The notes under the pieces: generated by a model | What the model saw: only the letters and a program-made list of their open reading frames with translations | Told to the model about the DNA's origin: nothing | The model's database searches: none | Part shown: positions 1 to 64,000 of the stretch, in pieces | Numbering within the stretch: position 1 is the first letter of the stretch | Layout: every line of letters starts with the position of its first letter | Made by a program: the position numbers and the translations under genes | NCBI GenBank assembly: GCA_020429915.1 | Contig: JAGQKV010000005.1 | Span: forward strand, 7,125 to 71,124 | Direction of reading: 5' to 3' | Length of the DNA stretch: 64,000 nucleotides | DNA from: Candidatus Omnitrophota bacterium | GTDB taxonomy: Bacteria; Omnitrophota; Gorgyraeia; Zapsychrales; Zapsychraceae

Positions 1-1318
1 CAAAGAACATCCCCCACACAACGAGGAGCCAACCGATCTCGGCCAACGCCAGGATGCTGGGTGTCTTTTGCTTAAAAGCCCATAACCGCGCTATGGTAAG
101 GTGAATAACCGCGACGACAAAACACACCAGTTGAATATTCTTGGTTTCGTTGAGCCATGGCACAACCGGCTGAATCGAATCCGGCAGCCAGGCTTGTCCG
201 AAATAGGTTCCCGTCAAGACACCGAACACAATACAAAATCCGGTCAGCAAATACATCAAGAAAAACGGTGTTTTGTCCGGAATTTTCTTACCGAATTTGA
301 CCTGAACAAAGGCCGTCAGCAAACCGAAGATCATTCCGTACGCCGCATCGCCGATGAGCATCGCAAAAAACAGAGTGAAAAAGACCAAAAAAACCGGACT
401 GATGTCTACTTCGGAATATCCCGGCAGGATTTCAATTAGGTCAAACGCCGGCTTACTGAGATTGACCCACTCCTTGTTCTTCAATTTGGTCGGGACATCA
501 TCGCCTTCTTCCGGATCTTCGACGAGCACGCCCCACTCCTGTTTCTTGGCGTACGTCTGCAGGTCGAGCAGATGGTCTTCGGGGATAAAGCCTTTCAGGA
601 AACACAGCCGATCGTAATCATACATCCCGGCCTCGGCGGACTTGATGTCCAGCTCGTACTGGGCCGCGTCGCGGATCTTCTTCAACTGCTCAAAATAGGT
701 CGTCTCCTCCCACAGCAATTTGTTGAGCTGCCCGAGTTCGGTTTCTTCTTCGGCCTGCAGCAACTTGAGATTTGAAAGGCTGACAGGCGGCGGATAAACG
801 CGATCATAGGGAAGATTCTCGTCGCCTTCCTTAATACACACATAGCGGGTGAACCCCTTGGCCTTGCCGATCTCCTGCAGGACCGCCCCGGCGGAGACTT
901 CGACATTCTTCACCGACGCCGGGACCTCGTACAGCTGCACAAAGACGCCGCACTTGGCCAGGTCACGGATGTCCTGCGGTTCGAAATCACCCCACGCTTC
1001 CCACGTCTCGATGCGCTTGGTCCGCTTGTCGATAAATTCCTTATGCTGGGTGATCAGCGCCTGCAAATCGAGGATCTCGGTCGCCTTTTCCTTCCAGTCA
1101 CCGCACCTTTCCGCTTGCTTCTTGTCCTTGATCGGCGAGAGAATGGCCAGCACCTGGTCGAGGATCTCCACGGTCTCGCGCGCGCATTCGACCGGCTTGC
1201 CTTCCGGGATCTGGCAGTGCTCGATGTGCACCAGCCCCAAACCGGCCAGGTTCTCCAGCGCCGCGGCCACGTCCTTTTTCTGGACGATCAGGTGGATTTT
1301 TTTCATCGGGACAATCAT
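1..1318 (-). CDS. atpI: V-type ATP synthase subunit I (a subunit), N-terminal ~439 codons; 3' part of gene lies before the window start
   Basis: Reverse-complement translation from the ATG at 1316-1318 gives MIVPMKKIHLIVQKKDVAAALENLAGLGLVHIE..., followed by TM helices (FLVFFTLFFAMLIGDAAYG). This matches the V-type I/a subunit. The frame stays open to position 1. The gene is the last one in the E-DUF2764-A-B-D-I order. Confidence 0.8.
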   Translation of the reverse strand, partial: MIVPMKKIHLIVQKKDVAAALENLAGLGLVHIEHCQIPEGKPVECARETVEILDQVLAILSPIKDKKQAERCGDWKEKATEILDLQALITQHKEFIDKRTKRIETWEAWGDFEPQDIRDLAKCGVFVQLYEVPASVKNVEVSAGAVLQEIGKAKGFTRYVCIKEGDENLPYDRVYPPPVSLSNLKLLQAEEETELGQLNKLLWEETTYFEQLKKIRDAAQYELDIKSAEAGMYDYDRLCFLKGFIPEDHLLDLQTYAKKQEWGVLVEDPEEGDDVPTKLKNKEWVNLSKPAFDLIEILPGYSEVDISPVFLVFFTLFFAMLIGDAAYGMIFGLLTAFVQVKFGKKIPDKTPFFLMYLLTGFCIVFGVLTGTYFGQAWLPDSIQPVVPWLNETKNIQLVCFVVAVIHLTIARLWAFKQKTPSILALAEIGWLLVVWGMFF

Positions 1319-1342
1319 CTTGCGTATCTATCCTCGTATCTT

Positions 1343-1498
1343 TAGTGATTAGTGGTTAGCGATTAACAGCAGAGACTGACTTACCCATTCCACTATCACT
1401 TTTTTGTTATGATACAGCCTTACTACTTAATATCTCTTTCGTCACCCTCGCAGCCCAAACCAGTCTCGGATACTAACCGCTAAGAACTAACCACTAGA
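1343..1498. repeat. 10-bp inverted repeat TAGTGGTTAG ... CTAACCACTA flanking the atpD-atpI intergenic spacer
   Basis: tagtgattagtggttagcg at ~1343-1361 and ctaaccgctaagaactaaccactag at ~1474-1498 are reverse complements of each other over the core TAGTGGTTAG. Confidence 0.4.
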
Positions 1499-2111
1499 TC
1501 TCAGCGAGCGCCAGCTCTTTATCAATCACTTTCTTCTTCGCGACCTTACTGACGCCCACTGCATGGGCCTGTTGGTCACCCAAATAAATCCTGATCTTGC
1601 GGATATTTTCCTGACATTCGGGGATCTTGACCTTTTCAAACAGATTCACACGCTGGGTGGTGGTGCGCAGCTCGTGTTCGAGGATGGCAATTTGCTTCTT
1701 CACTACCTCCACTTCGGCAATCATCTTCACGGTCAACCGCAATTCCTCAAGGGACTTGTCGACCCACAGCGGGGTTTCATAAAAATCGTATTCGGCCGTC
1801 TCGTAGCTGATATCCTCGAACACCGGCACCGTGGCCCCGGCGACATTGGTCGTGCTGCACTTAATGTCCTTGGGATTGATCCACGGTTTCAGATCGATTT
1901 CGGCATCGCCCAGCAACCCCGCCCACTTTTTGACCGCACCGTCTTTTTCGTAAAGCGCGGAAAGCCGATGCTCCAAATGTTTGCGCACCTCCATCGTACG
2001 CATCTGTAGCTGCTGCTTCTTCAGCTGCAGCGTCGGCAAATAGCGCTTGAACTGCTTGAGACTGTCTCGTTGGCGCTTGAGTTCACCTTTTGTCAGTTTG
2101 ATTTTCGCCAT
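1494..2111 (-). CDS. atpD: V-type ATP synthase subunit D
   Basis: 205 aa, MAKIKLTKGELKRQRDSLKQFKRYLPTLQLKKQQLQ..., the coiled-coil D-subunit signature. It lies directly downstream of subunit B. Confidence 0.85.
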   Translation of the reverse strand: MAKIKLTKGELKRQRDSLKQFKRYLPTLQLKKQQLQMRTMEVRKHLEHRLSALYEKDGAVKKWAGLLGDAEIDLKPWINPKDIKCSTTNVAGATVPVFEDISYETAEYDFYETPLWVDKSLEELRLTVKMIAEVEVVKKQIAILEHELRTTTQRVNLFEKVKIPECQENIRKIRIYLGDQQAHAVGVSKVAKKKVIDKELALAEI

Positions 2112-2140
2112 ATCTGATACGTGTAGTTATCACCTATTAA

Positions 2141-2285
2141 TCTCGAATATCGAAATCCGAATCTTCGAAGGAAGTTCGAATGACCGAATTACCTAATGCT
2201 CGAATCTCCGGAACGGTTGATTGTTCTGACAATTTGAAGATTAGGTGATTCGATATTCCTTCGAAATTCGATATTCGGATTTCAA
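2141..2285. repeat. Intercistronic palindromic element, copy 1, built from CGAATATCGAA / GAAATCCGAAT / TTCGAAGGAA submotifs
   Basis: The left arm (tctcgaatatcgaaatccgaatcttcgaaggaa) and the right arm (ttccttcgaaattcgatattcggatttc) are imperfect reverse complements about 80 nt apart. Related copies occur at 3633-3772, 8862-9065 and 14455-14512. Confidence 0.6.
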
Positions 2286-2296
2286 AAATCTTCCAG

Positions 2297-3604
2297 CTAC
2301 TTTCTTGCGGCCGCCTTCGGCCAAAACTGATCGATCAGTTTTTGATTCATCCCCGTTTCCGCCGGTTCAAAGCACTCGGCGAGGATGCGCCATCCGAGGT
2401 CGAGGGCGTCTTCCAACGGGATGTTGACGGAGAGGTCCATCAATTCCTTCTCGAACTTCACCCCGTAATTCAATAGTTTCTCATCCCATGAACTCAACTG
2501 GAAACCCATCGATCTCTTCTCCAATACCTCGCGGTAATCCGCGAAGAGCTGGATCATACGGTCCATGATCGCGCGGTGATCGGCACGGGTGTCCTTGTTG
2601 ACCTGCTGTTTCAGACGGCTCAACGAACCGAACGGCTCGATGCGCCCGCCGCGCAGATAAAATTGTCCCTCGGTGATGTAACCGGTGTTATCCGGGATCG
2701 GATGCGTGACGTCATCCCCGGGCATGGTGGTGACCCCGAGGATGGTGATCGAACCGGCGCCGGAGAAGTCGACGGCCTTTTCATAACGCGCGGCGAGCTG
2801 GCTGTAAAGATCGCCCGGATATCCGCGGTTGGACGGGATCTGTTCCATGGTGATCGCGACTTCCTTAAGAGCGTCGGAAAAGTTGGTCATGTCGGTCAAC
2901 AGCGTCAGCACGTTCTTGCCTTCCTGCGCGAATTGCTCGGCCACCGCCAGGCACATGTCCGGGACCAGCAGACATTCCACGGTGGGGTCGGACGCTGTGT
3001 GGATAAACATCACCGAACGCGACAGCGAACCCTGCGCCTCCAGCGTTTCCTTAAACGTCAGGTAATCGTCATATTTCAGACCCATCCCGCCGAGAATGAT
3101 GACATCGACCTCGGCCTGCATCGCGATCCGGGCAAGCAATTCATTGTACGGCTCCCCGGCGATGGAAAAGATCGGCAGTTTCTGCGAAACGACCAGCGTG
3201 TTGAAGACGTCGATCATCGGGATCCCCGTCCGAATCATGTTTTTGGGAACAACGCGTTTGGCCGGATTTACCGACGGCCCGCCGATCTCGATCATATTAT
3301 CGGTCAGTTCGGGCCCCTTGTCGCGGGGGATACCGGCACCGTTGAAGATACGGCCGAGCAGGTCTTCCGAATAGGCGACCTGAATTCCTTTCTTCAAAAA
3401 CCGGACCTTATCGTTGGTCGAGATCCCGCGGCTTCCGGCGAGGACCTGCAGGGAAACCTTGTTGCGGTCCAACCGGATGACCTGGGCCAGCGATGCGCCC
3501 AGCGACGTCTTGATCTCGGCCAGCTCCTTGTAAGCGATATCCTCCGCCTCGACCGTAATTACGTCGCCGACGATTTGCGTGATTTGGCTGTAGACTTTCT
3601 GCAT
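2297..3604 (-). CDS. atpB: V-type ATP synthase subunit B
   Basis: 435 aa, ...[55 protein letters not shown]..., the typical non-catalytic B-subunit nucleotide-binding region. Confidence 0.9.
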
Positions 3605-3632
3605 GACTTGCTCTCCAAGTTATCTCTTATCG

Positions 3633-3772
3633 GAATTTCGAATATCGAATATCGAATATCGAAGGAATATCGAATTCTCGAATCATCAAATCACCGAAAT
3701 TAACGCTTTCGAAGATTCGGGCATTAGACGATTCGATATTCCTTCGAACATTCGAAGATTCGGATTTCGATA
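3633..3772. repeat. Intercistronic palindromic element, copy 2 (three tandem cgaatatcgaa units, then inverted arms)
   Basis: aatttcgaatatcgaatatcgaatatcgaaggaatatcgaattctcgaa ... gattcgatattccttcgaacattcgaagattcggatttcgatatt, lying between the atpA stop and the atpB start. Confidence 0.6.
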
Positions 3773-3773
3773 T

Positions 3774-5552
3774 TTATACAACCGCTGCTTCCTGAGGTTT
3801 TCCCTCCGCTATCTTGTCCTTCAACTTCTTCTCCGTCGCCTTGAACTCATCGCTTTTAAACTCCTGAGAATTCCAGGTCTTGAAGATCTGGATCAGGTCC
3901 TGAAAGTAGCGGCGCGCCTTCTCTTTATTTTGGTACTTGAATTCCTGGTCCAGGATTTCGATGACCACGTCGAAGACATAGATCTGGCGGTCCCGGGCGG
4001 TGGCCTCATCGTTGGGATCGAAGGCGTTCTGCTGCAAATAAACCGCGTCGAAAAACTCGCCCTTCAGATAATCGATAAACTCATCGTTGGACGTCCCTTC
4101 CTCCCCGACGACCTTCATCATCTGGCCGACGCTGTTGCTCTTGCGCAGCATCGCCCGGCTCTTCTCGGCCTTTTCGGAATCAACGAAACTCGGGTACTTG
4201 CTCCAGCTGTCCAGGGGATCGATCGTGGGATAACGGCGCGCGTTGGCGCGGGCCTGGGACAGACCGAGAAAACCGCCGACCACCTTCAACGTCGCCTGCG
4301 TCACCGGCTCTTCGAAGTTTCCGCCGGCCGGCGATACCGCCCCGCCGATGGTGATCGAACCGGTGGTCCCGTCACGGAAGCGGACCAATCCGGCGCGTTC
4401 GTAAAACGCCGCGATCCGCGACTCGAGATAGGCCGGGAAGGCTTCTTCTCCGGGGATTTCTTCCAGACGTCCGGACATCTCGCGCATCGCCTGCGCCCAG
4501 CGCGAGGTGGAATCGGCCAACAGCAGGACATTGAGTCCCATCTGACGGTAATATTCGGCAATGGTCACTCCGGTGTACACGGAAGATTCACGCGCGGCGA
4601 CCGGCATCGAACTGGTGTTGCAGATAATGATAGTGCGTTCCATCAATGTCTTGCCCGTACGCGGATCGGTCAGTTCGGGAAACTCCTCGAGGATCTCGAC
4701 GACCTCACCGGCGCGCTCCCCGCAGGCCGCGACGATCACGATGTCGACTTCGGCGTGGCGGCTGAGCAAATGCTGCAAAACCGTCTTGCCCGCGCCGAAC
4801 GGCCCCGGAGTACAGAAGGTCCCGCCCACCGCGACCGGACAAATCGTGTCGATCAATCGGATCTTGGTGACGAGCGGTTCGACGGGTTTCAGTTTGTCGG
4901 CGTAAACCTTGATCGGCACCTTGACCGGCCAAGTCTGCACCATCTTCACATCATGTTTGCGTCCCTGTTCATCTTTCAGCGTGGCCACGGTCGAGTCGAT
5001 CTTGTGCTTGCCGGCGTCAACGACCTTGATCACTTCAAAATCTCCCTGCCAGTCAAAGGGGACCATGATCTTGTGCTCAAACATATTCTCGGGAACCGTG
5101 CCGATGGTGTCGCCGGCGCGCACCACATGACCGTCTTTGACCTTCGGCGAGAAATCCCACAGATGATCGCCGTCCAGGGCGCGCAAATACTCGCCGCGTT
5201 TCAGGAAGAAGCCGTGTTTCTCCGCGAGCTGCGGCAACGGATTTTGCAGCCCGTCGAAAATCTTGCCGAGCAGACCCGGTCCGAGTTCCACGCTCAGGAG
5301 TTCGTCGGTGAATTCGACTTCGTTGTTCACCTTGATGCCGGCGGTGTCTTCGAACACCTGCAGGTCGGCGGAAGTTCCTTTGACCCGGATCACCTCGGCC
5401 TTCAGCGCTTCTTTGCCGACCCTGACGTATGCCACCTCGTTCTGCTTCACCTTGTCGGTGAACTCAACAGAGACCATGTTCCCGTTGACCCCGACGACTT
5501 TACCCGTACGTTTGCTCTTTGTACTCACTGTCTTCTCCTTATAAGTTGGCAA
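3774..5552 (-). CDS. atpA: V-type ATP synthase catalytic subunit A
   Basis: 592 aa with the Walker A motif GPFGAGKTV and a non-homologous insert region, giving V/A-type A-subunit architecture. Confidence 0.9.
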   Translation of the reverse strand: MPTYKEKTVSTKSKRTGKVVGVNGNMVSVEFTDKVKQNEVAYVRVGKEALKAEVIRVKGTSADLQVFEDTAGIKVNNEVEFTDELLSVELGPGLLGKIFDGLQNPLPQLAEKHGFFLKRGEYLRALDGDHLWDFSPKVKDGHVVRAGDTIGTVPENMFEHKIMVPFDWQGDFEVIKVVDAGKHKIDSTVATLKDEQGRKHDVKMVQTWPVKVPIKVYADKLKPVEPLVTKIRLIDTICPVAVGGTFCTPGPFGAGKTVLQHLLSRHAEVDIVIVAACGERAGEVVEILEEFPELTDPRTGKTLMERTIIICNTSSMPVAARESSVYTGVTIAEYYRQMGLNVLLLADSTSRWAQAMREMSGRLEEIPGEEAFPAYLESRIAAFYERAGLVRFRDGTTGSITIGGAVSPAGGNFEEPVTQATLKVVGGFLGLSQARANARRYPTIDPLDSWSKYPSFVDSEKAEKSRAMLRKSNSVGQMMKVVGEEGTSNDEFIDYLKGEFFDAVYLQQNAFDPNDEATARDRQIYVFDVVIEILDQEFKYQNKEKARRYFQDLIQIFKTWNSQEFKSDEFKATEKKLKDKIAEGKPQEAAVV

Positions 5553-6084
5553 ACATCCCTTCGGGGAAGTCGACCTTTTTCAGCTCTTCGTACTTTTCCC
5601 TTCCCTGAGGGGACGCGATATTGTGGTACCGTTCGACAATCTTCAGTTTGAGTCCGTACAACATAATAAAGGCCGGGGTGTAAAACTCCCCGACCATCAG
5701 ATTTTCGTAGAAATTCCAACGCGCCCGGCTGAGCACCTTGTCCCCTTCCAACGGATCCGCGGCATTGGCCGCGTCCTTGACCAACTGCTGCAACTCGGGA
5801 TTGGCACCGTACGCGCCGCGGGTGACGGTCTGTGGATCGCGATTGAGTTTAAGCGCGCGATACACGGCGACATGGTTATTCAAACTTTGTTCAAATTCAA
5901 AAACCTGCTTGAGGACCGGGCTGGCGGTCGCGATGTGCTCTGCGCCGAGCAGCGCGACGAGCAGGCGGGCGTCGCCGCGCGTCATCTGCCGCCGGGCGTC
6001 GTCGAGAAATTCGGCAACCGTAAAGGGCAATTTGCCTGAGAAGGTGAGGACGGGTAAACTTGCTCCGAAGTAATAGTAGGTCAT
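5539..6084 (-). CDS. DUF2764-like protein of Bacteroidetes-type V-ATPase operons
   Basis: 181 aa, located between subunit E and subunit A, exactly where the DUF2764 gene sits in Bacteroidetes and Chlorobi V-ATPase operons. It overlaps the atpA start by 14 nt. The assignment rests on position and size rather than a diagnostic motif. Confidence 0.55.
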   Translation of the reverse strand: MTYYYFGASLPVLTFSGKLPFTVAEFLDDARRQMTRGDARLLVALLGAEHIATASPVLKQVFEFEQSLNNHVAVYRALKLNRDPQTVTRGAYGANPELQQLVKDAANAADPLEGDKVLSRARWNFYENLMVGEFYTPAFIMLYGLKLKIVERYHNIASPQGREKYEELKKVDFPEGMFANL

Positions 6085-6112
6085 GGTTTCGTTGGCTACA
6101 GAACCGCGCGCC

Positions 6113-6724
6113 CTAGTGGACCGCGCTCTTGAGAATATCCGCCACCTGGGCGTTCAGGTATGTGGCCAGGAATTGCCCCAGGCTCTCGTCACTGAAATCA
6201 AAACTGGATTTACCGCCGTCGTAACTGATGGTGAACCCGCCGGCGACTTCATCGGAACCTTCCAGGGCCACGCCTTTTTTCACGGTATCCTGCAGTTTCT
6301 TCAGGATCCCGGCCTTTAACTCCTCCGCGGCCCGCGGATTGACTTCGATCACCACGCCGTGGTCCCTGGACTCTTCCACGGTCTTGGCCACCACGTCGGT
6401 AATGATCTCCGCCAGCCGGTCGCCGGTCAGCGCTCCGGAGACTTCCGTCGTAATCAGTTTTTGCAGCGTTTTTTCGATATGCTTGCGCAATGCCAGCAGC
6501 ATGTCGCGGGACGCCTGCTGCAGCGCCGTCCTGGCCGCTACTTCCATCTTCTTCACTTCATCCTTGGCTTGCAGCACAATCGTCTCGGCTTCCTGCTCGG
6601 CCTCGCGGATAATCTGAGCGGCCTTCTCCTGGGCCTCTTTTTCGATCCGGCCGGCCTCGTCCTGCGCCTGCTGAATACCGTCATTTTTGATTTTATCGAT
6701 AAGTTCCTGGATTTGTGAAGACAT
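6113..6724 (-). CDS. atpE: V-type ATP synthase subunit E
   Basis: 203 aa, a highly charged coiled-coil N-terminus (MSSQIQELIDKIKNDGIQQAQDEAGRIEKEAQEKAAQIIREAEQEAE...) with a globular C-terminus. It is the first gene of the operon. Confidence 0.8.
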   Translation of the reverse strand: MSSQIQELIDKIKNDGIQQAQDEAGRIEKEAQEKAAQIIREAEQEAETIVLQAKDEVKKMEVAARTALQQASRDMLLALRKHIEKTLQKLITTEVSGALTGDRLAEIITDVVAKTVEESRDHGVVIEVNPRAAEELKAGILKKLQDTVKKGVALEGSDEVAGGFTISYDGGKSSFDFSDESLGQFLATYLNAQVADILKSAVH

Positions 6725-6764
6725 CGTCGGCTCCCGAAATCATTTAATTGTTAATTCTTTAACG

Positions 6765-6792
6765 ATTATATGTAAAAGATTAATGTTCTTAA
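6765..6792 (-). promoter_or_regulatory. sigma70-like promoter of the V-ATPase operon
   Basis: On the minus strand, -35 TTAAGA (rc of 6787-6792), a 16-nt spacer and -10 TATAAT (rc of 6765-6770). A GGGAG RBS lies 8 nt upstream of the atpE ATG. The 75-bp spacer after pyrF is AT-rich. Confidence 0.45.
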
Positions 6793-6799
6793 TATACAC

Positions 6800-7555
6800 C
6801 TACGCGGTCGAAATGACCATTTGTTTTAAGATGTCTCTGGCGGCCTGCGCCGGATCCGCGGCTTTAACAATCGGCCGGCCTACGACCAGGAAATCACTTC
6901 CCGCGGCCGTAGCGTCGGCCGGCGTCGCCACCCTTTTTTGATCGTCGGTGGCGGCCCCAGCCGGACGGATCCCCGGGGTCACAATAACAAAATCTTCCCC
7001 GCACGCCTCACGGATCATGGCGGCTTCCTGAACGGAGGCAACCACCCCGTCCAATCCGGATTCCTGCGCCAAACGGGCTCTTTCCAATACGAGGTCACGT
7101 ATGTTATCCGTTTTGCTATCACTTGTCAAGACCGTAATCCCCACCAGCAAAGTCTTTGTAACCCCATTGATTTGAGCCTGTTTGGCCGCTGCTTCCGCCG
7201 CCCGGGCAAGCATCTCCGGCCCGCCCTGGGTGTGCAGGGTACACAATAACAGGTGATCGGTGACCGGCACGGGATTCTGCCGCTCATCCACCGCTTCGTG
7301 TACCGGCCGGGCCAGGTCCACAGCGGCGGTGACGGCATTGGCCACGGTGTTGGGGATATCGTGAAACTTCAGATCCAAAAAGACCTGCTTGCCCTTGGCC
7401 AGCACGTAGCGGACGATCATCGGGCCGCAGGCGGTAAACAACTGCGATCCGACCTTGTAAATGCCGACCGTGTCTTGCAGCCGGTCGATCAGCTGGCTGG
7501 CCTCCTCAAAGGTCTCCACATCCAGCGCGACAATCAGTTTGGCTTCCCTGCCCAT
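6800..7555 (-). CDS. pyrF: Orotidine 5'-phosphate decarboxylase
   Basis: 251 aa; LDLKFHDIPNT and the conserved Lys/Asp active-site context. Confidence 0.9.
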   Translation of the reverse strand: MGREAKLIVALDVETFEEASQLIDRLQDTVGIYKVGSQLFTACGPMIVRYVLAKGKQVFLDLKFHDIPNTVANAVTAAVDLARPVHEAVDERQNPVPVTDHLLLCTLHTQGGPEMLARAAEAAAKQAQINGVTKTLLVGITVLTSDSKTDNIRDLVLERARLAQESGLDGVVASVQEAAMIREACGEDFVIVTPGIRPAGAATDDQKRVATPADATAAGSDFLVVGRPIVKAADPAQAARDILKQMVISTA

Positions 7556-7556
7556 G

Positions 7557-8474
7557 TTATTTTCTTTTAACCTTTCCTCTTAATTTGCGGATGTCGTTGA
7601 TGTCGTGCCGCCGCATGTAATCGACGATCCCGTTGAGCACGTCCAGCGGCGCGCGCGGATTGACGAAATTCATAGTGCCCACGGCGACCATGGTTGCGCC
7701 GGCCAAAATAAACTGCAAGGCGTCAGAGGCATCGGCAATGCCGCCCATGGCGATAATCGGGATCTTCACCTTCTGCGCCGTCTGATACACCATATTCACG
7801 GCCACCGGCCGGATCGCCGGGCCGCTTAAACCCCCGGTAAAATTACCCAACACCGAACGCTGCTTTTCGACATCTATCACCATCCCGGTCAGCGTGTTGA
7901 TCAGGCTCAACCCGTCGGCACCGGCGTCTTCGGCCGCCTGAGCGATCACGGTGATGTCGGTGACGTTCGGCGCGAGCTTGGCGATGACCGGGACCGCGGC
8001 GATCTTCTTGACCTTTTTGATGATCCGCGCCGTGGCCTTGGGGTCCTGCGCCACCAGGGTCTTGTGGCCGAGGTTCGGGCACGACAGGTTCAACTCGAGC
8101 GCGACAAAACCGCCGGCCGCGGTGAACTTTTCGGCGAGGATTTCGAATTCTTTATCGGTGTGACCGAGCACGCTGATGATCAGCGGCACGCCGACCTTTT
8201 GAAAACCGGGCAGCTTGTCGGCGATAAAACCGTCGGCACCGGGATTCTCGATGCCGATCGCGTTGAGCATGCCCGACGGCGTCTCCACGATACGCACGGG
8301 CGGATTGCCTTCCTGCGCGGGCAGCGTGACCGTCTTCGGCACGATTGCGCCGAGCTTCTTGACCTCCTCAAGGTCGTAATACTTTTCCGCGTGACCGAAT
8401 GTCCCGGAGGCCACCGTCACCGGATTGGCGAAGGCGGCCTTGCCGATTTTGACTTTTAATTTGAGATCGTCCAT
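7557..8474 (-). CDS. pyrD: Dihydroorotate dehydrogenase catalytic subunit (class 1B)
   Basis: Homology begins at the internal Met MDDLKLKVKIGKAAFANPV.... The motifs are those of PyrD 1B (GTF, ELNLSCPN, IIAMGGI). The ORF continues upstream to 8657, but that extension overlaps tauE and looks non-coding. Confidence 0.85.
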   Translation of the reverse strand: MDDLKLKVKIGKAAFANPVTVASGTFGHAEKYYDLEEVKKLGAIVPKTVTLPAQEGNPPVRIVETPSGMLNAIGIENPGADGFIADKLPGFQKVGVPLIISVLGHTDKEFEILAEKFTAAGGFVALELNLSCPNLGHKTLVAQDPKATARIIKKVKKIAAVPVIAKLAPNVTDITVIAQAAEDAGADGLSLINTLTGMVIDVEKQRSVLGNFTGGLSGPAIRPVAVNMVYQTAQKVKIPIIAMGGIADASDALQFILAGATMVAVGTMNFVNPRAPLDVLNGIVDYMRRHDINDIRKLRGKVKRK

Positions 8475-8476
8475 AG

Positions 8477-8836
8477 TTATTTCAAAAGCACCATTTTCAG
8501 TCCGATGAGGACCAGCGCCACACCGAATATCCGTTTGAGGACCGCCGCCGGCAGATACTGAACCAGGTGCGCGCCCGCGAATGATCCGATCACGAACCCG
8601 ATGATCATCAGTCCCGTGATATTCAACTGCAGATTGCCCGCCGCGTAGTAGCGCCACGCCGCGGCGAGAAAGACCGGGACCGTCAACAATCCGATCACCG
8701 TGCCCTGCGCCTGATGTTGAGTTAAGCCCCCCGCCATCACCAGCAGCGGAACCATGACGGCGCCGCCTCCGAGGCCGAGCGCACCGCCTACGAATCCGCC
8801 CGCGAGGCCGATCAGCATGTATGTGATTATTGGCAT
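8477..8836 (-). CDS. TauE/SafE (DUF81) family half-size membrane protein
   Basis: 119 aa with four predicted TM helices and Gly-rich helices (GLAGGFVGGALGLGGGAVMVPLL), typical of sulfite-exporter TauE-family half units. Confidence 0.65.
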   Translation of the reverse strand: MPIITYMLIGLAGGFVGGALGLGGGAVMVPLLVMAGGLTQHQAQGTVIGLLTVPVFLAAAWRYYAAGNLQLNITGLMIIGFVIGSFAGAHLVQYLPAAVLKRIFGVALVLIGLKMVLLK

Positions 8837-8861
8837 AAATCTCTCCGTGTTGATGCGCTTA

Positions 8862-9065
8862 TAAATATCGAAATCCGAATATCGAATTTTCGAAGCGGTT
8901 CGACTTCGCTCACCGTCCCAAGCGGAGTCGAGGGAGCATATCGAATCACCTAAATTCGAAGGACCGAAACAATTCCGAATTTCAAATTCATAAAATTCCT
9001 ATAACCAGTGTTTCGAACATTCGGTGATTTGAGAATTCGATATTCCTTCGATATTCGAAAATAAT
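8862..9065. repeat. Intercistronic palindromic element, copy 3 (largest copy)
   Basis: aaatatcgaaatccgaatatcgaattttcgaag ... gagaattcgatattccttcgatattcgaaaat. Each arm carries two GAATATCGAA units, and the arms are reverse complements of each other. Confidence 0.6.
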
Positions 9066-9077
9066 ACCCACCCTTGC

Positions 9078-9854
9078 TCAATCAAATATGATCTCTTGCA
9101 AGTCAAACACCGGGCCGTCGTAGCAAACCGTACGAAAACCCTTGGTCGTGCGTATGGAGCAGCCCAGACACGCGCCCAAGGCGCAGGCCATGATCTCCTC
9201 GCACGCCGCCTGCGCGCGCAGTTTGTGCTTCTTGGTGAATTGCTGCACCGCGTGCATCATGACGTGCGGACCGCAGGTATAGACCATCGTCGTCTGCGGA
9301 TTCAGGTCGATTTTGTCAAAATGCTCGCTGACAAATCCTTTAACGCCCGCCGTCCCGTCATTGGTGGCCACATGAATTTCACAGCCGTTGGCCTTGAATT
9401 CCTTCATTTCATACACATGCTCGCCGCTGCGGCCGCCGTACAGCAAGACCAGTTGCAGCCCGCGCTTTTTGAGTTCATCGGTCAGGATCAAAAACGGCGC
9501 CACACCGATGCCGCCGGCGACCATCACCACCTGTTTGACTCCCTCCGGCGGATGAGTGAACGGCGTGCCCACCGGGCCCAGGACGTCAATGCGGTCGCCT
9601 TTCTTCCATTGCGACATGATCCCGGTGCCGGGCCCGACGACCTCGTAAAAGACCTCAATATGTTTTTGAGCGCGGTAAACGCTGAACGGCCGGCGGAAGA
9701 AGGGCTCATAGCCGTGCGCGTTGGTACGGATATGTACGAACTGGCCGGCCCGCACGTGATCGCGGATAGCCGGCGCGTCAAAGCACAGGCGATGAAACGC
9801 CGGGCAGAGTTTTTCGTTGGAAACGACCGTGTATATGTTTTGCAGTTCGGGCAT
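9078..9854 (-). CDS. pyrK: Dihydroorotate dehydrogenase electron-transfer subunit
   Basis: Start at the internal Met MPELQNIYTVVSNEKL.... There is an FAD/NAD-binding fold and a C-terminal 2Fe-2S Cys cluster (CEEIMACALGACLGC). Upstream ORF codons overlap mutM. Confidence 0.85.
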   Translation of the reverse strand: MPELQNIYTVVSNEKLCPAFHRLCFDAPAIRDHVRAGQFVHIRTNAHGYEPFFRRPFSVYRAQKHIEVFYEVVGPGTGIMSQWKKGDRIDVLGPVGTPFTHPPEGVKQVVMVAGGIGVAPFLILTDELKKRGLQLVLLYGGRSGEHVYEMKEFKANGCEIHVATNDGTAGVKGFVSEHFDKIDLNPQTTMVYTCGPHVMMHAVQQFTKKHKLRAQAACEEIMACALGACLGCSIRTTKGFRTVCYDGPVFDLQEIIFD

Positions 9855-9859
9855 ACGGG

Positions 9860-10684
9860 TTACTTTTGACAGTGTTTGCAATAAAACGTGCTGCGCTGGG
9901 CCTGCACGATACGGATGATCGGCTGTGAACATTCCGGGCAATCTTCGTCCTGCTTACCGTATACCCGAATACGGTCCATAAACCGCCCTTTACGTCCCTG
10001 CGCGTCGCGGTAGTTGCGCATCGAGGTGCCGCGCAATCGGATCGACTCTTCCAGGATCGAAACCGTATGGCGATGAACGTCTTCGATCTGCCGAAGGGTC
10101 AGCTGCCGGGCCCGTTTCTTGGGATTCACCTTGGCCGAGAACAGGATTTCCGACGCATAGATATTGCCGATGCCCGCTATAAACTGCTGATTCATCAGCA
10201 AGGGTTTGATCGGCGAGGACCGCTTCTTGAGTTCCCGGGTGAGCCAGGCGACACTGAAGTCTTTTCCGAGCGGCTCCGGACCGATGGTCGTCAGGTAGGG
10301 AATGTCTTCCAGACGGTCAACCAGGTATAACCAGCCGAATAATCGCTGGTCATTATAATTTAAAAAGTCCCCGTTGGAAAGCCGGAAGATGACTTTGGTC
10401 TCCCCCGAACCGCCGTTTTCCCGCAAATCCGGGCCGTAAACAAAGTAGCCGGTCATCTTCACCTGGACAAAGAGATACTTCCCGCGGTCCAGGGTTATGA
10501 TGATTCCTTTGCCGCGGCGCTCGACCGCGCGGAAGGCGGCGCCGGTCATTTCACGGACAAAGCGGCCGGTGTCAAAATCGGCGATGACCCGCCGGTCGAA
10601 CACCCGCACCTCCTCAACCGTCAACCCGGTGATCTTGCGGCGCAGGCCGCGCGCCATGGTTTCCACTTCGGGTAGTTCCGGCAT
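9860..10684 (-). CDS. mutM: Formamidopyrimidine-DNA glycosylase
   Basis: Starts MPELPEVET, the catalytic N-terminal Pro of Fpg. The C-terminal zinc finger is CPECSQPI...CKHCQ. Its start overlaps the stop of the upstream gene (TAATG). Confidence 0.85.
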   Translation of the reverse strand: MPELPEVETMARGLRRKITGLTVEEVRVFDRRVIADFDTGRFVREMTGAAFRAVERRGKGIIITLDRGKYLFVQVKMTGYFVYGPDLRENGGSGETKVIFRLSNGDFLNYNDQRLFGWLYLVDRLEDIPYLTTIGPEPLGKDFSVAWLTRELKKRSSPIKPLLMNQQFIAGIGNIYASEILFSAKVNPKKRARQLTLRQIEDVHRHTVSILEESIRLRGTSMRNYRDAQGRKGRFMDRIRVYGKQDEDCPECSQPIIRIVQAQRSTFYCKHCQK

Positions 10685-12396
10685 TACATCCCCTCCAAAT
10701 CCCGCTCGGCTGCGGCGCTCCATTCCGGTTGTCCTTGCCGGATTGCCAACTCACGGGTCGCCAGCAGATGTCGCCGCGCGCTTTCTTTGTCGCCCAACGC
10801 AAAAAAGACCTGCGCTATGTGGTAATGCGCGGTCAGGTCGTCCGGATGAAACTCGAGATACCGCCGGTATGCCGCCGCGGACCGTTCGTTTTCTCCCAAT
10901 TCAAAGGCCATATAGGCCTGATTGTAATACGCCGGAACCAAGGCCGGGTCGGCCTTCAGTGCGCGTTCGTTCAAGGCAACGGCCTCGTCAAGAAGGCCCG
11001 CCTCCCAACGGAACCGCGCCAGATTGTTCAGGGCGTGGGCGAAATCCGGTTTCAGCCGGATCGCCTCCTCCAGCGCCTGCACGCCTTCCCGGCGCATGCC
11101 TTGGCGCAGATACGCGTCCGATAATCCCAGGTACGCCGACGGAAACCTCGGCTCCTTGGCGACCAAATCCGTGTAATGATCAATCTCGTTGATCCACACA
11201 TAATTCCGTGTGTGCGCCGCGAGGCCCAGTACGATCACCAGCACCGCCGCCGTCACCCGAAACATCATCTCCCGACGGATCAGCATCGACCAGACATAGC
11301 CGGCCGAAAGACACAACCCGGCCATCGAGAGGTACAGCCAGTTTTCATAAATCAGATTACGCAGGCCGAAGCTCACCCCGACGAATTCCACACTCTTGGT
11401 GATAAAAAACCAACCTAAACCGTAAGCGATCAACGGCCGCTTACGCCGGTTCGCGACTGCCGTCCAAATCAATACGCCGAGTACGCCCACCGCCATCAGA
11501 AAACGCGGCTCAAGGATACTGTGCGTAATCGGATAATAATAATCCGCCCGCAATCCCACCGGCGCGACAAACAAGCGCAGGTAGGTGACCAGCACGTTGA
11601 CCTCGGTCAGCAGCACCTTCCATTCAAACATGTTGATCCCCATCAGGTGCTGAAAATTGATCGTCGCCGACGACTTGGACTGAAAGAATATCACCGGAAA
11701 AATCAACGCGGCCAGCATGTACGCACTCAGCCATGGCATTGCGCCCCGTTTCTCGGCCAGCACTGGCCGGACGATCAGCCATTCGCATAAAACCAGCGTC
11801 GCCCCGGCGGTGATAATAATCTCCTTGGTAATAAAACCGAGCAGCAGCGGAACAAAGACCGTAGCCAACCAGAACGGACATTTTTCCGACCGGCCTTTCA
11901 TATAGAGAATATGCGCCAGCAGGTACCATGCCGTGACCATCACCGTTCCGCGCTGGGCAATAAAACTCACCGCCTGCGTCTGCACCGGATGGCAAAGAAA
12001 AATCCCCATCGCCAGCCAAGCAATCTTGCAGGGGGACAACGGTGCGTCAGGCCGACGCAAATTCACCAGCCGAACCGTCTCCCGGCAGAACACAAAAATC
12101 AGCGCGGCGTTGACCATGTGAAAAAACAGACTGAAGAGGTGATAGCCGTGCGGAGTCAGGCCGTGCAGGTGGTAATTGAGCATGAACGTCAGGCCAACCA
12201 AAAAGCGGGCATTGAACGAGGACCACAGGTCATGATAACGCAGCTGCGTGATGACAGGATTATGCGCGATAAAACGGAAGTCGTCGGAGATGAATTCTCC
12301 GGGAAGGACATGAACATAGCAGGCGAGCCCGGTCAGCAAAATGAACAACAGGGCCGGCCACGGCAGCATCAACGAAACTTTGTCAACGGTCTTCAT
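10684..12396 (-). CDS. Polytopic membrane protein with C-terminal TPR repeats (PMT/TMTC-like glycosyltransferase family candidate)
   Basis: 570 aa with about 11 TM helices, followed by TPR-like repeats (AYLGLSDAYLRQG..., AHALNNLARFRWEAG..., AYYNQAYMAFELG...). Confidence 0.65.
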   Translation of the reverse strand: MKTVDKVSLMLPWPALLFILLTGLACYVHVLPGEFISDDFRFIAHNPVITQLRYHDLWSSFNARFLVGLTFMLNYHLHGLTPHGYHLFSLFFHMVNAALIFVFCRETVRLVNLRRPDAPLSPCKIAWLAMGIFLCHPVQTQAVSFIAQRGTVMVTAWYLLAHILYMKGRSEKCPFWLATVFVPLLLGFITKEIIITAGATLVLCEWLIVRPVLAEKRGAMPWLSAYMLAALIFPVIFFQSKSSATINFQHLMGINMFEWKVLLTEVNVLVTYLRLFVAPVGLRADYYYPITHSILEPRFLMAVGVLGVLIWTAVANRRKRPLIAYGLGWFFITKSVEFVGVSFGLRNLIYENWLYLSMAGLCLSAGYVWSMLIRREMMFRVTAAVLVIVLGLAAHTRNYVWINEIDHYTDLVAKEPRFPSAYLGLSDAYLRQGMRREGVQALEEAIRLKPDFAHALNNLARFRWEAGLLDEAVALNERALKADPALVPAYYNQAYMAFELGENERSAAAYRRYLEFHPDDLTAHYHIAQVFFALGDKESARRHLLATRELAIRQGQPEWSAAAERDLEGM

Positions 12397-12866
12397 ACCT
12401 CATCAAGATCGGCGATCAATTCCTGCAGGATCGCCTTCAGGTTATGCGGCCCGGCGCAGGGAATCATGCCTTCCCGCCCCCAACCGCCCAGGTCCACAAT
12501 CGGGCGTTTGTAAACCAGTCCGTAGGAAATTTCGGAGGATGTTCCATGACTACCGGGCAAGGCGATGATCACGTCCGCGCTGGCGGCCACACAGGCATTG
12601 CGGGCGAAACCAATCGTCAACGGCAGCGCGATGTCGATATATTCATTGGCATCGGCCTTGTCCTTGCCCGGCAACAGGCCGATAGTGAGACCGCCGGCTG
12701 CCTTGGCGCCCCCGGAAGCCGCCTTCATACTCCCCATGAGTCCTCCGCAGACTAGAACAGCCCCCACCTCGGCCACAATACGACCGACATCTGTTGCCAA
12801 ACGCTCCACCGCCTCATCAATTTCTGACCCGCCGATAACCGATACCGTGATCATTTGTTTACGCAT
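12393..12866 (-). CDS. LOG/TIGR00725-family Rossmann-fold nucleotide-binding protein
   Basis: 157 aa with VSVIGGSEIDE...VLVCGGLMGSMKAASGGA...ALPGSHGT, characteristic of LOG-like lysine-decarboxylase-family proteins. Confidence 0.7.
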   Translation of the reverse strand: MRKQMITVSVIGGSEIDEAVERLATDVGRIVAEVGAVLVCGGLMGSMKAASGGAKAAGGLTIGLLPGKDKADANEYIDIALPLTIGFARNACVAASADVIIALPGSHGTSSEISYGLVYKRPIVDLGGWGREGMIPCAGPHNLKAILQELIADLDEV

Positions 12867-13034
12867 AAGTTATTCACACCCTCTCTGTTTGACAACTTCG
12901 TGGCGTACGCATCAGGCCACAATCGGCCTGAAACGCAAGATTTACTCCCCGAAAAAGGCAGTTATCCATTAATTCACTCCACATTGATACAATTTATACC
13001 AATTTTTTGGGATGTCGTGATCTCGTAAGTTTTC

Positions 13035-13063
13035 CACAACCCACAAGAAAACTGTGGATTGTG
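13035..13063. other. Near-perfect palindrome CACAAcCCACA-N7-TGTGGaTTGTG in the pyrC-LOG spacer
   Basis: An 11-bp arm with one mismatch and a 7-nt loop. No U tract follows on either strand. It may be an operator or an RNA stem-loop. Confidence 0.3.
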
Positions 13064-13113
13064 ACTATATGTAGTATGACTTATCCGCCCGCGGACAGTG
13101 TTTTTTTGCCTCG

Positions 13114-14415
13114 CTAGCGGGCCGCGACCAGCTTCAATTTGTCCTGATACACGACTCTTCCGCCGAAAATTGTAGTCTGGACCCGTCCGGTCAGTTTTGT
13201 GCCGAAAAACGGGCTGTTTTTGGACTTGGACGCCGTATCTTCGGGCGTTACTTCCCACTCCAAGTCCGGATCGATCAGGGTGATATCGGCATCGTATCCC
13301 TCGGCAATAACCCCTTTGCTTTCCATCCCGGCGATACGGGCCTGGGAAGTGGACATTTTGTCAACAACCTGTTCCCAGTTCAGGATCCCGGGTTTGACCA
13401 GTTCGGTGATCGTCAGGGCCAACGAGGTTTCGAGGCCGATGATCCCGAACGGGGCCTGTTCAAAACTGACTTCCTTGTCCTCTTTGGAGTGCGGGGCGTG
13501 ATCGGTAACGATCAGGTCGATGGTACCGTCCTTCAGACCTTCCTTAATCGCCTCCACGTCATCTGCGGTGCGCAGCGGCGGGTTCATCTTGGTATGCGTG
13601 TCGAAACTGCGGACCGCATCCTCAGTCAAGGCGAAGTGATGCGGACAGGCCTCGGCCGTGACCGGGATCCCCTGTTTTTTGGCCTGCCGGATGAGTTCGA
13701 CCGACCGCCGGCAGCTCATGTGCGCGAAGTGGACGCGTCCGCCCAGAAAATTTACCAGCTCGATATCCCGGCTGACGATGATGCTTTCGGAAATGTACGG
13801 GTCGGGTTTGATGCCGAGCATGGTCGAGGTCACCCCCTCGTTCATCGCTCCCCCGGCGCTGATCAGCGGATCCTCACAATGCTGGATCAGCAGGATGTCC
13901 ACCATTTTGGCATACTCGATGGCCCGGCGCATGAGCTGACTGTTGACGACGCTTTTGCCGTCATCGGACAAGGCCAGACAGCCGGCCTTCTTGAGATCAA
14001 ACATATCCACCAGCTCCTGGTCTTTCTGGCCGCGCGTGATCGATCCGATCGGCACGATATGACACAATCCCAAGCGCCGGGATTCGTTCAGGATCCCCTC
14101 GACGATCATCGCGTTGTCGATGACCGGACGTGTGTTGGGCATACACATCATACTGGTGAAGCCGCCCTTGACCGCGGCCTGCGAACCGCTTTCGAGGTCC
14201 TCCTTATATTCCTGGCCGGGGGTGCGCAAATGCACGTGAATGTCGATCAACCCCGGCAAGACCAGCAGCCCCTCGGCGTCGATTGTCTTGCCCGCTTTGA
14301 CCTTGAGCGACGGCGCAATTTGCTGAATTTGACCGCGGTCGATAAAGATATCCTGTTTCTGTTTTTCTTTCTTATCGGCGTTGACGATCTGAGCGTTCTT
14401 GATGAGAAGTGACAT
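13114..14415 (-). CDS. pyrC: Dihydroorotase
   Basis: 433 aa; the metal-binding HVH motif (LIDIHVHLRTPG), a cyclic amidohydrolase fold and a conserved D in the C-terminal third. Confidence 0.9.
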   Translation of the reverse strand: MSLLIKNAQIVNADKKEKQKQDIFIDRGQIQQIAPSLKVKAGKTIDAEGLLVLPGLIDIHVHLRTPGQEYKEDLESGSQAAVKGGFTSMMCMPNTRPVIDNAMIVEGILNESRRLGLCHIVPIGSITRGQKDQELVDMFDLKKAGCLALSDDGKSVVNSQLMRRAIEYAKMVDILLIQHCEDPLISAGGAMNEGVTSTMLGIKPDPYISESIIVSRDIELVNFLGGRVHFAHMSCRRSVELIRQAKKQGIPVTAEACPHHFALTEDAVRSFDTHTKMNPPLRTADDVEAIKEGLKDGTIDLIVTDHAPHSKEDKEVSFEQAPFGIIGLETSLALTITELVKPGILNWEQVVDKMSTSQARIAGMESKGVIAEGYDADITLIDPDLEWEVTPEDTASKSKNSPFFGTKLTGRVQTTIFGGRVVYQDKLKLVAAR

Positions 14416-14454
14416 ATCTTTTTCCTAAATTAGGTGGTCATTTTTGCGAAACAA

Positions 14455-14512
14455 ATTTGGAAATCCGAATATCGAATCATCGAATTCTCGAACATTCGAT
14501 ATTCGAGATCGG
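14455..14512. repeat. Intercistronic palindromic element, copy 4 (perfect 11-bp stem CGAATATCGAA / TTCGATATTCG)
   Basis: ggaaatccgaatatcgaatcatcgaattctcgaacattcgatattcgagatcgg, lying between the pyrB stop and the pyrC start. Confidence 0.6.
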
Positions 14513-14519
14513 TTCCAAG

Positions 14520-16062
<1,543 letters not shown>

Positions 16063-16094
16063 CTATGGAAATTGTGGTCAATGCTGTCATGTGA

Positions 16095-16130
16095 TCATCC
16101 TTACCGGTCTCACGGGACCGGATTTAAAGG
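16095..16130 (-). promoter_or_regulatory. PyrR-binding-loop-like RNA element
   Basis: The minus-strand RNA reads AAAUCCGGUCCCGUGAGACCGGUAAGGAU. It carries the UCC.G.GAG loop and a downstream AAGGA, as in the PyrR binding loops of Bacillus-type pyr leaders, and lies upstream of the terminator hairpin. Confidence 0.5.
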
Positions 16131-16170
16131 CGACTTACTTGCCCAAGAATACCACCGCGGCGTGATCTTG

Positions 16171-16854
16171 TCAACCGTCTTGGTCCTGGGCTTTGGCCAG
16201 ATTAAAGAGCAGCACAAACTCGCCTTTCGGGGGATGCGCCGTAAAGTGTGCGATCAGCTCCGAGGAGGGGCCGGTCTTGACCTGCTGGAATTTCTTGGTG
16301 ATCTCGCGGGCGACGCACACCTCGGGATCGGCCAGTTCCAGACGGATATCCTCCAGTGATTTCAGCAAACGGTGCGGAGATTCATAGAAAATAACCGTGC
16401 GGGTCTCGTCGGCCAGCGCAGCCAGTTTTTTCTTACGTTTGCCGGGTTTGACCGGAAGGAACCCTTCGAAGATAAAGGCGTCGGTCGGCAGCCCCGACAA
16501 CGACAACGCGGCGATCAGCGCGGTCGGCCCGGGCAGGACGTCGATTTCGATCGCGTACTCACGGGCGAGCCGGACCAGCACGTACCCCGGATCACTGATG
16601 CCCGGCGTGCCGGCATCGGTGACCAGTGCGATGTTCAGACCATCCACGAGGTATTTCAACAGCTGTTTGCTTTTAGTCTCTTTATTATGATCGTAATAGC
16701 TGGTGAGCTTGGTGGTGATACCGTATTCGTCAAGGAGTTTGCGGGTATGGCGCGTGTCCTCCGCGGCGACAAGATCGACGCCCTTGAGCGTCTCGATGGC
16801 ACGCAGGGTGATGTCTTTGAGATTGCCGATAGGGGTGGAGACGATGTAAAGCAT
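16171..16854 (-). CDS. rsmI: 16S rRNA (cytidine1402-2'-O)-methyltransferase
   Basis: 227 aa; starts MLYIVSTPIGNLKDITLRAIETLKGVDLVAAEDTR..., the tetrapyrrole-methylase-fold RsmI. Confidence 0.85.
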   Translation of the reverse strand: MLYIVSTPIGNLKDITLRAIETLKGVDLVAAEDTRHTRKLLDEYGITTKLTSYYDHNKETKSKQLLKYLVDGLNIALVTDAGTPGISDPGYVLVRLAREYAIEIDVLPGPTALIAALSLSGLPTDAFIFEGFLPVKPGKRKKKLAALADETRTVIFYESPHRLLKSLEDIRLELADPEVCVAREITKKFQQVKTGPSSELIAHFTAHPPKGEFVLLFNLAKAQDQDG

Positions 16855-16900
16855 AGGCGCCGGGCAAGAAGTTCTTGATTCCTGATTTTTGCTTCCCGCC

Positions 16901-18736
16901 CTATTCCACCGTCACCGACTTCGCCAAGTTGCGCGGCTGGTCCACATCGCAACCCCGCTTAACCGCGATGTAATAGGCAATCAACTGCAGCGGCAGGACG
17001 GCCAGCAATGGGGTCAGGAGATTATTGGTCTTGGGAACATAGATCACATGGTGTACATGTTTCTTGATGGAACGGTCGCCGGCGGTGGCCACGGCGATGA
17101 TATTGCCTTTGCGCGAATTGATCTCCTGTATATTGGAGATCATCTTGTCATAGGTATCGCTTTGCGTGGCCACGCAGATGACGGCGCGATATTCGTCGAT
17201 CAGCGCGATGGGACCGTGCTTCATTTCCCCGGCGGCGTACCCTTCGGCCGGGATGTAGGAAATTTCCTTGAGCTTCAACGCACCTTCCAGCGCCGTCGGA
17301 TAGTTCACATTACGGCCGAGGAAGAGAAAACACCCCCAATGGGAATTCTTTCGCGCCACCCGTGCGATGGCGGCTTTATCCTTGAGGACCTGCTCATACA
17401 GCCGCGGCACCTTCTTTAAATCTCTCAGCAGATCGGCGGCCTGTTTCGACTTGATCACCTTGCGGCTTTGACCAAGTTTAACGGCCAGCAGATACAGCAT
17501 ATTGAGCTGGGCGGTATAGGCCTTGGTCGAGGCGACGCCGATTTCGGGACCGGCATGGGTATAGAGGATTCCGTCCGATTCCCGTGCCAGCGACGAGCCG
17601 ATCACGTTGCAAATCGACACGATCTTGGCCCCGCGGGCCCGCGCCTCGCGCACGGCGGCGAGGGTATCGGCCGTCTCACCGGACTGGCTGATCGCCAAAA
17701 TCACGGTGTTACGCCCGATGATCGGATCGCGATAACGGAATTCGCTGGCCGCGTCGACCGTCACCGGGACCCTCGCCAGGGACTCGATAATATATTTTCC
17801 GACCATCCCGGCGTGATACGCCGTCCCGCAGGCGATAACCACGATCTGCTTCAGCGACTGGATCTGCTTCTCGGATAACCCGAGGCCTTCGAGGTGCACC
17901 TTGTTATTTTGGGTGCGGAAGTTCAGCATCTGCCGGAGCGCCGCCGGCTGTTCGTGAATTTCTTTAAGCATGAAATGCGCATAGCCGGCCTTGGCCACCG
18001 CGTCGACGGTGAATGTCACCCGGTCGACCTTGGGCCGAACCTTGCGGCCGTCGAACTTGAAGACCTCCACCCCGTCTTTGGTCAGCGCGGCCATCTCACC
18101 GTCTTTCAGATAGATCACCCGCTTGGTATGCTGCAAAATCGCGGGCACGTCCGAGGCGATAAAATTCTCGTTCTTCCCCAAACCGATAATCAACGGCGAC
18201 CCGATGCGGGCGGCCACCAGCAAATCCGGATGGTCCGTACAGATCACCCCCAAGGCAAACGCGCCGTGCAGTTCCTTGATCGCGCGCTGCACCGCGGCCT
18301 TGAGATCTCCTTTGTAATAATCACTAATCAGATGAACGATGACTTCGGTATCGGTATCCGATTTGAACTTATGGCCCTTCTTCTTCAGTCGTTCCTTGAG
18401 GACCTCATAGTTTTCGATGATGCCGTTATGGACCAAGGTGATGGTCCCGTCATTGTTACTGTGGGGATGGGCATTGACTTGATTGGGTGCCCCGTGGGTA
18501 GCCCACCGGGTATGGGAAACACCGGTATGGCCGATGGGGATGGGCTTGGACTTGACCAAATCCTGCAAATTGGCGATCTTGCCGTGGGTTTTACGCAGGA
18601 CCAGACTCTTTTGCGAGCCTTCCGGTATGATGCCCACACCGGATGAATCGTACCCGCGGTATTCCAACCTTTTGAGTCCGTCGATCAGGACCGGATACGC
18701 GTCCTTGGTCCCGACATATCCGATTATTCCACACAT
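16901..18736 (-). CDS. glmS: Glutamine--fructose-6-phosphate aminotransferase
   Basis: 611 aa; N-terminal MCGIIGY (Ntn Cys), two SIS domains and a C-terminal ...VDQPRNLAKSVTVE. Confidence 0.95.
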   Translation of the reverse strand: MCGIIGYVGTKDAYPVLIDGLKRLEYRGYDSSGVGIIPEGSQKSLVLRKTHGKIANLQDLVKSKPIPIGHTGVSHTRWATHGAPNQVNAHPHSNNDGTITLVHNGIIENYEVLKERLKKKGHKFKSDTDTEVIVHLISDYYKGDLKAAVQRAIKELHGAFALGVICTDHPDLLVAARIGSPLIIGLGKNENFIASDVPAILQHTKRVIYLKDGEMAALTKDGVEVFKFDGRKVRPKVDRVTFTVDAVAKAGYAHFMLKEIHEQPAALRQMLNFRTQNNKVHLEGLGLSEKQIQSLKQIVVIACGTAYHAGMVGKYIIESLARVPVTVDAASEFRYRDPIIGRNTVILAISQSGETADTLAAVREARARGAKIVSICNVIGSSLARESDGILYTHAGPEIGVASTKAYTAQLNMLYLLAVKLGQSRKVIKSKQAADLLRDLKKVPRLYEQVLKDKAAIARVARKNSHWGCFLFLGRNVNYPTALEGALKLKEISYIPAEGYAAGEMKHGPIALIDEYRAVICVATQSDTYDKMISNIQEINSRKGNIIAVATAGDRSIKKHVHHVIYVPKTNNLLTPLLAVLPLQLIAYYIAVKRGCDVDQPRNLAKSVTVE

Positions 18737-18771
18737 ACTTACCTAACTCCGCCCGTGCGCGGTGGCCCGGT

Positions 18772-19029
18772 TTAGGCCTTGGCAGCCGCGGCGGGACGGA
18801 TGTTAATGATCGTCACCAGTTTGTTGGCACGGCTCTTTTTACGGGTAAAATACACCTCGCCGTCGCATTTCGCCACCAAATGCATGCCGCCGACTACGTT
18901 CTGACCGGGCTTCCAACGATGGCCTTCCCGGGTCAGAATGGTCCCCGCCTTGACTCTTTGTCCGCCGCTGGTCTTCAGCCCCTTGGTTTCGCGGTAATAT
19001 TTAGCCGTTGTTCCGCCTACTCGTACCAT
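18772..19029 (-). CDS. rpmA: 50S ribosomal protein L27 (divergent N-terminus)
   Basis: 85 aa; the core ...VKAGTILTREGHRWKPGQNVVGGMHLVAKCDGEVYFTRKK... fits the L27 pattern. The N-terminus lacks the usual AHKKG motif. Confidence 0.7.
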   Translation of the reverse strand: MVRVGGTTAKYYRETKGLKTSGGQRVKAGTILTREGHRWKPGQNVVGGMHLVAKCDGEVYFTRKKSRANKLVTIINIRPAAAAKA

Positions 19030-19085
19030 TATTGCCTCCAGATGATGCTCGTGAAATCACGAAAGTTGTCTTGAAATAGTCTCAA

Positions 19086-19114
19086 AGTATATATGAAAAC
19101 CGTTAAAATATCAA
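19086..19114 (-). promoter_or_regulatory. sigma70-like promoter upstream of rpmA
   Basis: On the minus strand, -35 TTGATA (rc of 19109-19114), a 17-nt spacer and -10 TATACT (rc of 19086-19091). A GGAGG RBS lies 7 nt before the rpmA ATG. Confidence 0.4.
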
Positions 19115-19150
19115 ACAAAATCCTACGCCCCCATAGGGGGAGCGTAGGAT
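19105..19150 (-). terminator. Rho-independent terminator after the dsbA-like gene
   Basis: The minus-strand RNA reads AUCCUACGCUCCCCCUAUGGGGGCGUAGGAUUUUGUUUGAUAUUUU: a GC-rich 11-12 bp hairpin (19122-19149) followed by a U-rich tract. Confidence 0.65.
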
Positions 19151-19176
19151 TCGGAATCAGTCGGAAAGAACCGCTC

Positions 19177-20055
19177 TTATTCGCTGAGGATCTTGTCGAT
19201 CTCGGCCTTCAGAGCATTGAAATCACGGGCCATTGTGACCCGGCCGTTGATGTAGAAGGTGGGGGTGCCGCGGACGCCGACCTGGGCCGCCAGCTGCATG
19301 TCCTTCTGGATAATCTGCTCATACTTGGCCTCGTTGTTCTTCAGGTCTTTTTCCCACTTGGCCACGTTCAGACCGATCTCCCCGGCCCATGTTTTGTACA
19401 TTTCCGGCCCCAGGACGGTCCGGTTTTCGAGCATTTTGTCGATCATGGGACCGTACTTCCCCTGTTCCGCTGCAGCCAAAGCGGCCTTGGCCGCCGGTCT
19501 GGCGTTGGGATGAAAACTCAACGGGAAGTTCTTGACCATGTAATTGACGTCGTTGGGGTAGGCCTTCAGCACCTGCTGAATGGGAGGATGAAACCGCGCG
19601 CAGAAGGGGCATTCCATGTCCATAAACTCGGTGATCGTGACCTTGGCATTTCGCGGGCCAATGACCGGGGTGTGCGCGACCGGGATATCATACTTCCGGG
19701 TCGGGTCCGGTCCCGGAGGGGCCTGCTGCGGGGTCGGCGCAGGGGCCTGGGCCGTGGGGGCAGGGCGCGCAGCCAACTGTTTGACATCCCCTTCGATCGA
19801 CTTGATCCGGCTTTCCAAATCTGAAATTCGCGAAAGGGCCGTAGCCATCTGCAGGGCAACGGCGGTACTTGCCCCGGTATCGCCGGAACGGTTACCGATC
19901 TGGGCCTCGAGCCTGTTTTGGGCCTGCATAATAGCTGTTTGCTGATTGATCAGTTGCTGCAGGTCTCCCGAGCCGCCTTGCTTAGAAAAAATGCCCACGG
20001 CCACCAAGACCACGAGCACGACCAACATCACTGAATTAAATACCTTTGTGTCCAT
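19177..20055 (-). CDS. DsbA-family thiol:disulfide oxidoreductase with N-terminal membrane anchor and coiled-coil/Pro-rich linker
   Basis: 292 aa; an N-terminal TM helix, a coiled coil, a PAPTAQAPAPTPQQAPPGP linker and a thioredoxin fold with the CPFC active site. A strong RBS (AGAGGGA) is present. Confidence 0.75.
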   Translation of the reverse strand: MDTKVFNSVMLVVLVVLVAVGIFSKQGGSGDLQQLINQQTAIMQAQNRLEAQIGNRSGDTGASTAVALQMATALSRISDLESRIKSIEGDVKQLAARPAPTAQAPAPTPQQAPPGPDPTRKYDIPVAHTPVIGPRNAKVTITEFMDMECPFCARFHPPIQQVLKAYPNDVNYMVKNFPLSFHPNARPAAKAALAAAEQGKYGPMIDKMLENRTVLGPEMYKTWAGEIGLNVAKWEKDLKNNEAKYEQIIQKDMQLAAQVGVRGTPTFYINGRVTMARDFNALKAEIDKILSE

Positions 20056-20196
20056 AAGCGATCCCTCTTACCGGTTTGCGATTAACTGCTCACTTTTTAT
20101 ATGAACCCCCGTGACTTTACCTATCATAAGAACTTCTCGGCCAAATGCAAGCAAAAACTTTCAGGCCATCGGTATAAACATTTGCAATTTCAAGTT

Positions 20197-21009
20197 TTAT
20201 AGCGGCACTCCCCCGTAATATCGGATCACGTGCTTGATGTCCTGCCACCGGTTCGGACAATTGAAGGCCGCCACAATGAGCATGCTGTCGCCTTTCTCCA
20301 GCGTTCCGACGAAACAGGGGCCGGCGGCACGGGTGTATCCGGTCTTGCCGTAAACCTTTCTTTTCCAGTCATTGAACAGGATCTTGTTATGGCTCTTGAG
20401 CGAATGCTTGCGGCCGGCCTTGCTGTAGATGGTCCTGTATTTCTGTTTGATCGCGTCCCGGAAAAACGGATATTTCATCGCCTCCCGGAAAATCAGATAC
20501 ATGTCATACGCCGTGGTGTATTGCGATACGTTTTTGGTCGGCAGGCCGTGAGAATTGGCAAACTTTGTGTGTTTGGCGTCGATCTCCTTGGCCCTCGCGT
20601 TCATCATCTGAACGAATTCCCATTCCGACCCGGCCACGGCCTCGGCCAGGACCACGCTGGCATCATTGGCCGACTTCATTAATATGGCGTAAAGAAGATC
20701 ACGGACTTTGTACTGATCGCCTTCTTTGAGATAGAGCTTGGTGGGCTGCGGATAGGTGGCGCGCTTGCTGACGGTGACGTATTTATCGAGCGGCAGCTTT
20801 TCCATGACGAGCAAGGCCGTCATGACCTTGGTGGTGGACGCCGGCAAAACCCGGTCATGGACATTCTTGCCGTAGAGGCGCACGACCTTGGTGCGGTCGG
20901 AAAATATCATCGACCGGCAGGACACCTGGTACTTGGCAAACACCTCCGCCGGCTGGAATAGCAGGGCCCCGATGAGGAAAATGGTTAATAGCCGGTAACG
21001 CTGACGCAT
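20197..21009 (-). CDS. Serine-type D-Ala-D-Ala carboxypeptidase (peptidase S11, PBP5-like)
   Basis: 270 aa; a signal peptide and the motifs SxxK (ASTTK), SxN (SAND) and KTG. Confidence 0.8.
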   Translation of the reverse strand: MRQRYRLLTIFLIGALLFQPAEVFAKYQVSCRSMIFSDRTKVVRLYGKNVHDRVLPASTTKVMTALLVMEKLPLDKYVTVSKRATYPQPTKLYLKEGDQYKVRDLLYAILMKSANDASVVLAEAVAGSEWEFVQMMNARAKEIDAKHTKFANSHGLPTKNVSQYTTAYDMYLIFREAMKYPFFRDAIKQKYRTIYSKAGRKHSLKSHNKILFNDWKRKVYGKTGYTRAAGPCFVGTLEKGDSMLIVAAFNCPNRWQDIKHVIRYYGGVPL

Positions 21010-21028
21010 GAACCGATAGGAAAAACGA

Positions 21029-21994
21029 TTAGTTATTGTGCCGGACGGTCTGACGGCCGACAGCCGCCAGATGAATTTCCTCCAGCGCGGTATTTATTCC
21101 GGGTGTGGGGAAAAAATGCTGCCCTTCCATTTTGCAGAGCCGCCAAAAACCGTCTTCCCGCTTGAGCATGGCCCAAAAATTCTGGGTGAGATGCTGCTCG
21201 CTGACGATCACACGCAACATCATCCGCTGCTGATCGCGGTCAAAGATCCGATCCTTTAAGACCACCGCCACTTCCCCGCGAACATCCTCGAAGGAAAATT
21301 TGTCCGGATCGAATTCAGTGAGCTTGTATGATTTCAATTCGCAATCCTCCCTGACTGTACACGCTCTGTGTTTGTTCTTCAACAGATTTATCTCAAAAAA
21401 TTCCTCCTGCCCCTCCTCGATCCACTTTTTTTCGAATTTGGTTCCGAACTGCGCCGGAATATCCTCGGCCTGCAGGTGGAAATCGACCGGATCGTTCTCC
21501 TCTTTAACCCACTCGCTGTAGGGATAATAATCGGTAACCACATGCAGCGTACCGTTATCGGTAAGCCGGTTATTGAGCAGTCCGAGAAACTCGCGCGAAA
21601 AGAGACGGTGCTTAATATGGCCCTTCTTGGGCCAGGGACAGGGAAACAGGCTGTAGATGTGTTCGACGGAACGTTCGGCAAATAACCGTTCGAAGGCGAT
21701 CCAGGCGTTCAGGCGCAGGATACGGATATTGCCCGGCCCTTCTCCCGGCCGCGCCGCACGGTTGGCGCGATCGATCGCCTTGACGGTTTTGTAGATACGC
21801 TCCCAGTGGTACTCGATGCCAACGAAATTGATATGGGGAAACTCGCGCGCCCGCCGCAGCAACACTTCTCCCATACCGAAACCGATTTCAACGTGCAGCG
21901 GGGCCCGGCGACCAAAGGCCTCCTCCCACCGCACCGGCCTGTCGACGGAATAAAAGTCAAACAAGGGAGCGAGCGAACAGACGGTAAGCTTCAT
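21029..21994 (-). CDS. trmB: tRNA (guanine46-N7)-methyltransferase with ~100-aa C-terminal extension
   Basis: 321 aa; EIGFGMGE (SAM-binding) and FPCPWPKK (the TrmB FPDPWPKK motif). The C-terminal roughly 100 residues have no recognizable similarity. Confidence 0.8.
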   Translation of the reverse strand: MKLTVCSLAPLFDFYSVDRPVRWEEAFGRRAPLHVEIGFGMGEVLLRRAREFPHINFVGIEYHWERIYKTVKAIDRANRAARPGEGPGNIRILRLNAWIAFERLFAERSVEHIYSLFPCPWPKKGHIKHRLFSREFLGLLNNRLTDNGTLHVVTDYYPYSEWVKEENDPVDFHLQAEDIPAQFGTKFEKKWIEEGQEEFFEINLLKNKHRACTVREDCELKSYKLTEFDPDKFSFEDVRGEVAVVLKDRIFDRDQQRMMLRVIVSEQHLTQNFWAMLKREDGFWRLCKMEGQHFFPTPGINTALEEIHLAAVGRQTVRHNN

Positions 21995-21996
21995 CG

Positions 21997-22434
21997 TCAG
22001 TTGTTTTGCAGCGTATCAATGTAATCCCATCCACGGCCGATCATCACGTTGTCCTTGAAGATCACCGGTGTGAGTTCATCGTCGGTCACTTCTCCGTCCG
22101 ACTTGTTGATGCTGGTCAAAAAATAAACCACCAGGTGCGGCGTGTCGCCGGCGTTCATCATCTCAATACGATAGGGATTGCGCATGGCCACCGTGCCGAC
22201 CGATTGGGCCGAGGAATCGGACTCGGAAAAGCCGATTTTGACTTCGCGCCCCATCAGCGCCATCACTTCATCGTAGCTCATACCGTTGCGGATCTGATCG
22301 ATCGGCGTCAGCGGTTTACGTTCGGGGCGGGCCGCCATGGCGCGCGGGGGTTGATCGAGGGAAACTTGTCCGGGTTCCATCGTGGCACAGCCTGCCAGCA
22401 GCAAGACGGCCAACGGATAAATCAGTTTATTCAT
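21997..22434 (-). CDS. Lipoprotein, BamE (SmpA/OmlA)-like
   Basis: 145 aa; a signal peptide with the lipobox LLAGC, and RNGMSYDEVMALMGRE resembling the BamE GMT..QV...LG motif. Confidence 0.5.
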   Translation of the reverse strand: MNKLIYPLAVLLLAGCATMEPGQVSLDQPPRAMAARPERKPLTPIDQIRNGMSYDEVMALMGREVKIGFSESDSSAQSVGTVAMRNPYRIEMMNAGDTPHLVVYFLTSINKSDGEVTDDELTPVIFKDNVMIGRGWDYIDTLQNN

Positions 22435-22562
22435 AATATCCTCCTGTTGATAATTGTGATATTCTATCCGAAAACCTTTCGCCAGACAAGTTGTTTGCGG
22501 CCCGCCGAAATGCTATCATATTCGGACTTGGCGACAAACTTCTACCAAGGACAAAAAATCTT

Positions 22563-23360
22563 ATGTGGGAACAATTTATATTAGGCGTCATCCAGGGCAT
22601 CGCTGAATGGTTGCCGATCAGCTCCGAGGGCATGATCCTGCTGGCTAAAAACACCTTCCTGCACTCCGGGGATTCTTTCGGGGAATCGATCAGACAGGCC
22701 CTCTATCTGCATTTGGGAACGTTTTTCGCCGCGCTGATATACTTTCGGGCGGACGTGGCCAAGCTGCTCAGGGGCGTGGTGAATTTTCGCGGACAGGACA
22801 CGGAGACCCGGAACATCTTCGTCTTTCTCTTCCTGTCCACGCTGATCAGCGGGTGCCTGGGGCTGCTGCTGCTGAAGACGGTGGAGGACTTCGCCGAGTC
22901 TTTTACGACCGGAAGCAAGATCATCGTCGGTTTGATCGGATTGCTGCTCATCGGGACCGGCTTCCTGGAAATACGCGCCAAACACGGCGGTTACCGTCAC
23001 GCTTCCGATTTGCGGACACGCGACGGCGTGATCTTGGGCATCACCCAGGGCTTTGCCGCCCTGCCCGGATTTTCACGCTCGGGGCTGACGGTCTCGGCGC
23101 TGCTGTTGTGCAAGTTCGACCGGGACTTCGCCTTGCGGTTGAGTTTTCTGATGAGCCTGCCGATCGTGCTCGCCGGGAACATCGTCAAAAACTGGAAGGC
23201 CCTGTTTGAGTTCTCACCCGAATTACTGGTCGGTGTGGGCACCGCGTTTGTGTTCGGTTTGGCGACCATTCACCTGCTGTTGAAGGTCGCGAAAAAAATC
23301 AACTTCGGAATTTTCGTTATCGTCTTCGGGATCCTCACCCTCATCTCGACCCTCATTTAA
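22563..23360 (+). CDS. uppP: Undecaprenyl-diphosphate phosphatase
   Basis: Start chosen at the Met MWEQFILGVIQGIAEWLPISSEGM..., which matches the UppP N-terminus and the (L)PISSEGH motif. The second motif is PGFSRSG. The ORF could begin earlier, at 22491. Confidence 0.85.
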   Translation: MWEQFILGVIQGIAEWLPISSEGMILLAKNTFLHSGDSFGESIRQALYLHLGTFFAALIYFRADVAKLLRGVVNFRGQDTETRNIFVFLFLSTLISGCLGLLLLKTVEDFAESFTTGSKIIVGLIGLLLIGTGFLEIRAKHGGYRHASDLRTRDGVILGITQGFAALPGFSRSGLTVSALLLCKFDRDFALRLSFLMSLPIVLAGNIVKNWKALFEFSPELLVGVGTAFVFGLATIHLLLKVAKKINFGIFVIVFGILTLISTLI

Positions 23361-24075
23361 ACAAACCGCCGACCTCGGCCACGGCCACGTGGACCGCCGT
23401 CTCCACCCGCAGGATCCGCGGCCCCAGGGATAACCGGGATACGCCTAGCGCATCGAACCGGTCGACTTCATAGGGAATAAATCCGCCTTCCGGACCGATG
23501 ATCAGCGTGGCCTGCGGACCGGTCCTTTCGGTAACCGGGCCACCATCACCGGGATGGGCCAGCCATGCGGGACCGTTCCTTATCAGACCGGGCAACTCGT
23601 CTTCGATGAACGGCTTGAACCGTTTGTGAATCCGAACTTCGGGGAGGACCGTGTCGATGGCCTGCTCGAGTCCGAGACGAAATTGCTGATCGATATTCTC
23701 GGGCGCAAGCACGGGCGACTGCCAGTAACTTTTTTCAACCCGTCGGGAATGGATCAGCCAAATCCGTTTCACGCCGAGGCTGGTGACGGCTGCCAGCAAA
23801 CGGTTCATTACGATCGGCCGCGGCAGGGCCAGTACCAATGTGACCGGCAACGGCGGCGGCGGATCATCGTCCAGGACCACTTCCGCGAGCACGGCGCTGC
23901 GCGCGCTGATTTTGGTCACCTTAGCCCGGCCCAGTTTGCCGTTAACCCGTCCCACCGCCAGCTCGTCGCCCGGCGCGCACGCCAGCACCTGGTTCATATG
24001 CTGGACCCGCCGGCCACTCAAGTGGACCGTGTCGGTATCCGCAAAGTCCGTATCGTCGAGTAAAATCACATTCAT
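23353..24075 (-). CDS. rsmE: 16S rRNA (uracil1498-N3)-methyltransferase
   Basis: 240 aa; PUA-like N-terminal domain plus a SPOUT domain (LVLALPRP..., LIIGPEGGF). The two ends converge with uppP and overlap by 8 nt. Confidence 0.85.
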   Translation of the reverse strand: MNVILLDDTDFADTDTVHLSGRRVQHMNQVLACAPGDELAVGRVNGKLGRAKVTKISARSAVLAEVVLDDDPPPPLPVTLVLALPRPIVMNRLLAAVTSLGVKRIWLIHSRRVEKSYWQSPVLAPENIDQQFRLGLEQAIDTVLPEVRIHKRFKPFIEDELPGLIRNGPAWLAHPGDGGPVTERTGPQATLIIGPEGGFIPYEVDRFDALGVSRLSLGPRILRVETAVHVAVAEVGGLFK

Positions 24076-24107
24076 CGCGTATTCCGATTCGGTGTTATAC
24101 TGTTGCC

Positions 24108-25154
24108 ATGAAGACTCAAAATCTTATTGTCGGTCAGGGGTTGGCGGGGACGCTGCTCTATCATCACCTCACCAAACGCGGCGCCCGCTGCATGATCATC
24201 GACGACGACCACGCCACCTGTGCCTCGGCGGTGGCCGCCGGCTTTGTCAATCCGATCAGCGGAAGACGGCTTATTCTATCAGACGACTTCGAGAAATACT
24301 ATGCCGAAGCCGAAGCGACCTACCGGGAAATGGAACGCACCTTGCGCGAGCATCTCTTCGAGCCCAAGGACATCGTGCGTTTCTACGATTCCTTCACCGA
24401 ACAAAAGAACTGGTCGGAACGCAAGGACCGTATCAAAAGTGCGCCGTACGTCAAATCCTTTCAGCCCGCCGGGTTATACCGGCGCTGGTTTCACGATCCG
24501 TACGGAAGTCTGGTCATCAAGGGACATATCTGTCATTTGCACCGGTTGCTGTCTTCGTTCCGGGAACAAACCGGACCGGATCATATCGTACCCGGCGCCT
24601 TCGACGCGGCCCGGCTGGAAGTGACGGCGGACGGCGTGGCTTATCGGGGGATTCAGGCCAAACGCGTTATTTTCTGCGAAGGGTTCCGGGTGACACAAAA
24701 CCATTACTTCGCAAAACTCCCCTGGAAACATGCCAAAGGTGAAATCCTCCTCCTCGAACACGAGGGACCGCCCCTGCCGGACAAGATCTTCAATTTCGGC
24801 AAATGGGCCTACCGCGCCTCCGATAAAACCGTCCGTCTGGGGACAACATTTTACTGGCGCACCATCGATACCGAACCCAGCGAAGAGGCCCGCCGTGAGA
24901 TCCTGGCCCGGGCCGAGACCCGGATCGTCTTCCCGTACACGATCAAGCAGCAGTATGCCGGCGTCCGCCCCGTCCTGCTGGACCTCAATCCGGTGGCGGG
25001 CCTTCACCCGCGCCACCCCCGCGTCGGCATCCTCAACGGCTTCGGCGCCAAGGGTGTCCTGCGCGGACCGCACGCCGCGCGGCAATTGGCCGAATATCTC
25101 ACCGAAGGCCGCCCTATCGACCGCAGCATTAATATAAGTCGATTTAATATTTAA
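24108..25154 (+). CDS. FAD-dependent oxidoreductase (DAO family; glycine/D-amino-acid oxidase-like)
   Basis: 348 aa; an N-terminal dinucleotide-binding motif, IVGQGLAGTLL. Confidence 0.7.
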   Translation: MKTQNLIVGQGLAGTLLYHHLTKRGARCMIIDDDHATCASAVAAGFVNPISGRRLILSDDFEKYYAEAEATYREMERTLREHLFEPKDIVRFYDSFTEQKNWSERKDRIKSAPYVKSFQPAGLYRRWFHDPYGSLVIKGHICHLHRLLSSFREQTGPDHIVPGAFDAARLEVTADGVAYRGIQAKRVIFCEGFRVTQNHYFAKLPWKHAKGEILLLEHEGPPLPDKIFNFGKWAYRASDKTVRLGTTFYWRTIDTEPSEEARREILARAETRIVFPYTIKQQYAGVRPVLLDLNPVAGLHPRHPRVGILNGFGAKGVLRGPHAARQLAEYLTEGRPIDRSINISRFNI

Positions 25155-25220
25155 GGCCTTATTGTTATATTGTATACTTGATTTGGTCATAATTAAGAGT
25201 TGTGTAAATGGGGATTGCCT

Positions 25221-26408
25221 GTGTCCACCCATATTGGCATCGGTTTCAGTCAGAACATCGACATGCACAGTGCCGCCCGGGACGCGGCCTTCGAGGCGAA
25301 AACCAACCTGCGGCAGGACCACATTGATCTCGCCATCGTGTTTTCCAGCATCCACTACGACCCCCATGAAATACTCCCGGTGGTCCGCCAAGTCCTCAAC
25401 AGCCAAAGGTTGATCGGTTCCTCCACCGCCGGAATCATCCGAGATACTTCCGTGGCGGTCCGCGGCATCGGTGTCCTGACTATCTCTTCCACGGATATCC
25501 AGTTCGGCATCGCGTCGACGCAAGACAGACAGACCAACAATCCGGTCGAATTGGGTGCGGAGCTGGCCAATGACGTCATCAAGGATCACGGGCAAAGCGC
25601 CCGCCAGGCCTTTTTGTTCTTTATGGACGACAAGCTCCGCTGGACCTCGGAATTGTTGAGAGGCCTGCAGGGCATCTTCGGAAATATCTTCCCGATTGTG
25701 GGGGCCGGGAGTTCCGACGATTTTCACTTCGGGAACACGTACCAGTTTTATCAGGACGAAATTTTCTATCAGTCGGTTACCGGCGTGCTCATGGGCGGTC
25801 AGATGAGTGTCGGTGTTGCCGGACGACACGGGTGGCGACCGCTGGGAAAACCGCGGATTATCGATGAAGCCGAATACAACGTCATCAAGACGATCGACGG
25901 ACAAAAGGCTTCTTCCCTGTACGATGAATATTTCGGTGAGTACGCCCAAGACTTGCGCTCCGACAAGCTCGGCCGCATGGCGATCCTTTATCCGCTGGGC
26001 GTGTACGTGGAAGGCAGCAACGAATACCTGCTGCGCAACACGGTGGATATCCTCTCGGACGGCAGCATCGTCTGTCAAGGCGACGTCCCGGTGGGTTCGG
26101 AAGTTCACATCATGATCGGCAACAAGGACTCCTGCCAGACGGCCGCCCATGAGGCCGCCATGGAGGCGCAAAAGAATTTGCTGGGCAAGCCTGCGAGGCT
26201 GGTCATCGTCATCGAATGCCTCTCCCGGCTGAAATTGCTCGGCCGCGGGGCCTACCGGGAATTACAGCAGGTCCGCGAGGTGTTCGGGGAAAATGTCCCG
26301 ATGTTCGGGATGTACTCCAACGGTGAGGTATGTCCGTTTCAGACCACCGAACGTTTCAAGAAACCGCATCATCAAAACGAGAGCATCGTAATATTGGCCA
26401 TAGCCTAA
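25221..26408 (+). CDS. FIST-domain sensor protein (FIST_N + FIST_C)
   Basis: A GTG start (VSTHIGIGFS...) is preceded by a GGGGA RBS. The track places an alternative TTG start at 25200. The protein runs IGIGFS...LAIVFSS..HYD and carries a C-terminal FIST_C region. Its stop overlaps the kinase start (TAATG). Confidence 0.65.
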   Translation: MSTHIGIGFSQNIDMHSAARDAAFEAKTNLRQDHIDLAIVFSSIHYDPHEILPVVRQVLNSQRLIGSSTAGIIRDTSVAVRGIGVLTISSTDIQFGIASTQDRQTNNPVELGAELANDVIKDHGQSARQAFLFFMDDKLRWTSELLRGLQGIFGNIFPIVGAGSSDDFHFGNTYQFYQDEIFYQSVTGVLMGGQMSVGVAGRHGWRPLGKPRIIDEAEYNVIKTIDGQKASSLYDEYFGEYAQDLRSDKLGRMAILYPLGVYVEGSNEYLLRNTVDILSDGSIVCQGDVPVGSEVHIMIGNKDSCQTAAHEAAMEAQKNLLGKPARLVIVIECLSRLKLLGRGAYRELQQVREVFGENVPMFGMYSNGEVCPFQTTERFKKPHHQNESIVILAIA

Positions 26409-27949
26409 TGATAGAACTTCCCGTCAATATCATCGCCGGTTGTATCGTTTTCGCATTCATCATATTCGGCCTGTGCATCCTGTTCATGTCGAATAAAAAC
26501 AAGCAAATCGCGCAGTATGAATTCGCCCTGGCCAAGCTCAAACGGTCATTCAACGAACTTGACGAACAGGCGAAGCTCATCGTCAAGACCGACCTCGAGC
26601 TGAACAAGGCCCAGGAGATCTCCGACAAGCGTCTCAACGGCCTGGAAGCCCTGCAAAAGATTTCCCGCCTAATCAGTACCACCCTCGATGAAAACGAAAT
26701 CTTTCATCGCTTGGACCAGGCGTTCCTCACGGACCTGGATTTCGAACGGACGCTGATCTTCGAGTTCGACAACGCCCGGCAACTGCACGAACGCATTTCC
26801 CTCGGATTCTCCCAGGAAGCCATCAAATTCATCATGACCAATCTGGAAAATGACTTCAATCTGATGGGGGCTTTGCGCGAAGGCCACACCTACTCCTCGG
26901 CCAACTGCCCCGATCAACGGCGGGAGTCGATTGTCCGTATCTTCGATACCGGGCATTTCATCATCTCCCCCATCCTGACGCAAAACGGTATCATCGGTAT
27001 TGTTTTTGTGGGCAACCTCTCCAACGTCTCGCCCGTGACGGAAGGCGACGAGGAATTGATTTCGATCCTCGCCAGTCAGATCGGACAGTCGCTGGAAAAC
27101 GCCCGCTTGTTCGAAGAAGTTTACCGCTCTTCCCAGGCCCTGGAATCCAAGGTCCAGGAACGGACCAAACAGCTGCAGGAGGCGCTCAAGGAGGTCCAGG
27201 AAATCAGCAGGACCAAATCCGACTTCATCTCGGCGGTCTCCCATGAGTTGCGCACGCCGTTGACGTCCATCAAAGGCTACGCCGCGATCCTGATGGACGG
27301 TAAGCTCGGTGAGATCCCGGAAAAGGTCCGCCAGCGGCTCGGCAAGATCAACACGCATTCGGACAATCTGGTGGGTCTCATCAATAACCTGCTCGACATT
27401 TCCCGCATCGAGTCGGGCCGCGTGGAAATGAACTTCGGAAAATGCGAACTGTTGAAGGTCGTCGACAATGTCCATGACTTGCTCACGCCGCAGATGCGCG
27501 ACAAATCGATCACATTTAAAAACGAGGTCGACTCCAAGATCCCGACGATGCAACTGGACCACAGCCAAATCGAACGCGTCTTCATCAACCTCGTCGGAAA
27601 CGCGATCAAATTCACTCCCGAAAGAGGGACCATCAGCGTGAAGGCAACGATGGAAAACAATCTGGTCACCTGCGCGGTTACCGACACGGGGATCGGTATT
27701 CCCGAAGAGGACATCAAACGCCTGTTCGACGAGTTCTACCGGGTGGACAACGAAATCAATCAAAACGTCAAGGGAACGGGGCTCGGCCTCCCCCTGGCCA
27801 AGAAAATCGTGGAAGCCCATGATGGACGCATGTGGGTCACCAGTATCGTCAGACAGGGCACCACATTTCATTTTACGCTACCGGTGAAGACCGAGGAACA
27901 GATAGCTCAAGAGAAAGAATCCAGAGAAAAAGGAATCAGCCATGACTAA
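26408..27949 (+). CDS. Sensor histidine kinase (TM, coiled coil, GAF, HisKA, HATPase_c)
   Basis: Starts MIELPVNIIAGCIVFAFIIFGLCILF (TM helix). It carries a GAF-like region, the H-box SHELRTPLTSIKGY, an N-box (LVGNAIKFT) and a G-box (GTGLGL). Confidence 0.85.
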   Translation: MIELPVNIIAGCIVFAFIIFGLCILFMSNKNKQIAQYEFALAKLKRSFNELDEQAKLIVKTDLELNKAQEISDKRLNGLEALQKISRLISTTLDENEIFHRLDQAFLTDLDFERTLIFEFDNARQLHERISLGFSQEAIKFIMTNLENDFNLMGALREGHTYSSANCPDQRRESIVRIFDTGHFIISPILTQNGIIGIVFVGNLSNVSPVTEGDEELISILASQIGQSLENARLFEEVYRSSQALESKVQERTKQLQEALKEVQEISRTKSDFISAVSHELRTPLTSIKGYAAILMDGKLGEIPEKVRQRLGKINTHSDNLVGLINNLLDISRIESGRVEMNFGKCELLKVVDNVHDLLTPQMRDKSITFKNEVDSKIPTMQLDHSQIERVFINLVGNAIKFTPERGTISVKATMENNLVTCAVTDTGIGIPEEDIKRLFDEFYRVDNEINQNVKGTGLGLPLAKKIVEAHDGRMWVTSIVRQGTTFHFTLPVKTEEQIAQEKESREKGISHD

Positions 27950-28871
27950 ACCGAAAATCCTCACCGTCGACGACGATCCGGATATCCTCGACGTCCTTGA
28001 ACTCACCCTGTCGGAACAGTATGACGTAACCCAGGCCAGCAACGGAAAGGAAGGGTTGGAAATCGTGAAGCAGTTCATGCCGGACCTTATCATTTGCGAT
28101 TATATGATGCCGGTCATGAACGGACGGGAATTCTGCAAGGCCCTGAAAAAGGATACTCTCCTGCGCCACGTGCCGGTGATCATGCTGACCGGAAAAGGCG
28201 AAACGCAGGACCGGATCGGCGGTATTGAAGCCGGGGTGGATGATTACATGATCAAACCCTTCGCCCCCGATGAACTGCTGGCCCGCATCAAGATGATCCT
28301 GCGGCGGACCATCAGCAGCCTTGATGCCAATCCGCTGACCCACCTCCCCGGGAACACCTCGATCATGGAAGAAATCCAGGCCCGCATCGATTCCGGCCGC
28401 GAATTTGCGGTGGGTTACGCGGATCTGGACGCGTTCAAGGTGTACAACGACAAATACGGTTTTGAAAAAGGCGATGAAGTGATTCTGGCCACGGCCAGGG
28501 TCATCCTCAACTGCGTGCAGGAAATCGCGCGCGATAACAGCTTTGTCGGGCACATCGGAGGTGATGACTTCGTTTTTATCACGGATGACAACGTCATGGA
28601 CGAAATTTGTGAAAAGGTGATCTCGGAGTTTGACAAGATTGTGCCCAATTTTTACAATGAGCAGGACCGGGACAAGGGCTTCATTACCGGTAAGGACCGG
28701 CAGGGAAACCACAAGGAATTCGGCCTGATCGCGGTCTCAATCGGGATCGTGTCCAATGTCAATCAGAAGATTTCGCACGTGGCACAAATCGGTGAGATCG
28801 GGGCGGAACTGAAGAAATTTGCCAAGAGTAAAGATGGAAGCAATTACGTGAGGGACCAGCGCCGTTCTTAA
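27942..28871 (+). CDS. Response regulator with GGDEF output domain (GGDDF variant)
   Basis: A REC domain (DDDPDIL...DYMMP...KPF) followed by a GGDEF domain (YADLDAFKVYNDKYG...HIGGDDF). It overlaps the kinase stop by 8 nt. Confidence 0.85.
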   Translation: MTKPKILTVDDDPDILDVLELTLSEQYDVTQASNGKEGLEIVKQFMPDLIICDYMMPVMNGREFCKALKKDTLLRHVPVIMLTGKGETQDRIGGIEAGVDDYMIKPFAPDELLARIKMILRRTISSLDANPLTHLPGNTSIMEEIQARIDSGREFAVGYADLDAFKVYNDKYGFEKGDEVILATARVILNCVQEIARDNSFVGHIGGDDFVFITDDNVMDEICEKVISEFDKIVPNFYNEQDRDKGFITGKDRQGNHKEFGLIAVSIGIVSNVNQKISHVAQIGEIGAELKKFAKSKDGSNYVRDQRRS

Positions 28872-29140
28872 GTACAACCGCCGCAGTCGTCACAGCAGCG
28901 TTCCGGCGTCTCAAAGGGGGCGTGTCCATTGGGTCGCAGGTCTGTATCGTCACAATATCCGTCGCCGCAACGGGGCCCGATGTCGAGCATCGCATTGGCA
29001 GCGCCGGTAAAATACATATTGGCCGCGTTGCTCACCCGCGGAATGTAGGCCGGCAAGGCCAGCAGCACGATGGCGACCACGGTAGCCAGCAGGAGCATGT
29101 ATTCAATGGCGGTTTGACCTTTTGGGGAGCTTATTCGCAT
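28868..29140 (-). CDS. Flp/Fap-type (class III signal peptide) pilin-like protein with Cys-rich C-terminal tail
   Basis: 90 aa; a short leader, MRISSPKG, then the Flp signature QTAIEYMLLLATVVAIVLLAL, followed by a 7-Cys tail (CGDGYCDD...CCDDCGGCT). An AGGA RBS lies 7 nt upstream. The gene is co-directional with rpe. Confidence 0.55.
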   Translation of the reverse strand: MRISSPKGQTAIEYMLLLATVVAIVLLALPAYIPRVSNAANMYFTGAANAMLDIGPRCGDGYCDDTDLRPNGHAPFETPERCCDDCGGCT

Positions 29141-29161
29141 ATTTTCCTCAGTACAAATATA

Positions 29162-29875
29162 TCATGCCTGGCCCAAACTCTTCAAATATTTTACCACATC
29201 CCTGGGTTTATCCGAACCAAAGAAATAGCTGGCCGTGGCCAAAACGTTGACCCCCGCCTTTACCGCCTCCGGGGCCGTCAATTCATTCACCCCACCGTCA
29301 ATAGCGATATTTCCCTTATAATTCTCCCGCAGATCGATGATTTTGGCCAAAACCGAGGGATTGAATTTCTGCTTGGCAAAGCCCGGATTGACGGACATCA
29401 CCAGAACCCCGTCCAGGTCGGTCATCAGCCCCCCCAGGCACAGGGGGGTACCCGGATTGAGTACCATAACTGCTTGGGCCCCTTTGTTTTTGATACGTAT
29501 CACGTCCTGCCGGGCGCGCTCGATATCGATTTCGTCGACCTCCTTGGGATACTCCCCGTACTGCCGGCATCCCGGCCGACGTTCACCGTAACACTCCGCG
29601 TGGATTGAGATAATGTTCGCGCCGGAGTCGATAAAACTGTCCGTGTAGGCCCAGGGGTTCTCGATCATGAGATGGGCCTCGATGGGAAGCTTGGTGACGG
29701 GACGGATAGCCTCGATGATGACCTGGCCGATGGTGATATTGGGCACAAAGTGCCCGTCCATGACATCCACGTGAATCATGTCCACGCCGGCGTCTTCGCA
29801 TTTTTTGATTTCATCCCCAAGTTTGGTGAAGTCCGCGCAGAGGATACTGACGGATACTTTTGTTTCGGTAGGCAT
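29162..29875 (-). CDS. rpe: Ribulose-phosphate 3-epimerase (with ~20-aa insertion)
   Basis: Start at the internal Met MPTETKVSVSILCADF.... The fold is a TIM barrel (DVMDGHFVPN, HLM, NPGT), with an inserted CYGERRPGCRQYGEYPKEVDEIDIER segment. Confidence 0.85.
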   Translation of the reverse strand: MPTETKVSVSILCADFTKLGDEIKKCEDAGVDMIHVDVMDGHFVPNITIGQVIIEAIRPVTKLPIEAHLMIENPWAYTDSFIDSGANIISIHAECYGERRPGCRQYGEYPKEVDEIDIERARQDVIRIKNKGAQAVMVLNPGTPLCLGGLMTDLDGVLVMSVNPGFAKQKFNPSVLAKIIDLRENYKGNIAIDGGVNELTAPEAVKAGVNVLATASYFFGSDKPRDVVKYLKSLGQA

Positions 29876-29969
29876 GTAGACTCCAGAGCAAGAATTTTGT
29901 GGACAAGCGGGCAAGCTAATTCGAATGCCGGAACGCTTCGCCTTTGCTTGCTCTCGCTTGCGCAAGAGA

Positions 29970-30053
29970 GTGCGCGAGAGTGGACTTGAACCACCACGGC
30001 CTTTCGGCCACTACCCCCTCAAAGTAGCGCGTCTACCAATTCCGCCACTCGCG
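29970..30053 (-). tRNA. tRNA-Leu (anticodon GAG), class II with long variable arm
   Basis: The rc sequence is GCGCGAGTGGCGGAATTGGTAGACGCGCTACTTTGAGGGGGTAGTGGCCGAAAGGCCGTGGTGGTTCAAGTCCACTCTCGCGCA. It has a 7-bp acceptor stem, a D loop AATTGGTAGA, an anticodon loop TT-GAG-GG, a GGCC-GAAA-GGCC variable arm and a T loop TTCAAGT. CCA is not encoded. Confidence 0.85.
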
Positions 30054-30106
30054 CAAAAATTTGATTACCTAATATACCGCTAAACCGCGTATTTTTCAAA
30101 AAAATC

Positions 30107-31720
30107 TCACTCCGCCTTTTGGTTCCTTAAGGCGGCCGCGATAAATTCCCTGAACAGCGGATGGGCATTATCCGGCTTGGACTTGAACTCGGGATGGTAC
30201 TGGCAGGCAACGAACCAGGGATGGTCTTTCAGCTCCACCACCTCGACCAAGCCATGCTGGGTGTTCTTGCCCGCGAAGAGCATTCCGTTCTTGGTGAACC
30301 GGGATTTGTACTTGTTGTTAAACTCATAGCGGTGCCGGTGCCGTTCGGAGATATTGTCTTTCTTATACGCCTTGTAGCTGAGCGTTTTTTTGGACAAGTG
30401 GCACGGATAGGCCCCCAAACGCATGGTCGCGCCGAGGTCTTTCACGCTTTTTTGCTCCTCCAGCAGGGATATAACCGGTTCCTTGGCCTTCTTGTTGAAT
30501 TCCGTGGAATTGGCTCCCTTAAGACCGCAGACATTGCGCGCAAACTCGATGCAGGCGATCTGCATCCCGAGACAAATTCCGAAATAGGGAATTCCTTGTT
30601 CGCGCGCGACCCGCACCGCCTTGATCTTGCCTTCGATCCCGCGATCGCCGAAGCCTCCCGGGATCAGGATGCCGTCGGCGCCTTGCAGTTGTTTGAGCTT
30701 TTTCCCCTTCTCAATAGATTCCGAATCGATTTTGACGATATTGACCCGCGTGTCGTTGGCAATTCCGCCATGCACCAGGGCTTCATAAATGGATTTGTAC
30801 GCGTCGGGAAGCTGGATATATTTACCGACCACGGCGACGGTGACCTCGTTTTTGGGAAACTTCACCCGCTCCAGGACAAAATCGCTCCATTCCTTCAACG
30901 GCTTGTCCGCGCGCCGGATATCCAGCTTCCTGAGAATCAATTCGTCCAGTCCTTCCTTTTTCAACATCAAGGGCACTTCATAAATATGCCGGGCGTCGGC
31001 AGCTTCAATGACCGCTTCCTTTTCGACATTACAGAACAGAGCGATCTTTTCCCGCTGTTCCTTGGTAATCTTGCGTTCCGTACGGCATAACAGGATCTCG
31101 GGAGAAATCCCGATCTCACGCAACCGTCCGACGCTGTGCTGGGTCGGCTTGGTTTTATGCTCACCGGCCGCCCTGATATACGGCAACAGCGTGACATGAA
31201 TATTGATCGCGTTACTGTCGCCCATCTCCCAGCGCAGCTGACGGATCGCCTCTAAAAACGGCAAACTTTCGATGTCCCCTACAGTCCCGCCGATCTCCAC
31301 AATGGTGACGTCGACGCGTTTCTCGCGGGAAACTTTTTTGATACTGCGTTTGATCTCATCGGTAATATGCGGAATGATCTGGACGGTTTTGCCCAAATAG
31401 TCCCCCCGGCGCTCTTTGGCGATGACATTGTAATAGATTTTACCCGTGGTGATATTGCTATCTTTGCTAATATGCGCGTTGGTGAACCGTTCATAATGAC
31501 CGAGATCCAGGTCGGTTTCAGCGCCGTCATCGGTCACATAAACTTCTCCGTGCTGAAACGGGTTCATGGTCCCGGGGTCGACGTTCAGGTAGGGATCGCA
31601 CTTGATGATCGTGGTCTGCAGCCCGCGGGCTTCCAGCAGCTTCCCGATCGACGCGGCGGCGAGGCCTTTCCCCAAACTGGAAACAACCCCGCCGGTAATG
31701 AATATGCATTTCGAAATCAT
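30107..31720 (-). CDS. pyrG: CTP synthase
   Basis: 537 aa; starts [19 protein letters not shown] and ends with a glutamine amidotransferase domain (GICLGMQ). Confidence 0.95.
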
Positions 31721-31763
31721 GGTGTAATCAACCTTCTTGTCTGATCCGTCCGCCGCACCGCGC

Positions 31764-33164
31764 TTATCCGCCGGTGTTATGGTGGTACGGGTGCTCCATC
31801 AGGTATTTGCTGCGGTTGGTCGGCGGTTGCACCGGGTAGTTGCCGGTGAAGCACGCGTCACAAAAGTTCTCCGGCAGACTCATTGCCTTGAGCATCCCTT
31901 CGACGCTGAGATACTTCAATGAATCGACCTTGATAAATCCGGCGATCTCCTCCACGGTCTTGTTGGCCGCGATCAACTCATTGGAATCGGGAAAATCGAT
32001 CCCATAAAAGCACGGAGACTTGATCGGCGGGCAGCTGATCCGCATATGGATTTCCTTGGCGCCTGCCTTGCGCAACGACTCGACACGACTGCGTGAGGTG
32101 GTCCCGCGCACAATCGAGTCTTCGACGACGACAATGCGTTTTCCCTGCAGCACGCTTTGTATGGGGTTGAGCTTGATCTTCACCCGCAAATCCCGCAACA
32201 GCTGCGTCGGCTGGATAAACGTCCGCCCGATGTAATGATTGCGGACAATCCCCATCTCCAGAGGCAGACCGAGTTCGTTGGCATATCCCAGGGCGGCGTA
32301 ATTACCGGAATCCGGGATCGCCATCACAAAGTCCGCATCCGAAACGGGAAATTCGCGGGCGAGTTGTTCGCCGAGCCGCTTACGCACCTGATAAATATTG
32401 TCGTCGAAGATGTCGCTGTCCGGTCGCGCGAAATAAATGTTCTCGAAGATACAATGCGACTTCTTCATGGTTTTCCGTTCGGGCATATAAACGGATTTGA
32501 TTTCCTTGCCTTTGATGAATACAATCTCACCCGGTTCGATCTCCCGTTCGAATTTGGCCCCGATCAAATCCAGAGAACAACTCTCCGAGGCCAGCATGTA
32601 GGTCCCGTCGATGGTCCCCAGGCACAACGGCCGGAATCCCCGCGGATCGCGGGCGCCGACAACCGTCCCTTCCACGAGAAAGACCAGGGAATACGCACCT
32701 TCCAGCTGGGCCAGGACCTTCACGAAAGCGTCCTCGATACTGCCGTTACGCTGACGGGCCAGCAGATGGATGATGATCTCGGAATCCATCGTCGTCTGAA
32801 AAATCGAACCTTCCTCTTCCAACCGCCGGTAGAGGGCTTCTGTGTTGGTAAGATTGCCGTTATGCGCGATGGCGATCGGCGTGTTCTTGTGGGTGACCAT
32901 AAACGGCTGAATATTTTTTTGATTGCTGGACCCGGTGGTGGAGTAGCGGCAGTGGCCGATGGCGGAATCGCCCTGCAGATAATTGATCGCGCGCTCGTCA
33001 AAGGCATCGGCGACCAGGCCGGGTTGTTTCTTAATCAGGATGTTGTGGCCGTCGTACGTCGCAATACCCGCGGCCTCTTCCCCGCGATGTTGCAGGGCAT
33101 ACAGTCCCGAATACGCCAGCTGCGCCGCGTCCTTATGTTGGGATACGCCGATGATTCCGCACAT
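31764..33164 (-). CDS. purF: Amidophosphoribosyltransferase
   Basis: Start at MCGIIGV (Ntn Cys), followed by a PRTase domain. The ORF track extends 9 codons further upstream. Confidence 0.9.
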
Positions 33165-33197
33165 GGTCAGGTCCTCCCGGACCGCCCGCACGCCATG

Positions 33198-36100
33198 TTA
33201 ACGCTGATGCGCTACCGGCCCGCCGGGCACTTCTGTGGATGATTTAGAGTTTTTTTTTGCCTGGTAATATTCCTGCAGAGACTGCACCGTAAATTTTTTC
33301 TGCCGGGCCGACTCCATCGCGTTCACGGCCGCCCATGCGCCCTGAATAGTCGTAATGCAAGGGACATTGTGCAGGATTGCCGCGGCGCGGATGGAACGCA
33401 TATCATACTGGCTGCTCTCGTCGGAAGGGGTATTGATAATCAAATCGATCTGGCTTTCCTTGATCAGACTCATCAGATTGGGCATCGGCTGTTTTCCCTG
33501 ATCATAGCGCTCGACCATTTCCACCGCCACGCCGTTGGATTCGAGCACCTTGGCAGTCCCCGGAGTGGAGACCAGCGAGAATCCGAATTCAGTCAACTTT
33601 TTGGCAATCAGGACGACCGGACGTTTGTCCTCGTCCCGCACGCTGACAAAAATCTTGCCGCTGGACGGCAACGCGGAACCGGCGCTGATTTGCGATTTGG
33701 CAAAGGCCTCACCGTAGCGGGTGGCGATGCCCATGACCTCGCCGGTCGATTTCATTTCAGGTCCCAGGACGATGTCCACGCCCGAAAATTTGGAAAACGG
33801 CAACACCGATTCCTTGACCGCGAAGTGTTTCATTTCCGTGATCAAGTCGTAGGGAATATCAAAACTTTCCAGCTTCTTGCCGACCATCACCTTGGCGGCA
33901 ATCTTGGCCAGCGGGACCCCGGTGGCCTTGCTGACAAACGGCGTGGTGCGCGAAGCCCGCGGATTGACCTCCAGTACGAACACCCGACGTCCTTTAACGG
34001 CATACTGGATGTTCAGCAACCCGCGCACGTTGAGAGCCAGGGCGATGCGTGTGGTCATATCCCTGATTTCATTGATCAGATCTTCGCTGATCGTCGGCGG
34101 CGGCAGCGTGCAGGCCGAATCCCCGGAATGGATCCCGGCATTCTCGATGTGTTCCATGATCCCGGCGACAAAGGTCGTTTCTCCGTCACAGATCGCGTCG
34201 ACATCAATCTCGATAGCGTCGTCGATAAACTTGTCGATGAGAATAGGATGCCCTTGGGAAACCTCCTTGGCCTCCTCGATAAATTCCAGCAGCGATTCGC
34301 GGTCATAAACAATCTTCATGGCGCGGCCGCCCAACACGTAGGAAGGGCGGGCCAGCACCGGGTACCCGATGCGTTCGGCGATCTCCACCGCCTCCTCGGC
34401 GGATTTGGCTGATCCGTTGGCCGGTTGATTGATGTCCAGGGACTTCATCAAATCGGCGAACTTCTCGCGGTCTTCGGCCAGATCGATGGAATCCACCGAC
34501 GTCCCGATGATCGGGACACCGGCATCGTCCAGCCGGCGAGCCAGGTTCAAAGGAGTCTGCCCGCCGAACTGCACGATCACACCGTCGGGCTTTTCCACAT
34601 CCACGATGTTCATCACGTCCTCAAAAGTCAGCGGCTCGAAATACAATCGGTCGGAGATGTCGTAATCCGTGGAGACTGTTTCCGGGTTGGAATTGACCAT
34701 GATCGTCTCATAGCCCAACTCCTGCAGCGCAAACGCGGCGTGCACGCAGCAATAATCGAACTCAATCCCCTGCCCGATCCGGTTCGGACCGCCGCCGAGG
34801 ATCATAATCTTCTTTTTGGCCCCGCCGGCGTCGGCTTGCATCTTGGCGATCTGTATCTTGGCCTCGTCTTCGGATTCATACGTGGAATAAAAGTAGGGCG
34901 TATAGGCCTCGAATTCCGCAGCGCAGGTGTCGACAAGCTTAAAGGTGGCAACGATACCCTGATCGGTGCGCAGTTTGCGCACGGCCAACTCATCGGTGTT
35001 CATCAGCTGCGCCAGTTGCGCGTCGCTGAACCCGTACTCCTTGGCGTGCCGCAGCGAATCGGCGCTCAGGGTCCCGCTATCCTCGATCTCCTTGATGATG
35101 TCGATTTCAAAGTCCAGGATTTGGGCGATGTGCGCCAGGAACCACATGTCGATCTTGGTCAGCGCGTGAATGTTTTCCAGCGACCACCCCTTTTGCAGGG
35201 CATACTTGATGTAAAAAATGCGGGAAGCGTTGGGTTCCTCCAGCCGCCAGGTCACTTTGTCATCGGGAACTTCCCGGTAATCCAGCTTGTTGTCCAAGCC
35301 GATGTGACCGATTTCCAGTCCCCGCAGCCCCTTCTGCAGCGCTTCCTTAAATGTGCGGCCGATGGCCATGGTCTCACCGACCGATTTCATCTGGACGCCG
35401 AGGATATCCAGGGCCTCGGGAAATTTTTCGAAAGTGAAACGCGGAATCTTGATGACGCAGTAATCAATGGTCGGCTCAAATGACGCGGGTGTTTCACGGG
35501 TGATATCATTCTGAATCTCGTCGAGAGAATACCCCACCGCCAGCTTGGCCGCAAACTTGGCGATCGGAAAACCGGTGGCCTTGCTGGCCAGAGCGGACGA
35601 ACGGGACACTCGCGGATTCATCTCGATCACCACCTGCCGGCCGTCTTCGGGGTTGACCGCGAACTGAATGTTGGATCCGCCGGTCTCCACGCCGATCTCC
35701 CGGATAATTTTCAACGAGTCGTTGCGCATCTGCTGGTACTCGCGGTCGGTGAGCGTCTGGGCGGGCGCCACGGTAATGCTGTCGCCGGTATGCACCCCCA
35801 TCGGATCAAGATTCTCGATCGAACAGACGATGACCACATTATCCTTATGGTCGCGCATCACCTCGAGCTCATACTCTTTCCAGCCGGTGATCGATTCCTC
35901 GACGATAACTTCATTGATCATGCTGCTTTCGATTCCCAGCGCGGCGACGCGTTTCAACTCTTCCATATCCTTGGCGTGACCGCCGCCGGTGCCGCCCAGC
36001 GTAAAACTCGGTCGGACAATCAGCGGAAAACCGATCTTTTCGGCCGCGGCCACCGCTTCATCCAGCGTGTAGGCGGTATAACTGCGCGGGACGGCTAATC

Positions 36101-36518
36101 CGATTTTTTCCATCGCTTCTCGAAAGCACTGGCGGTCTTCCGCTTTCTTGATGACATCATAGTCGGCCCCGAGCATCTGCACATCATACTTTTCCAGGAC
36201 CTTGGCCTCATACAGCTTCATCGCAATGTTAAGCGCCGTCTGTCCGCCCAACGTCGGCAGGATCGCGTCCGGGCGTTCCTTGTCGATGATATATTCGACG
36301 TATTCCGGAGTGAGCGGCTCGACATAAGTGCGGTCCGCGAATTCCGGATCGGTCATGATCGTCGCCGGATTGGAATTCACCAGGACAATTTCATAACCTT
36401 CCTCACGTAATGCTTTACACGCTTGTGTGCCTGAATAGTCGAACTCGCACGCCTGACCAATAACAATCGGCCCCGAGCCCAATAACAAAATCTTCTGAAT
36501 ATCGGTTCGTTTAGGCAT
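33198..36518 (-). CDS. carB: Carbamoyl-phosphate synthase large subunit
   Basis: 1106 aa with duplicated ATP-grasp halves and an MGS-like C-terminal domain. Confidence 0.95.
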
Positions 36519-37620
36519 TCGCTGTTTCCATCATATTAATAAAGTGCTTAAACAAATACTGGGCATCATGCGGGCCCGGCGCGGCCTCCGGGTGATGTTG
36601 AATAGACAGGATCGGCAACTTCTTGTGGCGTAGCCCTTCCAAGGTCTGGTCATTCAGGTTCACATCGATCATCTCGATATCATGCGCCTTCAGACTGTCG
36701 AGGTCCACACAAAATCCATGATTCTGCGACGTAATTCCGATCCGTTCGTCGAGCAGGTCCTTTACGGGATGATTGGCGCCGTGATGGCCGAATTTAAGCT
36801 TGTACGTCTGTCCGCCCAAGGCCAACCCTAACATCTGATGCCCCAAGCAGATACCGAATGTGGGCAGTTTGCCGGCCAATTCTTTCAGGGTCGCTACGAC
36901 ATACGTCACCGCCGCCGGGTCGCCCGGACCGTTGGAGACAAACAGACCGTCGGGTTCGACGGCCAGGATCTCTTCGGCCGTGGCCGAGGCGGGAAATACA
37001 TGGACCTCGCAGTCCAGATCGTTGAGAATTCGCAGAATATTAAACTTGATCCCGCAATCCAGCGCGGCGACCGTGTACTTCTTATCGGTCTTCCCGGCCT
37101 TCCGGCCCTTGGGCCAAATATATTTTTTCTTGGTGGTGACCTTGCTCACCCAGTCGGCACCGATCATCGACGGTACGGCATCGATTTTCTTCTGGAGGCT
37201 GGCGGAGTCAAAATCCGTCGTGGAGATGATCGCCTTCATCGCGCCCTGCTCCCGCAGATGACGGGTCAGCGCGCGGGTATCGATCCCCTCGATCGCCATG
37301 ATTTTATTTTCGTCGAGATAGTCAATGAGGCTCTGTGTGGCCCGGTAATTGGAGTGGTGACGGCAGAATTCCTTGACCACAAACCCCTTCACATGGACCT
37401 TGTCGGATTCCACGTCTTCGTCGTTGACGCCGTAATTGCCGATCAACGGATAGGTCATGATCACGATCTGCCCTGCATAAGACGGATCCGTCAGGACTTC
37501 CTGATAGCCGCTCATAGCGGTGTTGAATACCGCTTCACCAGCACTTTCCCCCTGCTGGGACAACGACCGGCCGATAAAGCTCGTCCCGTCTTCTAAATAG
37601 AGTATCGCTCGGCTGCTCAT
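36511..37620 (-). CDS. carA: Carbamoyl-phosphate synthase small subunit
   Basis: Start at the internal Met [19 protein letters not shown].... There is a GATase class I domain (GICLGHQ) and the catalytic His near the C-terminus. It overlaps the carB start by 8 nt. Confidence 0.9.
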
Positions 37621-37678
37621 ACTAATTTTGATTGATTTGAGGAAATCGGGTAGGACTGCGGCTCCCGCAGCCTGGCTA

Positions 37679-37706
37679 ACTATATCATCCTGGAAAGGAA
37701 AGTCAA
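37679..37706 (-). promoter_or_regulatory. sigma70-like promoter upstream of carA
   Basis: On the minus strand, -35 TTGACT (rc of 37701-37706), a 16-nt spacer and -10 TATAGT (rc of 37679-37684). The leader contains the hairpin GGCUGCGGGAGCCGCAGUCC. Confidence 0.45.
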
Positions 37707-37791
37707 GCAGTAATGTCCGGTGATATCGGCTCATTTTCGGCCGATTCGCCTCGACGCCCGGCCGGGCGAATACGCTCCGGAATTGGACATC

Positions 37792-37903
37792 ATGTCGGGT
37801 TAAGTCCGCCCAAAAAGGTGTTGGGTTAAGCCCTATATTTAGGGGTACGGAGCCGGCCGGATGTCGGGTTAAGTCCGCACAAATGGATGTTGGGTTAAGT
37901 CCC
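37792..37903. repeat. Tandem ~43-bp direct repeat x2, each with two GGGTTAAG(T/C)CC half-sites
   Basis: atgtcgggttaagtccgcccaaaaaggtgttgggttaagccc (37792-37833) and atgtcgggttaagtccgcacaaatggatgttgggttaagtccc (37861-37903), lying immediately 3' of the giant-gene stop and about 90-200 bp upstream of the carA -35. Confidence 0.6.
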
Positions 37904-37908
37904 TCCCG

Positions 37909-40900
37909 TTAATCCACAATGATAACCGCGCCGCGTAACGGGCCGAAGATCCAGTGCGGTTCGGCCTCGGGACGGTCGGTATTGCCGGCATCCACGGAAT
38001 TGCCGGTGACGATATTGTTGGAGGACGCCTGCGAATCGCGGACATTGACGAAACCGACATTTTGTTCCGCCCCCGTCACATCCACTGTGAAACGGGTGCC
38101 CGTGGTCGAAGAACGGATGTTCAAACGGTTTGATCCGTTGAACCCGTCCAGAGTGAGCGTTCCGGCCACGGTGAGTGTCGACTGCTGACCGACCGTCAGG
38201 GTCCGGGCGGGGCCGGCGCTCAGCGTCTTGTCAAGACTGTAGAACGTCTCGGAGGCCGGGATCTCCTGATCGGCTCCATCCAGGACCACAGTGCCGCTGC
38301 GGGCCGCGAAGACCCCGCCGAAGTTCTCCCAATTGCCGCCGACATTGATCTGATAGTCGTTTCCGGCACTGACATCCAAGGTTCCGGCATTGAGCCGCAG
38401 CGTGCCGTTGACATCCAGCGCGGTTTGCAGGGTGTACGTGCCCACCGCGGTGGCCGGCATGTTGCCGTTGGCTAAAGCCTGGATTTCCGCGGTCGACAGT
38501 AACCGGTTATACATACGCACGTCGTCAATCAGCCCGTCAAACAATTCCGTCGGGAACGAGGCATTGGAACCGATCCGCACGTCGGTCACCGGAATATCCG
38601 TTACGGTCCCTCCGGTGGAACTGCCGCCGGTGACATCCGTACCGTTCACGTATATGGAGAACCTGTTCGCCGCCGATTGGGAAGCGTCATAGGTGACCAC
38701 CACATGCGTCCACACATCCTCAGTCACCACGGACTCGGCCTCGGTTACAATGCGATTGGCTCCTTGCGTGTAAAACCAAACAGAAATACCATCGGTAACC
38801 GATCCGCCGGGCAAGTCACCGCTTGAAACGGTATGGGTATAGAAATAGAAATAATTGTTCCCTCCCGCGGTTTGACTCCACAGCGTCGGCCACCCGCCGT
38901 TCGCGGTCAGGTCCTGGGTTAGGAACCACAGCGACCACGAATAGTCGTGGGAAATGTCAAAATCAAACACCGGATTATCGTCGATAGCCACATAGTCGCT
39001 GCTGCCGTCAAATTCGAGGCTCGCGGCATCCGCGAAGGCAATGGACCCGGAAATATCCGTGCTGGATGTCGGTGTTCCGGCCCATTCTCCATGATTACCG
39101 TAGCCGGACAAATCGCAGGCATCATCGAAAGTGGCGGCTGCGTTACAAACGCTGTTGGAATCCTCGGCTGTTTCATCGAGATTCCAGTAGCCGATCAACC
39201 CGTCATTGATGATCAAATCGTTGAAGATCGTGCCGCCCGTCGAGTCGATGGTCTCCGTTCCGGTCCCCGTAAACATTACCGCTCCCGATGAATGCGTAAA
39301 CGTACCGCCGGCGTGATCGAAGGAGGCGTCCAGTTCGGTGGTGTCGCTTGAAGCCGTGTAAACACCCGTCGTGATTGTGAGATTCCCGTCATGACGGAAG
39401 CGGTTGGTCGTTCCCGTAAACCGGCCGCCGGTCACGGTCGTGTCGCCGATAACAGCAACCGGTTCGATGATCGTGCTGTCGGCATAAGTCAGTGATCCTA
39501 AACTGATATCCAAACCATTGGTTACCGGGATATCATCCTGTAAGACCCAACCTCCATTCGGATTGCCCGCGGCAATATCGACGGCATAGAATGTTTGGGA
39601 ACCGGACAGGATTTCATTGTCGGGCGCTGAACTGTCGAAGACGACGATACCGCTATTCGGCGCAAATATCCCCCCGTTGTTTAACCAGCTCAATGCCACG
39701 TTGATCTGGCGATCGGCACCGGTATCAAGCGTGCCATCGTTGATCGACAAGCTGCCGTTGACGTCCAGATTATCCTGCAGGGTGTAGGTGCCCAGGCCGG
39801 TGCCCGGCATATATCCGTCGGCTATGCGCGCAATCTCGGCGGCCGACAACGCGCGGCTGTAGACGCGGACCTCATCGATACGGCCGTCGAAATCGCGGTT
39901 AAGATCACTGGCGCGCATACCGATACGCACCGTGTCGGTATAAGCATCGATACTCGAACCGGCTTGCGTATCCGATCCGGCCGCCCGTCCGTTGACGTAG
40001 AACGTGGCCACGTCCGTCGCGTCCTCCCATACAACAGCGACATGCTGCCACTCGCCAAGATCCACAACTTGATCATTAGAGGAGAACGTATAGTTGGTGC
40101 TGCTTCCCTCGAGTTGCAGAACCAGTCCCTCGTTCGGTTGGCCGCCGGAGTTGAGGTCGGAAATGTGGAACACCCATCCTCCTTCGTCGTTAAGCCCGCC
40201 GCCTTTGTCGACGATACGACCCTGAACACTCTGCCCCCAGGTATCCGGATAAATCCAGGCCGCTATGGTAATTCCGGCCGCCGTATCCAGATCCAACACA
40301 TCCGAATCGGCTATTTCGATATAGTCATTATTTCCATCCAGTTCGGCCGCTCCCGGATTATTGAAATTGATGGTGCCGTTAACCGACACGTTAACCGACA
40401 CGTCATTGACCCAGGTTCCGTCATGACCATACCCGGAGTAATCCACCGCCGGCGAGGCCGACTCATCCAATTTCCAGTATCCTACCAGTCCGTTGTTGAT
40501 CGCCAAATCATTAAAGGACTTGGTATCCGCCGTCACGGTCAGACTGCCGGTCGTTCCGGTCAGCACCACACTCGATCCCGTACTGGTAAAGACCCCTCCC
40601 GTCATATCCCAGATGCCGCCGACCGCGATGACGGTACGGCCGCCGGAACCGGAGGCGGCGTTCAGAGTTCCGTTAATATCCATGGTCCCGCTTAAGAAGA
40701 CGTCATAACCATCCGTGACCAAAGCATCCGTCGACATAATCTTCATCGACGTACCGGTCAGGTTGGTTGTGAGCGTAGTCATGTCGGGTGACTGACCGAC
40801 CACGATCCAGCCGACATCCTGCTGCGGCGATGTGTTGTCCGCGTAGGTGAGATCGCCGTCGAATGTCAACGTTCCGGCATCCGACTTGAGGAAGACCGTA

Positions 40901-43900
40901 CCCGCATCGAGGATGAAGTTGCCGGCAACGTTGAGATCGGAACTGTTTTGGTCGAATGTTCCGGCCTGCAGATTAAATGTGCCGTTTACGTCGAGATCAA
41001 CAAACGTCCGAAAGATGGTGCCGTCATTATCGAAGTTGACATTGTAGTAAACCGCGCCCAGCACCGGAATAGTATTGTCGTCGTCACGACCGGTGTATTC
41101 AACGATATTGCCGGTGGTGGCAAAATTGACCGTACCCAAGGCTGTGAAGCCTTCTCCGCCGAGATACAGGGTTCCTTCGTTTACGAACGTGGCGCCCGAA
41201 TTGACGGTCAATGTGGCGAGCGTCCCTCCGATAGTGAGCTGATCATCCGCCCCCATAACAAAGTACCCGCCGTTGTCGACCAACAGCGAACCGACCACCG
41301 TGGTGATGTTGGCGTCTTCATCATCCAGGGTGGTCACGACTCCGTTAGCGGTGTCCGCGTCGCGGTTCTGATTGTCGACCGTGAGAATGCCGTTGCCGGA
41401 ACCCTGAACGGCGGTCTCGGTATAGACGGTCCCCGCCGCGCCGTAGTCGGTGGCGATACCGATACCGCCGTAGGCATGCATGGTCCCGGTAAAGCTCATC
41501 AGATCGGCCGAAGTTCCGGTCAAGATAACGGCGATACGTCCGCCCCCTCCGCCGGCGCGTCCCTGGGCGGATCCGTCTCCCCCGTCGGCGTCAAAGGCCC
41601 CTGCCCCGGTAAGATATCCGGTGGTCAGATAAATGCTTCCGCCGGAACCCGCAGCGGCCGTAAAGTCCAGGTTCTCCTCGCCGACCGCGCTCATCGTCCC
41701 TTCGAGGGTCGTCGTGCCGGTGACCGTCAGGATGATGGCCCCGCCCCCGCTTCCGAGTTCATGCATTCCGGAGTCATCCAATGTCCCGCTACCGATATTT
41801 ACGGGCGCGGTGATCGATCCGTAGGTGGTACACGTATTCGTCTTCGGACTATGGTCCCCGCCGCAGCCGCCGTAGGACCCGCCGTCGCGCGCGGTCGTCG
41901 GGACACCCGGCCCGAACGAACTTTCATAACCCATATAATCCACATTGATCTCACCGCCGCTCTGAACAGTCAGGCTCCCGGTAATCGTCAGGTTCAATGT
42001 ATATGTTTCCGCCTCCCGGTTCATGGTGTGCGACAACCGCCCGCCGGAGGCCACCGTCCAATGACCGGTCACCGCTGATACGCCGTCCGGATGCAACGTG
42101 TAATTCGAGATCGTATAGGCGGCCGGGAAGGTGACGAGGGTGTCGTCGATAATCGTCACATAGGATTCGGATGCCCCCGATCCGGTAATCGTATCGTTGG
42201 TAAAATCATATGTATCGTCCGCACCGATGGCCAGGTGTCCGTTGTTGCGGATAACGATTTCGGCAAAGCTGTCCAGATTGACCGACGTCGGCATCAGCGT
42301 CGTGACCTCCGCGTAGGCATCGGCGCCGTCATTATCGATAATCAACGTTCCGCCGCCGGCGATGACGGCCTCCGTTTCCAGATAAACCGTACCGGCCGCG
42401 CCGTCTTCATGCTGACCGTCGGTGGACTTGCCGCCGAACGCGTTCATCGTACCGGTCCAGCTCATGAAATCGGCGCCGCTCGCCGTCAGCACCGCGGCGA
42501 TACGACCCCCGCCACCGGAACCGCGTCCGGTAATGCCACTACCGCCGTTGGCCGTCAAGGTTCCGGTACCGGTCAGTTGTCCGGCAGTAATAAAGATACT
42601 ACCGCCTGAACCGGACCCGTCACTGCCGTCTACCCCGTCGGCCGCGATCGTCCCGTCAATTGTTGCCGTGCCGGCCACTTCGAGGATAACCGCCCCCCCG
42701 CCGGAACTTCCCGTGGCGATGATGCCGCCGCCGCTTCCGATATTGACAGGTGCCGTGATCGAACCGTACACACTGGTGTTGGCCTCGCCACCCATATTGT
42801 AATCCCCGCCACTGCCGCCGTAGGCGCCGCCGACACGGCTGCCGGCCGGTTGACCCGGTCCCTGATTGGTATCATAACCCAGCCCGGAGACGTCAATCAT
42901 GGCCAGTGATCCCAGGTTGAAGTCGCCGTCGACCAGCATGATAAACCTGTTTGTTTCGGCGGTGCTGTTGTCCAGATGCCGCAATGTCCCCGTGACGAAG
43001 AAGGCATCACCCGACAGGCCCGTAGAGTCGTCCACTTCCATGGTGCCGGTGAGCACGATCGTTCCGGTGAATCCGGTCTGGGTTTCAATTTCCCCGATCG
43101 TCAAGGTTCCGGACGGCGTGTCGATGATGTGGCCGCTCGACATGAAGAACGCCTTGTCGGTCGCGTCATCCGGATAACCGTCATCCCCGGCCGAACCGTC
43201 TCCGAAGTCCCAGTTCAGTTCATCTTCCCATGTGGCCTGATCGGAAGCCCCGGTCCACTCGTAAATGCTGCCGAAGCTGAACACAAAATGCGGCGCCGCC
43301 TCCATTGAGTCGTTATTGCTGTTGTCGATGGAATTTGCGGCCAGGATATCATTGCTCAAGGCCTCGCCGTCGCTGACGTCCAGCCACATAACCCGTTCAT
43401 CACCGAGCTGAACATCCAGGTTCCACCGTGTTCCCGGCACGGAGCTGACCAGGTTGACGCGGTCGTCGGAATCGATACCGGCCACGGTCAGATTGTTTTG
43501 GACAGCGAACGTGCTGCCGGCCTCCAAGGTTATCACCGAGTCCGTCGCGTTATTGGTCGTTTCGACCTTGCTCAGATTATAGAATGTCGTGGAACCGACC
43601 AGGCTTTGCGTCGTTCCGTCGAGCGCGAAGGTGCCGCTTTGCGCGGTGAAGGTGTCGTTGTTGATCCAGTTGCCGGCCAGATTGATATCATAGTTGGCGG
43701 CGGAGACATCCAAATCCCCGCCGGCGATCGTAAGATCATTGTTGACATCCAGAGCCGAATACAATTCAAAGGTCGTGCCGCCGCCCGGCGTATCGTCCAC
43801 AATCAGGTTGTAGAATGTTTGCAGCTCCTGAACCCCTACCGTTCCGGACTGGGCGTCCATGGTCACGGAGCCGGACTGTTCATCAAAGACCCCGCCGTGA

Positions 43901-46900
43901 TTGAGCCAGAAACCGCCGACATCGATCGCACGGTTCGCGCCGGCATCCAGCTCCCCGCTGTTGATAATCAATGTCCCGTCAACGTCCAAGTCGGCTTGAA
44001 GCGTGTACGCGCCAACCGCCGCGGCCGGCGTGGACCCCGCAGCCAAAGCCGCTATTTCCGTTGAGGACAGGGCCCGGTTGTAAATACGAACTTCATCAAT
44101 GGCGCCGTCAAAGTCGCGCGTATTGGAATTCTCATGCCGTCCGATTGCCAACGGTTCAATGGAATCCGTTAGGGCTCCGGAGGCAGCCGTCGGTCCGGCG
44201 GTCAACGTTCCATCCTGATAAAGACGGACGCTGCTCCCGTTCCACGTGCCGGCCACATGCACCCATCCGTCCGCGGTTGTTACCGGATTACCGGTAATTT
44301 GTACCTGGGCACCGCCGACATGTATCCGGAAGATCATCGCCAGCGTTGAAGCCCGGTGGATAAGCGCGTAATCATCCGCGGTGCCACCATCGGACTTATG
44401 AATGATGCGGCCCCAACCGGTTCCCGGTGCGCCGTCAACACGCACCCATGCCGCGAGCGTCAGCTCCGTCAGATCCGACAACTCGCGACTTCGCGGAATC
44501 AGGACGTAATCGGTCGTCGCCCCGAAGTCCAAGGCCTGCGGATCGCGGAACTGGATCGCGGAACTCACGGATGACGTGGCTGCCGGCGTTCCCTGCCATG
44601 TTCCATGATTGCCGTACCCGCTGGAGTCGATAGACGTCGAACCGGAGGCCTCATCGAGCTTCCAGTACCCGATCAAACCGTCATTGACGATCACATCATC
44701 GAACACGGCCCCGCCGGTTACATCAATTCCGTGGTTGTCCGTGCCGGTAAACATCACCGTGGAGCTGCTGTTGGTAAAGGTGCCGCCGCTGTGCGTGAAG
44801 GTCCCGTCGATCTCCAGAACATCGGTCGGCGCGGTGTATTGTCCGGAACTGATCGTAAGATCGCCGTCGTGGCGGAAGCGCCGTGCGTTTCCGGTAAACG
44901 TACCGCCGGTCAATGTCGTGTTGCCGACGATCGCGACCGGTTCGATGGTGGTGTCCGTACTGTAGGTCAACACGCCCGCGCTGATGTCAAAAACATTGCT
45001 GACCGGGGCATTGTCCTGCAGGGACCATGTCCCGCTGGTCGTCACATCAACATTATAGAAGGTCTGCGAACCGGACAGGATTAATCCGACCGACGGGCCC
45101 CCGTCAAACAGGACATCGCCGTTATTGGCGGTAAACTTACCGCCGTTATTCATCCAACTGTCGGCGATCGTGATGTCCCGGTCGGAACCGGTATCCAACT
45201 CGCCGGAGTTAATGGTTAACGTACCGTTGATGTCGAGATCATCCTGTAATGTATATGTCCCTGCGGATGTCGCCGGCTGATAACCATTGGCCATGGCGCG
45301 AACTTCCGCAGCCGACAAGGCACGATTGTAAATACGCACCTCATCGATCTCACCCTGGAAGCTGTTGCCGCTACCGCCGCCGCCGATACCGAGGAAGGAC
45401 GGCCCGTCGATCGGCGTCCCCGTCACACTGCTACTTAAGGCTTCCTGGGTGCCGTTGACATAAATACGCTTCGTATTGGCCGCGTCATCGAACACCGCGG
45501 CCACGTGATACCATCGGTTAGCAGTAATAACAGCGGCGGTATCCGTTGATACCGTACTGACACTGCGAATAAAGAACCGCAACGCTCCGGCGCCGGGATC
45601 ACCCAGGGAGACCGCCCAGCCGTTGCTGCCGTTATCCTTGATCACGATCCGGCGACCGGCGGTAGCGATATCCTGCGCATACATCCAGAACGACACCGAG
45701 AAGCTGGTGGTCTGATCAAGCACATCCCCCATATTGATACTGTCACCGGTCCCGTCGAAGGTCACGCTGCGCGGATTCGTAAAGGTGATGGTCTCAGCCA
45801 CATTCGTATCGGCCGTCGCATTGCCGCCCCAGGCGCCGTCGTATCCGTATCCGGAGGAATCACACGCGTCGTTGGTGCCTCCGGAACAGGTGTCGGCCGC
45901 GGCCTCATCGAGTTTCCAATATCCTACCAATCCGTCATTGAGCGTTACATTGTTAAAGGCATTGGCATTGGAGGTAATCGTCGCCGACGCGGAGGTGCCG
46001 GTGAAGAGCACCGTAGAGTCCGTAGCCGTGAAGACCCCGCCGGTGGCATCCCAGTTACCGCCCACAACGGCCGTGACCGCGCCGTCCGTACCGCTGCCTA
46101 TATCCAAGGTGCCGTTGATATCGACATTGCTGCCGATGGTCAATTCATAACCGTCGGCATCAAATGTCCCATCCGCCACGGCCAGTGAACCGTTAATGTA
46201 CAGATCGCTGACCGTCCGCACGGTGTAATCTCCGCCGGCGTTTCCGTCATTCACAGTCAGGTTGTAGAACGAATTGCTGCCCATGGTGATGGTCGCCGTT
46301 CCGGTCGTCCCGTCAAAAATGACGGTCGAGACGGACTCAGTAAAGATACCGCCGGAAGAATCCCACGGCCCGCCAAGCGTAATGGTGGTCGCCGCGTCCG
46401 TACCGCTGGTGGCATTAAGCGTACCGTTGATCGTTACAGTACCGGCGATATCCACTTCATAACCGTCGGTGATAAGGGCATCGCCCGTGTCAACGGTCAA
46501 CGTGGTAGCGCTCATGTCCGTGGTCAAAGTGGTGGTATCCGGTGACGACCCGATGACCAGCCGCCCGAGATCCTGTAGCGGGCTGGTGTTGTCAGCAAAG
46601 TACAGGTCGCCGTCAAAGGTCAGAGTACCGCTGCCGGTCGGCTTGGTAAAGGTGGTCCCGGAAGCCAAAGTAAAGTTGCCTGCGACGTTCATGTTGTTAT
46701 TGCCCTGGACAAAGAACCCGTCATCCAAATTGAACGAACCGTTAATGTCCAGAGCCGCCGTGTTGGTGAAAGTTGTTCCGGCATTGTCCGCGCGTAAATT
46801 GTAGTAGACACGATCGAGGATACTGACCCCAGCGTCATCATCCTGTCCGATATAAACCACATCGCTGCCGGTGGTGCTGAAAGAAATGTCGGTTAGATCG

Positions 46901-49900
46901 GCCACGCTGAACACCGATCCGCCCAGGTTTAACGTCCCCTCATTCACCAGCGATCCCGTGACGTCGATGGTTAACGTGGTCAGCGTGCCGCCGACGGTCA
47001 GCTCATCGTCGGAGCCGATCGTGAAGTCCGCGTTGTTCAGGATCACCAACGATCCGACCACGGTGGTGATATTCACGTCTTCGTCATCCAGGGCCGTAAT
47101 GACGTTTCCGGCAGAAGCGGTGTCCTGTCCGTTATTATCGATGATCAGGATACCGTTGCCCGTTCCCTGCGCCTCGGTTTGCCGGTACAATGTTCCGGCC
47201 GCCCCGGCGCCGTTGGCCGCCCACTGCGGACCGCCGTAGGCGTGCATCGTCCCGGTGACATCGAAGGCGCTGAAATCAGCCGATGCGCCGGTGAGGATCA
47301 CGGCAATCCGGCCGCCGCCCCCGCCGCCGCGGCTGTTGGTCCCCCCGCCCCCGTCGGCAGAAAACGCGCCGGTCCCGGTGAGAAATCCGGTGGTCAGGTA
47401 AATACTTCCCCCGGCGCCGCTTCCGTCCGCGTCGCCGAAGGCCCCGTCCGCGGCCATAGTCCCGTTGACTGTGGTGGTTCCCGAGACATTCAGGATAATA
47501 GCCCCGCCGCCGTGCGCGTAACCGAAGGTATTGATCGACCCGCCTGAACCGAAGTTTACCGGCGCGGTAATAGACCCGTAGGTACTGGATGTCGCGCCGT
47601 CGTCATCGTGATCCCCACCGCGGCCGCCATAGGCCCCGCCGTTTTCAGCAATAACCGGTGATCCCGGGCCGTAGCCGGAGGTATACCCCTTTTCACTCAC
47701 ATCGACGGCGCCGTCCGCGTTGATGACCAGGTCGCCGGCCAGCGTCATATTCAACAACCAGGTTTCCGCCGTGGCGTTTTGTGAATGGGAAAGGACACCG
47801 TCGGTTATGGTCCAGTCTCCGGTGATACTCGACAGGCCGTCCCCGTTCAGCGTGTATCCGGTCAACGTATACGGATTCGGGAACGTCACCAGGGTATCGT
47901 CGATGATGGTGATAAACGCGTCGTTTTTACCTTCGGTGGTCAGGTTCGCCGTCCCAAAGGTCAGGGTGTCATCGGCATCCACGCCGAGGTATCCGCGGTT
48001 GCGGATAACGATATCTTCAAAGTTGTTGAGATTAACGGCCGTCGGCATCAAGGTGACGACCGTTCCGGTGACCGTCAGGTCGTTGTTGTCGATAATGAGT
48101 GTTCCTTGACCGGAGGCGACATCCGGCGCTTCCAGATAAATGGTTCCGGCCGCACCGTCTTCATAATCGGCAGTGGCCTCCCCGCCATGGGCCTGCAGCG
48201 TGCCGGCTACGTTGAAGGCGCTGAAATCCGCTCCCGCGCCGGTGAGGATCACGGCGATCCGGCCGCCGCCGCCGCCCGCGCGATCGGATGCCGGAAGATT
48301 GGATCCGCCGTTGGCCGCAAGCGCTCCCGATCCCTGGAGATTATCTGCCGTAATGAAGATGGATCCACCCGACCCCGATGTCCGGCCGCCTTCACCGCCG
48401 GCGGTGATGGTCCCGTCGACGGTAACCGTACCGGCAACGGTCAAGATGACTGCCCCGCCTCCGGAACCGTCGCCGAACGAGTTCACACCGCCCGATCCGA
48501 TATTGACCGGCGCGAACAGAGAACCGTAGGTGGTTGACTCCGTTCCGTCGCGGCTGTGGTCCCCGCCGATACCGCCGTAGCCGCCGCCGTTGTCCATGGA
48601 GACCGGAGCTCCCGGACCGAAACTCATATCGTAACCCAAGGCGTCCACATTGATTTGCGCGCCGCTGGCTACGACCAAGTAACCGTCGGCCTGAATGACG
48701 ACCTTGCTGGTCTCTGTATTTGAATTATCAGGATGCGTCAAAGTTCCGGTAGCTATGGTAACGTTACCGGAAAGTCCCATCGCGTCGTCGGCTACCAGCG
48801 TACCGGTCAATGTCACCGATCCGGTGAAGTCGCTGGACATCTCAAAACTGGCCAAGGTTAACGTACCGGCCGGCGTGGTGATATCATCGGCAGAGATCAA
48901 AACCAGGGCTTCATCGAAATTGTCGTCCGGATAACCGTCGTTACCCGGAGACGCGTCGCCGAAGTCCCAGTTCGCCTGATCCGTCCATGTGGCACCGTCC
49001 CCGTTGCTGGTCCACTCATAGATGTCTCCCGGAGAAATAATCCAGTGCGGCGTCAATTCGTCGGTGTCATTATTACTGGTATCCAGCGACCGCCGCGCGA
49101 TGATATCGTTGCTGGACGTCTGCGAGTCGGTCACGTCGATGAAGCGGGCGCGCTGATCGGCATCGGTGACATCCAGCGTGAAGCGCGTACCCGGCGAGCT
49201 GCTGACCAGATTGATACGGTCGTCGTTGTCCAAACCTTGCAGGGTCAGCGTGCCGTCAACGGTAAAGACTGTTCCGGCCTCAAATGTCAGGACGGAGTCG
49301 GTGCCGTCATCGGTCGTTTCATTCTTGCTCAGATTGTAGAAGCTGGTCGTTCCCGAAATAGCCTGCAGGGTGCCGTCGAGGGTCACAGTGCCAGTCTGAG
49401 CCAGGAAGGTATCGCTGTTATCCCAGCCGCCGGCCAAATTGATCGTGTGATTATTACTGCTCGCGTCGAGCGTCCCGGCGGCGATCGTCAACGTTCCGTT
49501 AATATCGAGCGGTGAATATTGTTGCACCGTACCCGCGCCTCCCGGAGAATCATCAACCGTCACATGGTAGAAGGTTTGCGTTTCCTGTACGGTAACCGTT
49601 CCAGATTGTACGTCAAAGGTGACCGCACCGGTCTTTTCATCAAACGTCCCACCGTGATTGAACCAACTACCAGCGACATTGATACTACGGTTGTCGCCGA
49701 TGTCGAGTTCCCCGCTATTTAGTGTCAGAGTACCGTTGATATCCAGGTCCGTTTGCAACGTATAAATTCCCGTTTGGGTCGCCACCTGACCGCTGTTAGT
49801 AACGGCGGCAATCTCGGCGGCCGAAAGGACACGGTTGTAAATTCTCACCTCATCGATACGGCCATCGAAATGTTCCTGAGCACCTCCGATACCTCTTCCG

Positions 49901-52900
49901 ATTTTGACGTCGTAGTTCGTACCCAAAGTATCGGCATCAGCCCCCGAGCCATCTGGCATCCCGTTCAGATAGAAACGGACCGTCGTGCGATCGTAGGTAA
50001 CAGCCACATGATACCATTGCCCCGCGGATAAGGCGGTACTCGCTTGTATTTCTGCGGAAGTGGCATCGGTCCGGAATCCCCAATTCCCGCCGGCCCCGCC
50101 ATTGTATGTACTGGCCATAAATCGCCAATTTGTCTGATTGCCCGTGCTATTGGACCGGGTTACGATAATTTCCTCAGGATCAGCCGCTCCGTCGATATAA
50201 ATCCAAGCCATGATCGTAATCGTATCGGTTATCGCCAACGAGTCGGTCGCCCCGCAATTCAAATAATCGCCGTCAGCGTTGTCGAAGTCCAAACTTCCTG
50301 GATCAGTAAATGAAACCTCCGGAACTTCCGTGCTGGCAGTGGGACTATTTATCCAAGTACAATCATTATCGTAACCGCTATAATCGAAGGACGGCGAAAC
50401 AGACTCCGTCATTTTCCAGTAGCCCACCAGCCCGTCATTAATTATAACGTTGTGGAAACTCGTTCCTGCACTTGTATCAATTTGTCCTCCCGTCACCGTA
50501 CCGGTGAACATAACGGTCGATGTGCTGTGGGTGAACGTACCGGCAGAATGCACAAAAGATCCGGTTATCTCCAGGACATCCGTCGGCGCCGTGTACGTGC
50601 CGGCCTGGATCAACAGGTTACCGGCATGACGAAAACGGTTGGCCGTACCGGTAAACGTCCCGGCGCCTCCGCCGGTCGTAATCCGGTAAGTTCCTTCAAT
50701 AGTAACCGGTTCGATATTGGTATCGTCCGAATAAGTCAGTACACCGTCACGGCTGTCAAATATGGTGGTTATCGGGAAGTTGTCTTGCAGCGTCCATGTC
50801 CCGGCACCGTTGATCTCGGCATCATAGAAAGTTTGTGATCCGGAGAGGATCAGCGATCCGGTACCGGCACCGTCAAAGATAACATTGCCGCTGTTGGCCA
50901 CAAACGCCCCGCCGTAATTGAGCCAACTGCCGCCGACATTGACATCCCGGTCGGCACCCGTATCCAAGGCCCCGCTGTAAAACTGCAACGTTCCGTTCAC
51001 ATCCAAATTATCCTGCAATGTGTAGGTCCCCAGCGCGGAACCGGGCATGGTGCCGGCTGCCAGCAATCGTATTTCCGCGGCGGACAAGGCACGGTGATAC
51101 AGGCGCACTTCATCGATATAGCCGCCAAAATAAACGGCATTAGTGGAACTGTTGAATGTGCTTGCCTCGGAGCCATCCCCGATAAACCCGTATCTGGTCG
51201 TCCCCGTTCCCAGAGCGGTCCCAAGCGCAAAGGCATTGCTGGATTCGGCCACACCGTCTATGTAGATAATGGAGTCATTTGTAACTGTGGCATCATACAC
51301 CCCACAAACATGATGCCATTGATCATCGTTTACAGCGGAAGCGGAACATTGATCATTGACAGTCGCTCCACTGTCGGCAACGGACCACTGCACCTCTCCG
51401 TTGGCGCAAGATGTGAAGTTGATACTCAATGAGAAGTATTCGCTGCGGTCGAAGTCGATGATAGCCCCATCAGTATCCGTCGTTCGGATCCAGGCACAGG
51501 CCGTTACAGCCTCCAATTGCCCGACCTGATCGTAATTCAGATCCCGAATCGCAATATAATCAGTTCCGTCCAGGAAGATACTGCGCCGGTTATCGTATCC
51601 GATATTTTCGGCGACGGTGGTCGTCGGCGTGGGAGAACTGCTCCAGAACCCGTCGTATCCGTTTTTCGTAAGATCACAAGAGTCGTCTACACCGCCGCTG
51701 CAGGTGTTGCCCGCACTTTCTTCGAAGCGCCAGTATCCGACAAGCCCGTCATTGAATATCACATCATTAAAAGAGCTACCGTTAGACGTGATGGTTTCAT
51801 TTTCGGTAGACGTAAAAATCAATGTTCCGGTAGATGTAAATGTACCGCCGGTGGCATCCCACAACCCTCCCACCTTGACATCACCGCTTTGCATCGTGAA
51901 GGTGTCGTTGATATCCACATCATCGAGCGTAAGTTGTTTGTCGTCATCGGTAATGGCCGTTCCGTTGGCGATCGTCATGGTCGAAGTGACCGTAACCGCG
52001 GTATCCGGGAAAGTCCACGTGCCGCCGGCATTGTCGAAGGTCAAGCGGTAGTAGCCGGTGATATCGGCCGTCAATGTGCTCGTGACCGCGCCGTCATATA
52101 TCGCCAACCCGCCGATTGCCTGTGGGGTCAGGATAGAAATCGTCTCATCACCTTGGGCGATGAACGTCCCGTCGGTATCAAACGACCCTTCCAGATCCAG
52201 GTTATTCGCGTTGAGGTCCAAGGTCTTCGACAACAGGAGCCCGCCATCCACATCCAAAGTCTGCGCCATGGTCCAGCGGCCGGACACCGGATCCTGCGCT
52301 CCGGCAGCCAAGGCCTGGATTTCCTCCATCGACAATACGCGGTTGTAAATCCGGACATCATCGATAGACCCGTTCCACGCCCCTGAAGTACACGATGCGG
52401 AGTTGCAGCCGATGGCGAAGTCGTCGGTCACGGAGATGTCTTCGACCGACGAGTCTTCCGTAATATCGACCGTAGTTCCGTCGACAATAATAAAGTGATG
52501 CGTCGGCGTCCGGCCGGCCGCGATATGGTGCCAGGCCCCGTCCATCACCGTGGCGCTGGTGGCCGTATCGGTGATCGCACTGGTTTCATCAATCCGCAGG
52601 AAGAATCCTCCGCCCGAGGTATAGCGTATCTGATATCCGTTGGTAGAACGTTTATCGACAACCTTCTGCGCGTTAGTGGTATCCGAACCCTTGACCCAAA
52701 CGGAAATGGTAAAGTATTCGTTGACCCCAAAGTCGAGTTCACCTCCGCTTGGATCACCAACGTTCACCGTGGAAGTGGTTCCGTTAAAGGCATAGGCGAG
52801 CGGATCGGTGAAGCTGATTGCGCCCGGCACGGAGGCATCGGCAGCGATATTTGCCGTCGTTCCATGATTGCCATAACCGCTGCTGTCCAAGGCGGTGGCG

Positions 52901-55900
52901 GCGACTTCATCCAGCTTCCAGTATCCGACCAATCCGTCGTTGAGACTGACATTGTTAAAGACGGTGCCACCGGAGAAGTCGGGCGCTACGGAGGTCGTTC
53001 CAGCCCACACCCAAGTTCCGCCGTTATTAGTAAATGTCCCGCCGGTGTGGTTCATGGTTTCCGTCAGAACGTAATTGGTAGACGGCGCGGTGAAGGCCCC
53101 TGAAGAGATCGAGAGCTGACCGTCATGGCGGACGTCATTGGCCACCCCAGTGAAAGTCCCGCCATCCACGCTCAGACTTCCGGTCAGCAGAATCGGCAAT
53201 GGGCTGGTCGCGGTCGTCAGGGTTCCGGCGCTGATATTTCCTTCGTTATTGACGTCGATGGCGTCGTAGAGTGTCCACGTACCGCTGCCGGTTTGCTGCC
53301 ACGTGTCAAAGGCCATTGTGCCGGTTTGTATGACAAGCCCCGTCCCTGTTCCGTCCATGGTCACGGTATTGTTGTTCGTGGTGTATATACCGCCATTGTT
53401 CAACCAGCTCCCCGCGACATTGATGTTACGGTCGGATCCCGTATCGAGTTCCCCGGCATTGATAGACAGTGTTCCGTTGATGTCGAGATCATCCTGCAAC
53501 GTAAATGTTCCGGCCGCAACCTGCGGCAGGTGTCCGTTGGCCAGCCGGCGGATCTCGGCGTAAGACAGCGCCCGGTTGTAAACACGCGCCTCATCGATGT
53601 GTCCGTCCCAAAAATCATTAACTGTCGTAAAACAGCCCGCGTCCGAATCGGCTCCGATCAGCAACGGACATCCGGTAAAGCTCATCGCGACCCCGTCGGT
53701 TCCCGTCGAGGCATCAAGCACGCCGTTGATGTAGATTCTAATCGTGCTGCCCGACCGGGTCACTGCAACATGATTCCATGTGACACCGTCAGTGGTGATG
53801 GTTTGGGCAGATGTCACCCGTGAGACATTGTTGGTGTGGACAACTATCTGATTCGATGCGTTCGCCAGAATAACAAATTCGTTGTTACCGGAAGTGTCGG
53901 CATTCATGAAGATCATATCGTTGGCCGTGGCTGTATCGTGGATAACCCAAGCACTATAGGTAAAGTCTCCGGTAGGTGTATTGAACCCGGTGGCACGAAC
54001 ATATTCATTGGACCCGTTGAAATCCATACTCCGTAGACTGGTAAATCTTAACCGCGGTGGAACCACTGTGGATGGCGTGGGGGTGTTGATTTGCGTTCCA
54101 TCATATCCATACCCGCTAAAATCGTATGAGGTCGTACCGGATGTCTCATCGAATTTCCAGTATCCTGTCAAACCGTCATTCAGATACAGGTCGTTAAACG
54201 CATTGCCGTTAGACGTAATGGTCGCCGTCCCGCTAGAGGACATGATCACACTGCCCGTAGACGGAGTGAATGTTCCGCCGGTAGCATCCCAGTTCCCTCC
54301 GACCCGAATTTCACCGGCGGCCATGGTCAGCGTATCTTGAATGACCATATCATTGGAAACGGTCAGAATCTTGTCGTCGTCATTCGTCACGATCGCGTCG
54401 GCGATCGTCAGCGACCCATTGACAGTCAGATCGATATCCGGCAGCGTGAAGGTCGGATCGGACGTGCCTTCTTCGTCAAAGGTCAAATCATAGTAAGTGC
54501 TGAGCGTGGCATTGATGGTCACACTGGAGGTGCCGTCATACATGACCAAACCGGAATCGGAATCAAAGGTCCCGATTTCAAATCCTTCGGAGCCTTGCAT
54601 ACGCAAAGTCCCGTCATTGCTCAGAATTCCGTTGAGATCGAGCGTCTGGCCGTTGAGGTCCAACGTCGACCCGTTATTGATGGTCAACTGGGTGTCGACC
54701 TCCAGCTCGGTGTTGATCATCTGCAGGAAGCTGTTGTTGGTAATAACCAGGTTCGGAAAGTCGCGGGTGCTGTCATTAATAGCTGTACCCGTCCCGCCGG
54801 CGTCGATCGTCTGTACCGCACCGCCCTGGAAGGTGACAGTACCGACCATACCGAAGGATCCGGTATTCTCCCAGTTACCGTCGACTGAAATGGTGTAATT
54901 TGAGACATTCAACGTCCCCTCGATGTCCAGCGAATGCGTCTCGATGGCTCCCTGGCTGATATAAGTCTGATTCATCGGAACAAGCATTTCGATCCCCGAA
55001 CCGACCTGCAATGTATTTCCGGCGGTGACCGTGAAGATATCGGTGATATCGGTGTCGCCGTTGTCATCTCCATCGGCCATCAGCGTATTGGAATTGAAGC
55101 CCATGTTGTCGCTGCGCACGATGAGATATCCCGCGTATATGTCCACATTGGATATATCCTCATCCGAGGCGATAGTGACCGTCGCACCCTGGCTGGCTTC
55201 GTCATCGATATATAGCGTCAGCGTGTCCCCGGCATTCATCATCAACCCGGTCAAACTGTAAGTTCCGCTTCCGTCGGTATCATCGGTCGCGGCGGCGGCG
55301 GCTCCATCGATGGAGATGGCGACGGTAATGCCCGCCCCGATATTGGTCGATCCTTCGTCGGTGAATACCGTTCCGGAAATATTGACGGTCGGCGTGGTAA
55401 ACAACCATTCGGTGTTGTTGCCGGAATTCACACAGTTATTGGTACAATCGATTTCCGTGGCATTCACGTTCCAGGAATCGGTGACATCCAGATAAGAGAC
55501 GCTGCGCGTTCCCTGCGGATTAATTTCCCACTGAATGAGGCTGATTTCCGTTCCCCGCAGCGTCAGCAGCTGTCCGGCCGCGCCGTTCATGGTCATCGCG
55601 CCGGTAATGATCTGTCTTTCCATCGTTTCAAAGGTGAATGTGGCAGCCGTCGTAACGTTCTTGCGGAAATTGTTAAAGGTCGTCGAATCATAGATCGTCT
55701 GATCGCCGCCATCGAAGTCGATGGTTCCGGTCGCCGTATACGTACCGCCGGGACGCATCCAGTTTCCAGCCAGCAGGATGCTGTTACCGCCGTCGGCCAC
55801 GGTCCCACTTTCGATGGTGATCGTGCCGTTGACATCCATGTCGCTGCCGGCCGTCCACGTTCCGGAGCCGATGAATTCCAGATTGTAATATTCATCATCC

Positions 55901-58900
55901 AGCGCCCAATCCGAATATGTTCCGGACCCGTCGTAGCGGGTCAAACCGCTGTCGCTGTCCATATTGGTAATCGACACCGTCTGACCGCCTTCCAACCGGA
56001 TGACGTCGTCGTTGCTGACGGTGCCCGTCACGGTCAAGTCGTTGTCCACCAGATCGAACGTCCCGTTGACCACGAACAGATCGCCGCTGAGCGATTCATT
56101 GGCCGTTAAGTTGAAGTCTTCCCCGTACCCATTCTCGGTCAGATGATCACCGGCAGCCAGCTCGGCAATCTCGGTTGCGGATAGCGCCCGGCTGTAAATA
56201 CGGACATCGTCTATTTGACCATCGAAGTAATTGTTTTCAGATCCTGAACATGTTGCCCCGGACCAACCGGCAAATATATAATTGGCCCCGCCGCTGGCGG
56301 AGAATGTGGCTTGCGCCGTGCTGTCTTCCAACACACCATTGACGTAAACGGTCAGCCCGTTGACCGGATCCCATGTCGTGGCGATGTGATACCATTGACC
56401 CGCATTGAGCGTCGTCGTTCCATCCGCCTGAACAGCTCCCGGCGCCCAGCTGTGCGCCTCAATTTGGCTGCTATCCAAAGTGAGCATGGAAACACACCAT
56501 CCACCGGTTCCCGCCGACAATAAGGAGGCGTGGATAATGGTTCCGTCGGTTTCTCCCGAATCCCGGTTTATCCACGCCGATATCGTATACGGCTGATTGG
56601 ATGTTCCCAGTTCATTGAAACCGGCGGCCTTGGTGTAGTCGTCCGTACCGTCAAAATCAAAGCTGCGCGTATTGTTAAAGCTGGTTGTGGGCACACTGGC
56701 CGACGGTTGCGGATAGGTATTGGCCCCGCCGGTGCCGTAGGGGAACATGTGCCGGGCGTATTGAGAGCTGCTGTAGTTCATACCGCCGGACGTGGTTTCA
56801 TCATATTTCCAGTACCCCACCAGATGGTCGGAGGCGACACGCAGGTCATCGTATCCCCAGTCGTTGATAGTGTAGGGACCGGACGTCCCGTTGTACGACA
56901 CGGTTGATCCGCTGTTAAGCGTCGGGGCCGAAGATGTCTCGCCGCCTTCGAGCTGATACACCCCGCCGTCTTCAACGGTGAAGCTGTTGCCGCTAAAGCT
57001 CAGGTTGTTGCCGCTGATATCGAATGTCCCTTCAATGATCGTAAAGTCTTGACCGGCCGCGTCCAACGTGAGGGCCGATTGCAAGTGGACCGAACCCCCG
57101 GTCTTATTGACATCGATATCAATATTGATGCCGCCGGTGGCCCCGGAAAGATTAAATCCTTGGACCATGGCCCCGTCAAACAGCAGCGTCGCGCTTCCGC
57201 CGTAACCGGTATCCGTACTGACCACCATACCGCCGGCCGCGACGGTTCCGGAATTGATATTCCCGACCGTAGTCAAAGTCAGGGTGCCGTTGACGTCCAG
57301 CGTGCCGCTCACCGTCACATCGAGTGTGGCTGTATTGAAAGTCACGTTGGCAAACGATATCGTGCCCGAGGCGACGGTAAGCGCGTCCGTCCAGATGACC
57401 GTACTCGTGCCGGCGTCCACGTTGCCCGCGGTATAGGTCCACCCCCCGCCGTCGACATTGATATTGTCCTGGATCGTCAGCGTGCCGGAAGTCTTGTTGA
57501 TCTCAACGCCCGGCACCTCGCCCGTTGCGCCGTTGGCACTCAAGGTCTGCGCCCCGGTGCCGTCGAACAGGATCAGACTCGTTCCGCCCGCAGTGGTGTC
57601 CACCGTGATCACGTTACCGCTAATGGCGATCGGACCGGAGTTGATATCATTGACCGAATTGATCGTCAATGTCCCGGCAATATCCATCGTGCCGCTGACG
57701 GTCAGGTCACCCGCCGCACCGGTATTGATGTTGACATCGTTGAAGGTCATACTGCCGCCGGTCACGGTGGCCGTGGCAGTAAAGATCACCGTACTTGTGC
57801 CGGCATCCACGGTTCCCGCCATATAGGTCCAGCCGCCGGTATCGATATTGATATTGTCCTGAATCGTCAATGTGCCGGACGCCTTGTCGACTTCAAAGCC
57901 GGGCAGCTCCCCGGTCCCGCCGCCGGCACTGAGGGTCTGGGCGCCGGGGCCATCGGCGATGATCGTGCTTGTACCGCCGGCCGTGGTGTCGGTCGTGATG
58001 ATGTTTCCGGCCACCGTTACCGCACTGCTATTGATGTTGCTCACCGAGGTAATGCTCAACGTTCCGGCGACGTCCATCGTGCCGCTGACCGTAATGTTAT
58101 TTGTTCCGCCGGCCGCCACCGTAACGTCATTAAAGCTCATAGATCCGGCCGAAACCGTAGAGACATTAGTCAATACGACCGTACTTGTACCCGCGTCTAC
58201 CGTCCCCATGTTGTACGTCCAGCCGCCGGTGTCAATGTTAATGGTGTCCTGGATCGTCAACGTACCGCCGGATTTGTCGACAATGACCCCGGGCAGCTCC
58301 CCGGTCCCGCCGGCGGCATCGAGCACCTGCGCCCCGCCGCCGTCAAAGGCAATAAGACCATCCCCGCTGATGGTCGTGTCGGTGGTGGTCACGTTGGTGG
58401 CCACGGCAATGTCTCCGCCATTCAAATTCGCCAACAGCGTGATCGCAAGGTCACCTTCCACGTCCATTGTCCCGGTAATATTCAGATCATCTGCCGCCGC
58501 CTCCATGGTGATATCCACATCGTTGAACATCATCGCTCCGGAGTCGACCGTCGACGTATCGGTGAAGACGACTTTGCTGGTACCGGCATCCACCGTCCCC
58601 GCGGTGTAAGTCCAGCCGGCATCGTCGATATTAATGGTCCCCAGGATCGTCAAAGTACCCCCGCCTTTGTTGATGCTGACACCGGTCACCTCACCGGTTC
58701 CGCCGTTCGACGTTAATGACTGAGCCCCGCCGCCGTCGAAATACACCACGGCCGCCCCCGTGATGGCGGCATCGGTGGTCACGACATTTCCGGCAACGGC
58801 TAAAGTACCGGTGGTCATCACGGCCGTGTTGGTCAGCGTCAGCGTGCCGTTGATATCCATCGTTCCGCTGACATCGAATGTGTCATCGGTTTGGCTGACC

Positions 58901-61900
58901 GTTACGTCATTGAAGATCATCGCCCCCGAGGTCACCGTCTGTGTCCCGGTCGTGGCATCGAAGATCACCGTGGAGGTATTCGCGGTGAACGTACCTCCCG
59001 AGAAGGTCCAGTCGCCTTCGACATTGATGGTCGTGTCGCTGGCAATAAATGTGGCCCCTTCCTGGATATAGCCGTCCGCCCCCAGATCGACCGTAATGCC
59101 GGCTCCCTGCGTAATGGTTCCCGTATAGGAGGCGTCGATCAGTATCCCCAGAATGGTCACATTGGCATCGATGGTCGCGTCTTTGGAGCTGGTAATGTCG
59201 AAAATGGCGACATCCGTCGGAGAAGGCACGACATCTCCCAGCCAGTTTTGCGGTGTGCTCCAATTGTTGTCCGCGCCGCCGCCGTCCCAGATCACCCCGG
59301 AGCCGAAGAACCAGTTGGTGTTATTGCCGCTGTCGGTCGAACCGGTGGCCAAGACCACCCCGCCGCTGCTGGCATCGGAACGTTTGACGTCGACTTTGTC
59401 CTGGAGTTGTGAATTACCGGTGAGCGTCAACTCCCAGTCGACCGCGGCATCGGCCACACTGCGCAATATGGATTGCGTCCCGGAGGTGCCGTTACTGTCA
59501 AAAGTACCGTTGATCGTGATGCCGTTGCCGCCGCCGGTGGCGACTTCGTGAATCTTGCTGGCCCCGAGGATGACTGTTCCGAAAGACTGTCCGTAATCGG
59601 TGATCGTGGCGGTCACACCGGAATTGTAGAACTGAACGGTAGAGGTGACGGCATCGAAGCTCAGCGCGGCGGATGTCACCGTTTCGTTTCCATACAGACG
59701 GAACCCGTCATCCACGTCGATTTGGTCGGCGACCGCAAGGTTGAATCCGGCCAGGTCCAGGGTTCCCGCGGTGACCACAAAGTCCTCACTGGCTTCGACC
59801 GCGCTGAAGTCGAAGGCCAGGACCACGCTGCCCGAAACCTTGTTGACGGTGAAGCTGCCGTTCGTCCACGGATCACCAGCGATCCCCGTAATTGTCTGTG
59901 TGGCCGTACCGTCGAAGACAATGTTGGTGGTCCCGTCGACATCGGTGTCGACGGTGTTGGTCAGATCCCCGGCGAGGGTGACCACTCCGCCGTCCAGACC
60001 GCCGCTGCCCATTTGGACGATGGCCAGCTGACCGTTGATATCAAACGTGCCGGTGATGTCCAGGCCATCGGAGGTATCCGTGTTGATGGCCACATCATTG
60101 ACCGACATGGTTCCGGTATTAATCACACCGCCGTCGTTAAAGCTGACCGAACTGGCTGACCAGTCGGTTGTCCCCTGCACGTACTCCAGGAGAACCTGGG
60201 CGCCGTTGTTATTACCGCTGATATAGATATCATCCGTCACGGTCAGTGTTCCGGACGGCTTATTGATACGGATACCGGTCAGGGCCGCGTCGCCGCCGCT
60301 GCCGTTCATCGCCTGGGCTCCGGAGCCTTCGATCACAATTACGGTGGAACCGGTGACACTTGTATCCGTACTGACGACGTCGCCACTGACACCGATTTCT
60401 CCACCGAGCAGACTTGAAATTTGAGATATTGTCAGGTTATTGCCGATATTCAATGTGCCGGTGATCGTAACATCGTCGGCGACGCCCGCATTGAATATCA
60501 GATTATTGAGGACCACACTTCCGGCATCGATTGTCCCGCGGTCACGGATGCGGATTGTACTGGTACCGGCATCAACCGTTCCTTGAATATAATCAAAGAC
60601 AACCTTGGCTCCGTCATTGTTGCCGTAGATGTCGATTGTGTCACTGATGGTCAATGTGCCGGCCGACTTATCCACTATCAGTGACGGAAGCGCGCCAGTT
60701 CCCCCGCCGGCTCCCAAGGCCTGGGCCCCCGAACCGTCAAACACGAGGAATCCGGACCCGTCCACAGTGGCGTCGGTAGTGGTGACATCGCCGGCTACGG
60801 CCAGAGTTCCGGTTTCAATTAGATCCAGTTGGGTGAGCGTGAGGTTCCCGTTGATATCCACCGTTCCGGAGATCGTAATGTCGTCAGTCGTCTCATCCGT
60901 ATTGACGGTGACATTGTTGAACATCATGGTTCCCGAGGACACCGTGGCCGCGTCGGTCAGCACAACGGTACTTGTTCCGGAGTCGACCGTACCGGCAACA
61001 TAGTACCAGCCACGGTCGTTAATGTTGATCGTATCCGAAACGGTCAACGTGCCACCGGATTTATTGATCCGAATCCCGGGCAGCTCACCGGTGCCGCCGC
61101 TCGCGTTCAACGATTGGGCACCGACTCCGTCGACATAAATCGCGAAGGACCCTTCAACGGTCGTATCCGTAGTCACGATGTCTCCGCCGGCAGCGATGGT
61201 CCCGGTTGTAATCAGAGCTGTGTTTGATATCGTCAGGGCTCCGTTGACGTCCATCGTACCAGTGATGGCAAAGGTATCATCCGTCTGGCTGATGGTCACC
61301 GCGTTGAAGATACTGCTGCCCGCATTCACCGTCTGAGTCCCGGAGGTAGCGTCGAAGATCACGGTAGAACCGCCGCCGGTAAAGGTGCCGCCGCTGACCG
61401 ACCAATCGCCCTCAACATTAATATTCGCCGTCCCGCCGGTGAACGCCCCGCCCTGCTGGTCGAATCCGGAGGTTCCCAGATCCATATTACTACCCGCTCC
61501 TTGGGTGATGGTCCCGCTGTAGGAAGATTGTATCAGGATTCCGGCAATGGTCACCGACGCGTCCACCGTGGCGTCCTTGGTACTGGTGCCATTAAAGACC
61601 GCAATATCTCCGGCACCCGGAGTGGAGTCTCCGAGCCAATTTTGCGGGGTACTCCAGTTATTATCTCCCCCGCCACCGTCCCAAACGACCGCGCTGGAGA
61701 ACAGCCAATTGGTATTGTTTCCGCTGTCCGTCGATCCGCCCGCTATGACGAGCGTACCGGCCGAGGCATCGGACCGTTTGACATCGACCTTATCCTGGAG
61801 ATTGGAAACACCCTGCAGGTCTAACTCCCAGTCGACGGCCGCGTCCGCCACGCTGCGCAGGACTGACCGACTGGCCAGGCTGCCGTTGCTGTCGAAGGTA

Positions 61901-64000
61901 CCGTTGACGGTAATGCCGTTGCCGCCGCCGGTGGCGACTTCATGCACCTTGCCCGCACCGAGGGTCAGATTGTTAAAGGCCTGCGCGTAATTGGTAATCA
62001 CGGCGGTTACGGCATTATCGTAGAACTGAACGGTGGATGCCGCGGAGTCGATGGAAAACGTGGTCGCCGTAATTGTTTCATCCCCGTGCAGACGCAGGCC
62101 GGCATCGACATCGAACTGGTCGGCCACGGTCACGTCAAAGCCGGCCAAATCAAGCGTCCCGTTTGTAACCAACAGGTCCTGACTGGATTCATTCAGGACC
62201 AAGTCGGCAGCCAAAATCGCGGATCCCGCTGATTTGTCGATTGTCCAATCGGCATTCGGCCACGGATCCACGGCACCGCCGGTGGAGATCGTTTGATCGA
62301 CCGCTCCGTCCAGGATGATCGGAGTGGTTCCGTCAACCCCGTTGCTGTCGGTCGATGATATATCGCCGGCCACGGTGATCGCTCCGCCGTTCATATTCAC
62401 CACCAGCAGTATCGAGAGGTTTCCGTTGACGTCCATGGTCCCGGTTAAGTTCAGATCATTGGTGCTCGTATTGATTTCCACATTGTTGAACATCATATTC
62501 GCGTCGGCAATATGGACATCCGACTGATCGGTTTGGGTAAACCGAACCGTGCTCGTGCCGCCATCCACCGCCCCGGCAATATGCGTCCAGTCATAGGCCA
62601 CGTAGATCAAGCTGGACAGCGTCAGAGTTCCACCGGACTTATTGATGACCACATTCGGGATTTGACCGCCTCCGGCAACCCCCTGGAGCTGTTGGGCGCC
62701 CGCTCCGTCCAGCAAGAGATAAACGTCCTCCAATTGCGTGTACGCGGTATCGACCAAACTTACGTCGCCAGCGACGGCCAGCGTTCCGCTGCCGGACCAG
62801 GTATTCAACGTGGTCAGCGTAAAGTTCCCGTTAATATCCAGTGTTCCGGAAGTGGTCAGCGCGGCGGTACTCTTGTTCAGGGTGAGATTGTTAAAGGCCA
62901 TCGATCCTGACGGAGCTATCGTAATCGTTGAGGCTGCGACCGGTCCGAACGTCACCGAGCTCGTGCCGCCGGCAACGGTTCCCGCGATGTAATCCCAGTC
63001 GCGGTCAATGTTCATGGCCCCCAACAGCGTCAACGTGCCTCCCGACTTATTGATCCGTATCGACGTAAAGTCCCGCGTCGCGCCGGTCACCGCCTCAAGA
63101 TTTTGATTGCCGCTGCCGTCCAGAAGAATCACGGACGTCCCGGTCACCGCCGTATCGCTGTTAACCACGTTCCCGGCCACCGCCAGCACACCGCCGTTCA
63201 TGGCCCCCATGGACGTAATCGTCAGCTGCCCATTGATGTCCATGGTTCCGCTCAGCGTCAGGTTTTGCGCTCCCGTCACCAAGGTGACATTATTAAACTG
63301 CATCGAGCCGGAGGCCAGCGTCACTGTGTGGCCGGTGGTATTGTTAAACTGCACCGTGCTACTGCCCGCGGCGACGGTCCCCGCTGTATACGTCCAGTTA
63401 CGGTCGATCGACATATTTCCCAGCAATGTGAGGGTTCCCGCGGACTTGTTAATGCTGATCGACGTAAAATTGCGGGTCGCTCCGGTGACCGCCTCCAGAT
63501 TTTGATCACCGGTTCCGTCGAGCAGAATAACCGACGTCCCGTTTATCGCGGTATCGCTGTTGCGGACATTACCGGCCACCAAATAATTTCCGGAATTCAT
63601 GTTGGCCGCGGAGACGATACTGAGCGTCCCGTTGATGTCCATATTTCCCGTCAAGGTCACGTCACCGCCGCCATCGATATTGACGTCGTTAAACACAGCG
63701 CTTCCGGTATTGAGCGCCTTGGCCCCGGCCGTCTGGAAGGTGACCGATCCTGTCCCGGCGTCAAGTGTCCCGCTGGTGACCGTCAGATTGGAATCGATGC
63801 CCAGGTCATTGGCCCCGATGGACAGCGTCCCGCCGGCAACGGTCACACTCTCGGCGTCTTGGTCGCCGGTCAGGGTGACCGCATGAGAGTCAACGGTGAC
63901 GTCATCGTCGGCGTCCGGAATAACGGCACAATCCCACGTCCCGGCGTTATTCCAGTCGCCGTCGGCCTGATCATTACAGGCCAGCGCCCAGGCGGAACCG
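37909..64000 (-). CDS. Giant mosaic repeat protein (>8,690 aa in-window; N-terminus off-window): beta-helix-like repeats, NNW modules, 9 LamG_3 domains, Cna-B-like domain, Gly-rich super-repeats
   Basis: One continuous minus-strand frame runs from the stop at 37909-37911 to the window edge. The track gives 8,645 aa from a GTG, and the frame stays open for the remaining codons up to 64000. The repeat composition is strongly periodic, as detailed in the sub-features. Confidence 0.9.
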   Translation of the reverse strand, partial: GSAWALACNDQADGDWNNAGTWDCAVIPDADDDVTVDSHAVTLTGDQDAESVTVAGGTLSIGANDLGIDSNLTVTSGTLDAGTGSVTFQTAGAKALNTGSAVFNDVNIDGGGDVTLTGNMDINGTLSIVSAANMNSGNYLVAGNVRNSDTAINGTSVILLDGTGDQNLEAVTGATRNFTSISINKSAGTLTLLGNMSIDRNWTYTAGTVAAGSSTVQFNNTTGHTVTLASGSMQFNNVTLVTGAQNLTLSGTMDINGQLTITSMGAMNGGVLAVAGNVVNSDTAVTGTSVILLDGSGNQNLEAVTGATRDFTSIRINKSGGTLTLLGAMNIDRDWDYIAGTVAGGTSSVTFGPVAASTITIAPSGSMAFNNLTLNKSTAALTTSGTLDINGNFTLTTLNTWSGSGTLAVAGDVSLVDTAYTQLEDVYLLLDGAGAQQLQGVAGGGQIPNVVINKSGGTLTLSSLIYVAYDWTHIAGAVDGGTSTVRFTQTDQSDVHIADANMMFNNVEINTSTNDLNLTGTMDVNGNLSILLVVNMNGGAITVAGDISSTDSNGVDGTTPIILDGAVDQTISTGGAVDPWPNADWTIDKSAGSAILAADLVLNESSQDLLVTNGTLDLAGFDVTVADQFDVDAGLRLHGDETITATTFSIDSAASTVQFYDNAVTAVITNYAQAFNNLTLGAGKVHEVATGGGNGITVNGTFDSNGSLASRSVLRSVADAAVDWELDLQGVSNLQDKVDVKRSDASAGTLVIAGGSTDSGNNTNWLFSSAVVWDGGGGDNNWSTPQNWLGDSTPGAGDIAVFNGTSTKDATVDASVTIAGILIQSSYSGTITQGAGSNMDLGTSGFDQQGGAFTGGTANINVEGDWSVSGGTFTGGGSTVIFDATSGTQTVNAGSSIFNAVTISQTDDTFAITGTMDVNGALTISNTALITTGTIAAGGDIVTTDTTVEGSFAIYVDGVGAQSLNASGGTGELPGIRINKSGGTLTVSDTININDRGWYYVAGTVDSGTSTVVLTDAATVSSGTMMFNNVTVNTDETTDDITISGTVDINGNLTLTQLDLIETGTLAVAGDVTTTDATVDGSGFLVFDGSGAQALGAGGGTGALPSLIVDKSAGTLTISDTIDIYGNNDGAKVVFDYIQGTVDAGTSTIRIRDRGTIDAGSVVLNNLIFNAGVADDVTITGTLNIGNNLTISQISSLLGGEIGVSGDVVSTDTSVTGSTVIVIEGSGAQAMNGSGGDAALTGIRINKPSGTLTVTDDIYISGNNNGAQVLLEYVQGTTDWSASSVSFNDGGVINTGTMSVNDVAINTDTSDGLDITGTFDINGQLAIVQMGSGGLDGGVVTLAGDLTNTVDTDVDGTTNIVFDGTATQTITGIAGDPWTNGSFTVNKVSGSVVLAFDFSAVEASEDFVVTAGTLDLAGFNLAVADQIDVDDGFRLYGNETVTSAALSFDAVTSTVQFYNSGVTATITDYGQSFGTVILGASKIHEVATGGGNGITINGTFDSNGTSGTQSILRSVADAAVDWELTLTGNSQLQDKVDVKRSDASSGGVVLATGSTDSGNNTNWFFGSGVIWDGGGADNNWSTPQNWLGDVVPSPTDVAIFDITSSKDATIDANVTILGILIDASYTGTITQGAGITVDLGADGYIQEGATFIASDTTINVEGDWTFSGGTFTANTSTVIFDATTGTQTVTSGAMIFNDVTVSQTDDTFDVSGTMDINGTLTLTNTAVMTTGTLAVAGNVVTTDAAITGAAVVYFDGGGAQSLTSNGGTGEVTGVSINKGGGTLTILGTINIDDAGWTYTAGTVDAGTSKVVFTDTSTVDSGAMMFNDVDITMEAAADDLNITGTMDVEGDLAITLLANLNGGDIAVATNVTTTDTTISGDGLIAFDGGGAQVLDAAGGTGELPGVIVDKSGGTLTIQDTINIDTGGWTYNMGTVDAGTSTVVLTNVSTVSAGSMSFNDVTVAAGGTNNITVSGTMDVAGTLSITSVSNINSSAVTVAGNIITTDTTAGGTSTIIADGPGAQTLSAGGGTGELPGFEVDKASGTLTIQDNINIDTGGWTYMAGTVDAGTSTVIFTATATVTGGSMTFNDVNINTGAAGDLTVSGTMDIAGTLTINSVNDINSGPIAISGNVITVDTTAGGTSLILFDGTGAQTLSANGATGEVPGVEINKTSGTLTIQDNINVDGGGWTYTAGNVDAGTSTVIWTDALTVASGTISFANVTFNTATLDVTVSGTLDVNGTLTLTTVGNINSGTVAAGGMVVSTDTGYGGSATLLFDGAMVQGFNLSGATGGINIDIDVNKTGGSVHLQSALTLDAAGQDFTIIEGTFDISGNNLSFSGNSFTVEDGGVYQLEGGETSSAPTLNSGSTVSYNGTSGPYTINDWGYDDLRVASDHLVGYWKYDETTSGGMNYSSSQYARHMFPYGTGGANTYPQPSASVPTTSFNNTRSFDFDGTDDYTKAAGFNELGTSNQPYTISAWINRDSGETDGTIIHASLLSAGTGGWCVSMLTLDSSQIEAHSWAPGAVQADGTTTLNAGQWYHIATTWDPVNGLTVYVNGVLEDSTAQATFSASGGANYIFAGWSGATCSGSENNYFDGQIDDVRIYSRALSATEIAELAAGDHLTENGYGEDFNLTANESLSGDLFVVNGTFDLVDNDLTVTGTVSNDDVIRLEGGQTVSITNMDSDSGLTRYDGSGTYSDWALDDEYYNLEFIGSGTWTAGSDMDVNGTITIESGTVADGGNSILLAGNWMRPGGTYTATGTIDFDGGDQTIYDSTTFNNFRKNVTTAATFTFETMERQIITGAMTMNGAAGQLLTLRGTEISLIQWEINPQGTRSVSYLDVTDSWNVNATEIDCTNNCVNSGNNTEWLFTTPTVNISGTVFTDEGSTNIGAGITVAISIDGAAAAATDDTDGSGTYSLTGLMMNAGDTLTLYIDDEASQGATVTIASDEDISNVDIYAGYLIVRSDNMGFNSNTLMADGDDNGDTDITDIFTVTAGNTLQVGSGIEMLVPMNQTYISQGAIETHSLDIEGTLNVSNYTISVDGNWENTGSFGMVGTVTFQGGAVQTIDAGGTGTAINDSTRDFPNLVITNNSFLQMINTELEVDTQLTINNGSTLDLNGQTLDLNGILSNDGTLRMQGSEGFEIGTFDSDSGLVMYDGTSSVTINATLSTYYDLTFDEEGTSDPTFTLPDIDLTVNGSLTIADAIVTNDDDKILTVSNDMVIQDTLTMAAGEIRVGGNWDATGGTFTPSTGSVIMSSSGTATITSNGNAFNDLYLNDGLTGYWKFDETSGTTSYDFSGYGYDGTQINTPTPSTVVPPRLRFTSLRSMDFNGSNEYVRATGFNTPTGDFTYSAWVIHDTATANDMIFMNADTSGNNEFVILANASNQIVVHTNNVSRVTSAQTITTDGVTWNHVAVTRSGSTIRIYINGVLDASTGTDGVAMSFTGCPLLIGADSDAGCFTTVNDFWDGHIDEARVYNRALSYAEIRRLANGHLPQVAAGTFTLQDDLDINGTLSINAGELDTGSDRNINVAGSWLNNGGIYTTNNNTVTMDGTGTGLVIQTGTMAFDTWQQTGSGTWTLYDAIDVNNEGNISAGTLTTATSPLPILLTGSLSVDGGTFTGVANDVRHDGQLSISSGAFTAPSTNYVLTETMNHTGGTFTNNGGTWVWAGTTSVAPDFSGGTVFNNVSLNDGLVGYWKLDEVAATALDSSGYGNHGTTANIAADASVPGAISFTDPLAYAFNGTTSTVNVGDPSGGELDFGVNEYFTISVWVKGSDTTNAQKVVDKRSTNGYQIRYTSGGGFFLRIDETSAITDTATSATVMDGAWHHIAAGRTPTHHFIIVDGTTVDITEDSSVEDISVTDDFAIGCNSASCTSGAWNGSIDDVRIYNRVLSMEEIQALAAGAQDPVSGRWTMAQTLDVDGGLLLSKTLDLNANNLDLEGSFDTDGTFIAQGDETISILTPQAIGGLAIYDGAVTSTLTADITGYYRLTFDNAGGTWTFPDTAVTVTSTMTIANGTAITDDDKQLTLDDVDINDTFTMQSGDVKVGGLWDATGGTFTSTGTLIFTSTENETITSNGSSFNDVIFNDGLVGYWRFEESAGNTCSGGVDDSCDLTKNGYDGFWSSSPTPTTTVAENIGYDNRRSIFLDGTDYIAIRDLNYDQVGQLEAVTACAWIRTTDTDGAIIDFDRSEYFSLSINFTSCANGEVQWSVADSGATVNDQCSASAVNDDQWHHVCGVYDATVTNDSIIYIDGVAESSNAFALGTALGTGTTRYGFIGDGSEASTFNSSTNAVYFGGYIDEVRLYHRALSAAEIRLLAAGTMPGSALGTYTLQDNLDVNGTLQFYSGALDTGADRDVNVGGSWLNYGGAFVANSGNVIFDGAGTGSLILSGSQTFYDAEINGAGTWTLQDNFPITTIFDSRDGVLTYSDDTNIEPVTIEGTYRITTGGGAGTFTGTANRFRHAGNLLIQAGTYTAPTDVLEITGSFVHSAGTFTHSTSTVMFTGTVTGGQIDTSAGTSFHNVIINDGLVGYWKMTESVSPSFDYSGYDNDCTWINSPTASTEVPEVSFTDPGSLDFDNADGDYLNCGATDSLAITDTITIMAWIYIDGAADPEEIIVTRSNSTGNQTNWRFMASTYNGGAGGNWGFRTDATSAEIQASTALSAGQWYHVAVTYDRTTVRFYLNGMPDGSGADADTLGTNYDVKIGRGIGGAQEHFDGRIDEVRIYNRVLSAAEIAAVTNSGQVATQTGIYTLQTDLDINGTLTLNSGELDIGDNRSINVAGSWFNHGGTFDEKTGAVTFDVQSGTVTVQETQTFYHVTVDDSPGGAGTVQQYSPLDINGTLTIAAGTLDASSNNHTINLAGGWDNSDTFLAQTGTVTLDGTLQAISGTTSFYNLSKNETTDDGTDSVLTFEAGTVFTVDGTLTLQGLDNDDRINLVSSSPGTRFTLDVTDADQRARFIDVTDSQTSSNDIIARRSLDTSNNDTDELTPHWIISPGDIYEWTSNGDGATWTDQANWDFGDASPGNDGYPDDNFDEALVLISADDITTPAGTLTLASFEMSSDFTGSVTLTGTLVADDAMGLSGNVTIATGTLTHPDNSNTETSKVVIQADGYLVVASGAQINVDALGYDMSFGPGAPVSMDNGGGYGGIGGDHSRDGTESTTYGSLFAPVNIGSGGVNSFGDGSGGGAVILTVAGTVTVDGTITAGGEGGRTSGSGGSIFITADNLQGSGALAANGGSNLPASDRAGGGGGRIAVILTGAGADFSAFNVAGTLQAHGGEATADYEDGAAGTIYLEAPDVASGQGTLIIDNNDLTVTGTVVTLMPTAVNLNNFEDIVIRNRGYLGVDADDTLTFGTANLTTEGKNDAFITIIDDTLVTFPNPYTLTGYTLNGDGLSSITGDWTITDGVLSHSQNATAETWLLNMTLAGDLVINADGAVDVSEKGYTSGYGPGSPVIAENGGAYGGRGGDHDDDGATSSTYGSITAPVNFGSGGSINTFGYAHGGGAIILNVSGTTTVNGTMAADGAFGDADGSGAGGSIYLTTGFLTGTGAFSADGGGGTNSRGGGGGGRIAVILTGASADFSAFDVTGTMHAYGGPQWAANGAGAAGTLYRQTEAQGTGNGILIIDNNGQDTASAGNVITALDDEDVNITTVVGSLVILNNADFTIGSDDELTVGGTLTTLTIDVTGSLVNEGTLNLGGSVFSVADLTDISFSTTGSDVVYIGQDDDAGVSILDRVYYNLRADNAGTTFTNTAALDINGSFNLDDGFFVQGNNNMNVAGNFTLASGTTFTKPTGSGTLTFDGDLYFADNTSPLQDLGRLVIGSSPDTTTLTTDMSATTLTVDTGDALITDGYEVDIAGTVTINGTLNATSGTDAATTITLGGPWDSSGGIFTESVSTVIFDGTTGTATITMGSNSFYNLTVNDGNAGGDYTVRTVSDLYINGSLAVADGTFDADGYELTIGSNVDINGTLDIGSGTDGAVTAVVGGNWDATGGVFTATDSTVLFTGTSASATITSNANAFNNVTLNDGLVGYWKLDEAAADTCSGGTNDACDSSGYGYDGAWGGNATADTNVAETITFTNPRSVTFDGTGDSINMGDVLDQTTSFSVSFWMYAQDIATAGRRIVIKDNGSNGWAVSLGDPGAGALRFFIRSVSTVSTDTAAVITANRWYHVAAVFDDAANTKRIYVNGTQEALSSSVTGTPIDGPSFLGIGGGGSGNSFQGEIDEVRIYNRALSAAEVRAMANGYQPATSAGTYTLQDDLDINGTLTINSGELDTGSDRDITIADSWMNNGGKFTANNGDVLFDGGPSVGLILSGSQTFYNVDVTTSGTWSLQDNAPVSNVFDISAGVLTYSTDTTIEPVAIVGNTTLTGGTFTGNARRFRHDGDLTISSGQYTAPTDVLEIDGTFTHSGGTFTNSSSTVMFTGTDNHGIDVTGGAVFDDVIVNDGLIGYWKLDEASGSTSIDSSGYGNHGTWQGTPAATSSVSSAIQFRDPQALDFGATTDYVLIPRSRELSDLTELTLAAWVRVDGAPGTGWGRIIHKSDGGTADDYALIHRASTLAMIFRIHVGGAQVQITGNPVTTADGWVHVAGTWNGSSVRLYQDGTLTAGPTAASGALTDSIEPLAIGRHENSNTRDFDGAIDEVRIYNRALSSTEIAALAAGSTPAAAVGAYTLQADLDVDGTLIINSGELDAGANRAIDVGGFWLNHGGVFDEQSGSVTMDAQSGTVGVQELQTFYNLIVDDTPGGGTTFELYSALDVNNDLTIAGGDLDVSAANYDINLAGNWINNDTFTAQSGTFALDGTTQSLVGSTTFYNLSKVETTNNATDSVITLEAGSTFAVQNNLTVAGIDSDDRVNLVSSVPGTRWNLDVQLGDERVMWLDVSDGEALSNDILAANSIDNSNNDSMEAAPHFVFSFGSIYEWTGASDQATWEDELNWDFGDGSAGDDGYPDDATDKAFFMSSGHIIDTPSGTLTIGEIETQTGFTGTIVLTGTMEVDDSTGLSGDAFFVTGTLRHLDNSTAETNRFIMLVDGDFNLGSLAMIDVSGLGYDTNQGPGQPAGSRVGGAYGGSGGDYNMGGEANTSVYGSITAPVNIGSGGGIIATGSSGGGAVILEVAGTATIDGTIAADGVDGSDGSGSGGSIFITAGQLTGTGTLTANGGSGITGRGSGGGGRIAAVLTASGADFMSWTGTMNAFGGKSTDGQHEDGAAGTVYLETEAVIAGGGTLIIDNDGADAYAEVTTLMPTSVNLDSFAEIVIRNNGHLAIGADDTYDFTNDTITGSGASESYVTIIDDTLVTFPAAYTISNYTLHPDGVSAVTGHWTVASGGRLSHTMNREAETYTLNLTITGSLTVQSGGEINVDYMGYESSFGPGVPTTARDGGSYGGCGGDHSPKTNTCTTYGSITAPVNIGSGTLDDSGMHELGSGGGAIILTVTGTTTLEGTMSAVGEENLDFTAAAGSGGSIYLTTGYLTGAGAFDADGGDGSAQGRAGGGGGRIAVILTGTSADLMSFTGTMHAYGGIGIATDYGAAGTVYTETAVQGSGNGILTVDNQNRDADTANGVVTTLDDEDANITTVVGSLLVDNGGYFVMGADDQLTIGGTLATLTVNSGATFVNEGTLYLGGEGFTALGTVNFATTGNIVEYTGRDDDNTIPVLGAVYYNVNFDNDGTIFRTFVDLDVNGTFNLQAGTFDQNSSDLNVAGNFILDAGTVFLKSDAGTLTFDGDLTYADNTSPQQDVGWIVVGQSPDMTTLTTNLTGTSMKIMSTDALVTDGYDVFLSGTMDINGTLNAASGSGGRTVIAVGGIWDMTGGVFTSTGSSVVLTGTTGSLTVTADTKSFNDLAINNGLVGYWKLDESASPAVDYSGYGHDGTWVNDVSVNVSVNGTINFNNPGAAELDGNNDYIEIADSDVLDLDTAAGITIAAWIYPDTWGQSVQGRIVDKGGGLNDEGGWVFHISDLNSGGQPNEGLVLQLEGSSTNYTFSSNDQVVDLGEWQHVAVVWEDATDVATFYVNGRAAGSDTQAGSSIDAYTDTVRIGMRASDLNRDFDGRIDEVRVYSRALSAAEIARIADGYMPGTGLGTYTLQDNLDVNGSLSINDGTLDTGADRQINVALSWLNNGGIFAPNSGIVVFDSSAPDNEILSGSQTFYAVDIAAGNPNGGWVLQDDIPVTNGLDISLGSLTYADSTIIEPVAVIGDTTVTGGRFTGTTNRFRHDGNLTITTGVYTASSDTTELDASFDHAGGTFTHSSGAVMFTGTGTETIDSTGGTIFNDLIINDGLIGYWNLDETAEDSNSVCNAAATFDDACDLSGYGNHGEWAGTPTSSTDISGSIAFADAASLEFDGSSDYVAIDDNPVFDFDISHDYSWSLWFLTQDLTANGGWPTLWSQTAGGNNYFYFYTHTVSSGDLPGGSVTDGISVWFYTQGANRIVTEAESVVTEDVWTHVVVTYDASQSAANRFSIYVNGTDVTGGSSTGGTVTDIPVTDVRIGSNASFPTELFDGLIDDVRMYNRLLSTAEIQALANGNMPATAVGTYTLQTALDVNGTLRLNAGTLDVSAGNDYQINVGGNWENFGGVFAARSGTVVLDGADQEIPASETFYSLDKTLSAGPARTLTVGQQSTLTVAGTLTLDGFNGSNRLNIRSSTTGTRFTVDVTGAEQNVGFVNVRDSQASSNNIVTGNSVDAGNTDRPEAEPHWIFGPLRGAVIIVD
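38461..39201 (-). other. LamG_3 domain 9 (res ~8216-8462), Cys-containing variant
   Basis: GLIGYWNLDETAEDSNSVCNAAATFDDACD ... WTHVVVTYD ... FDGLIDDVRMYNRLLSTAEIQAL. The following unit is 430 aa, the same as unit 8. Confidence 0.75.
39814..40491 (-). other. LamG_3 domain 8 (res ~7786-8010)
   Basis: GLVGYWKLDESASPA ... WQHVAVVWE ... FDGRIDEVRVYSRALSAAEIARI. It is followed by a 430-aa unit. Confidence 0.75.
40492..44679 (-). repeat. Super-repeat B (~1,396 aa; res 6390-7785), paralogous to super-repeat A
   Basis: It has the same module order as A. The Gly-rich modules lie at about 42367-42876 and 41413-41928 (GGAYGGSGGDY...GGGAVILEVAG...GSGGGGRIAAVLT and GGSYGGCGGDH...GGGAIILTVTG...GGGGGRIAVILTG). 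Confidence 0.7.
44002..44679 (-). other. LamG_3 domain 7 (res ~6390-6615); begins super-repeat B
   Basis: GLIGYWKLDEASGST ... WVHVAGTWN ... FDGAIDEVRIYNRALSSTEIAAL. Confidence 0.75.
45277..45933 (-). other. LamG_3 domain 6 (res ~5972-6190), Cys-containing variant
   Basis: GLVGYWKLDEAAADTCSGGTNDACD ... WYHVAAVFD ... FQGEIDEVRIYNRALSAAEVRAM. Confidence 0.75.
45934..50433 (-). repeat. Super-repeat A (~1,500 aa; res 4472-5971): LamG + beta-helix cap + two Gly-rich modules + beta-helix
   Basis: It is homologous along its length to super-repeat B (for example TPHWIISPGDIYEWTSNGDGATWTDQANWDFGD vs APHFVFSFGSIYEWTGASDQATWEDELNWDFGD, and GYDMSFGPGAPVSMDNGGGYGGIGGDH vs GYDTNQGPGQPAGSRVGGAYGGSGGDY). 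The Gly-rich modules lie at about 48130-48633 and 47170-47685. Confidence 0.7.
49792..50433 (-). other. LamG_3 domain 5 (res ~4472-4685); begins super-repeat A
   Basis: GLVGYWKMTESVSPS ... WYHVAVTYD ... FDGRIDEVRIYNRVLSAAEIAAV. Confidence 0.75.
51052..51747 (-). other. LamG_3 domain 4 (res ~4034-4265), Cys-containing variant
   Basis: GLVGYWRFEESAGNTCSGGVDDSCD ... WHHVCGVYD ... FGGYIDEVRLYHRALSAAEIRLL. Confidence 0.75.
52297..52935 (-). other. LamG_3 domain 3 (res ~3638-3850)
   Basis: GLVGYWKLDEVAATA ... WHHIAAGRT ... NGSIDDVRIYNRVLSMEEIQAL. Confidence 0.75.
53542..54174 (-). other. LamG_3 domain 2 (res ~3225-3435)
   Basis: GLTGYWKFDETSGTT ... WNHVAVTRSG ... FWDGHIDEARVYNRALSYAEIRRL. Confidence 0.75.
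55114..55395 (-). other. Cna-B-type / carboxypeptidase-regulatory-like (prealbumin fold) domain candidate (res ~2818-2911)
   Basis: TVNISGTVFTDEGSTNIGAGITVAISIDG...DGSGTYSLTGL..GDTLTLYI...YAGYLIV, the typical G-x-V-x-D...G-x-Y-x-[LF] pattern. Confidence 0.5.
56137..56826 (-). other. LamG_3 (concanavalin A-like lectin) domain 1 (res ~2341-2570)
   Basis: HLVGYWKYDE ... WYHIATTWD ... FDGQIDDVRIYSRALSATEIAEL. Confidence 0.75.
59077..59889 (-). repeat. 'NNW' module 2 (res ~1320-1590)
   Basis: ...GGGNGITINGTFDSNG...VDWELTLTG...KVDVKRSDASSGG...NTNWFFGSGVIWDGGGADNNWSTPQNWLGDVVPSPTDVAIFDIT.... Confidence 0.6.
61477..62289 (-). repeat. 'NNW' module 1 (giant protein res ~520-790)
   Basis: ...GGGNGITVNGTFDSNG...VDWELDLQG...KVDVKRSDAS...NTNWLFSSAVVWDGGGGDNNWSTPQNWLGDSTPGAGDIAVFNGT.... 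It is about 70% identical to module 2. The NW...NW...P..D.A.F pattern resembles the openings of autotransporter-associated beta-strand repeat regions. Confidence 0.6.

What the first reader, a model, noticed from the sequence alone, without database searches (positions are those of the whole stretch)
8862..9065. Family of palindromic intercistronic elements built from a TCGAATATCGAA motif (four copies: 2141-2285, 3633-3772, 8862-9065, 14455-14512)
All four non-coding spacers are AT-rich relative to the ~57% GC background. Each consists of inverted arms made of the same 10-12-nt words (CGAATATCGAA, GAAATCCGAAT, TTCGAAGGAA). The arms are 11-30 nt long and the loops 17-80 nt. Copy 2 starts with three tandem cgaatatcgaa units. 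Copy 4 is a perfect 11-bp stem, CGAATATCGAA-N17-TTCGATATTCG. None encodes a protein, the spacing is irregular, and there are no cas genes, so they are not CRISPR. All four lie inside co-directional operons between cistrons on the transcribed strand (atpB/atpD, atpA/atpB, pyrK/tauE, pyrB/pyrC). The pattern suggests either a dispersed MITE- or REP-like element with insertion preference for intercistronic gaps, or a shared RNA processing or stability element, or a shared operator.
Basis: seen in the sequence. Interest (0 to 1): 0.6.

Follow-up and report, generated by a model that had tools for sequence, protein, structure and literature searches.

The report
Inserted hairpin elements resembling rRNA intervening sequences
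The four AT-rich spacers are real, recently inserted copies of a selfish hairpin-forming repeat; related hairpins occur in many bacterial phyla, inside 23S rRNA genes and on both sides of the small '23S rRNA intervening-sequence protein' gene, so the old puzzle of rRNA intervening sequences may extend to ordinary operons.

Summary
Four intercistronic spacers of a Candidatus Omnitrophota genome (V-type ATPase and pyrimidine operons, all minus strand) carry imperfect palindromes built from heptamers of the form CGAA+NNN. They hold 14 of the window's 16 CGAATATCGAA-like words (about 2 expected) and fold as long hairpins (z -3 to -6).

They are insertions, not conserved regulators. Syntenic relatives have 3-37 nt spacers at the same junctions, and a closer relative lacks one copy and has a hairpin of a different heptamer type at another.

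A shared word led to a much larger family. At least 97 of 119 genome loci, mostly Planctomycetota, Verrucomicrobiota, Desulfobacterota, Patescibacteria, Nitrospirota and Omnitrophota, carry a 130-200 nt hairpin with nearly invariant outer arms. In a Saccharibacteria 23S rRNA gene it sits at classical intervening-sequence (IVS) sites, helices 9 and 25. In all 8 contexts sampled, the same arms flank a PF05635 gene inserted sense-wise between cistrons.

Best reading: the window copies are ORF-less miniature relatives of an IVS-type selfish cassette, tolerated where RNA continuity is dispensable and probably cut by RNase III (inferred). No transposase, target duplication, Rfam family or paper matches. 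How they move is unknown.

The parts
2141..2285 (-). Copy 1. Heptamer-armed hairpin in the atpB/atpD spacer (185 nt; 3-6 nt in relatives). The left arm contains CGAATGACCGAA (about 2176-2190), identical to the start (ATG ACC GAA) of PF05635 ORFs in full-length family members.
   Evidence: (dG -49.3, z -4.75)
3633..3774 (-). Copy 2. Hairpin in the atpA/atpB spacer (169 nt; 15-38 nt in relatives). It has three tandem CGAATAT heptamers at one end. The other end abuts the atpA stop codon (TAA at 3774-3776).
   Evidence: (dG -57, z -5.88)
8862..9065 (-). Copy 3. Compound hairpin in the pyrK/TauE-like spacer (241 nt; 12-19 nt in relatives). An outer CGAAT stem encloses two inner sub-hairpins, one of them GC-rich.
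   Evidence: (dG -66.1, z -2.99)
14436..14512 (-). Copy 4. Short hairpin (perfect 11-bp core, CGAATATCGAA-N18-TTCGATATTCG) in the pyrB/pyrC spacer. An adjacent fragment, GGTCATTTTTGCGAAACAAATTTGG, carries two inner-arm motifs of the cross-phylum family.
   Evidence: (dG -23.5, z -3.21)
1335..1490 (-). A second kind of heptamer-armed palindrome (TAGTGGT/TAGTTCT/TAGCGGT units) in the atpD/atpI spacer (175 nt; 13-30 nt in two relatives). A homologous element occupies the same site in the closer relative L127. The architecture is the same but the sequence family differs.
   Evidence: (terminal arms pair; whole-spacer z only -0.76)
1494..5552 (-). Host genes interrupted by copies 1 and 2: V-type ATPase subunits D (1494-2111), B (2297-3604) and A (3774-5552).
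7557..15455 (-). Host pyrimidine-operon genes around copies 3 and 4: pyrD (7557-8657, true start probably later), TauE-like (8477-8836), pyrK (9078-9941), pyrC (13114-14415) and pyrB (14520-15455).

Best explanation
The four spacers hold ORF-less, miniature copies of a selfish hairpin element of the intervening-sequence (IVS) type.

Full-length members of the wider family consist of two long inverted arms, each an array of CGAA+NNN heptamers, around a roughly 120-codon PF05635/TIGR02436 gene (four-helix-bundle protein, named '23S rRNA intervening-sequence protein'). Most copies have lost the gene and are 60-200 nt hairpins. In this Omnitrophota lineage such copies were inserted into junctions between cistrons of the V-ATPase and pyrimidine operons that were previously tight.

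The copies are co-transcribed with the operon and fold into long, imperfect double-stranded RNA stems with no U tract, so they are not terminators. By analogy with rRNA IVSs, RNase III most likely cuts them. The element would therefore survive only where the RNA can be broken or extended without harm: tips of rRNA helices and intercistronic spacers. Each downstream gene keeps its own ribosome-binding site outside the element.

Shown: the repeat family, the hairpin fold, the inserted status, the cross-phylum relatives, the rRNA sites and the link to PF05635.
Inferred: common descent of the window subfamily with that family, RNase III processing, and any effect on expression.
Unknown: how the element moves.
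For: 1. Real repeat family and stable hairpins.

2. Insertions. L123, L125 and L126 (AtpB 89-90% identical) keep the same gene order but have spacers of 3-37 nt. L127 (96%) has 38 nt at atpA/atpB and a hairpin of another heptamer type at atpB/atpD. An arm HMM finds nothing in 89 kb of these relatives.

3. Cross-phylum family. Of the 119 loci, 97 carry significant arms. Forty-two full elements share a conserved consensus and a conserved ATAT/GTGC arm asymmetry. Controls: 3 of 37 viral loci found with the same word have arms, and 737 kb of unrelated metagenome loci have none.

4. rRNA. In the Saccharibacteria locus L043 the hairpins lie inside the 23S rRNA gene after E. coli positions about 130 and 539, in the helix 9 and helix 25 regions, which are known IVS sites (PMC4990558).

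5. PF05635. In L099 and L109 the arms enclose a PF05635/TIGR02436 ORF. Homologues found by protein search alone are flanked by the same arms, sense-oriented, between co-directional cistrons in all 8 contexts. The arm HMM hits both sides in 16 of these 26 loci.

6. Links from the window copies to that family. Shared GAAATCCGAATATCGAA words give nhmmer E-values of 1e-6 to 5e-3. Motifs that played no part in any selection are also present: CGAATGACCGAA, which matches the ORF start ATG ACC GAA, plus CGAAACAAAT and GGTCATTT.

7. No U tract follows the stems, whereas operon ends in the same window have canonical terminators.
Against: - Homology between the window subfamily and the cross-phylum family rests on short AT-rich words and on shared architecture. 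The search word came from the window, so part of the nhmmer signal is circular.
- No PF05635 gene, RNase III gene or transposase is present in the 64-kb window, and the rest of the genome could not be scanned. Copy number in this genome is therefore unknown.
- Only 3 of the 119 loci from the DNA-word scan carry a PF05635 ORF.
- The paired CGAA/UUCG blocks never vary, so covariation says nothing for or against selection on the RNA structure.
- No target-site duplication or sharp termini were found, and no transposition or processing mechanism is demonstrated.
- Other heptamer families with the same architecture (TAGCGGT, GTAGGAA, GCGAGAA) exist with no shown link to PF05635.
- The 8 PF05635 contexts come from one close subfamily (at least 68% identity to the query).
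Confidence: 0.62

Rival explanations
1. Classical non-autonomous DNA transposon (MITE). The inverted arms would be terminal inverted repeats recognised in trans by a transposase encoded elsewhere in the genome. Intercistronic location would reflect survival of harmless insertions.
For: Small size, inverted arms, several copies, and presence/absence between relatives. In one deltaproteobacterial genome the hairpin is part of a roughly 240-nt repeat that in one copy is flanked by a possible 8-bp duplication, TATAAGAC. MITEs inside operons are known (general knowledge; the review PMC3184786 appeared in the search but was not read).
Against: The outer ends are ragged, with a variable number of heptamers. 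No target duplication flanks the four window copies. No transposase is present in the window, and no protein family recurs next to the 119 loci. The only ORF found between arms is PF05635, which is not a known transposase. Presence at fixed rRNA helix tips is not typical of cut-and-paste elements.
Confidence: 0.17
2. Local de novo origin. Heptamer microsatellites would expand by replication slippage in AT-rich spacers and become palindromic by template switching. Similar sequences in different genomes would then be convergent.
For: Heptamer units dominate, and heptanucleotide repeats are reported as the commonest long simple repeats in prokaryotes (Mrazek et al. 2007, as summarised in PMC4679880). 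Heptamer counts at the ends vary. Several unrelated heptamer families share the same architecture. The short L127 atpA/atpB spacer has an ATTCGAATATCC 'seed' that aligns with the end of copy 2.
Against: The order of heptamer variants, the ATAT/GTGC arm asymmetry and the inner CAAATGACC motif are conserved across phyla. That pattern indicates copying from a common source rather than independent slippage. Four or five insertions of 60-200 nt appearing together in one lineage, where relatives have 3-37 nt, is also hard to obtain from slippage alone.
Confidence: 0.12
3. Host-selected cis-acting RNA element, such as an intra-operon stabiliser, processing site or protein-binding site that tunes the stoichiometry of ATPase and Pyr proteins. 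It would be conserved because it is useful.
For: Position on the transcribed strand between cistrons and stable stems. REP elements and intra-operon stem-loops are known to shape differential mRNA decay (general knowledge; PMC5927463 appeared in the search but only its abstract was seen).
Against: Absent from the same operons in four relatives. No Rfam family matches. The same sequence sits in unrelated operons and in rRNA across phyla. No covariation is seen. Secondary co-option is not excluded.
Confidence: 0.06
4. REP/REPIN elements mobilised by a RAYT (Y1 HUH) transposase.
For: Extragenic palindromes, multi-copy, inside operons.
Against: They are 60-200 nt long and AT-rich, not 20-40 nt GC-rich stems. 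There is no conserved 5' GTAG. No RAYT-like ORF is in the window or recurrent near the loci.
Confidence: 0.03

Closest known systems
23S rRNA intervening sequences (IVSs), with or without the S23p/PF05635 ORF (Salmonella, Leptospira, Coxiella and others)
   Same: An extended AT-rich stem-loop bounded by inverted repeats, with sporadic distribution suggesting horizontal transfer. The optional ~120-aa four-helix-bundle ORF sits in the loop. Family members here occupy helix 9 and helix 25 sites of a 23S rRNA gene, and the arms flank PF05635 genes. Known IVSs are excised by RNase III (PMC4990558).
   Different: The window copies, and most family members found here, lie in mRNA intercistronic spacers, not in rRNA. 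The arms are arrays of CGAA+NNN heptamers with near-identical sequence across phyla. I could not check whether published IVS sequences share these arms. RNase III cleavage is untested here.
Bacterial MITEs inserted in operons (for example Chunjie of Geobacter uraniireducens; recalled from memory, not read here)
   Same: Small, non-coding, inverted-repeat elements that are multi-copy and vary in presence between relatives. They can sit between cistrons without destroying the operon.
   Different: No target duplication, no sharp termini and no transposase-bearing parent were found. The related ORF-bearing form encodes PF05635 instead.
REP/BIME and REPIN elements of Proteobacteria
   Same: Extragenic palindromes within operons that form RNA hairpins and can stabilise upstream mRNA.
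   Different: Size, composition, absence of the GTAG motif and absence of a RAYT. Long heptamer-array arms.
Intergenic heptamer repeats: cyanobacterial STRRs and the TAACTGA repeats of Beggiatoaceae, Cyanobacteria and Bacteroidetes (PMC4679880)
   Same: Seven-nucleotide unit, intergenic position close to start codons, and the same heptamer shared by distant phyla with no known transfer mechanism.
   Different: Those are direct tandem arrays. Here degenerate heptamers are arranged as two inverted arms forming a hairpin, and they are linked to a specific gene family.
Foldback-type transposons of eukaryotes (recalled from memory)
   Same: Long inverted arms that are themselves built from short tandem repeats.
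   Different: Eukaryotic, far larger, and transposase-dependent. This is an architectural analogy only.

Membership tests
MITE | Terminal inverted repeats and small size (under about 300 bp) with no coding capacity | tested here: met
   Inverted arms of 18-41 nt, elements of 58-204 nt, no ORF
MITE | Target-site duplication flanking each copy | tested here: not met
   No direct repeat flanks any of the four copies when filled and empty sites are compared. One possible 8-bp duplication was seen in an unrelated genome.
MITE | Autonomous parent element with the same termini that encodes a transposase | tested here: not met
   No recurrent neighbouring protein at 119 loci. The only ORF between arms is PF05635. 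No transposase in the window. Whole genomes were not scanned.
MITE | Presence/absence polymorphism between related genomes | tested here: met
   Relatives have spacers of 3-37 nt at the same junctions; L127 lacks copy 2
REP / REPIN | 20-40 nt GC-rich imperfect palindrome with a conserved 5' GTAG, associated with a RAYT gene | tested here: not met
   AT-rich, 58-204 nt, no GTAG terminus; no RAYT-like ORF
23S rRNA intervening sequence (IVS) | Insertion replacing the tip of 23S rRNA helix 9, 25 or 45 | tested here: not met
   The window copies are in mRNA spacers. Family members in L043 do sit after E. coli positions about 130 and 539, the helix 9 and helix 25 regions.
23S rRNA intervening sequence (IVS) | Extended stem-loop formed by complementary termini | tested here: met
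23S rRNA intervening sequence (IVS) | Excision from the transcript by RNase III | not testable with these tools
   Needs RNA end-mapping or an in-vitro assay. Known for Salmonella, Leptospira and Coxiella (PMC4990558).
23S rRNA intervening sequence (IVS) | Optional ORF of the S23p/PF05635 family inside the loop | tested here: inconclusive
   The window copies are ORF-less. Related arms flank PF05635 ORFs in all 8 contexts sampled. Copy 1 keeps CGAATGACCGAA, which matches the ORF start.
CRISPR array | Regularly spaced direct repeats with unique spacers, usually near cas genes | tested here: not met
   Inverted rather than direct arrangement, irregular spacing, no cas genes
Intrinsic terminator | GC-rich stem followed by a U tract | tested here: not met
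   AT-rich stems with no U tract. True terminators are present at operon ends at 16000-16170 and 19030-19176.
Any Rfam family | Match to a curated covariance model | tested here: not met
   Only tRNA-Leu at gathering threshold. Nothing credible at E<=10 in 1400-15600. In 12 cross-phylum loci, only rRNA and tRNA matches.
Integron attC site | Imperfect palindrome with R''/R' core sites (RYYYAAC / GTTRRRY) in a cassette array next to intI | tested here: not met
   By reading the sequence, no core sites are at the ends. The flanking genes are housekeeping operon genes conserved in synteny, and there is no integrase.

The most novel reading that the evidence does not exclude
The CGAA-heptamer hairpins and the PF05635 cassettes form one cross-phylum mobile element whose niche is 'dispensable RNA': tips of rRNA helices and intercistronic spacers. 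It would spread through an RNA-level or reverse-transcriptase-assisted route. The pentameric, Avd-like four-helix-bundle protein would bind the heptamer arrays and act as the mobility or maintenance factor. Classical rRNA IVSs would then be only the first-noticed subset of a much larger class, and the other heptamer families (TAGCGGT, GTAGGAA, GCGAGAA) would be sister lineages.
Probability: 0.18. Interest if true: 0.88.

Novelty: new variant of a known kind. Interest (0 to 1): 0.68.

Why it matters
Intervening sequences of 23S rRNA have been known since about 1990, and their origin, mobility and the role of their small ORF remain unexplained (PMC4990558).

If the link proposed here holds, the same kind of element is widespread outside rRNA. 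It sits between cistrons of housekeeping operons in many mostly uncultured phyla, usually as an ORF-less hairpin. This has three consequences:

- PF05635 proteins, which are relatives of the DGR accessory protein Avd (PMC10053308), would gain a genomic context.
- A large share of unexplained AT-rich intercistronic spacers in metagenome-assembled genomes would be explained.
- The question of how IVSs move becomes testable by comparing filled and empty sites.

For annotation, these hairpins are a source of spurious small ORFs and of contig breaks.

For the window itself, the elements imply that the V-ATPase and pyrimidine operon transcripts carry long double-stranded RNA stems, which probably uncouple or re-tune the cistrons.

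Tried and rejected
- **Rfam.** The gathering-threshold scan of the whole window, the E<=10 scan of 1400-15600 and the scan of 12 cross-phylum loci found no RNA family.
- **Literature search by sequence.** Nine element words gave no relevant paper. Keyword searches returned only general reviews, the TAACTGA heptamer paper and the Coxiella IVS paper. One 2026 preprint could not be opened.
- **Plasmid collection.** blastn with a cross-phylum element and with copy 2 gave no match.
- **Metagenome scan.** The window-specific word TCGAAGGAATATCGAAT gave 105 loci, but only 3 were repeat-like (L169 and L189 are the same sequence).
- **Viral contigs.** Hits to the shared word were almost all chance matches in coding sequence, 2-3 of 37 being family-like. 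Phages are therefore not an obvious vector.
- **Neighbour-gene clustering over 119 loci.** No recurrent transposase-like family.
- **Orientation relative to flanking ORFs.** For elements with the ATAT/GTGC asymmetry the count was 26 antisense to 11 sense, using crude ORF calls, while the rRNA copies are all sense. I judged this too weak to build on.
- **Covariation.** The outer-arm pairs are invariant, so RNAalifold gives no support either way.
- **Target-site duplications in the window.** None found.
- **PyrR attenuator idea for the pyr copies.** Rejected, because the same element is in the ATPase operon and the real leader terminator is at 16000-16170.
- **CsrA, Hfq, Rho or cold-shock-protein binding to the heptamers.** Considered only as speculation; not testable here.
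Full report
**1. The observation**

The four regions read as described. CGAATATCGAA with at most one mismatch occurs 16 times in the window against about 2 expected, and no shuffle of 100 reaches 16. Fourteen of the hits lie in the four spacers. GAAATCCGAAT occurs exactly five times, only there.

A density scan for CGAAT/TCGAA words singles out exactly these four places in 64 kb. CGAA/TTCG density is 97 per kb inside the elements and 8.8 per kb outside. Successive CGAA words are mostly 7 or 8 nt apart, so the building block is a degenerate heptamer, CGAA+NNN.

The eight arms align to one consensus, AATATCGAAATCCGAATATCGAATnTCGAAGGAATATCGAAT.... The repeat finder recovers the family both as direct and as inverted repeats.

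Pfam confirms the flanking genes: V-type ATPase D, B and A; PyrD, a 119-aa TauE-like protein and PyrK; PyrC, PyrB and PyrR. All are on the minus strand.

The minus-strand RNAs fold into long hairpins. Free energies are -49.3, -57.0, -66.1 and -23.5 kcal/mol, with z-scores of -4.75, -5.88, -2.99 and -3.21 against dinucleotide shuffles. The only slip is that the loop of copy 4 is 18 nt, not 17.

**2. The organism, and evidence that the elements are insertions**

The AtpB protein is named by its sources as Candidatus Omnitrophica/Omnitrophota. It recurs in many metagenome assemblies, including a 2.0-Mb contig. Near-identical strains (L001-L003, 99.85-100% identity) carry identical elements.

Three assemblies whose AtpB is 89-90% identical (L123, L125, L126) keep the whole gene order pyrC...fpg-pyrK-tauE-pyrD-pyrF-atpE-...-atpA-atpB-atpD-atpI-atpK. 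At the four junctions, however, they have far shorter spacers:

| Junction | Relatives (nt) | Window (nt) |
|---|---|---|
| atpA/atpB | 15-37 | 169 |
| atpB/atpD | 3-6 | 185 |
| pyrK/tauE | 12-19 | 241 |
| atpD/atpI | 13-30 | 175 |

A closer relative (L127; AtpB 96% identical, DNA about 80-83%) differs in three ways:

- At atpA/atpB it has only 38 nt. That spacer contains ATTCGAATATCC, which aligns with the promoter-distal end of copy 2.
- At atpB/atpD it has a hairpin of the same architecture built from different heptamers (GTAAGTA GTAGGAA GTAAGAA).
- At atpD/atpI it has a TAGCGGT-heptamer hairpin homologous to window 1335-1490.

An arm HMM finds nothing in these relatives. The elements are therefore lineage-specific insertions into formerly tight intercistronic junctions. 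This rules out a conserved operator or regulatory RNA shared by the two operons.

Other spacers in the window contain ordinary features instead. There is a canonical terminator at 19030-19176 and a terminator-like leader upstream of pyrR at 16000-16170. The CGAAT hairpins have no U tract. The window has no transposase, no PF05635 gene and no RNase III gene.

**3. A cross-phylum family**

I scanned one genome per GTDB species with GAAATCCGAATN{1,2}TCGAA, a word present in five of the eight arms. Chance alone could give hundreds of hits in 596 Gb, so the context of each hit decides whether it is a family member.

Most hits sit in a much longer shared sequence. They fold into hairpins of about 130-200 nt with this consensus:

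5'-AAATCCGAAATCCGAATATCGAAATCCGAAACAAATTCAAAT..CAAATGACCAAAAC-[variable loop]-GTTTTGGTCATTTGAATTT..GGATTTGTTTCGGATTTCGTGCTTCGGATTTCGGATTT-3'

An HMM of 56 arms finds 168 significant arms in 97 of the 119 loci. Forty-two complete elements share a conserved asymmetry: ATAT in the 5' arm opposite GTGC in the 3' arm.

In a 30-sequence alignment the outer roughly 40 nt are almost invariant. The CGAA/UUCG pairs never vary, so there is no covariation signal.

Hosts are almost all metagenome-assembled genomes. They belong to Planctomycetota, Verrucomicrobiota, Lentisphaerota/Kiritimatiellia, Omnitrophota, Desulfobacterota, Nitrospirota, Acidobacteriota, Patescibacteria (Saccharibacteria, Berkelbacteria, Peribacteria), WOR-1/WOR-3, Chloroflexota and others. 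Contig GC ranges from 0.36 to 0.64, and some records are long-read chromosomes.

Controls:
- The same word in viral contigs gives 37 loci, of which only 2-3 are family-like.
- 737 kb of unrelated metagenome loci give no arm hits.
- No protein family recurs next to the elements.
- Rfam has no matching family.
- Searching the paper library for nine element words found nothing relevant.
- The plasmid collection has no match.

**4. The link to rRNA intervening sequences and PF05635**

Rfam showed that in the Saccharibacteria locus L043 the elements lie inside the 23S rRNA gene. Aligning that gene with E. coli rrlH places CGAAAT hairpins after positions about 130 and 539. The first insertion block in that alignment spans 485 nt and appears to merge two hairpins, so the position of about 130 is approximate. 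These are the helix 9 and helix 25 regions, the classical IVS sites listed in PMC4990558. Hairpins of another heptamer type (GCGAGAA) lie after about 651 and 1711.

In two loci (L099, L109) the two arms are about 500 nt apart and enclose a 124-132-aa ORF. It is PF05635 '23S rRNA-intervening sequence protein' (E 1.7e-11 and 6.1e-11) and TIGR02436 'four helix bundle protein'.

A protein search with that ORF returned at least 7,992 homologues, many of them on very short contigs. I fetched the DNA around six of them. That selection was by protein only and so is independent of the DNA word. Together with L099 and L109 this gives eight contexts:

- accB|ORF|accC
- DUF58|ORF|BatA (two organisms)
- glutamate synthase parts
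- a Bacteroidetes locus
- a sensor-kinase pair
- PALP|ORF|dapB
- L099

In all eight, the gene lies between co-directional cistrons, in the sense orientation, with 45-160 nt spacers that are CGAAAT-type arms. The arm HMM hits both sides of the gene in 16 of these 26 loci, which is 32 arms in 66 kb.

The inner-arm motif of the ORF-less hairpins, CAAATGACC(A/G)AAAC, corresponds to the start codon and first codons of these ORFs (ATG ACC GAA, Met-Thr-Glu). The ORF-less hairpins therefore look like deletion derivatives of the ORF-bearing cassette, much as MITEs derive from insertion sequences. Only 3 of the 119 loci from the DNA-word scan carry the ORF, so most copies are miniature.

**5. How the window copies relate to that family**

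They share the heptamer plan, the long-hairpin architecture and the intercistronic niche. They also share 16-17-nt words, with nhmmer E-values of 1e-6 to 5e-3, although this is partly circular because the scan word came from the window.

Three motifs that played no part in any selection are also present:
- CGAATGACCGAA in the left arm of copy 1, identical to the ORF start of L288 and L294.
- CGAAACAAAT beside copy 4.
- GGTCATTT beside copy 4.

The window copies form a diverged subfamily, with a GGAAT unit and both arms of the ATAT type. I put common descent at roughly two in three.

**6. Most likely mechanism**

*Shown:* inserted, multi-copy, hairpin-forming elements on the transcribed strand of two housekeeping operons. 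Their relatives sit at rRNA IVS sites and around PF05635 genes.

*Inferred:*
- The operon transcript carries imperfect double-stranded stems with perfectly paired runs of up to about 17 bp.
- Known IVSs of this form are excised by RNase III in Salmonella, Leptospira, alphaproteobacteria and Coxiella (PMC4990558).
- The hairpins are therefore probably cut. This would split the polycistronic RNA and leave stem halves at the new ends.
- Downstream genes keep their own Shine-Dalgarno sequences outside the element, for example GGAGAG before atpB and before tauE.
- The apparent preference for intercistronic gaps is then mainly a survival filter, possibly combined with a targeting mechanism.

*Unknown:* how the elements move. 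I found no target duplication, no sharp ends and no transposase. PF05635 is a homopentamer related to the DGR protein Avd, which is needed for retrohoming (PMC4990558, PMC10053308). That makes an RNA- or reverse-transcriptase-assisted route conceivable, but this is speculation.

**7. Rival explanations**

- A classical transposase-driven MITE is the main rival. It fits the size, the inverted arms and the presence/absence pattern, but it fails on target duplication and on the lack of an autonomous parent.
- A purely local origin by heptamer slippage fits the ragged ends and the coexistence of several heptamer families. It does not fit the conserved order of heptamers, the arm asymmetry or the ORF remnant across phyla.
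- A host-selected regulatory RNA is contradicted by its absence from relatives.
- REP/RAYT elements, CRISPR, attC sites and terminators each fail their defining features (see the membership table).

**8. Novelty and verdict**

Already known: rRNA IVSs, their optional S23p/PF05635 ORF, MITEs and REPs inside operons, and cross-phylum heptamer repeats such as TAACTGA (PMC4679880).

Not found in Rfam or in the searchable literature:
- a sequence-conserved, cross-phylum hairpin family with heptamer-array arms;
- its occupation of both rRNA IVS sites and intercistronic spacers;
- its bracketing of PF05635 genes;
- its existence mostly as ORF-less miniatures.

I class it as a new variant of a known kind.

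Limits:
- Copy number in the window's own genome could not be measured.
- The link from the window subfamily to PF05635 is indirect.
- RNase III processing and mobility are untested.
- The PF05635 contexts sampled belong to one close subfamily.
- Published IVS sequences could not be compared.

Noticed in passing
window 1335-1490 (atpD/atpI spacer); L127 3355-3522: A second kind of palindromic spacer element whose arms are TAGTGGT/TAGTTCT/TAGCGGT heptamers. A homologous element occupies the same site in the 96%-AtpB relative, and the two more distant relatives (13-30 nt spacer) lack it.
   Followed up: partly
L127 2592-2736 (atpB/atpD spacer of a related Omnitrophota contig): A third heptamer family (GTAAGTA GTAGGAA GTAAGAA GTAGGAA and its complement) forms a hairpin at the junction where the window has CGAAT copy 1.
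   Followed up: no
L043 3425-6545 (Saccharibacteria 23S rRNA gene): The 23S rRNA gene carries at least five hairpin insertions. CGAAAT-type hairpins lie after E. coli positions about 130 and 539 and near the 3' end. GCGAGAA-heptamer hairpins lie after about 651 and 1711. Several insertions are bracketed by small CACATC...GATGTG hairpins.
   Followed up: partly
window 37735-37908: Four direct copies of about 17 nt (GGACTTAACCCRACAYC) lie in the spacer between the giant ORF and carA. Their function is unknown.
   Followed up: no
window 37909-63846 (minus strand): A single open reading frame of 8,645 codons. Giant genes are, from memory, typical of Omnitrophota. It was not analysed.
   Followed up: no
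window 16000-16170 and 19030-19176: A GC-rich hairpin followed by U8 lies just upstream of pyrR (probably a PyrR-type attenuator or terminator). A textbook intrinsic terminator lies after the L27 gene. The genome therefore uses ordinary terminators at operon ends.
   Followed up: partly
window 8477-8836; L123 4979-5338; L125 4935-5294: A 119-aa half-length TauE/SafE-like gene sits between pyrK and pyrD and is conserved in all Omnitrophota relatives examined. This is an unusual member of a pyrimidine operon.
   Followed up: no
L090 2700-2960 and L098 1565-1825 (one deltaproteobacterial MAG): Here the hairpin is the core of a longer repeat of about 240 nt with conserved non-palindromic flanks. 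In L090 the flanking sequence TATAAGAC occurs on both sides, a possible 8-bp target duplication.
   Followed up: partly
L294/L295 1691-2482: Downstream of a PF05635 cassette, dapB is called as two ORFs (DapB_N and DapB_C) separated at an in-frame TAG. The pattern is identical in two independent assemblies.
   Followed up: no
window 29162-29965: The ribulose-phosphate 3-epimerase ORF is 267 aa long. It matches its 198-position Pfam profile in two separate stretches, which suggests an N-terminal extension, an internal insertion or both.
   Followed up: no

What the first reader, a model, noticed from the sequence alone, without database searches (positions are those of the whole stretch)
37909..64000. 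Giant uninterrupted ORF of more than 26 kb (more than 8,690 codons), its 5' end beyond the window, encoding a mosaic repeat protein
A single minus-strand frame stays open from the stop at 37909-37911 to the window edge. The track gives 8,645 aa from an internal GTG, and I translated the remaining ~50 codons up to 64000 by hand and found no stop, so the true N-terminus and any secretion signal lie off-window. The gene fills 41% of the window. The product combines at least four internally repetitive module families: about 105-aa beta-helix-like units, two NNW modules, nine LamG_3 lectin-like domains, and two ~1.4-1.5-kaa super-repeats with Gly-rich modules. It also carries a Cna-B-like fold. This combination reads as a huge extracellular or cell-surface protein with adhesin, S-layer-like or prey/host-contact function. 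Proteins of this size are rare. This one is encoded directly beside core metabolism (carA), with no transposase, integrase or tRNA-integration scar nearby. It therefore looks like a resident chromosomal gene rather than island cargo.
Basis: partly seen in the sequence, partly recalled or inferred. Interest (0 to 1): 0.85.

Follow-up and report, generated by a model that had tools for sequence, protein, structure and literature searches.

The report
Giant secreted beta-helix/lectin protein, Omnitrophota
This is a real 26-kb gene of an uncultured Omnitrophota bacterium encoding an 8,723-residue exported fibre-like protein with nine lectin-like domains, most likely a cell-contact adhesin; it is large, but giant genes of this type are already documented in this phylum.

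Summary
The open frame is real: 8,696 codons run from the window edge to the stop at 37909-37911. An overlapping public contig shows that the true ATG lies only 27 codons beyond the window. The N-terminus has a Sec-type signal sequence. The full protein is 8,723 aa, about 896 kDa, pI 4.05. It has no other hydrophobic segment.

Nine Laminin_G_3 domains are confirmed. The other repeat families have no Pfam or NCBIfam match, but AlphaFold models (pLDDT 92.7 and 84.6) fold as right-handed beta-helices. Their closest solved structures are adhesins such as HMW1, EtpA and tapirin.

Some first-reader numbers need correcting. The unit is about 130 aa, not 105. The super-repeat is about 1.9 kaa, not 1.4-1.5. 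There are five NNW heads, not two. "Cna-B" is only a sub-threshold CarboxypepD_reg match.

The protein is six head-body-cap cassettes, and each resembles a standalone secreted homologue. The host is Candidatus Omnitrophota, where giant ORFs over 20 kb with LamG_3 domains are already published.

An upstream gene encodes four tandem HTH domains and is preceded by TTAACATATGTTAA boxes. This arrangement recurs in a distant relative.

Verdict: genuine, a new member of a known kind, moderately interesting.

The parts
37909..64000 (-). In-window part of the giant gene: 8,696 codons plus the stop at 37909-37911. The ATG lies 27 codons beyond 64000. The full product is 8,723 aa.
63985..63999 (-). Last five residues (GSAWA) of the N-terminal Sec-type signal sequence MKKLLLTIWNDVLRSLLVAVIATGLFAGSAWA|LA. 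The rest lies off-window in L001.
   Evidence: It is the only segment with Kyte-Doolittle >= 1.6 in the whole protein. The cleavage site was inferred by eye (AXA rule), not by a predictor.
63925..63960 (-). Head motif 1 (GDWNNAGTW), directly after the signal sequence.
   Evidence: Forty-four Met-start homologues carry the head motif within their first 60 residues.
62191..63771 (-). Four ~130-aa beta-helix units (cassette 1).
62679..62683 (-). G5 run on the coding strand. Logan contig L001 has G4 here, which splits the gene into 485 aa plus the rest.
   Evidence: The ENA fragment P0278 reads through this site in frame.
61708..61974 (-). Cap module 1.
61600..61647 (-). Head motif 2 (VWDGGGGDNNWSTPQNW).
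59794..61389 (-). Four ~130-aa beta-helix units (cassette 2), modelled as a right-handed parallel beta-helix.
59314..59574 (-). Cap module 2.
   Evidence: Its AF2 confidence is low.
59206..59253 (-). Head motif 3.
57061..58995 (-). Five ~130-aa beta-helix units (cassette 3). DNA period is 390-393 nt.
56149..56856 (-). LamG_3 domain 1.
55408..55665 (-). Cap module 3.
55141..55380 (-).
   Evidence: E 0.0059, 17.4 bits, below the Pfam cutoff of 32.3
53533..54207 (-). LamG_3 domain 2.
   Evidence: PDB 4qvs, an S-layer domain protein, matches at E 4.9e-10.
52300..52968 (-). LamG_3 domain 3.
51052..51780 (-). LamG_3 domain 4.
49789..50466 (-). LamG_3 domain 5.
49045..49329 (-). Cap module 4.
48931..48978 (-). 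Head motif 4 (YEWTSNGDGATWTDQANW).
47053..48882 (-). Gly-rich beta-helix units 1 and 2 (cassette 5).
   Evidence: No Pfam hit at E <= 5.
45283..45966 (-). LamG_3 domain 6.
44035..44712 (-). LamG_3 domain 7.
43288..43572 (-). Cap module 5.
43174..43221 (-). Head motif 5.
41290..43125 (-). Gly-rich beta-helix units 3 and 4 (cassette 6).
39814..40524 (-). LamG_3 domain 8.
38464..39234 (-). LamG_3 domain 9.
37954..38232 (-). Cap module 6.
37912..37953 (-). C-terminal tail EPHWIFGPLRGAVIIVD-COOH. The family-typical ending is W.F[PG]..G[AT]hhhh[RD].
   Evidence: The same ending (GPIRGAVIMVD*) occurs in the distant relative L012.

Best explanation
The gene encodes one 8,723-aa, roughly 896-kDa, very acidic protein.

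Export (inferred): the protein is exported by the Sec pathway through an N-terminal signal sequence.

Shape: outside the cytoplasm it folds into a long right-handed beta-helix fibre. If the cassettes stack end to end, the fibre would be of the order of 100 nm. That figure assumes about 6,500 beta-helix residues, about 26 residues per coil and a 0.48 nm rise per coil, and is an inference. Nine concanavalin-like LamG_3 domains project from the fibre as multivalent glycan- or surface-binding modules.

Function (inferred): the most likely role is adhesion or contact with other cells or particles, in line with the host-dependent or predatory lifestyle proposed for Omnitrophota.

Architecture: the protein is a chain of six cassettes, each with a W..G..W..NW head, a beta-helix body with or without LamG domains, and a ~90-aa cap. 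Each cassette has the layout of standalone secreted homologues of about 800-860 aa. The giant therefore probably arose by in-frame fusion and duplication of such genes (inferred).

Regulation (inferred): transcription probably starts upstream of a 240-aa protein made of four tandem HTH_17 domains. That gene's stop overlaps the giant's ATG. It is preceded by three composite TTAACATATGTTAA boxes that overlap promoter-like hexamers, which suggests an autoregulated operon.

Shown here: the open reading frame, the N-terminus, the domain content, the predicted fold, the cassette map, the synteny and the conserved boxes. Inferred: export route, fibre geometry, ligand, adhesion role and regulation.
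For: - The ORF and its N-terminus are established.
- The protein has a single N-terminal hydrophobic segment, pI 4.05, and 24 Cys arranged in 12 local pairs.
- Nine PF13385 domains are present (E 4.5e-90 and 2.1e-128).
- The ~130-aa unit occurs in 13 strong copies and about 29 diverged copies along the whole protein.
- There are six caps, five heads and four Gly-rich units.
- Standalone head-Gly x2-cap homologues exist, and their C-terminal tail aligns with the giant's.
- The host is Omnitrophota. NCBI accession order in two related MAGs leaves a single CDS slot between the HTH gene and carA.
- The 4xHTH gene and its boxes are described. The same order, boxes then multi-HTH gene then giant-like gene, occurs in the distant relative L012.
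- Published context: PMC10066038; bioRxiv 10.64898/2026.06.07.730766.
Against: - There is no experimental or expression evidence.
- No signal-peptide predictor was available, so cleavage versus an uncleaved anchor is unresolved.
- No outer-membrane secretion route is identifiable. There is no TPS domain, autotransporter barrel, T9SS CTD or RTX/T1SS signal. No secretion genes lie in the 37 kb downstream or directly upstream.
- The LamG ligand is unknown.
- The cap module was modelled with low confidence.
- Two short public contigs carry frame disruptions in the 5' part, so some population variants may be truncated.
Confidence: 0.55

Rival explanations
1. Polyprotein. The six cassettes are cleaved apart at the cap-to-head junctions after export. 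One Sec substrate would then yield six separate beta-helix/LamG surface proteins.
For: - Each cassette has the layout of a complete standalone secreted homologue.
- Standalone proteins end exactly where the next head begins in the giant.
- The cap-to-head junction, with about 12 aa of spacing, recurs in at least 12 homologues.
- West-Roberts et al. proposed post-translational cleavage for Omnitrophota giants.
Against: - No protease domain or known autoproteolytic motif was found.
- In the alignment, the first strand of each head occupies the position of the terminal strand of standalone proteins. That fits a continuous fold as well as it fits a cleavage site.
Confidence: 0.15
2. Polysaccharide-degrading machine. 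Some beta-helix cassettes are catalytic (lyase, hydrolase or depolymerase) and the LamG domains act as carbohydrate-binding modules. The protein would digest prey cell walls or environmental glycans.
For: - An arabinanase LamG-like domain matches at E 8e-6.
- A cell-wall degradation hypothesis exists for Omnitrophota giants.
Against: - No glycoside hydrolase, lyase or Beta_helix Pfam/NCBIfam family hits at E <= 0.01.
- The top structural matches are non-enzymatic adhesins.
- No CAZyme genes flank the locus.
Confidence: 0.15
3. Structural coat or S-layer-like sheath protein. It would cover the cell rather than mediate specific adhesion.
For: - The best sequence match in the PDB is an S-layer domain-containing protein (4qvs, E 4.9e-10).
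- The protein is very acidic and repetitive.
- An extracellular "coat" was proposed for the Velamenicoccus giant protein.
Against: - No SLH or other anchoring domain is present, and there are no TM helices other than the N-terminal segment.
- A single-copy 900-kDa fibre is an unusual lattice subunit.
Confidence: 0.12
4. Artefact or pseudogene. The ORF would be an assembly chimera, or a decaying gene that is not expressed as one product.
For: One Logan contig has G4 instead of G5 and splits the gene. One ENA fragment has a different frameshift near residue 653.
Against: - 8,696 codons are open, against at most 555 in other frames.
- DNA repeats reach only 82 % identity, over about 100 nt.
- Independent assemblies are identical, one of them with a 6,610-codon call that runs to its contig end.
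- The other N-terminal fragment reads through the G5 site in frame.
- Domain models score strongly throughout the protein.
Confidence: 0.03

Closest known systems
Omnitrophota giant ORFs with laminin_G_3 domains (Seymour et al. 2023, PMC10066038), and the "tandem-repeat scaffold" class with high-copy PF13385 and "SP-only" topology (Nielsen & Lui 2026, bioRxiv 10.64898/2026.06.07.730766)
   Same: - Same phylum.
- The ORF exceeds 20 kb.
- One Pfam family (PF13385) is repeated many times.
- A signal sequence is present without further TM helices.
- The internal repeats are diverged at the nucleotide level.
- The same proposed role in cell contact.
   Different: - At 8,723 aa it falls below the 10-kaa catalogue threshold.
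- It sits among pyrimidine and carbamoyl-phosphate genes rather than next to T2SS/Tad or glycoside hydrolase genes.
- The head-body-cap cassette organisation and the 4xHTH partner gene did not appear in the sections of those papers that I read.
Archaeovorin / Dockerin-type giant proteins of Omnitrophota (West-Roberts et al. 2023, bioRxiv 10.1101/2023.11.21.568195)
   Same: Same phylum, with long beta-rich fibrous regions and a proposed role in prey contact.
   Different: - Those proteins exceed 30,000 aa.
- They carry many TM regions, SecA DEAD-like domains, C39/S8 peptidase or dockerin domains, and an antiparallel beta-helix tube.
- None of these features is present here.
Two-partner-secretion and autotransporter beta-helix adhesins (HMW1, FHA, EtpA, HxuA, Ag43, pertactin)
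   Same: A right-handed parallel beta-helix shaft. These are the best structural matches to both modelled regions. They are also Sec-exported.
   Different: This protein has no TPS domain, no TpsB partner and no C-terminal beta-barrel. Sequence identity is only 8-20 %. Inserted LamG domains are not a feature of those adhesins.
Tapirins of Caldicellulosiruptor (cellulose-binding beta-helix adhesins; PDB 6n2b, 4wa0)
   Different: Only about 150 residues align, at 12-14 % identity. Tapirins are small monoderm proteins associated with type IV pili.

Membership tests
Omnitrophota giant ORFs (>20 kb; Seymour et al. 2023) | Encoded in an Omnitrophota genome | tested here: met
   carA, carB, pyrG and the upstream HTH protein fall in 90 %-identity clusters with NCBI proteins named Candidatus Omnitrophica/Omnitrophota bacterium.
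Omnitrophota giant ORFs (>20 kb; Seymour et al. 2023) | Single ORF longer than 20 kb | tested here: met
   26,172 nt including the stop (8,723 codons + stop).
Omnitrophota long-protein catalogue, class 2 tandem-repeat scaffold (Nielsen & Lui 2026) | Length >= 10,000 aa | tested here: not met
   8,723 aa.
Omnitrophota long-protein catalogue, class 2 tandem-repeat scaffold (Nielsen & Lui 2026) | One Pfam family dominates by copy number (for example PF13385) | tested here: met
   Nine PF13385 stretches. All other hits are overlapping LamG-type families or weak matches.
Omnitrophota long-protein catalogue, SP-only topology | Signal peptide and no TM helix | tested here: inconclusive
   The only hydrophobic 19-mers (KD >= 1.6) lie in residues 4-35, followed by AWA|LA. 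No SignalP or DeepTMHMM was available.
Archaeovorin/Dockerin-type giants (West-Roberts 2023) | More than 30,000 aa, many TM regions, and SecA DEAD-like, C39/S8 peptidase or dockerin domains | tested here: not met
   None of these Pfam families hits at E <= 0.01. There is one hydrophobic segment only.
Laminin_G_3 / concanavalin-like lectin domain (PF13385) | HMM match above the gathering score | tested here: met
   300 and 424 bits against a cutoff of 27.6, in 4 + 5 stretches.
Right-handed parallel beta-helix (pectin-lyase-like fold) | Stacked three-stranded coils, judged by structure | tested here: met
Beta_helix PF13229 / Chlam_PMP PF02415 / PATR PF12951-TIGR02601 | HMM match | tested here: not met
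   No hit at E <= 0.01 in Pfam or NCBIfam. Cassette 2 alone gave no hit at E <= 5 except a 9-bit noise match.
Cna_B (PF05738) | HMM match | tested here: not met
   No Cna_B hit. The only match is CarboxypepD_reg PF13620 at E 0.0059, 17.4 bits, below the cutoff of 32.3.
Two-partner secretion TpsA adhesins | N-terminal TPS (Haemagg_act) domain and an adjacent TpsB transporter | tested here: not met
   No PF05860 hit. The neighbours are the 4xHTH gene and carA.
Type Va autotransporters | C-terminal beta-barrel translocator (PF03797) | tested here: not met
   The C-terminus is a cap module plus a 14-aa tail, with no barrel family.
T9SS cargo | C-terminal Por_Secre_tail (PF18962) | tested here: not met
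   Absent here. It is present only in distant Bacteroidota homologues of the ~130-aa units.
RTX / T1SS giant adhesins (LapA, SiiE type) | RTX nonapeptide repeats, C-terminal T1SS signal, no Sec signal, adjacent ABC/MFP genes | tested here: not met
   No PF00353 hit. An N-terminal Sec-type signal is present. No transporter genes are nearby.

The most novel reading that the evidence does not exclude
The giant protein may be a secreted polyprotein. Six cassettes, each equivalent to a complete standalone head-beta-helix-cap protein, would cross the membrane through one signal peptide and then be separated at the conserved cap-to-head junctions. The whole unit may be switched by a dedicated regulator with four tandem HTH domains that reads a conserved array of TTAACATATGTTAA boxes. 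Together these would define a previously undescribed regulator-operator-giant-adhesin module shared among Omnitrophota lineages.
Probability: 0.12. Interest if true: 0.6.

Novelty: new member of a known kind. Interest (0 to 1): 0.35.

Why it matters
The finding adds a fully delimited example of the smaller, signal-peptide-only, LamG-rich class of Omnitrophota giant proteins. Both ends are known, the N-terminal signal is recovered, and a module map is available.

It shows that such a protein can be read as a chain of cassettes that also exist as standalone secreted proteins. That points to a simple evolutionary route to gigantism, namely in-frame fusion of tandem paralogues. It also supplies tractable ~800-aa units for expression and binding tests.

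The Gly-rich beta-helix module has no Pfam or NCBIfam model, yet it matches about 19,000 cluster representatives. Describing it would therefore annotate many large metagenomic proteins.

The conserved 4xHTH gene and its operator boxes give a testable handle on how these costly genes are controlled.

None of this overturns current views. It refines them.

Tried and rejected
- **Named HMMs.** Cna_B, PF13229, PF02415 and TIGR02601/PF12951 gave no hits in Pfam or NCBIfam on both halves of the protein.
- **Full-length orthologues.** The search for homologous proteins returned only hits of about 1,220 aa or shorter in three searches, so full-length orthologues could not be retrieved.
- **Contig scans with the 4xHTH protein.** The genome contigs and metagenome-contig scans returned only single-HTH genes with no giant-like neighbours. 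Conservation of the HTH-giant pairing therefore rests on L012 and on NCBI accession adjacency.
- **dN/dS from a strain variant.** In L008 all 29 differences lie in carB and none in the giant gene, so no estimate was possible.
- **AFDB fold search.** The library was unavailable.
- **Rfam.** Scans of both flanking intergenic regions found nothing meaningful, so there is no riboswitch.
- **Mobile-island reading.** Rejected: no integrase or transposase domain, no GC shift, and the tRNA-Leu lies about 8 kb away between rpe and pyrG. The upstream gene is named "excisionase family" in NCBI, but it is a 4x HTH_17 repeat protein, not an excisionase context.
- **Phase variation at the G5 tract.** Considered weak: the tract is short, only one contig has G4, and another fragment reads through it.
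Full report
**Observation**

The minus-strand frame from window 63999 down to the stop at 37909-37911 has 8,696 sense codons and no internal stop. There are no Ns, and GC is 0.573 against 0.562 for the window. The ORF listing reports the same 8,645-aa ORF from an internal GTG. The longest ORF in any other frame of this region is 555 aa. The ORF is therefore real and far beyond chance.

**N-terminus**

A search with the first 700 residues found a 100 %-identical 485-aa fragment, P0001. Its Logan contig L001 (SRR23924733, 8,384 nt) matches window 56690-64000 with 0 mismatches and one 1-nt indel. L001 places the ATG only 27 codons beyond the window. The N-terminus reads MKKLLLTIWNDVLRSLLVAVIATGLFAGSAWA|LACND.

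The full protein is 8,723 aa, 896 kDa, pI 4.05. Its only hydrophobic 19-mers lie in residues 4-35. Its 24 cysteines fall in 12 local pairs. That pattern fits an exported, non-membrane-spanning protein. Signal-peptide cleavage was judged by eye, not with a predictor.

**Assembly integrity**

Internal protein repeats are 35-67 % identical. The best DNA repeats are 82 % over 101 nt and 71 % over 300 nt, so repeat collapse is unlikely.

Independent ENA and Logan assemblies are 100 % identical to the window over 26511-47734 and over shorter 3' pieces. One ENA contig calls a 6,610-residue product that ends at the same stop and runs to that contig's end. With L001, the whole gene is therefore spanned by other assemblies. 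I could not read the sequence of window 47735-56689 in them directly.

Two short contigs carry frame disruptions:
- L001 has G4 where the window has G5, at 62679-62683.
- ENA fragment P0278 reads through that site in frame but is shifted near residue 653.

I regard these as errors or minor variants at contig tips, but cannot prove it.

**Domain content**

Pfam finds nine Laminin_G_3 domains (300 and 424 bits). Everything else is overlapping LamG-type or weak matches. NCBIfam finds nothing. The "Cna-B-like" segment gives only a sub-threshold CarboxypepD_reg match (E 0.006, 17.4 bits against 32.3).

HMMs built iteratively from the protein itself gave the following modules. Residue numbers here and below are in the window ORF.

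| Module | Copies | Note |
|---|---|---|
| ~130-aa unit | 13 strong, ~29 diverged | DNA period 390-393 nt; spread along the whole protein |
| Head motif W..G..W..NW | 5 | at residues 14, 785, 1583, 5008, 6927 |
| Cap module, ~90 aa | 6 | each internal cap is followed by a head, except cap 3 |
| Gly-rich unit, ~290 aa | 4 | two per cassette in cassettes 5 and 6 |

**Cassette map**

These modules define six cassettes, each running head, then body, then cap:

| Cassette | Residues |
|---|---|
| 1 | 1-770 |
| 2 | 771-1568 |
| 3 | 1569-2880 |
| 4 | 2881-4990 |
| 5 | 4991-6910 |
| 6 | 6911-8696 |

Cassette 4 opens with the CarboxypepD_reg-like segment rather than a head.

**Fold**

A model of cassette 2 (residues 771-1575) has pLDDT 84.6. 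Confidence exceeds 90 for the first ~600 residues and drops to around 45 in the cap region. Its best matches are EtpA (13.7), a metagenomic beta-helix, Vag8, K1 lyase, tailspikes, Ag43 and UpaB.

Both repeat families are thus predicted right-handed parallel beta-helices. The "beta-helix-like" reading is supported by structure prediction, not by HMMs. The similarity is generic for the fold and does not separate adhesin from enzyme.

**Homologues and cassette logic**

The Gly-rich module has no Pfam hit even at E <= 5. A profile of it nevertheless matches 19,030 cluster representatives (6,451 at E <= 1e-30). Many of those are 2-7 kaa proteins with up to 12 matched stretches. It is a widespread, unannotated building block.

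Among the retrieved homologues:
- 44 Met-start proteins carry the head motif within their first 60 residues.
- 7 end within 40 residues of a cap.
- Complete head-Gly x2-cap proteins of about 800-860 aa exist (P0239, P0267).
- The cap-to-head junction recurs in at least 12 multi-cassette homologues.

An alignment shows that the giant's C-terminal tail (PHWIFGPLRGAVIIVD) matches the ends of standalone proteins such as NYHWIFPPRGTVVTVR. The first strand of each internal head aligns with that terminal strand. The giant therefore reads as an in-frame chain of units that also exist as separate secreted proteins. No known C-terminal sorting or anchoring domain is present.

**Host and context**

carA, carB, pyrG and the upstream gene cluster at 90 % identity or more with proteins of Candidatus Omnitrophota MAGs. 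In two of those MAGs the NCBI accession order leaves exactly one CDS between the HTH gene and carA.

The rest of the window is core metabolism: carA, carB, purF, pyrG, rpe, pyrB/C/D/K/F/R-type genes, V-type ATPase, glmS, fpg, a DsbA-like protein and an S11 peptidase. A FIST-histidine kinase-GGDEF set is also present. There is one tRNA-Leu about 8 kb away and no GC anomaly. The "resident gene" reading is supported.

No secretion-system genes are nearby. This contrasts with the T2SS/Tad and glycoside hydrolase flanks reported for the largest Omnitrophota giants.

**Upstream regulator**

In L001 the giant's ATG overlaps the stop (ATGA) of a 240-aa protein made of four tandem HTH_17 repeats. That gene is preceded by three copies of a 42-nt composite box, TATTAACATATGTTAA-N5-7-ATTAACATAGGTGTTAGGCG. 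Two of the boxes (those at L001 73-114 and 131-172) coincide with promoter-like hexamers.

L012 is an error-rich long-read contig from a distant relative, whose HTH protein is 49 % identical. There a giant homologue ending GPIRGAVIMVD* is followed by two composite boxes, a multi-HTH gene and a second giant-like gene. In that contig 0 of 200 shuffles reached the observed number of box matches. This supports a conserved box-regulator-giant arrangement. Its regulatory role is inferred.

**Interpretation**

The best-supported explanation is a Sec-exported, fibrous beta-helix protein that displays nine lectin-like LamG domains and acts in adhesion or contact with cells or particles. If the cassettes stack coaxially the fibre would be of the order of 100 nm. 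That estimate uses standard beta-helix geometry and was not measured.

Rivals are a polyprotein cleaved at the junctions, a polysaccharide-degrading enzyme array, and a coat or S-layer-like protein. An artefact or pseudogene is very unlikely.

**Comparison with the literature**

- Seymour et al. 2023 (PMC10066038) report ORFs longer than 20 kb as common across Omnitrophota classes. They include ones with laminin_G_3 domains and propose cell-cell adhesion.
- Nielsen & Lui 2026 (bioRxiv 10.64898/2026.06.07.730766) describe a tandem-repeat-scaffold class with up to 36 PF13385 copies. They also describe a signal-peptide-only topology class covering 9-13 % of long proteins.
- West-Roberts et al. 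2023 (bioRxiv 10.1101/2023.11.21.568195) describe proteins of more than 30 kaa that are TM-rich and carry SecA or dockerin domains. This protein does not resemble those.

The finding is therefore a new member of a known kind. Three details were not mentioned in the sections of those papers that I read: the cassette organisation, the large Pfam-less Gly-rich beta-helix family, and the conserved 4xHTH/operator partner.

Noticed in passing
L001 73-260 and 276-998 (Logan contig that extends the window past 64000); also L012 8904-9035 and 9111-9792: Directly upstream of the giant gene lies a 240-aa protein of four tandem HTH_17 (excisionase-type) domains. Its stop overlaps the giant's ATG. It is preceded by three composite boxes built on the palindrome TTAACATATGTTAA. 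The same order, boxes then multi-HTH gene then giant-like gene, occurs in a distant relative. This is a candidate dedicated regulator and operator.
   Followed up: partly
window 37793-37899 (intergenic, between the giant stop and carA): There are four direct copies of CTTAACCCRACA, arranged as two ~45-nt units. These are the only matches in the 64-kb window, and 0 of 100 shuffles reached 4 matches. They share the TTAAC core with the upstream boxes. No Rfam hit. Function unknown.
   Followed up: partly
window 62679-62683; also near residue 653 of the full protein (window ~62120): One Logan contig has G4 instead of G5, which splits the gene into 485 aa plus the rest. One ENA fragment (P0278) is in frame at that site but is frameshifted about 170 residues later. 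These could be assembly errors at contig tips or real truncated variants in the population.
   Followed up: partly
window 41290-43125 and 47053-48882 (Gly-rich units): The head plus Gly-rich beta-helix module (motifs GGSGGSI and GGGGGRIAV) has no Pfam or NCBIfam model. Its profile nevertheless matches 19,030 cluster representatives (6,451 at E <= 1e-30), many of them multi-kaa proteins. It is a large unannotated family.
   Followed up: partly
window 24108-28871: A FIST-domain protein, a GAF histidine kinase and a response regulator with a GGDEF domain lie 9-13 kb downstream of the giant gene on the opposite strand. c-di-GMP signalling often controls large adhesins, but no link was tested.
   Followed up: no
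window 36511-37734 (carA): The longest carA ORF is 407 aa, but the closest NCBI orthologues are annotated at 369 aa. The real start may therefore be about 38 codons downstream. That would lengthen the giant-carA intergenic region to about 290 nt.
   Followed up: no
window 1494-6724: V/A-type ATPase subunit genes (A, B, D, E-like, DUF2764) occur next to the pyrimidine biosynthesis genes. No F-type ATPase was seen in this window.
   Followed up: no

Follow-up and report, generated by a model that had tools for sequence, protein, structure and literature searches.

A 26-kb gene on the minus strand of a Candidatus Omnitrophota bacterium encodes a very acidic, all-beta, Sec-exported giant protein, which is probably an extracellular or cell-surface adhesin built as a five-module scaffold bearing nine swappable LamG domains. 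We infer its location beyond the inner membrane, the type of its ligands and its role in adhesion.

Organization of the giant gene

The gene occupies positions 37909..64000 (minus strand) of the window, the whole stretch of 64,000 nucleotides that was analysed, and its 5′ end is cut by the window edge. The listed open reading frame (37909..63846) encodes 8,645 residues; the frame has no in-frame stop up to base 64000 and comprises 8,696 codons inside the window. The full product has 8,723 residues, and its N-terminus has been recovered from P0145, which matches the window at 100% identity where the two overlap. On public contigs the protein is called at 8,712 or 8,723 residues. Aspartate and glutamate make up 11.7% of the protein, versus 2.7% for lysine and arginine, and cysteine 0.3%. 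About 75% of the protein is without Pfam or NCBIfam annotation.

Mis-assembly is common for repetitive genes, and one Logan contig has a frameshift in a G5 run. However, the alternative that the giant reading frame is an artefact, either a mis-assembled repeat array or a decaying pseudogene, is effectively refuted: the frame stays open over 26 kb, exact internal nucleotide repeats reach no more than 29 nt, and several independent ENA and Logan assemblies contain the sequence with 100% identity. The gene is under purifying selection, with a between-strain dN/dS of 0.05–0.2, and is therefore real.

Two features mark the termini of the protein:
63979..63999, minus strand: end of the signal peptide, GSAWALA (last seven residues); the 27 residues before them fall beyond the window edge and are known from P0145.
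37912..37959, minus strand: extreme C-terminal tag PHWIFGPLRGAVIIVD-COOH, kept in stand-alone and long homologues.

The predicted Sec-type signal peptide is 34 residues long (MKKLLLTIWNDVLRSLLVAVIATGLFAGSAWALA, followed by C), with the cleavage site placed according to the A-L-A motif. The body of the protein contains no strongly hydrophobic, transmembrane-like stretch (maximum Kyte-Doolittle value 1.47 in 19-residue windows). The unannotated C-terminal tag, with the consensus PHWIFGPLRGAVxxVD, recurs in the family: it is present in L039, P0289, P0298, P0265, P0252, P0028, P0309, P0323, P0012 and a 359-residue protein of L046, and matches none of the known sorting-domain models. A search of the 38 kb downstream and 1 kb upstream of the gene revealed no genes for a secretion system. 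Its neighbours in the window are housekeeping genes, no phage context was found there, and a DsbA-like gene is present. Assignment to Omnitrophota is supported by CarB, which is identical to that of MAGs of this phylum.

Nine LamG domains

The presence of nine Laminin_G_3-type domains on one giant gene, proposed in a preliminary description, has been confirmed with the Pfam model PF13385 and an HMM built from seven of the copies. PF13385 matches four stretches in the first 4,333 residues (E=3.4e-90) and six in the last 4,812 (E=9.7e-147); because one domain is common to both overlapping protein pieces, the total is nine. The HMM yields nine strong domains and no more (i-Evalue 4e-40 to 8e-95) at 56838..38461 on the minus strand, in agreement with the span of 38461-56826 given previously:
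56146..56838, minus strand: D1, residues 2337-2567, divergent entry motif SDHLVGYWKYDE, HMM i-Evalue 3.7e-40 and Pfam match.
53530..54189, minus strand: D2, residues 3220-3439, HMM i-Evalue 3.4e-48.
52297..52950, minus strand: D3, residues 3633-3850, HMM i-Evalue 1.5e-77.
51049..51762, minus strand: D4, residues 4029-4266, Cys-pair loop TCSGGVDDSC (C4049/C4057, 51676-51702).
49789..50448, minus strand: D5, residues 4467-4686, HMM i-Evalue 9.4e-87.
45280..45948, minus strand: D6, residues 5967-6189, Cys-pair loop TCSGGTNDAC (C5987/C5995, 45862-45888).
44032..44694, minus strand: D7, residues 6385-6605, from the HMM.
39811..40506, minus strand: D8, residues 7781-8012, from the HMM.
38461..39216, minus strand: D9, residues 8211-8462, Cys-pair loop CNAAATFDDAC (C8234/C8244, 39115-39147).

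The residue patterns proposed for these domains hold in part. The entry pattern is exact in seven of the nine, the exceptions being D8 (N-N-G-L) and D1 (S-D-H-L-V-G-Y-W-K-Y-D-E); the exit pattern is exact in six, with D2, D3 and D6 deviating at 1-3 positions. All nine share the core W-x-H-[VI]-x, although the residue classes first listed omit N (D2), T (D9) and C (D4). The extra cysteine pair directly after the entry motif is indeed present in D4, D6 and D9. Another strain retains it in its orthologous cassette, and the window includes the DsbA-like gene; these domains may plausibly represent a disulfide sub-variant of LamG. The start-to-start spacings from D2 to D5 (413, 396 and 438 residues) and from D6 to D7 (418) are as described. 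A spacing of 430 residues, said to occur twice, separates D8 from D9, but that from D9 to the C-terminus is 432.

Across 28 sequences, residues D211, Y216, L220 and E224 are invariant, and L7, R214, R218 and S221 nearly so. The key exit-motif residues and the W/H core are conserved in homologues from other phyla, and therefore are not peculiar to the giant gene; the entry (GYWxLDE) and exit (IDEVRxYNRxLSxxEI) motifs are likewise largely conserved there. This conservation concerns the amino-acid sequence; codon identity shows no excess. Judging from the fold, the two motifs may be structural staples closing the jelly roll, which would make each LamG a self-contained plug-in domain.

The nine domains are only 26-39% identical to one another and no nearer to one another than to LamG domains of other phyla, and Patescibacteria are the source of the closest sequences for several of them. 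By contrast, the scaffolds flanking the LamG domains within the protein are 57-61% identical. Because of this divergence, multi-specificity is favoured over the high-avidity binding of one ligand proposed earlier. Each domain would have a different predicted binding surface; the putative targets are polymers, or glycans or envelope proteins on other cells, either hosts or prey.

Fold of the LamG domains and their spacers

The ConA-like, Laminin_G_3 jelly-roll identity of the domains is corroborated by Pfam, PDB matches, AlphaFold and Foldseek. The AlphaFold model of one cassette, around D8, consists of a jelly roll followed by a beta-solenoid (pLDDT 82). The PDB profile search identified 4qvs, a LamG domain (E=1e-24), and the PDB sequence search also matches pentraxins, AbnA carbohydrate-binding domain 4 and neurotoxin HcN. 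Foldseek matches of the cassette model include 5hon (TM-score 0.75) and clostridial Hc lectin-like domains, and all are accounted for by the LamG part. The model and the PDB sequence and fold matches, together with the best Pfam stretches, which cover positions 1-150 and 3-151 of the 151-position model, exclude a low-complexity artefact as the source of the shared motifs. Enzymes and toxins can contain LamG_3 domains as well, so a function cannot be read from the fold alone. The top Foldseek matches are botulinum and tetanus Hc domains, and the sequence search includes PMP1 Hc and BoNT/X, as would suit the receptor-binding component of a toxin or of an effector delivery protein, with LamG used as clostridial neurotoxins use their lectin-like HcN domain. 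However, such a function is very improbable: the likeness, at 12-21% identity, is that of the general ConA-like fold, the protein has no toxin, protease or translocation domain anywhere, and its C-terminus has its homologues in the internal terminators and at the ends of small stand-alone relatives.

A conserved beta-solenoid module of ~190 residues follows each LamG domain. The spacers are of two types, with paralogues 44-60% identical for type a and 47-61% for type b:
39217..39810, minus strand: type-a beta-solenoid spacer S8, ~8 coils of three short strands, pLDDT mostly 80-95.
52951-53529, minus strand: S2, paralogue of S8.
50449-51048, minus strand: S4, paralogue of S8.
44695-45279, minus strand: S6, paralogue of S8.
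49012..49788, minus strand: type-b 'terminator' spacer S5, from sequence comparison with S7 and S9.
43252-44031, minus strand: S7, paralogue of S5.
37912-38460, minus strand: S9 (C-terminal tail), paralogue of S5.

The S8-type spacer has no Pfam or NCBIfam match, and its profile finds 5,059 representative proteins. AlphaFold of residues 4941-5966 gave a pLDDT of 43; the sequence repeats suggest that the long spacers are beta-solenoids. Repeats and composition are consistent with a continuous fibre, of which the cassette around D8 alone is confidently modelled. The nine LamG domains are inserted along the scaffold, most of them as LamG-Sa-LamG-Sb pairs.

Solenoids of this kind could be catalytic, lyase- or glycosidase-like, as in pectate lyases and phage tailspikes. 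The protein would then be a secreted polysaccharide-degrading fibre, with LamG domains serving as carbohydrate-binding modules that direct the degrading solenoids to prey cell walls or EPS. Among ligand-bound structures, the nearest neighbour is carbohydrate-binding domain 4 of the arabinanase AbnA, cell-wall adhesion and degradation have been argued for giant Omnitrophota proteins (10.1101/2023.11.21.568195), and the large unannotated share of the protein speaks in the same direction. Nevertheless, a degrading fibre is unlikely: searches of the halves (E<=0.01) and spacers (E<=1) gave no GH, PL or Beta_helix/pectate-lyase match in Pfam or NCBIfam, the Foldseek matches are all explained by LamG, and no CAZyme genes adjoin the giant gene.

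Modules and proposed fusion origin

The preliminary description attributed the repeats to unit-wise duplication of a LamG-plus-beta-helix cassette. Such a cassette exists; however, its history is not one of simple duplication, and the clearest signal is the duplication and fusion of whole modules of ~1.1-1.9 kAA. Each duplicated module carries a LamG-Sa-LamG-Sb pair and closes with a 'terminator', and fossil junctions are visible between the modules:
61699..63978, minus strand: M1, mature N-terminus to residue 716, no LamG, terminator ...STDSGNNTNWLF.
59305..61698, minus strand: M2, residues 717-1514, paralogue of M1 (604-1000 versus 1402-1798, 65% identity).
49027..59304, minus strand: M3, residues 1515-4940, D1-D5, fossil terminator ...TPHWIISPGD.
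43267..49026, minus strand: M4, residues 4941-6860, D6 and D7, start IYEWT..W..NWDFGD, end ...APHFVFSFGS.
37912..43266, minus strand: M5, residues 6861-8645, D8 and D9, true C-terminus.

M1 is a beta-strand repeat region with a period of ~131-133 residues (self-BLAST offsets 131, 133 and 798). Its homologues are named 'beta strand repeat-containing protein', some being T9SS cargo, and among those of the N-terminal repeats are surface proteins sorted by T9SS and proteins with the name adhesin. M4 and the matching part of M5 share 55% identity.

The stand-alone proteins P0289 and P0298, each of ~1.1 kAA with two LamG domains, its own signal peptide and the C-terminal tag of the giant protein, are collinear with the last ~1,040 residues of M5 (43% identity). 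They are encoded in tandem at the syntenic HTH...carA-carB-purF locus (HTH denoting a regulator gene) of a related genome (GCA_020049755.1, contig JAHZTO010007078.1), the CarA and CarB of which are 82% and 83% identical to those in the window. Because the related genome has two separate two-LamG proteins at this locus, in-frame fusion is suggested: the five concatenated modules resemble former stand-alone proteins, which suggests that the giant gene is a fusion of smaller tandem genes.

Exchange of LamG cassettes

The evidence for exchange comes from four comparator sequences: a contig from Logan, a partial protein from NCBI and two further proteins. Between relatives, scaffolds are 54-100% identical, whereas most LamG cores are ~30% identical. 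In L039, D8 and D9 are swapped in position: D8 is 71% identical to position 9 and D9 56% identical to position 8, which are the nearest matches of each, versus 37% and 45% at the same positions, despite scaffolds 85-97% identical. P0279 has a counterpart of D8 at the same position (68-69%), and an unrelated LamG core (31%) replaces D9 between scaffolds 77-79% identical. D7 has a 64%-identical cassette in the terminal module of P0252. The D8/D9 swap is not an assembly artefact, because L039 has no exact repeat of >=14 nt and the arrangement in the window is 100% replicated in independent assemblies.

The breakpoints of exchange lie inside the entry and exit motifs. Between related genomes, the segment bounded by these motifs is exchanged or replaced within a retained scaffold, so the LamG cores act as swappable cassettes for recognition. 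An elevated dN/dS, envisaged earlier for ligand-binding loops, is not observed at whole-domain resolution, where omega is 0.09-0.20 with saturated dS and there is no signal of positive selection. LamG variation arises by cassette replacement, which may be of adaptive value. No invertase or retroelement that could serve as a swap mechanism was found in the window.

Replacement also bears on the idea that the protein serves as a structural coat, or an S-layer-like part of the envelope, that surrounds the ultra-small cell for protection or spacing; LamG would then mediate self-assembly or anchor to glycans of the same cell. In the PDB sequence search the top match, 4qvs, is the LamG domain of an 'S-layer domain-containing protein', and the conserved C-terminal tag could serve anchoring. 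However, self-assembly interfaces should co-evolve and stay conserved, whereas LamG cores are replaced from strain to strain; the protein has no SLH or other anchoring domain, and S-layer proteins are usually highly expressed, whereas the 64-kb window holds one gene copy. A coat function is thus quite unlikely, and an adhesin with exchangeable recognition domains is preferred.

Comparison with known systems

Phage tail fibres and bacterial polymorphic adhesins swap highly divergent receptor-binding domains on a conserved scaffold, with boundaries in conserved junction motifs. The likeness of the giant protein to them is one of analogy only; the fold differs.

Giant Laminin_G_3 ORFs have already been published for Omnitrophota, and the present gene belongs among them. 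Passages of Seymour et al. 2023 (PMC10066038) propose giant Omnitrophota ORFs with laminin_G_3 as adhesins, and those of bioRxiv 10.64898/2026.06.07.730766 describe a 'tandem-repeat scaffold' class with up to 36 copies of PF13385 in long Omnitrophota proteins. As described in these passages, the published giants share with the present gene the phylum, an ORF of >20 kb, multiple PF13385 domains and few other annotated domains; many of them have many transmembrane helices, whereas the present protein has a signal peptide and none. The module-fusion origin, LamG cassette exchange and C-terminal tag are newly seen here and are not reported in the passages of PMC10066038 and 10.64898/2026.06.07.730766.

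The Archaeovorin-/Dockerin-type giants (10.1101/2023.11.21.568195) are also giant, beta-rich and largely unannotated and have carbohydrate-binding-module-like regions; a role in prey adhesion is proposed for them. By contrast, dockerin, TSP3 and SecA-DEAD domains are missing from the present protein, as are transmembrane regions, and at 8.7 kAA it is much smaller than these proteins of 30-85 kAA. Nanohaloarchaeota SVXNc proteins have up to five LamG domains and are proposed to recognize host cells (PMC10266531). Such DPANN/CPR multi-LamG proteins are similarly secreted or exposed at the surface, belong to ultra-small cells that depend on a host, and carry several ConA-like LamG domains; however, they come from other lineages and scaffolds, are much shorter, and have no described beta-solenoid cassette. 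P0289 and P0298 share with the giant protein the syntenic locus, the style of signal peptide, the LamG-Sa-LamG-Sb order and the C-terminal tag, but are two separate ~1.1-kAA genes versus one fused 8.7-kAA gene, with LamG cores only ~30-40% identical to any of the nine.

The giant gene and its product

The giant minus-strand gene remains free of stop codons as far as the right edge of the window and is therefore cut off by it. The gene has a length of 26.2 kb, exceeding 20 kb in an Omnitrophota genome, and its product is called at 8,712 or 8,723 residues on public contigs bearing an identical adjoining carB. The missing N-terminus is supplied by a 485-residue fragment from another assembly (P0145), which agrees with the window at 100% identity where the two overlap. 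It reads MKKLLLTIWNDVLRSLLVAVIATGLFAGSAWALA followed by CNDQ..., which is predicted to be a signal peptide of the Sec type; it contains an A-L-A site, and the probable cleavage position precedes CNDQ. In the rest of the protein there is no stretch resembling a membrane helix, the maximum 19-residue Kyte–Doolittle hydropathy being 1.47. The protein is rich in G, T, D, A, S, and N and very acidic, with 11.7% D and E against 2.7% K and R, and contains 0.3% Cys.

A run of five G at window positions 62679–62683 reads as four in the Logan assembly L045, where the gene call is broken into pieces of 485 and 1,987 residues as a result. An error in assembly or sequencing probably explains the variant, and the run is too short to support phase variation. 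Many long open reading frames of up to 555 residues (for example 57049–58716) lie on the plus strand opposite the gene between 39964 and 60159; most likely, this GC-rich and repetitive gene gives rise to them as shadow ORFs.

Nine LamG domains share a fold and differ in their cores

The preliminary description placed nine LamG_3-type domains at 38461–56826. The Pfam profile PF13385 and our own LamG HMM, trained on seven of the nine copies, both give nine domains, at window positions 56838..38461. Matches of PF13385 are strong in both of the overlapping pieces into which the protein was divided: four stretches in the first 4,333 residues (E = 3.4e-90, 300 bits) and six in the last 4,812 residues (E = 9.7e-147, 484 bits), above the gathering threshold of 27.6 bits. 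One domain is common to both pieces, which results in a total of nine. The best stretches cover positions 1–150 and 3–151 of the 151-position model, and the weaker matches, to Laminin_G_2, Pentaxin, Sialidase N-terminal, and TS_C, all belong to the same ConA-like clan. The domain observation is thus confirmed, and the interpretation that accompanied it is partly supported.

Giant open reading frame and LamG domains (domain limits in residues of the 8,645-residue frame, from our own HMM)
37909..63846 of the window, minus strand, giant ORF as listed, 8,645 residues
2337–2567, minus strand, LamG domain D1
3220–3439, minus strand, LamG domain D2
3633–3850, minus strand, LamG domain D3
4029–4266, minus strand, LamG domain D4
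4467–4686, minus strand, LamG domain D5
5967–6189, minus strand, LamG domain D6
6385–6605, minus strand, LamG domain D7
7781–8012, minus strand, LamG domain D8
8211–8462, minus strand, LamG domain D9

The conserved first and last stretches of each domain, the entry motif (approximately GYWxLDE) and the exit motif (approximately IDEVRxYNRxLSxxEI), had been called near-invariant. The literal entry pattern occurs in seven of the nine domains and the exit pattern in six, with deviations at one to three positions in the remainder. Domain spacings of 413, 396, and 438 residues, of 418, and of 430 are as claimed; however, D9 starts 432 residues, not 430, before the C-terminus. The extra Cys pairs in D4, D6, and D9 are present as described. 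If they form disulfides, a periplasmic disulfide-forming system would be needed; a DsbA-like thioredoxin-fold protein (PF13462/PF01323) is encoded at window 19177–20055 on the minus strand.

A LamG-plus-spacer profile of the nine units matches solved structures over the LamG part only, best the LamG domain of an S-layer-domain protein (4qvs, E = 1e-24), followed by domain 4 of the arabinanase AbnA, pentraxins, a sialidase lectin domain, and clostridial neurotoxin Hc. The AlphaFold model of one cassette, D8 with its spacer (28-sequence alignment, mean pLDDT 82), contains a jelly roll at residues 1–216, a short helix at 222–229, and about eight coils of three short strands at 240–412, which form a predicted β-solenoid. 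Residues 1–230 of the model are a two-sheet β-sandwich, all-β apart from one C-terminal helix. Foldseek searches of the PDB with the same model find AbnA domain 4 (5hon, TM-score 0.75) and the HcN domains of clostridial neurotoxins. Together, the structure-profile, AlphaFold, and Foldseek matches indicate that the ConA-like assignment is sound and that the cassette of LamG and β-helix proposed previously, both parts of which are seen in the predicted model, is real.

Across an alignment that includes 19 homologues, drawn from Patescibacteria, Omnitrophota, Chloroflexi, and other groups, the residues W84, W153, D211, Y216, L220, and E224 are invariant, and L7, D22, H155, R214, R218, and S221 nearly so; the exit motif is also seen in the alignment with 4qvs. 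Because the key residues of the motifs are kept in LamG homologues of other phyla, they are not a mark of this gene. Conservation among the nine copies covers the first ~30 and last ~25 residues and the W-x-H-V stretch, and residues 30–200 are highly variable in strands and loops alike. At sites with identical amino acids, codon identity is 44% in the core and 40% in the exit motif, which thus shows no excess that would suggest gene conversion; the 59% of the entry motif carries no correction for codon degeneracy. Therefore, the conservation of the motifs is selected at the protein level and does not reflect recent gene conversion.

The giant protein would be exported, β-rich, and adhesin-like, possibly in the form of a fibre, and each of its nine divergent LamG domains would present a different binding surface. 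Multivalent high-avidity binding had been suggested for these domains; however, their divergence reads as multi-specificity rather than as avidity for one ligand. The best-supported reading from the sequence is that of a multi-specific adhesin-like exported protein. Readings of the giant protein as an enzyme fibre with CBMs, as a coat protein, or as a toxin receptor binder are less supported.

Modules, spacers, and the C-terminal tag

Comparison of the giant protein with itself aligns residues 4240–5800 with 6163–7716 at 51–60% identity and residues 604–1000 with 1402–1798 at 65%, and a period of 131–133 residues runs through the first 2,336 residues. The spacers following the LamG domains, numbered accordingly, are of two types: type a (S2, S4, S6, and S8), 44–60% identical, and type b (S5, S7, and the C-terminal tail), 47–61% identical. 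Type b spacers end with a terminator of the pattern RxNLxSSxPGTRFxLDV...VxDSxxSSNxI...SxDxxNxD...PHW, and two N-terminal blocks close in the same style (...VDVKRSDA...STDSGNNTNWLF). Behind every terminator comes a W..G.G..W....NW...P...D start similar to the mature N-terminus. The terminators and the starts behind them indicate that the giant protein consists of five concatenated modules.

Modules and C-terminal tag of the giant protein
Mature N-terminus to residue 716, module M1
Residues 717–1514, module M2
Residues 1515–4940, module M3, with D1–D5
Residues 4941–6860, module M4, with D6–D7
Residues 6861–8645, module M5, with D8–D9
Window 37912–37959 (residues 8630–8645), minus strand, C-terminal tag P[HRQ]W[IV]FGPL[RKM]GA..[IV][DE]-COOH

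No Pfam or NCBIfam model matches the scaffold of the giant protein. The spacer profile matches 5,059 representative proteins, 453 of them at E ≤ 1e-30, and many are multi-kAA proteins with 10–45 matched stretches; 33 of the top 149 also contain LamG domains, often paired 390–430 residues apart. The ~190-residue β-solenoid spacer is a widespread unannotated repeat family. In the window, such spacers lie at 39217–39810, 44695–45279, 50449–51048, 52951–53529, 49012–49788, and 43252–44031. The AlphaFold model of the long spacer at residues 4941–5966, based on a two-sequence alignment, has a pLDDT of 42.8 and is unusable.

The C-terminal tag PHWIFGPLRGAVxxVD is common to the giant protein, its counterpart on the related-strain contig L039, two stand-alone homologues (P0289 and P0298), three long ones (P0265, P0252, and P0323), and P0028, P0309, and P0012, and occurs at positions 2162, 6752, and 10133 of L046, a contig of assembly GCA_020049755.1 from a related Omnitrophota MAG. 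It has no match among Pfam and NCBIfam sorting domains and is a candidate for a new secretion or anchoring tag, which could point to the route of export or anchoring of the giant protein.

Locus and probable gene fusion

Two complete proteins of 1,136 and 1,123 residues (P0289 and P0298) were recovered with the spacer profile. They share a similar long leader, a W...NW start, ~170 residues of helix, the order LamG-Sa-LamG-Sb, and the end ...APHWIFGPLRGAVMTVD, and are collinear with the last ~1,040 residues of the giant protein at 43% identity. Their genes stand in tandem on L046 (3342–10133) in synteny with the locus of the giant gene: an HTH_17-repeat protein (46% identity to its counterpart before the giant gene), P0289, P0298, relB, carA (82%), carB (83%), and purF. 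The relB-like gene precedes carA on this contig, and a broken LamG gene of 238 and 359 residues lies farther upstream of the HTH gene. The inner junctions of the giant protein (...PHWIISPGD joined to IYEWT...) resemble gene ends that lack the last ~11 residues and the signal peptide of the next gene, and internal PHW[IV]F sites occur in other long homologues too, with three in P0311. The synteny and these fossil motifs argue for an origin by fusion, and most likely the giant gene grew by duplication and in-frame fusion of genes for secreted proteins of ~1–2 kAA. The locus is a worked example of a possible origin of giant genes, in which tandem two-LamG genes of ~1.1 kAA near carAB seem to have been fused in frame.

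Directly upstream of the giant gene, just past window base 64000, a 240-residue HTH_17 (excisionase/MerR-like) repeat protein is encoded (L045 276–998), the stop codon of which overlaps the start of the giant gene (ATGA). Four HTH_17 repeats are visible by eye in the translation, and Pfam reports three stretches. The copy with 46% identity, at L046 2473–3207, precedes the unfused genes, and the protein is possibly a dedicated regulator of the giant gene.

The encoded CarB and CarA have identical counterparts in Candidatus Omnitrophota MAGs. Downstream of the giant gene are housekeeping genes: carA, carB, purF, pyrG, rpe, a two-component pair, pyrimidine genes, and a V-type ATPase. The rest of the window (1494–15999 and 30107–37734) is likewise housekeeping, with V/A-type ATPase subunits, pyrF, pyrD, pyrK, pyrC, pyrB, and a pyrR-like gene; carAB, purF, pyrG, rpe, glmS, and fpg are also present, and a histidine kinase, a GGDEF response regulator, and a FIST protein form a trio at 25200–28871. 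No genes for a secretion system, pilus, or mobile element were found in the rest of the window.

Among GTDB representative genomes there is no close relative of the giant protein, the maximum identity being 35%. A search with its last 1,245 residues, of a type that seemingly returns proteins up to ~1.75 times the query length and never returned the giant protein itself, found no close orthologue besides P0279, a partial Omnitrophota MAG protein. Further strains sought through CarA and CarB cluster members were mostly the same clone again. When JGI metagenomes were scanned with the tail, a single distant locus emerged on the unrelated contig L042, where positions 199–8373 encode a protein of at least 2,724 residues with four LamG domains. 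One of these opens and closes with the motifs described above and precedes a tail-like module (51% identity); the protein ends with a C-terminal transmembrane helix and KKKK, not with the PHWIFGPLRG tag.

Exchange of LamG cores

Paralogous scaffolds within the giant protein are 57–61% identical, and the LamG domains between them 26–39%; six of the nine domains are more similar to a LamG domain of another organism than to any of their paralogues. In the related strain represented by L039, carA has 95.9% nucleotide identity to that of the window and the scaffolds have 85–97% protein identity, and the two terminal LamG domains are in swapped positions. D8 is 71% identical to the second LamG domain of L039 and 37% to the first, and D9, which carries the Cys loop, is 56% identical to the first and 45% to the second. 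In three-way alignments, the breakpoints fall within the two motifs: behind NDGL / GYWxLDE on the entry side and between YxRxLS and EIxxLAxG on the exit side. Most of the longest stretches of nucleotide microhomology shared by LamG copies, of 12–17 nt, are in these motifs.

Other homologues were compared in the same manner. P0279 has scaffolds 77–79% identical to those of the giant protein, a first LamG core at 68%, and a second at 31%, and the terminal module of P0252 has a 64% match to D7. In more distant homologues, the scaffolds are 33–67% and the LamG cores 29–33% identical.

L039 contains no exact repeats of 14 nt or longer, those of the giant gene reach 29 nt at most, and independent assemblies recover the arrangement in the window at 100% identity. 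Therefore, the swap is not a product of mis-assembly. An artefact is a less supported explanation of the giant gene than a multi-specific adhesin-like protein.

Across the eighth and ninth LamG domains, the comparator contig L041 has the same sequence as the window. Its last ~77 residues (window 37912–38142) are instead exactly those of L039, with two differences from the window, so that its 3′ end reads as a small recombinant tract.

Elevated dN/dS, which the preliminary description proposed to test at predicted ligand-binding loops, was not found at the resolution of whole domains: Nei–Gojobori values between the window and L039 are 0.05–0.2 throughout, and dS is saturated in the LamG domains, which leaves positive selection unsupported. 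dS is 0.16 in carA, 0.25 in the tail, and 0.9–1.3 in the scaffolds. The low dN/dS together with the uneven dS indicates that the locus is composed, mosaic-like, of old alleles that are under purifying selection, rather than being a case of simple positive selection.

The best-supported reading of the alignments is that the LamG cores are replaceable recognition parts. As fast-changing exchangeable parts, they are candidates for deciding which cell or polymer is bound. Omnitrophota are ultra-small, uncultured, and probably predatory or parasitic bacteria. A combined account, in which the motifs serve both as staples of the jelly roll and as junctions for the exchange of cassettes among positions, paralogues, and genomes, giants grow by in-frame fusion of tandem genes for secreted proteins, and PHWIFGPLRGAVxxVD is an undescribed sorting tag, is tentative and, as a whole, rather doubtful. 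If true, it would allow Omnitrophota to re-tool the recognition of hosts or prey in a modular manner while the fibre itself is conserved.

Comparison with known systems

Several known types of large surface and secreted proteins are rejected for the giant protein. The Archaeovorin/Dockerin type is rejected by the lack of matches to dockerin PF00404, TSP3 PF18884, and SecA-DEAD PF07517 at E ≤ 0.01, and an RTX/T1SS giant adhesin by the lack of a match to the nonapeptide-repeat model PF00353 and the presence of only four GG.G.D strings in 8,645 residues. No ABC, MFP, or TolC genes were found in the flanks examined (the window and 1 kb upstream). A type V autotransporter is rejected because no C-terminal β-barrel translocator is matched, and an ESPR leader because the likeness is by eye only, with no match to PF13018 at E ≤ 10. 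The sorting domain of T9SS cargo (PF18962 / TIGR04183) is absent from the giant protein; it occurs in Bacteroidota homologues of the N-terminal repeats. A DGR target is rejected because there is no RT among the scanned ORFs of the window and no repeat longer than 29 nt in the giant gene.

At 26.2 kb, the gene is longer than the 20 kb that define Omnitrophota giant ORFs (Seymour 2023). Unlike most of these, though not all, the giant protein has a signal peptide and no multiple transmembrane helices. It fits the class with a signal peptide only, listed at 9% in a 2026 preprint (10.64898/2026.06.07.730766). The adhesin reading agrees with the proposal for Omnitrophota giant ORFs with laminin_G_3 (PMC10066038) and with the PF13385-rich ‘tandem-repeat scaffolds’ of the preprint, and with multi-LamG surface proteins of DPANN symbionts (PMC10266531). 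The giant protein belongs to the known Omnitrophota giants, to which it adds a probable origin by fusion, a putative cassette exchange bounded by motifs, and a candidate C-terminal tag.
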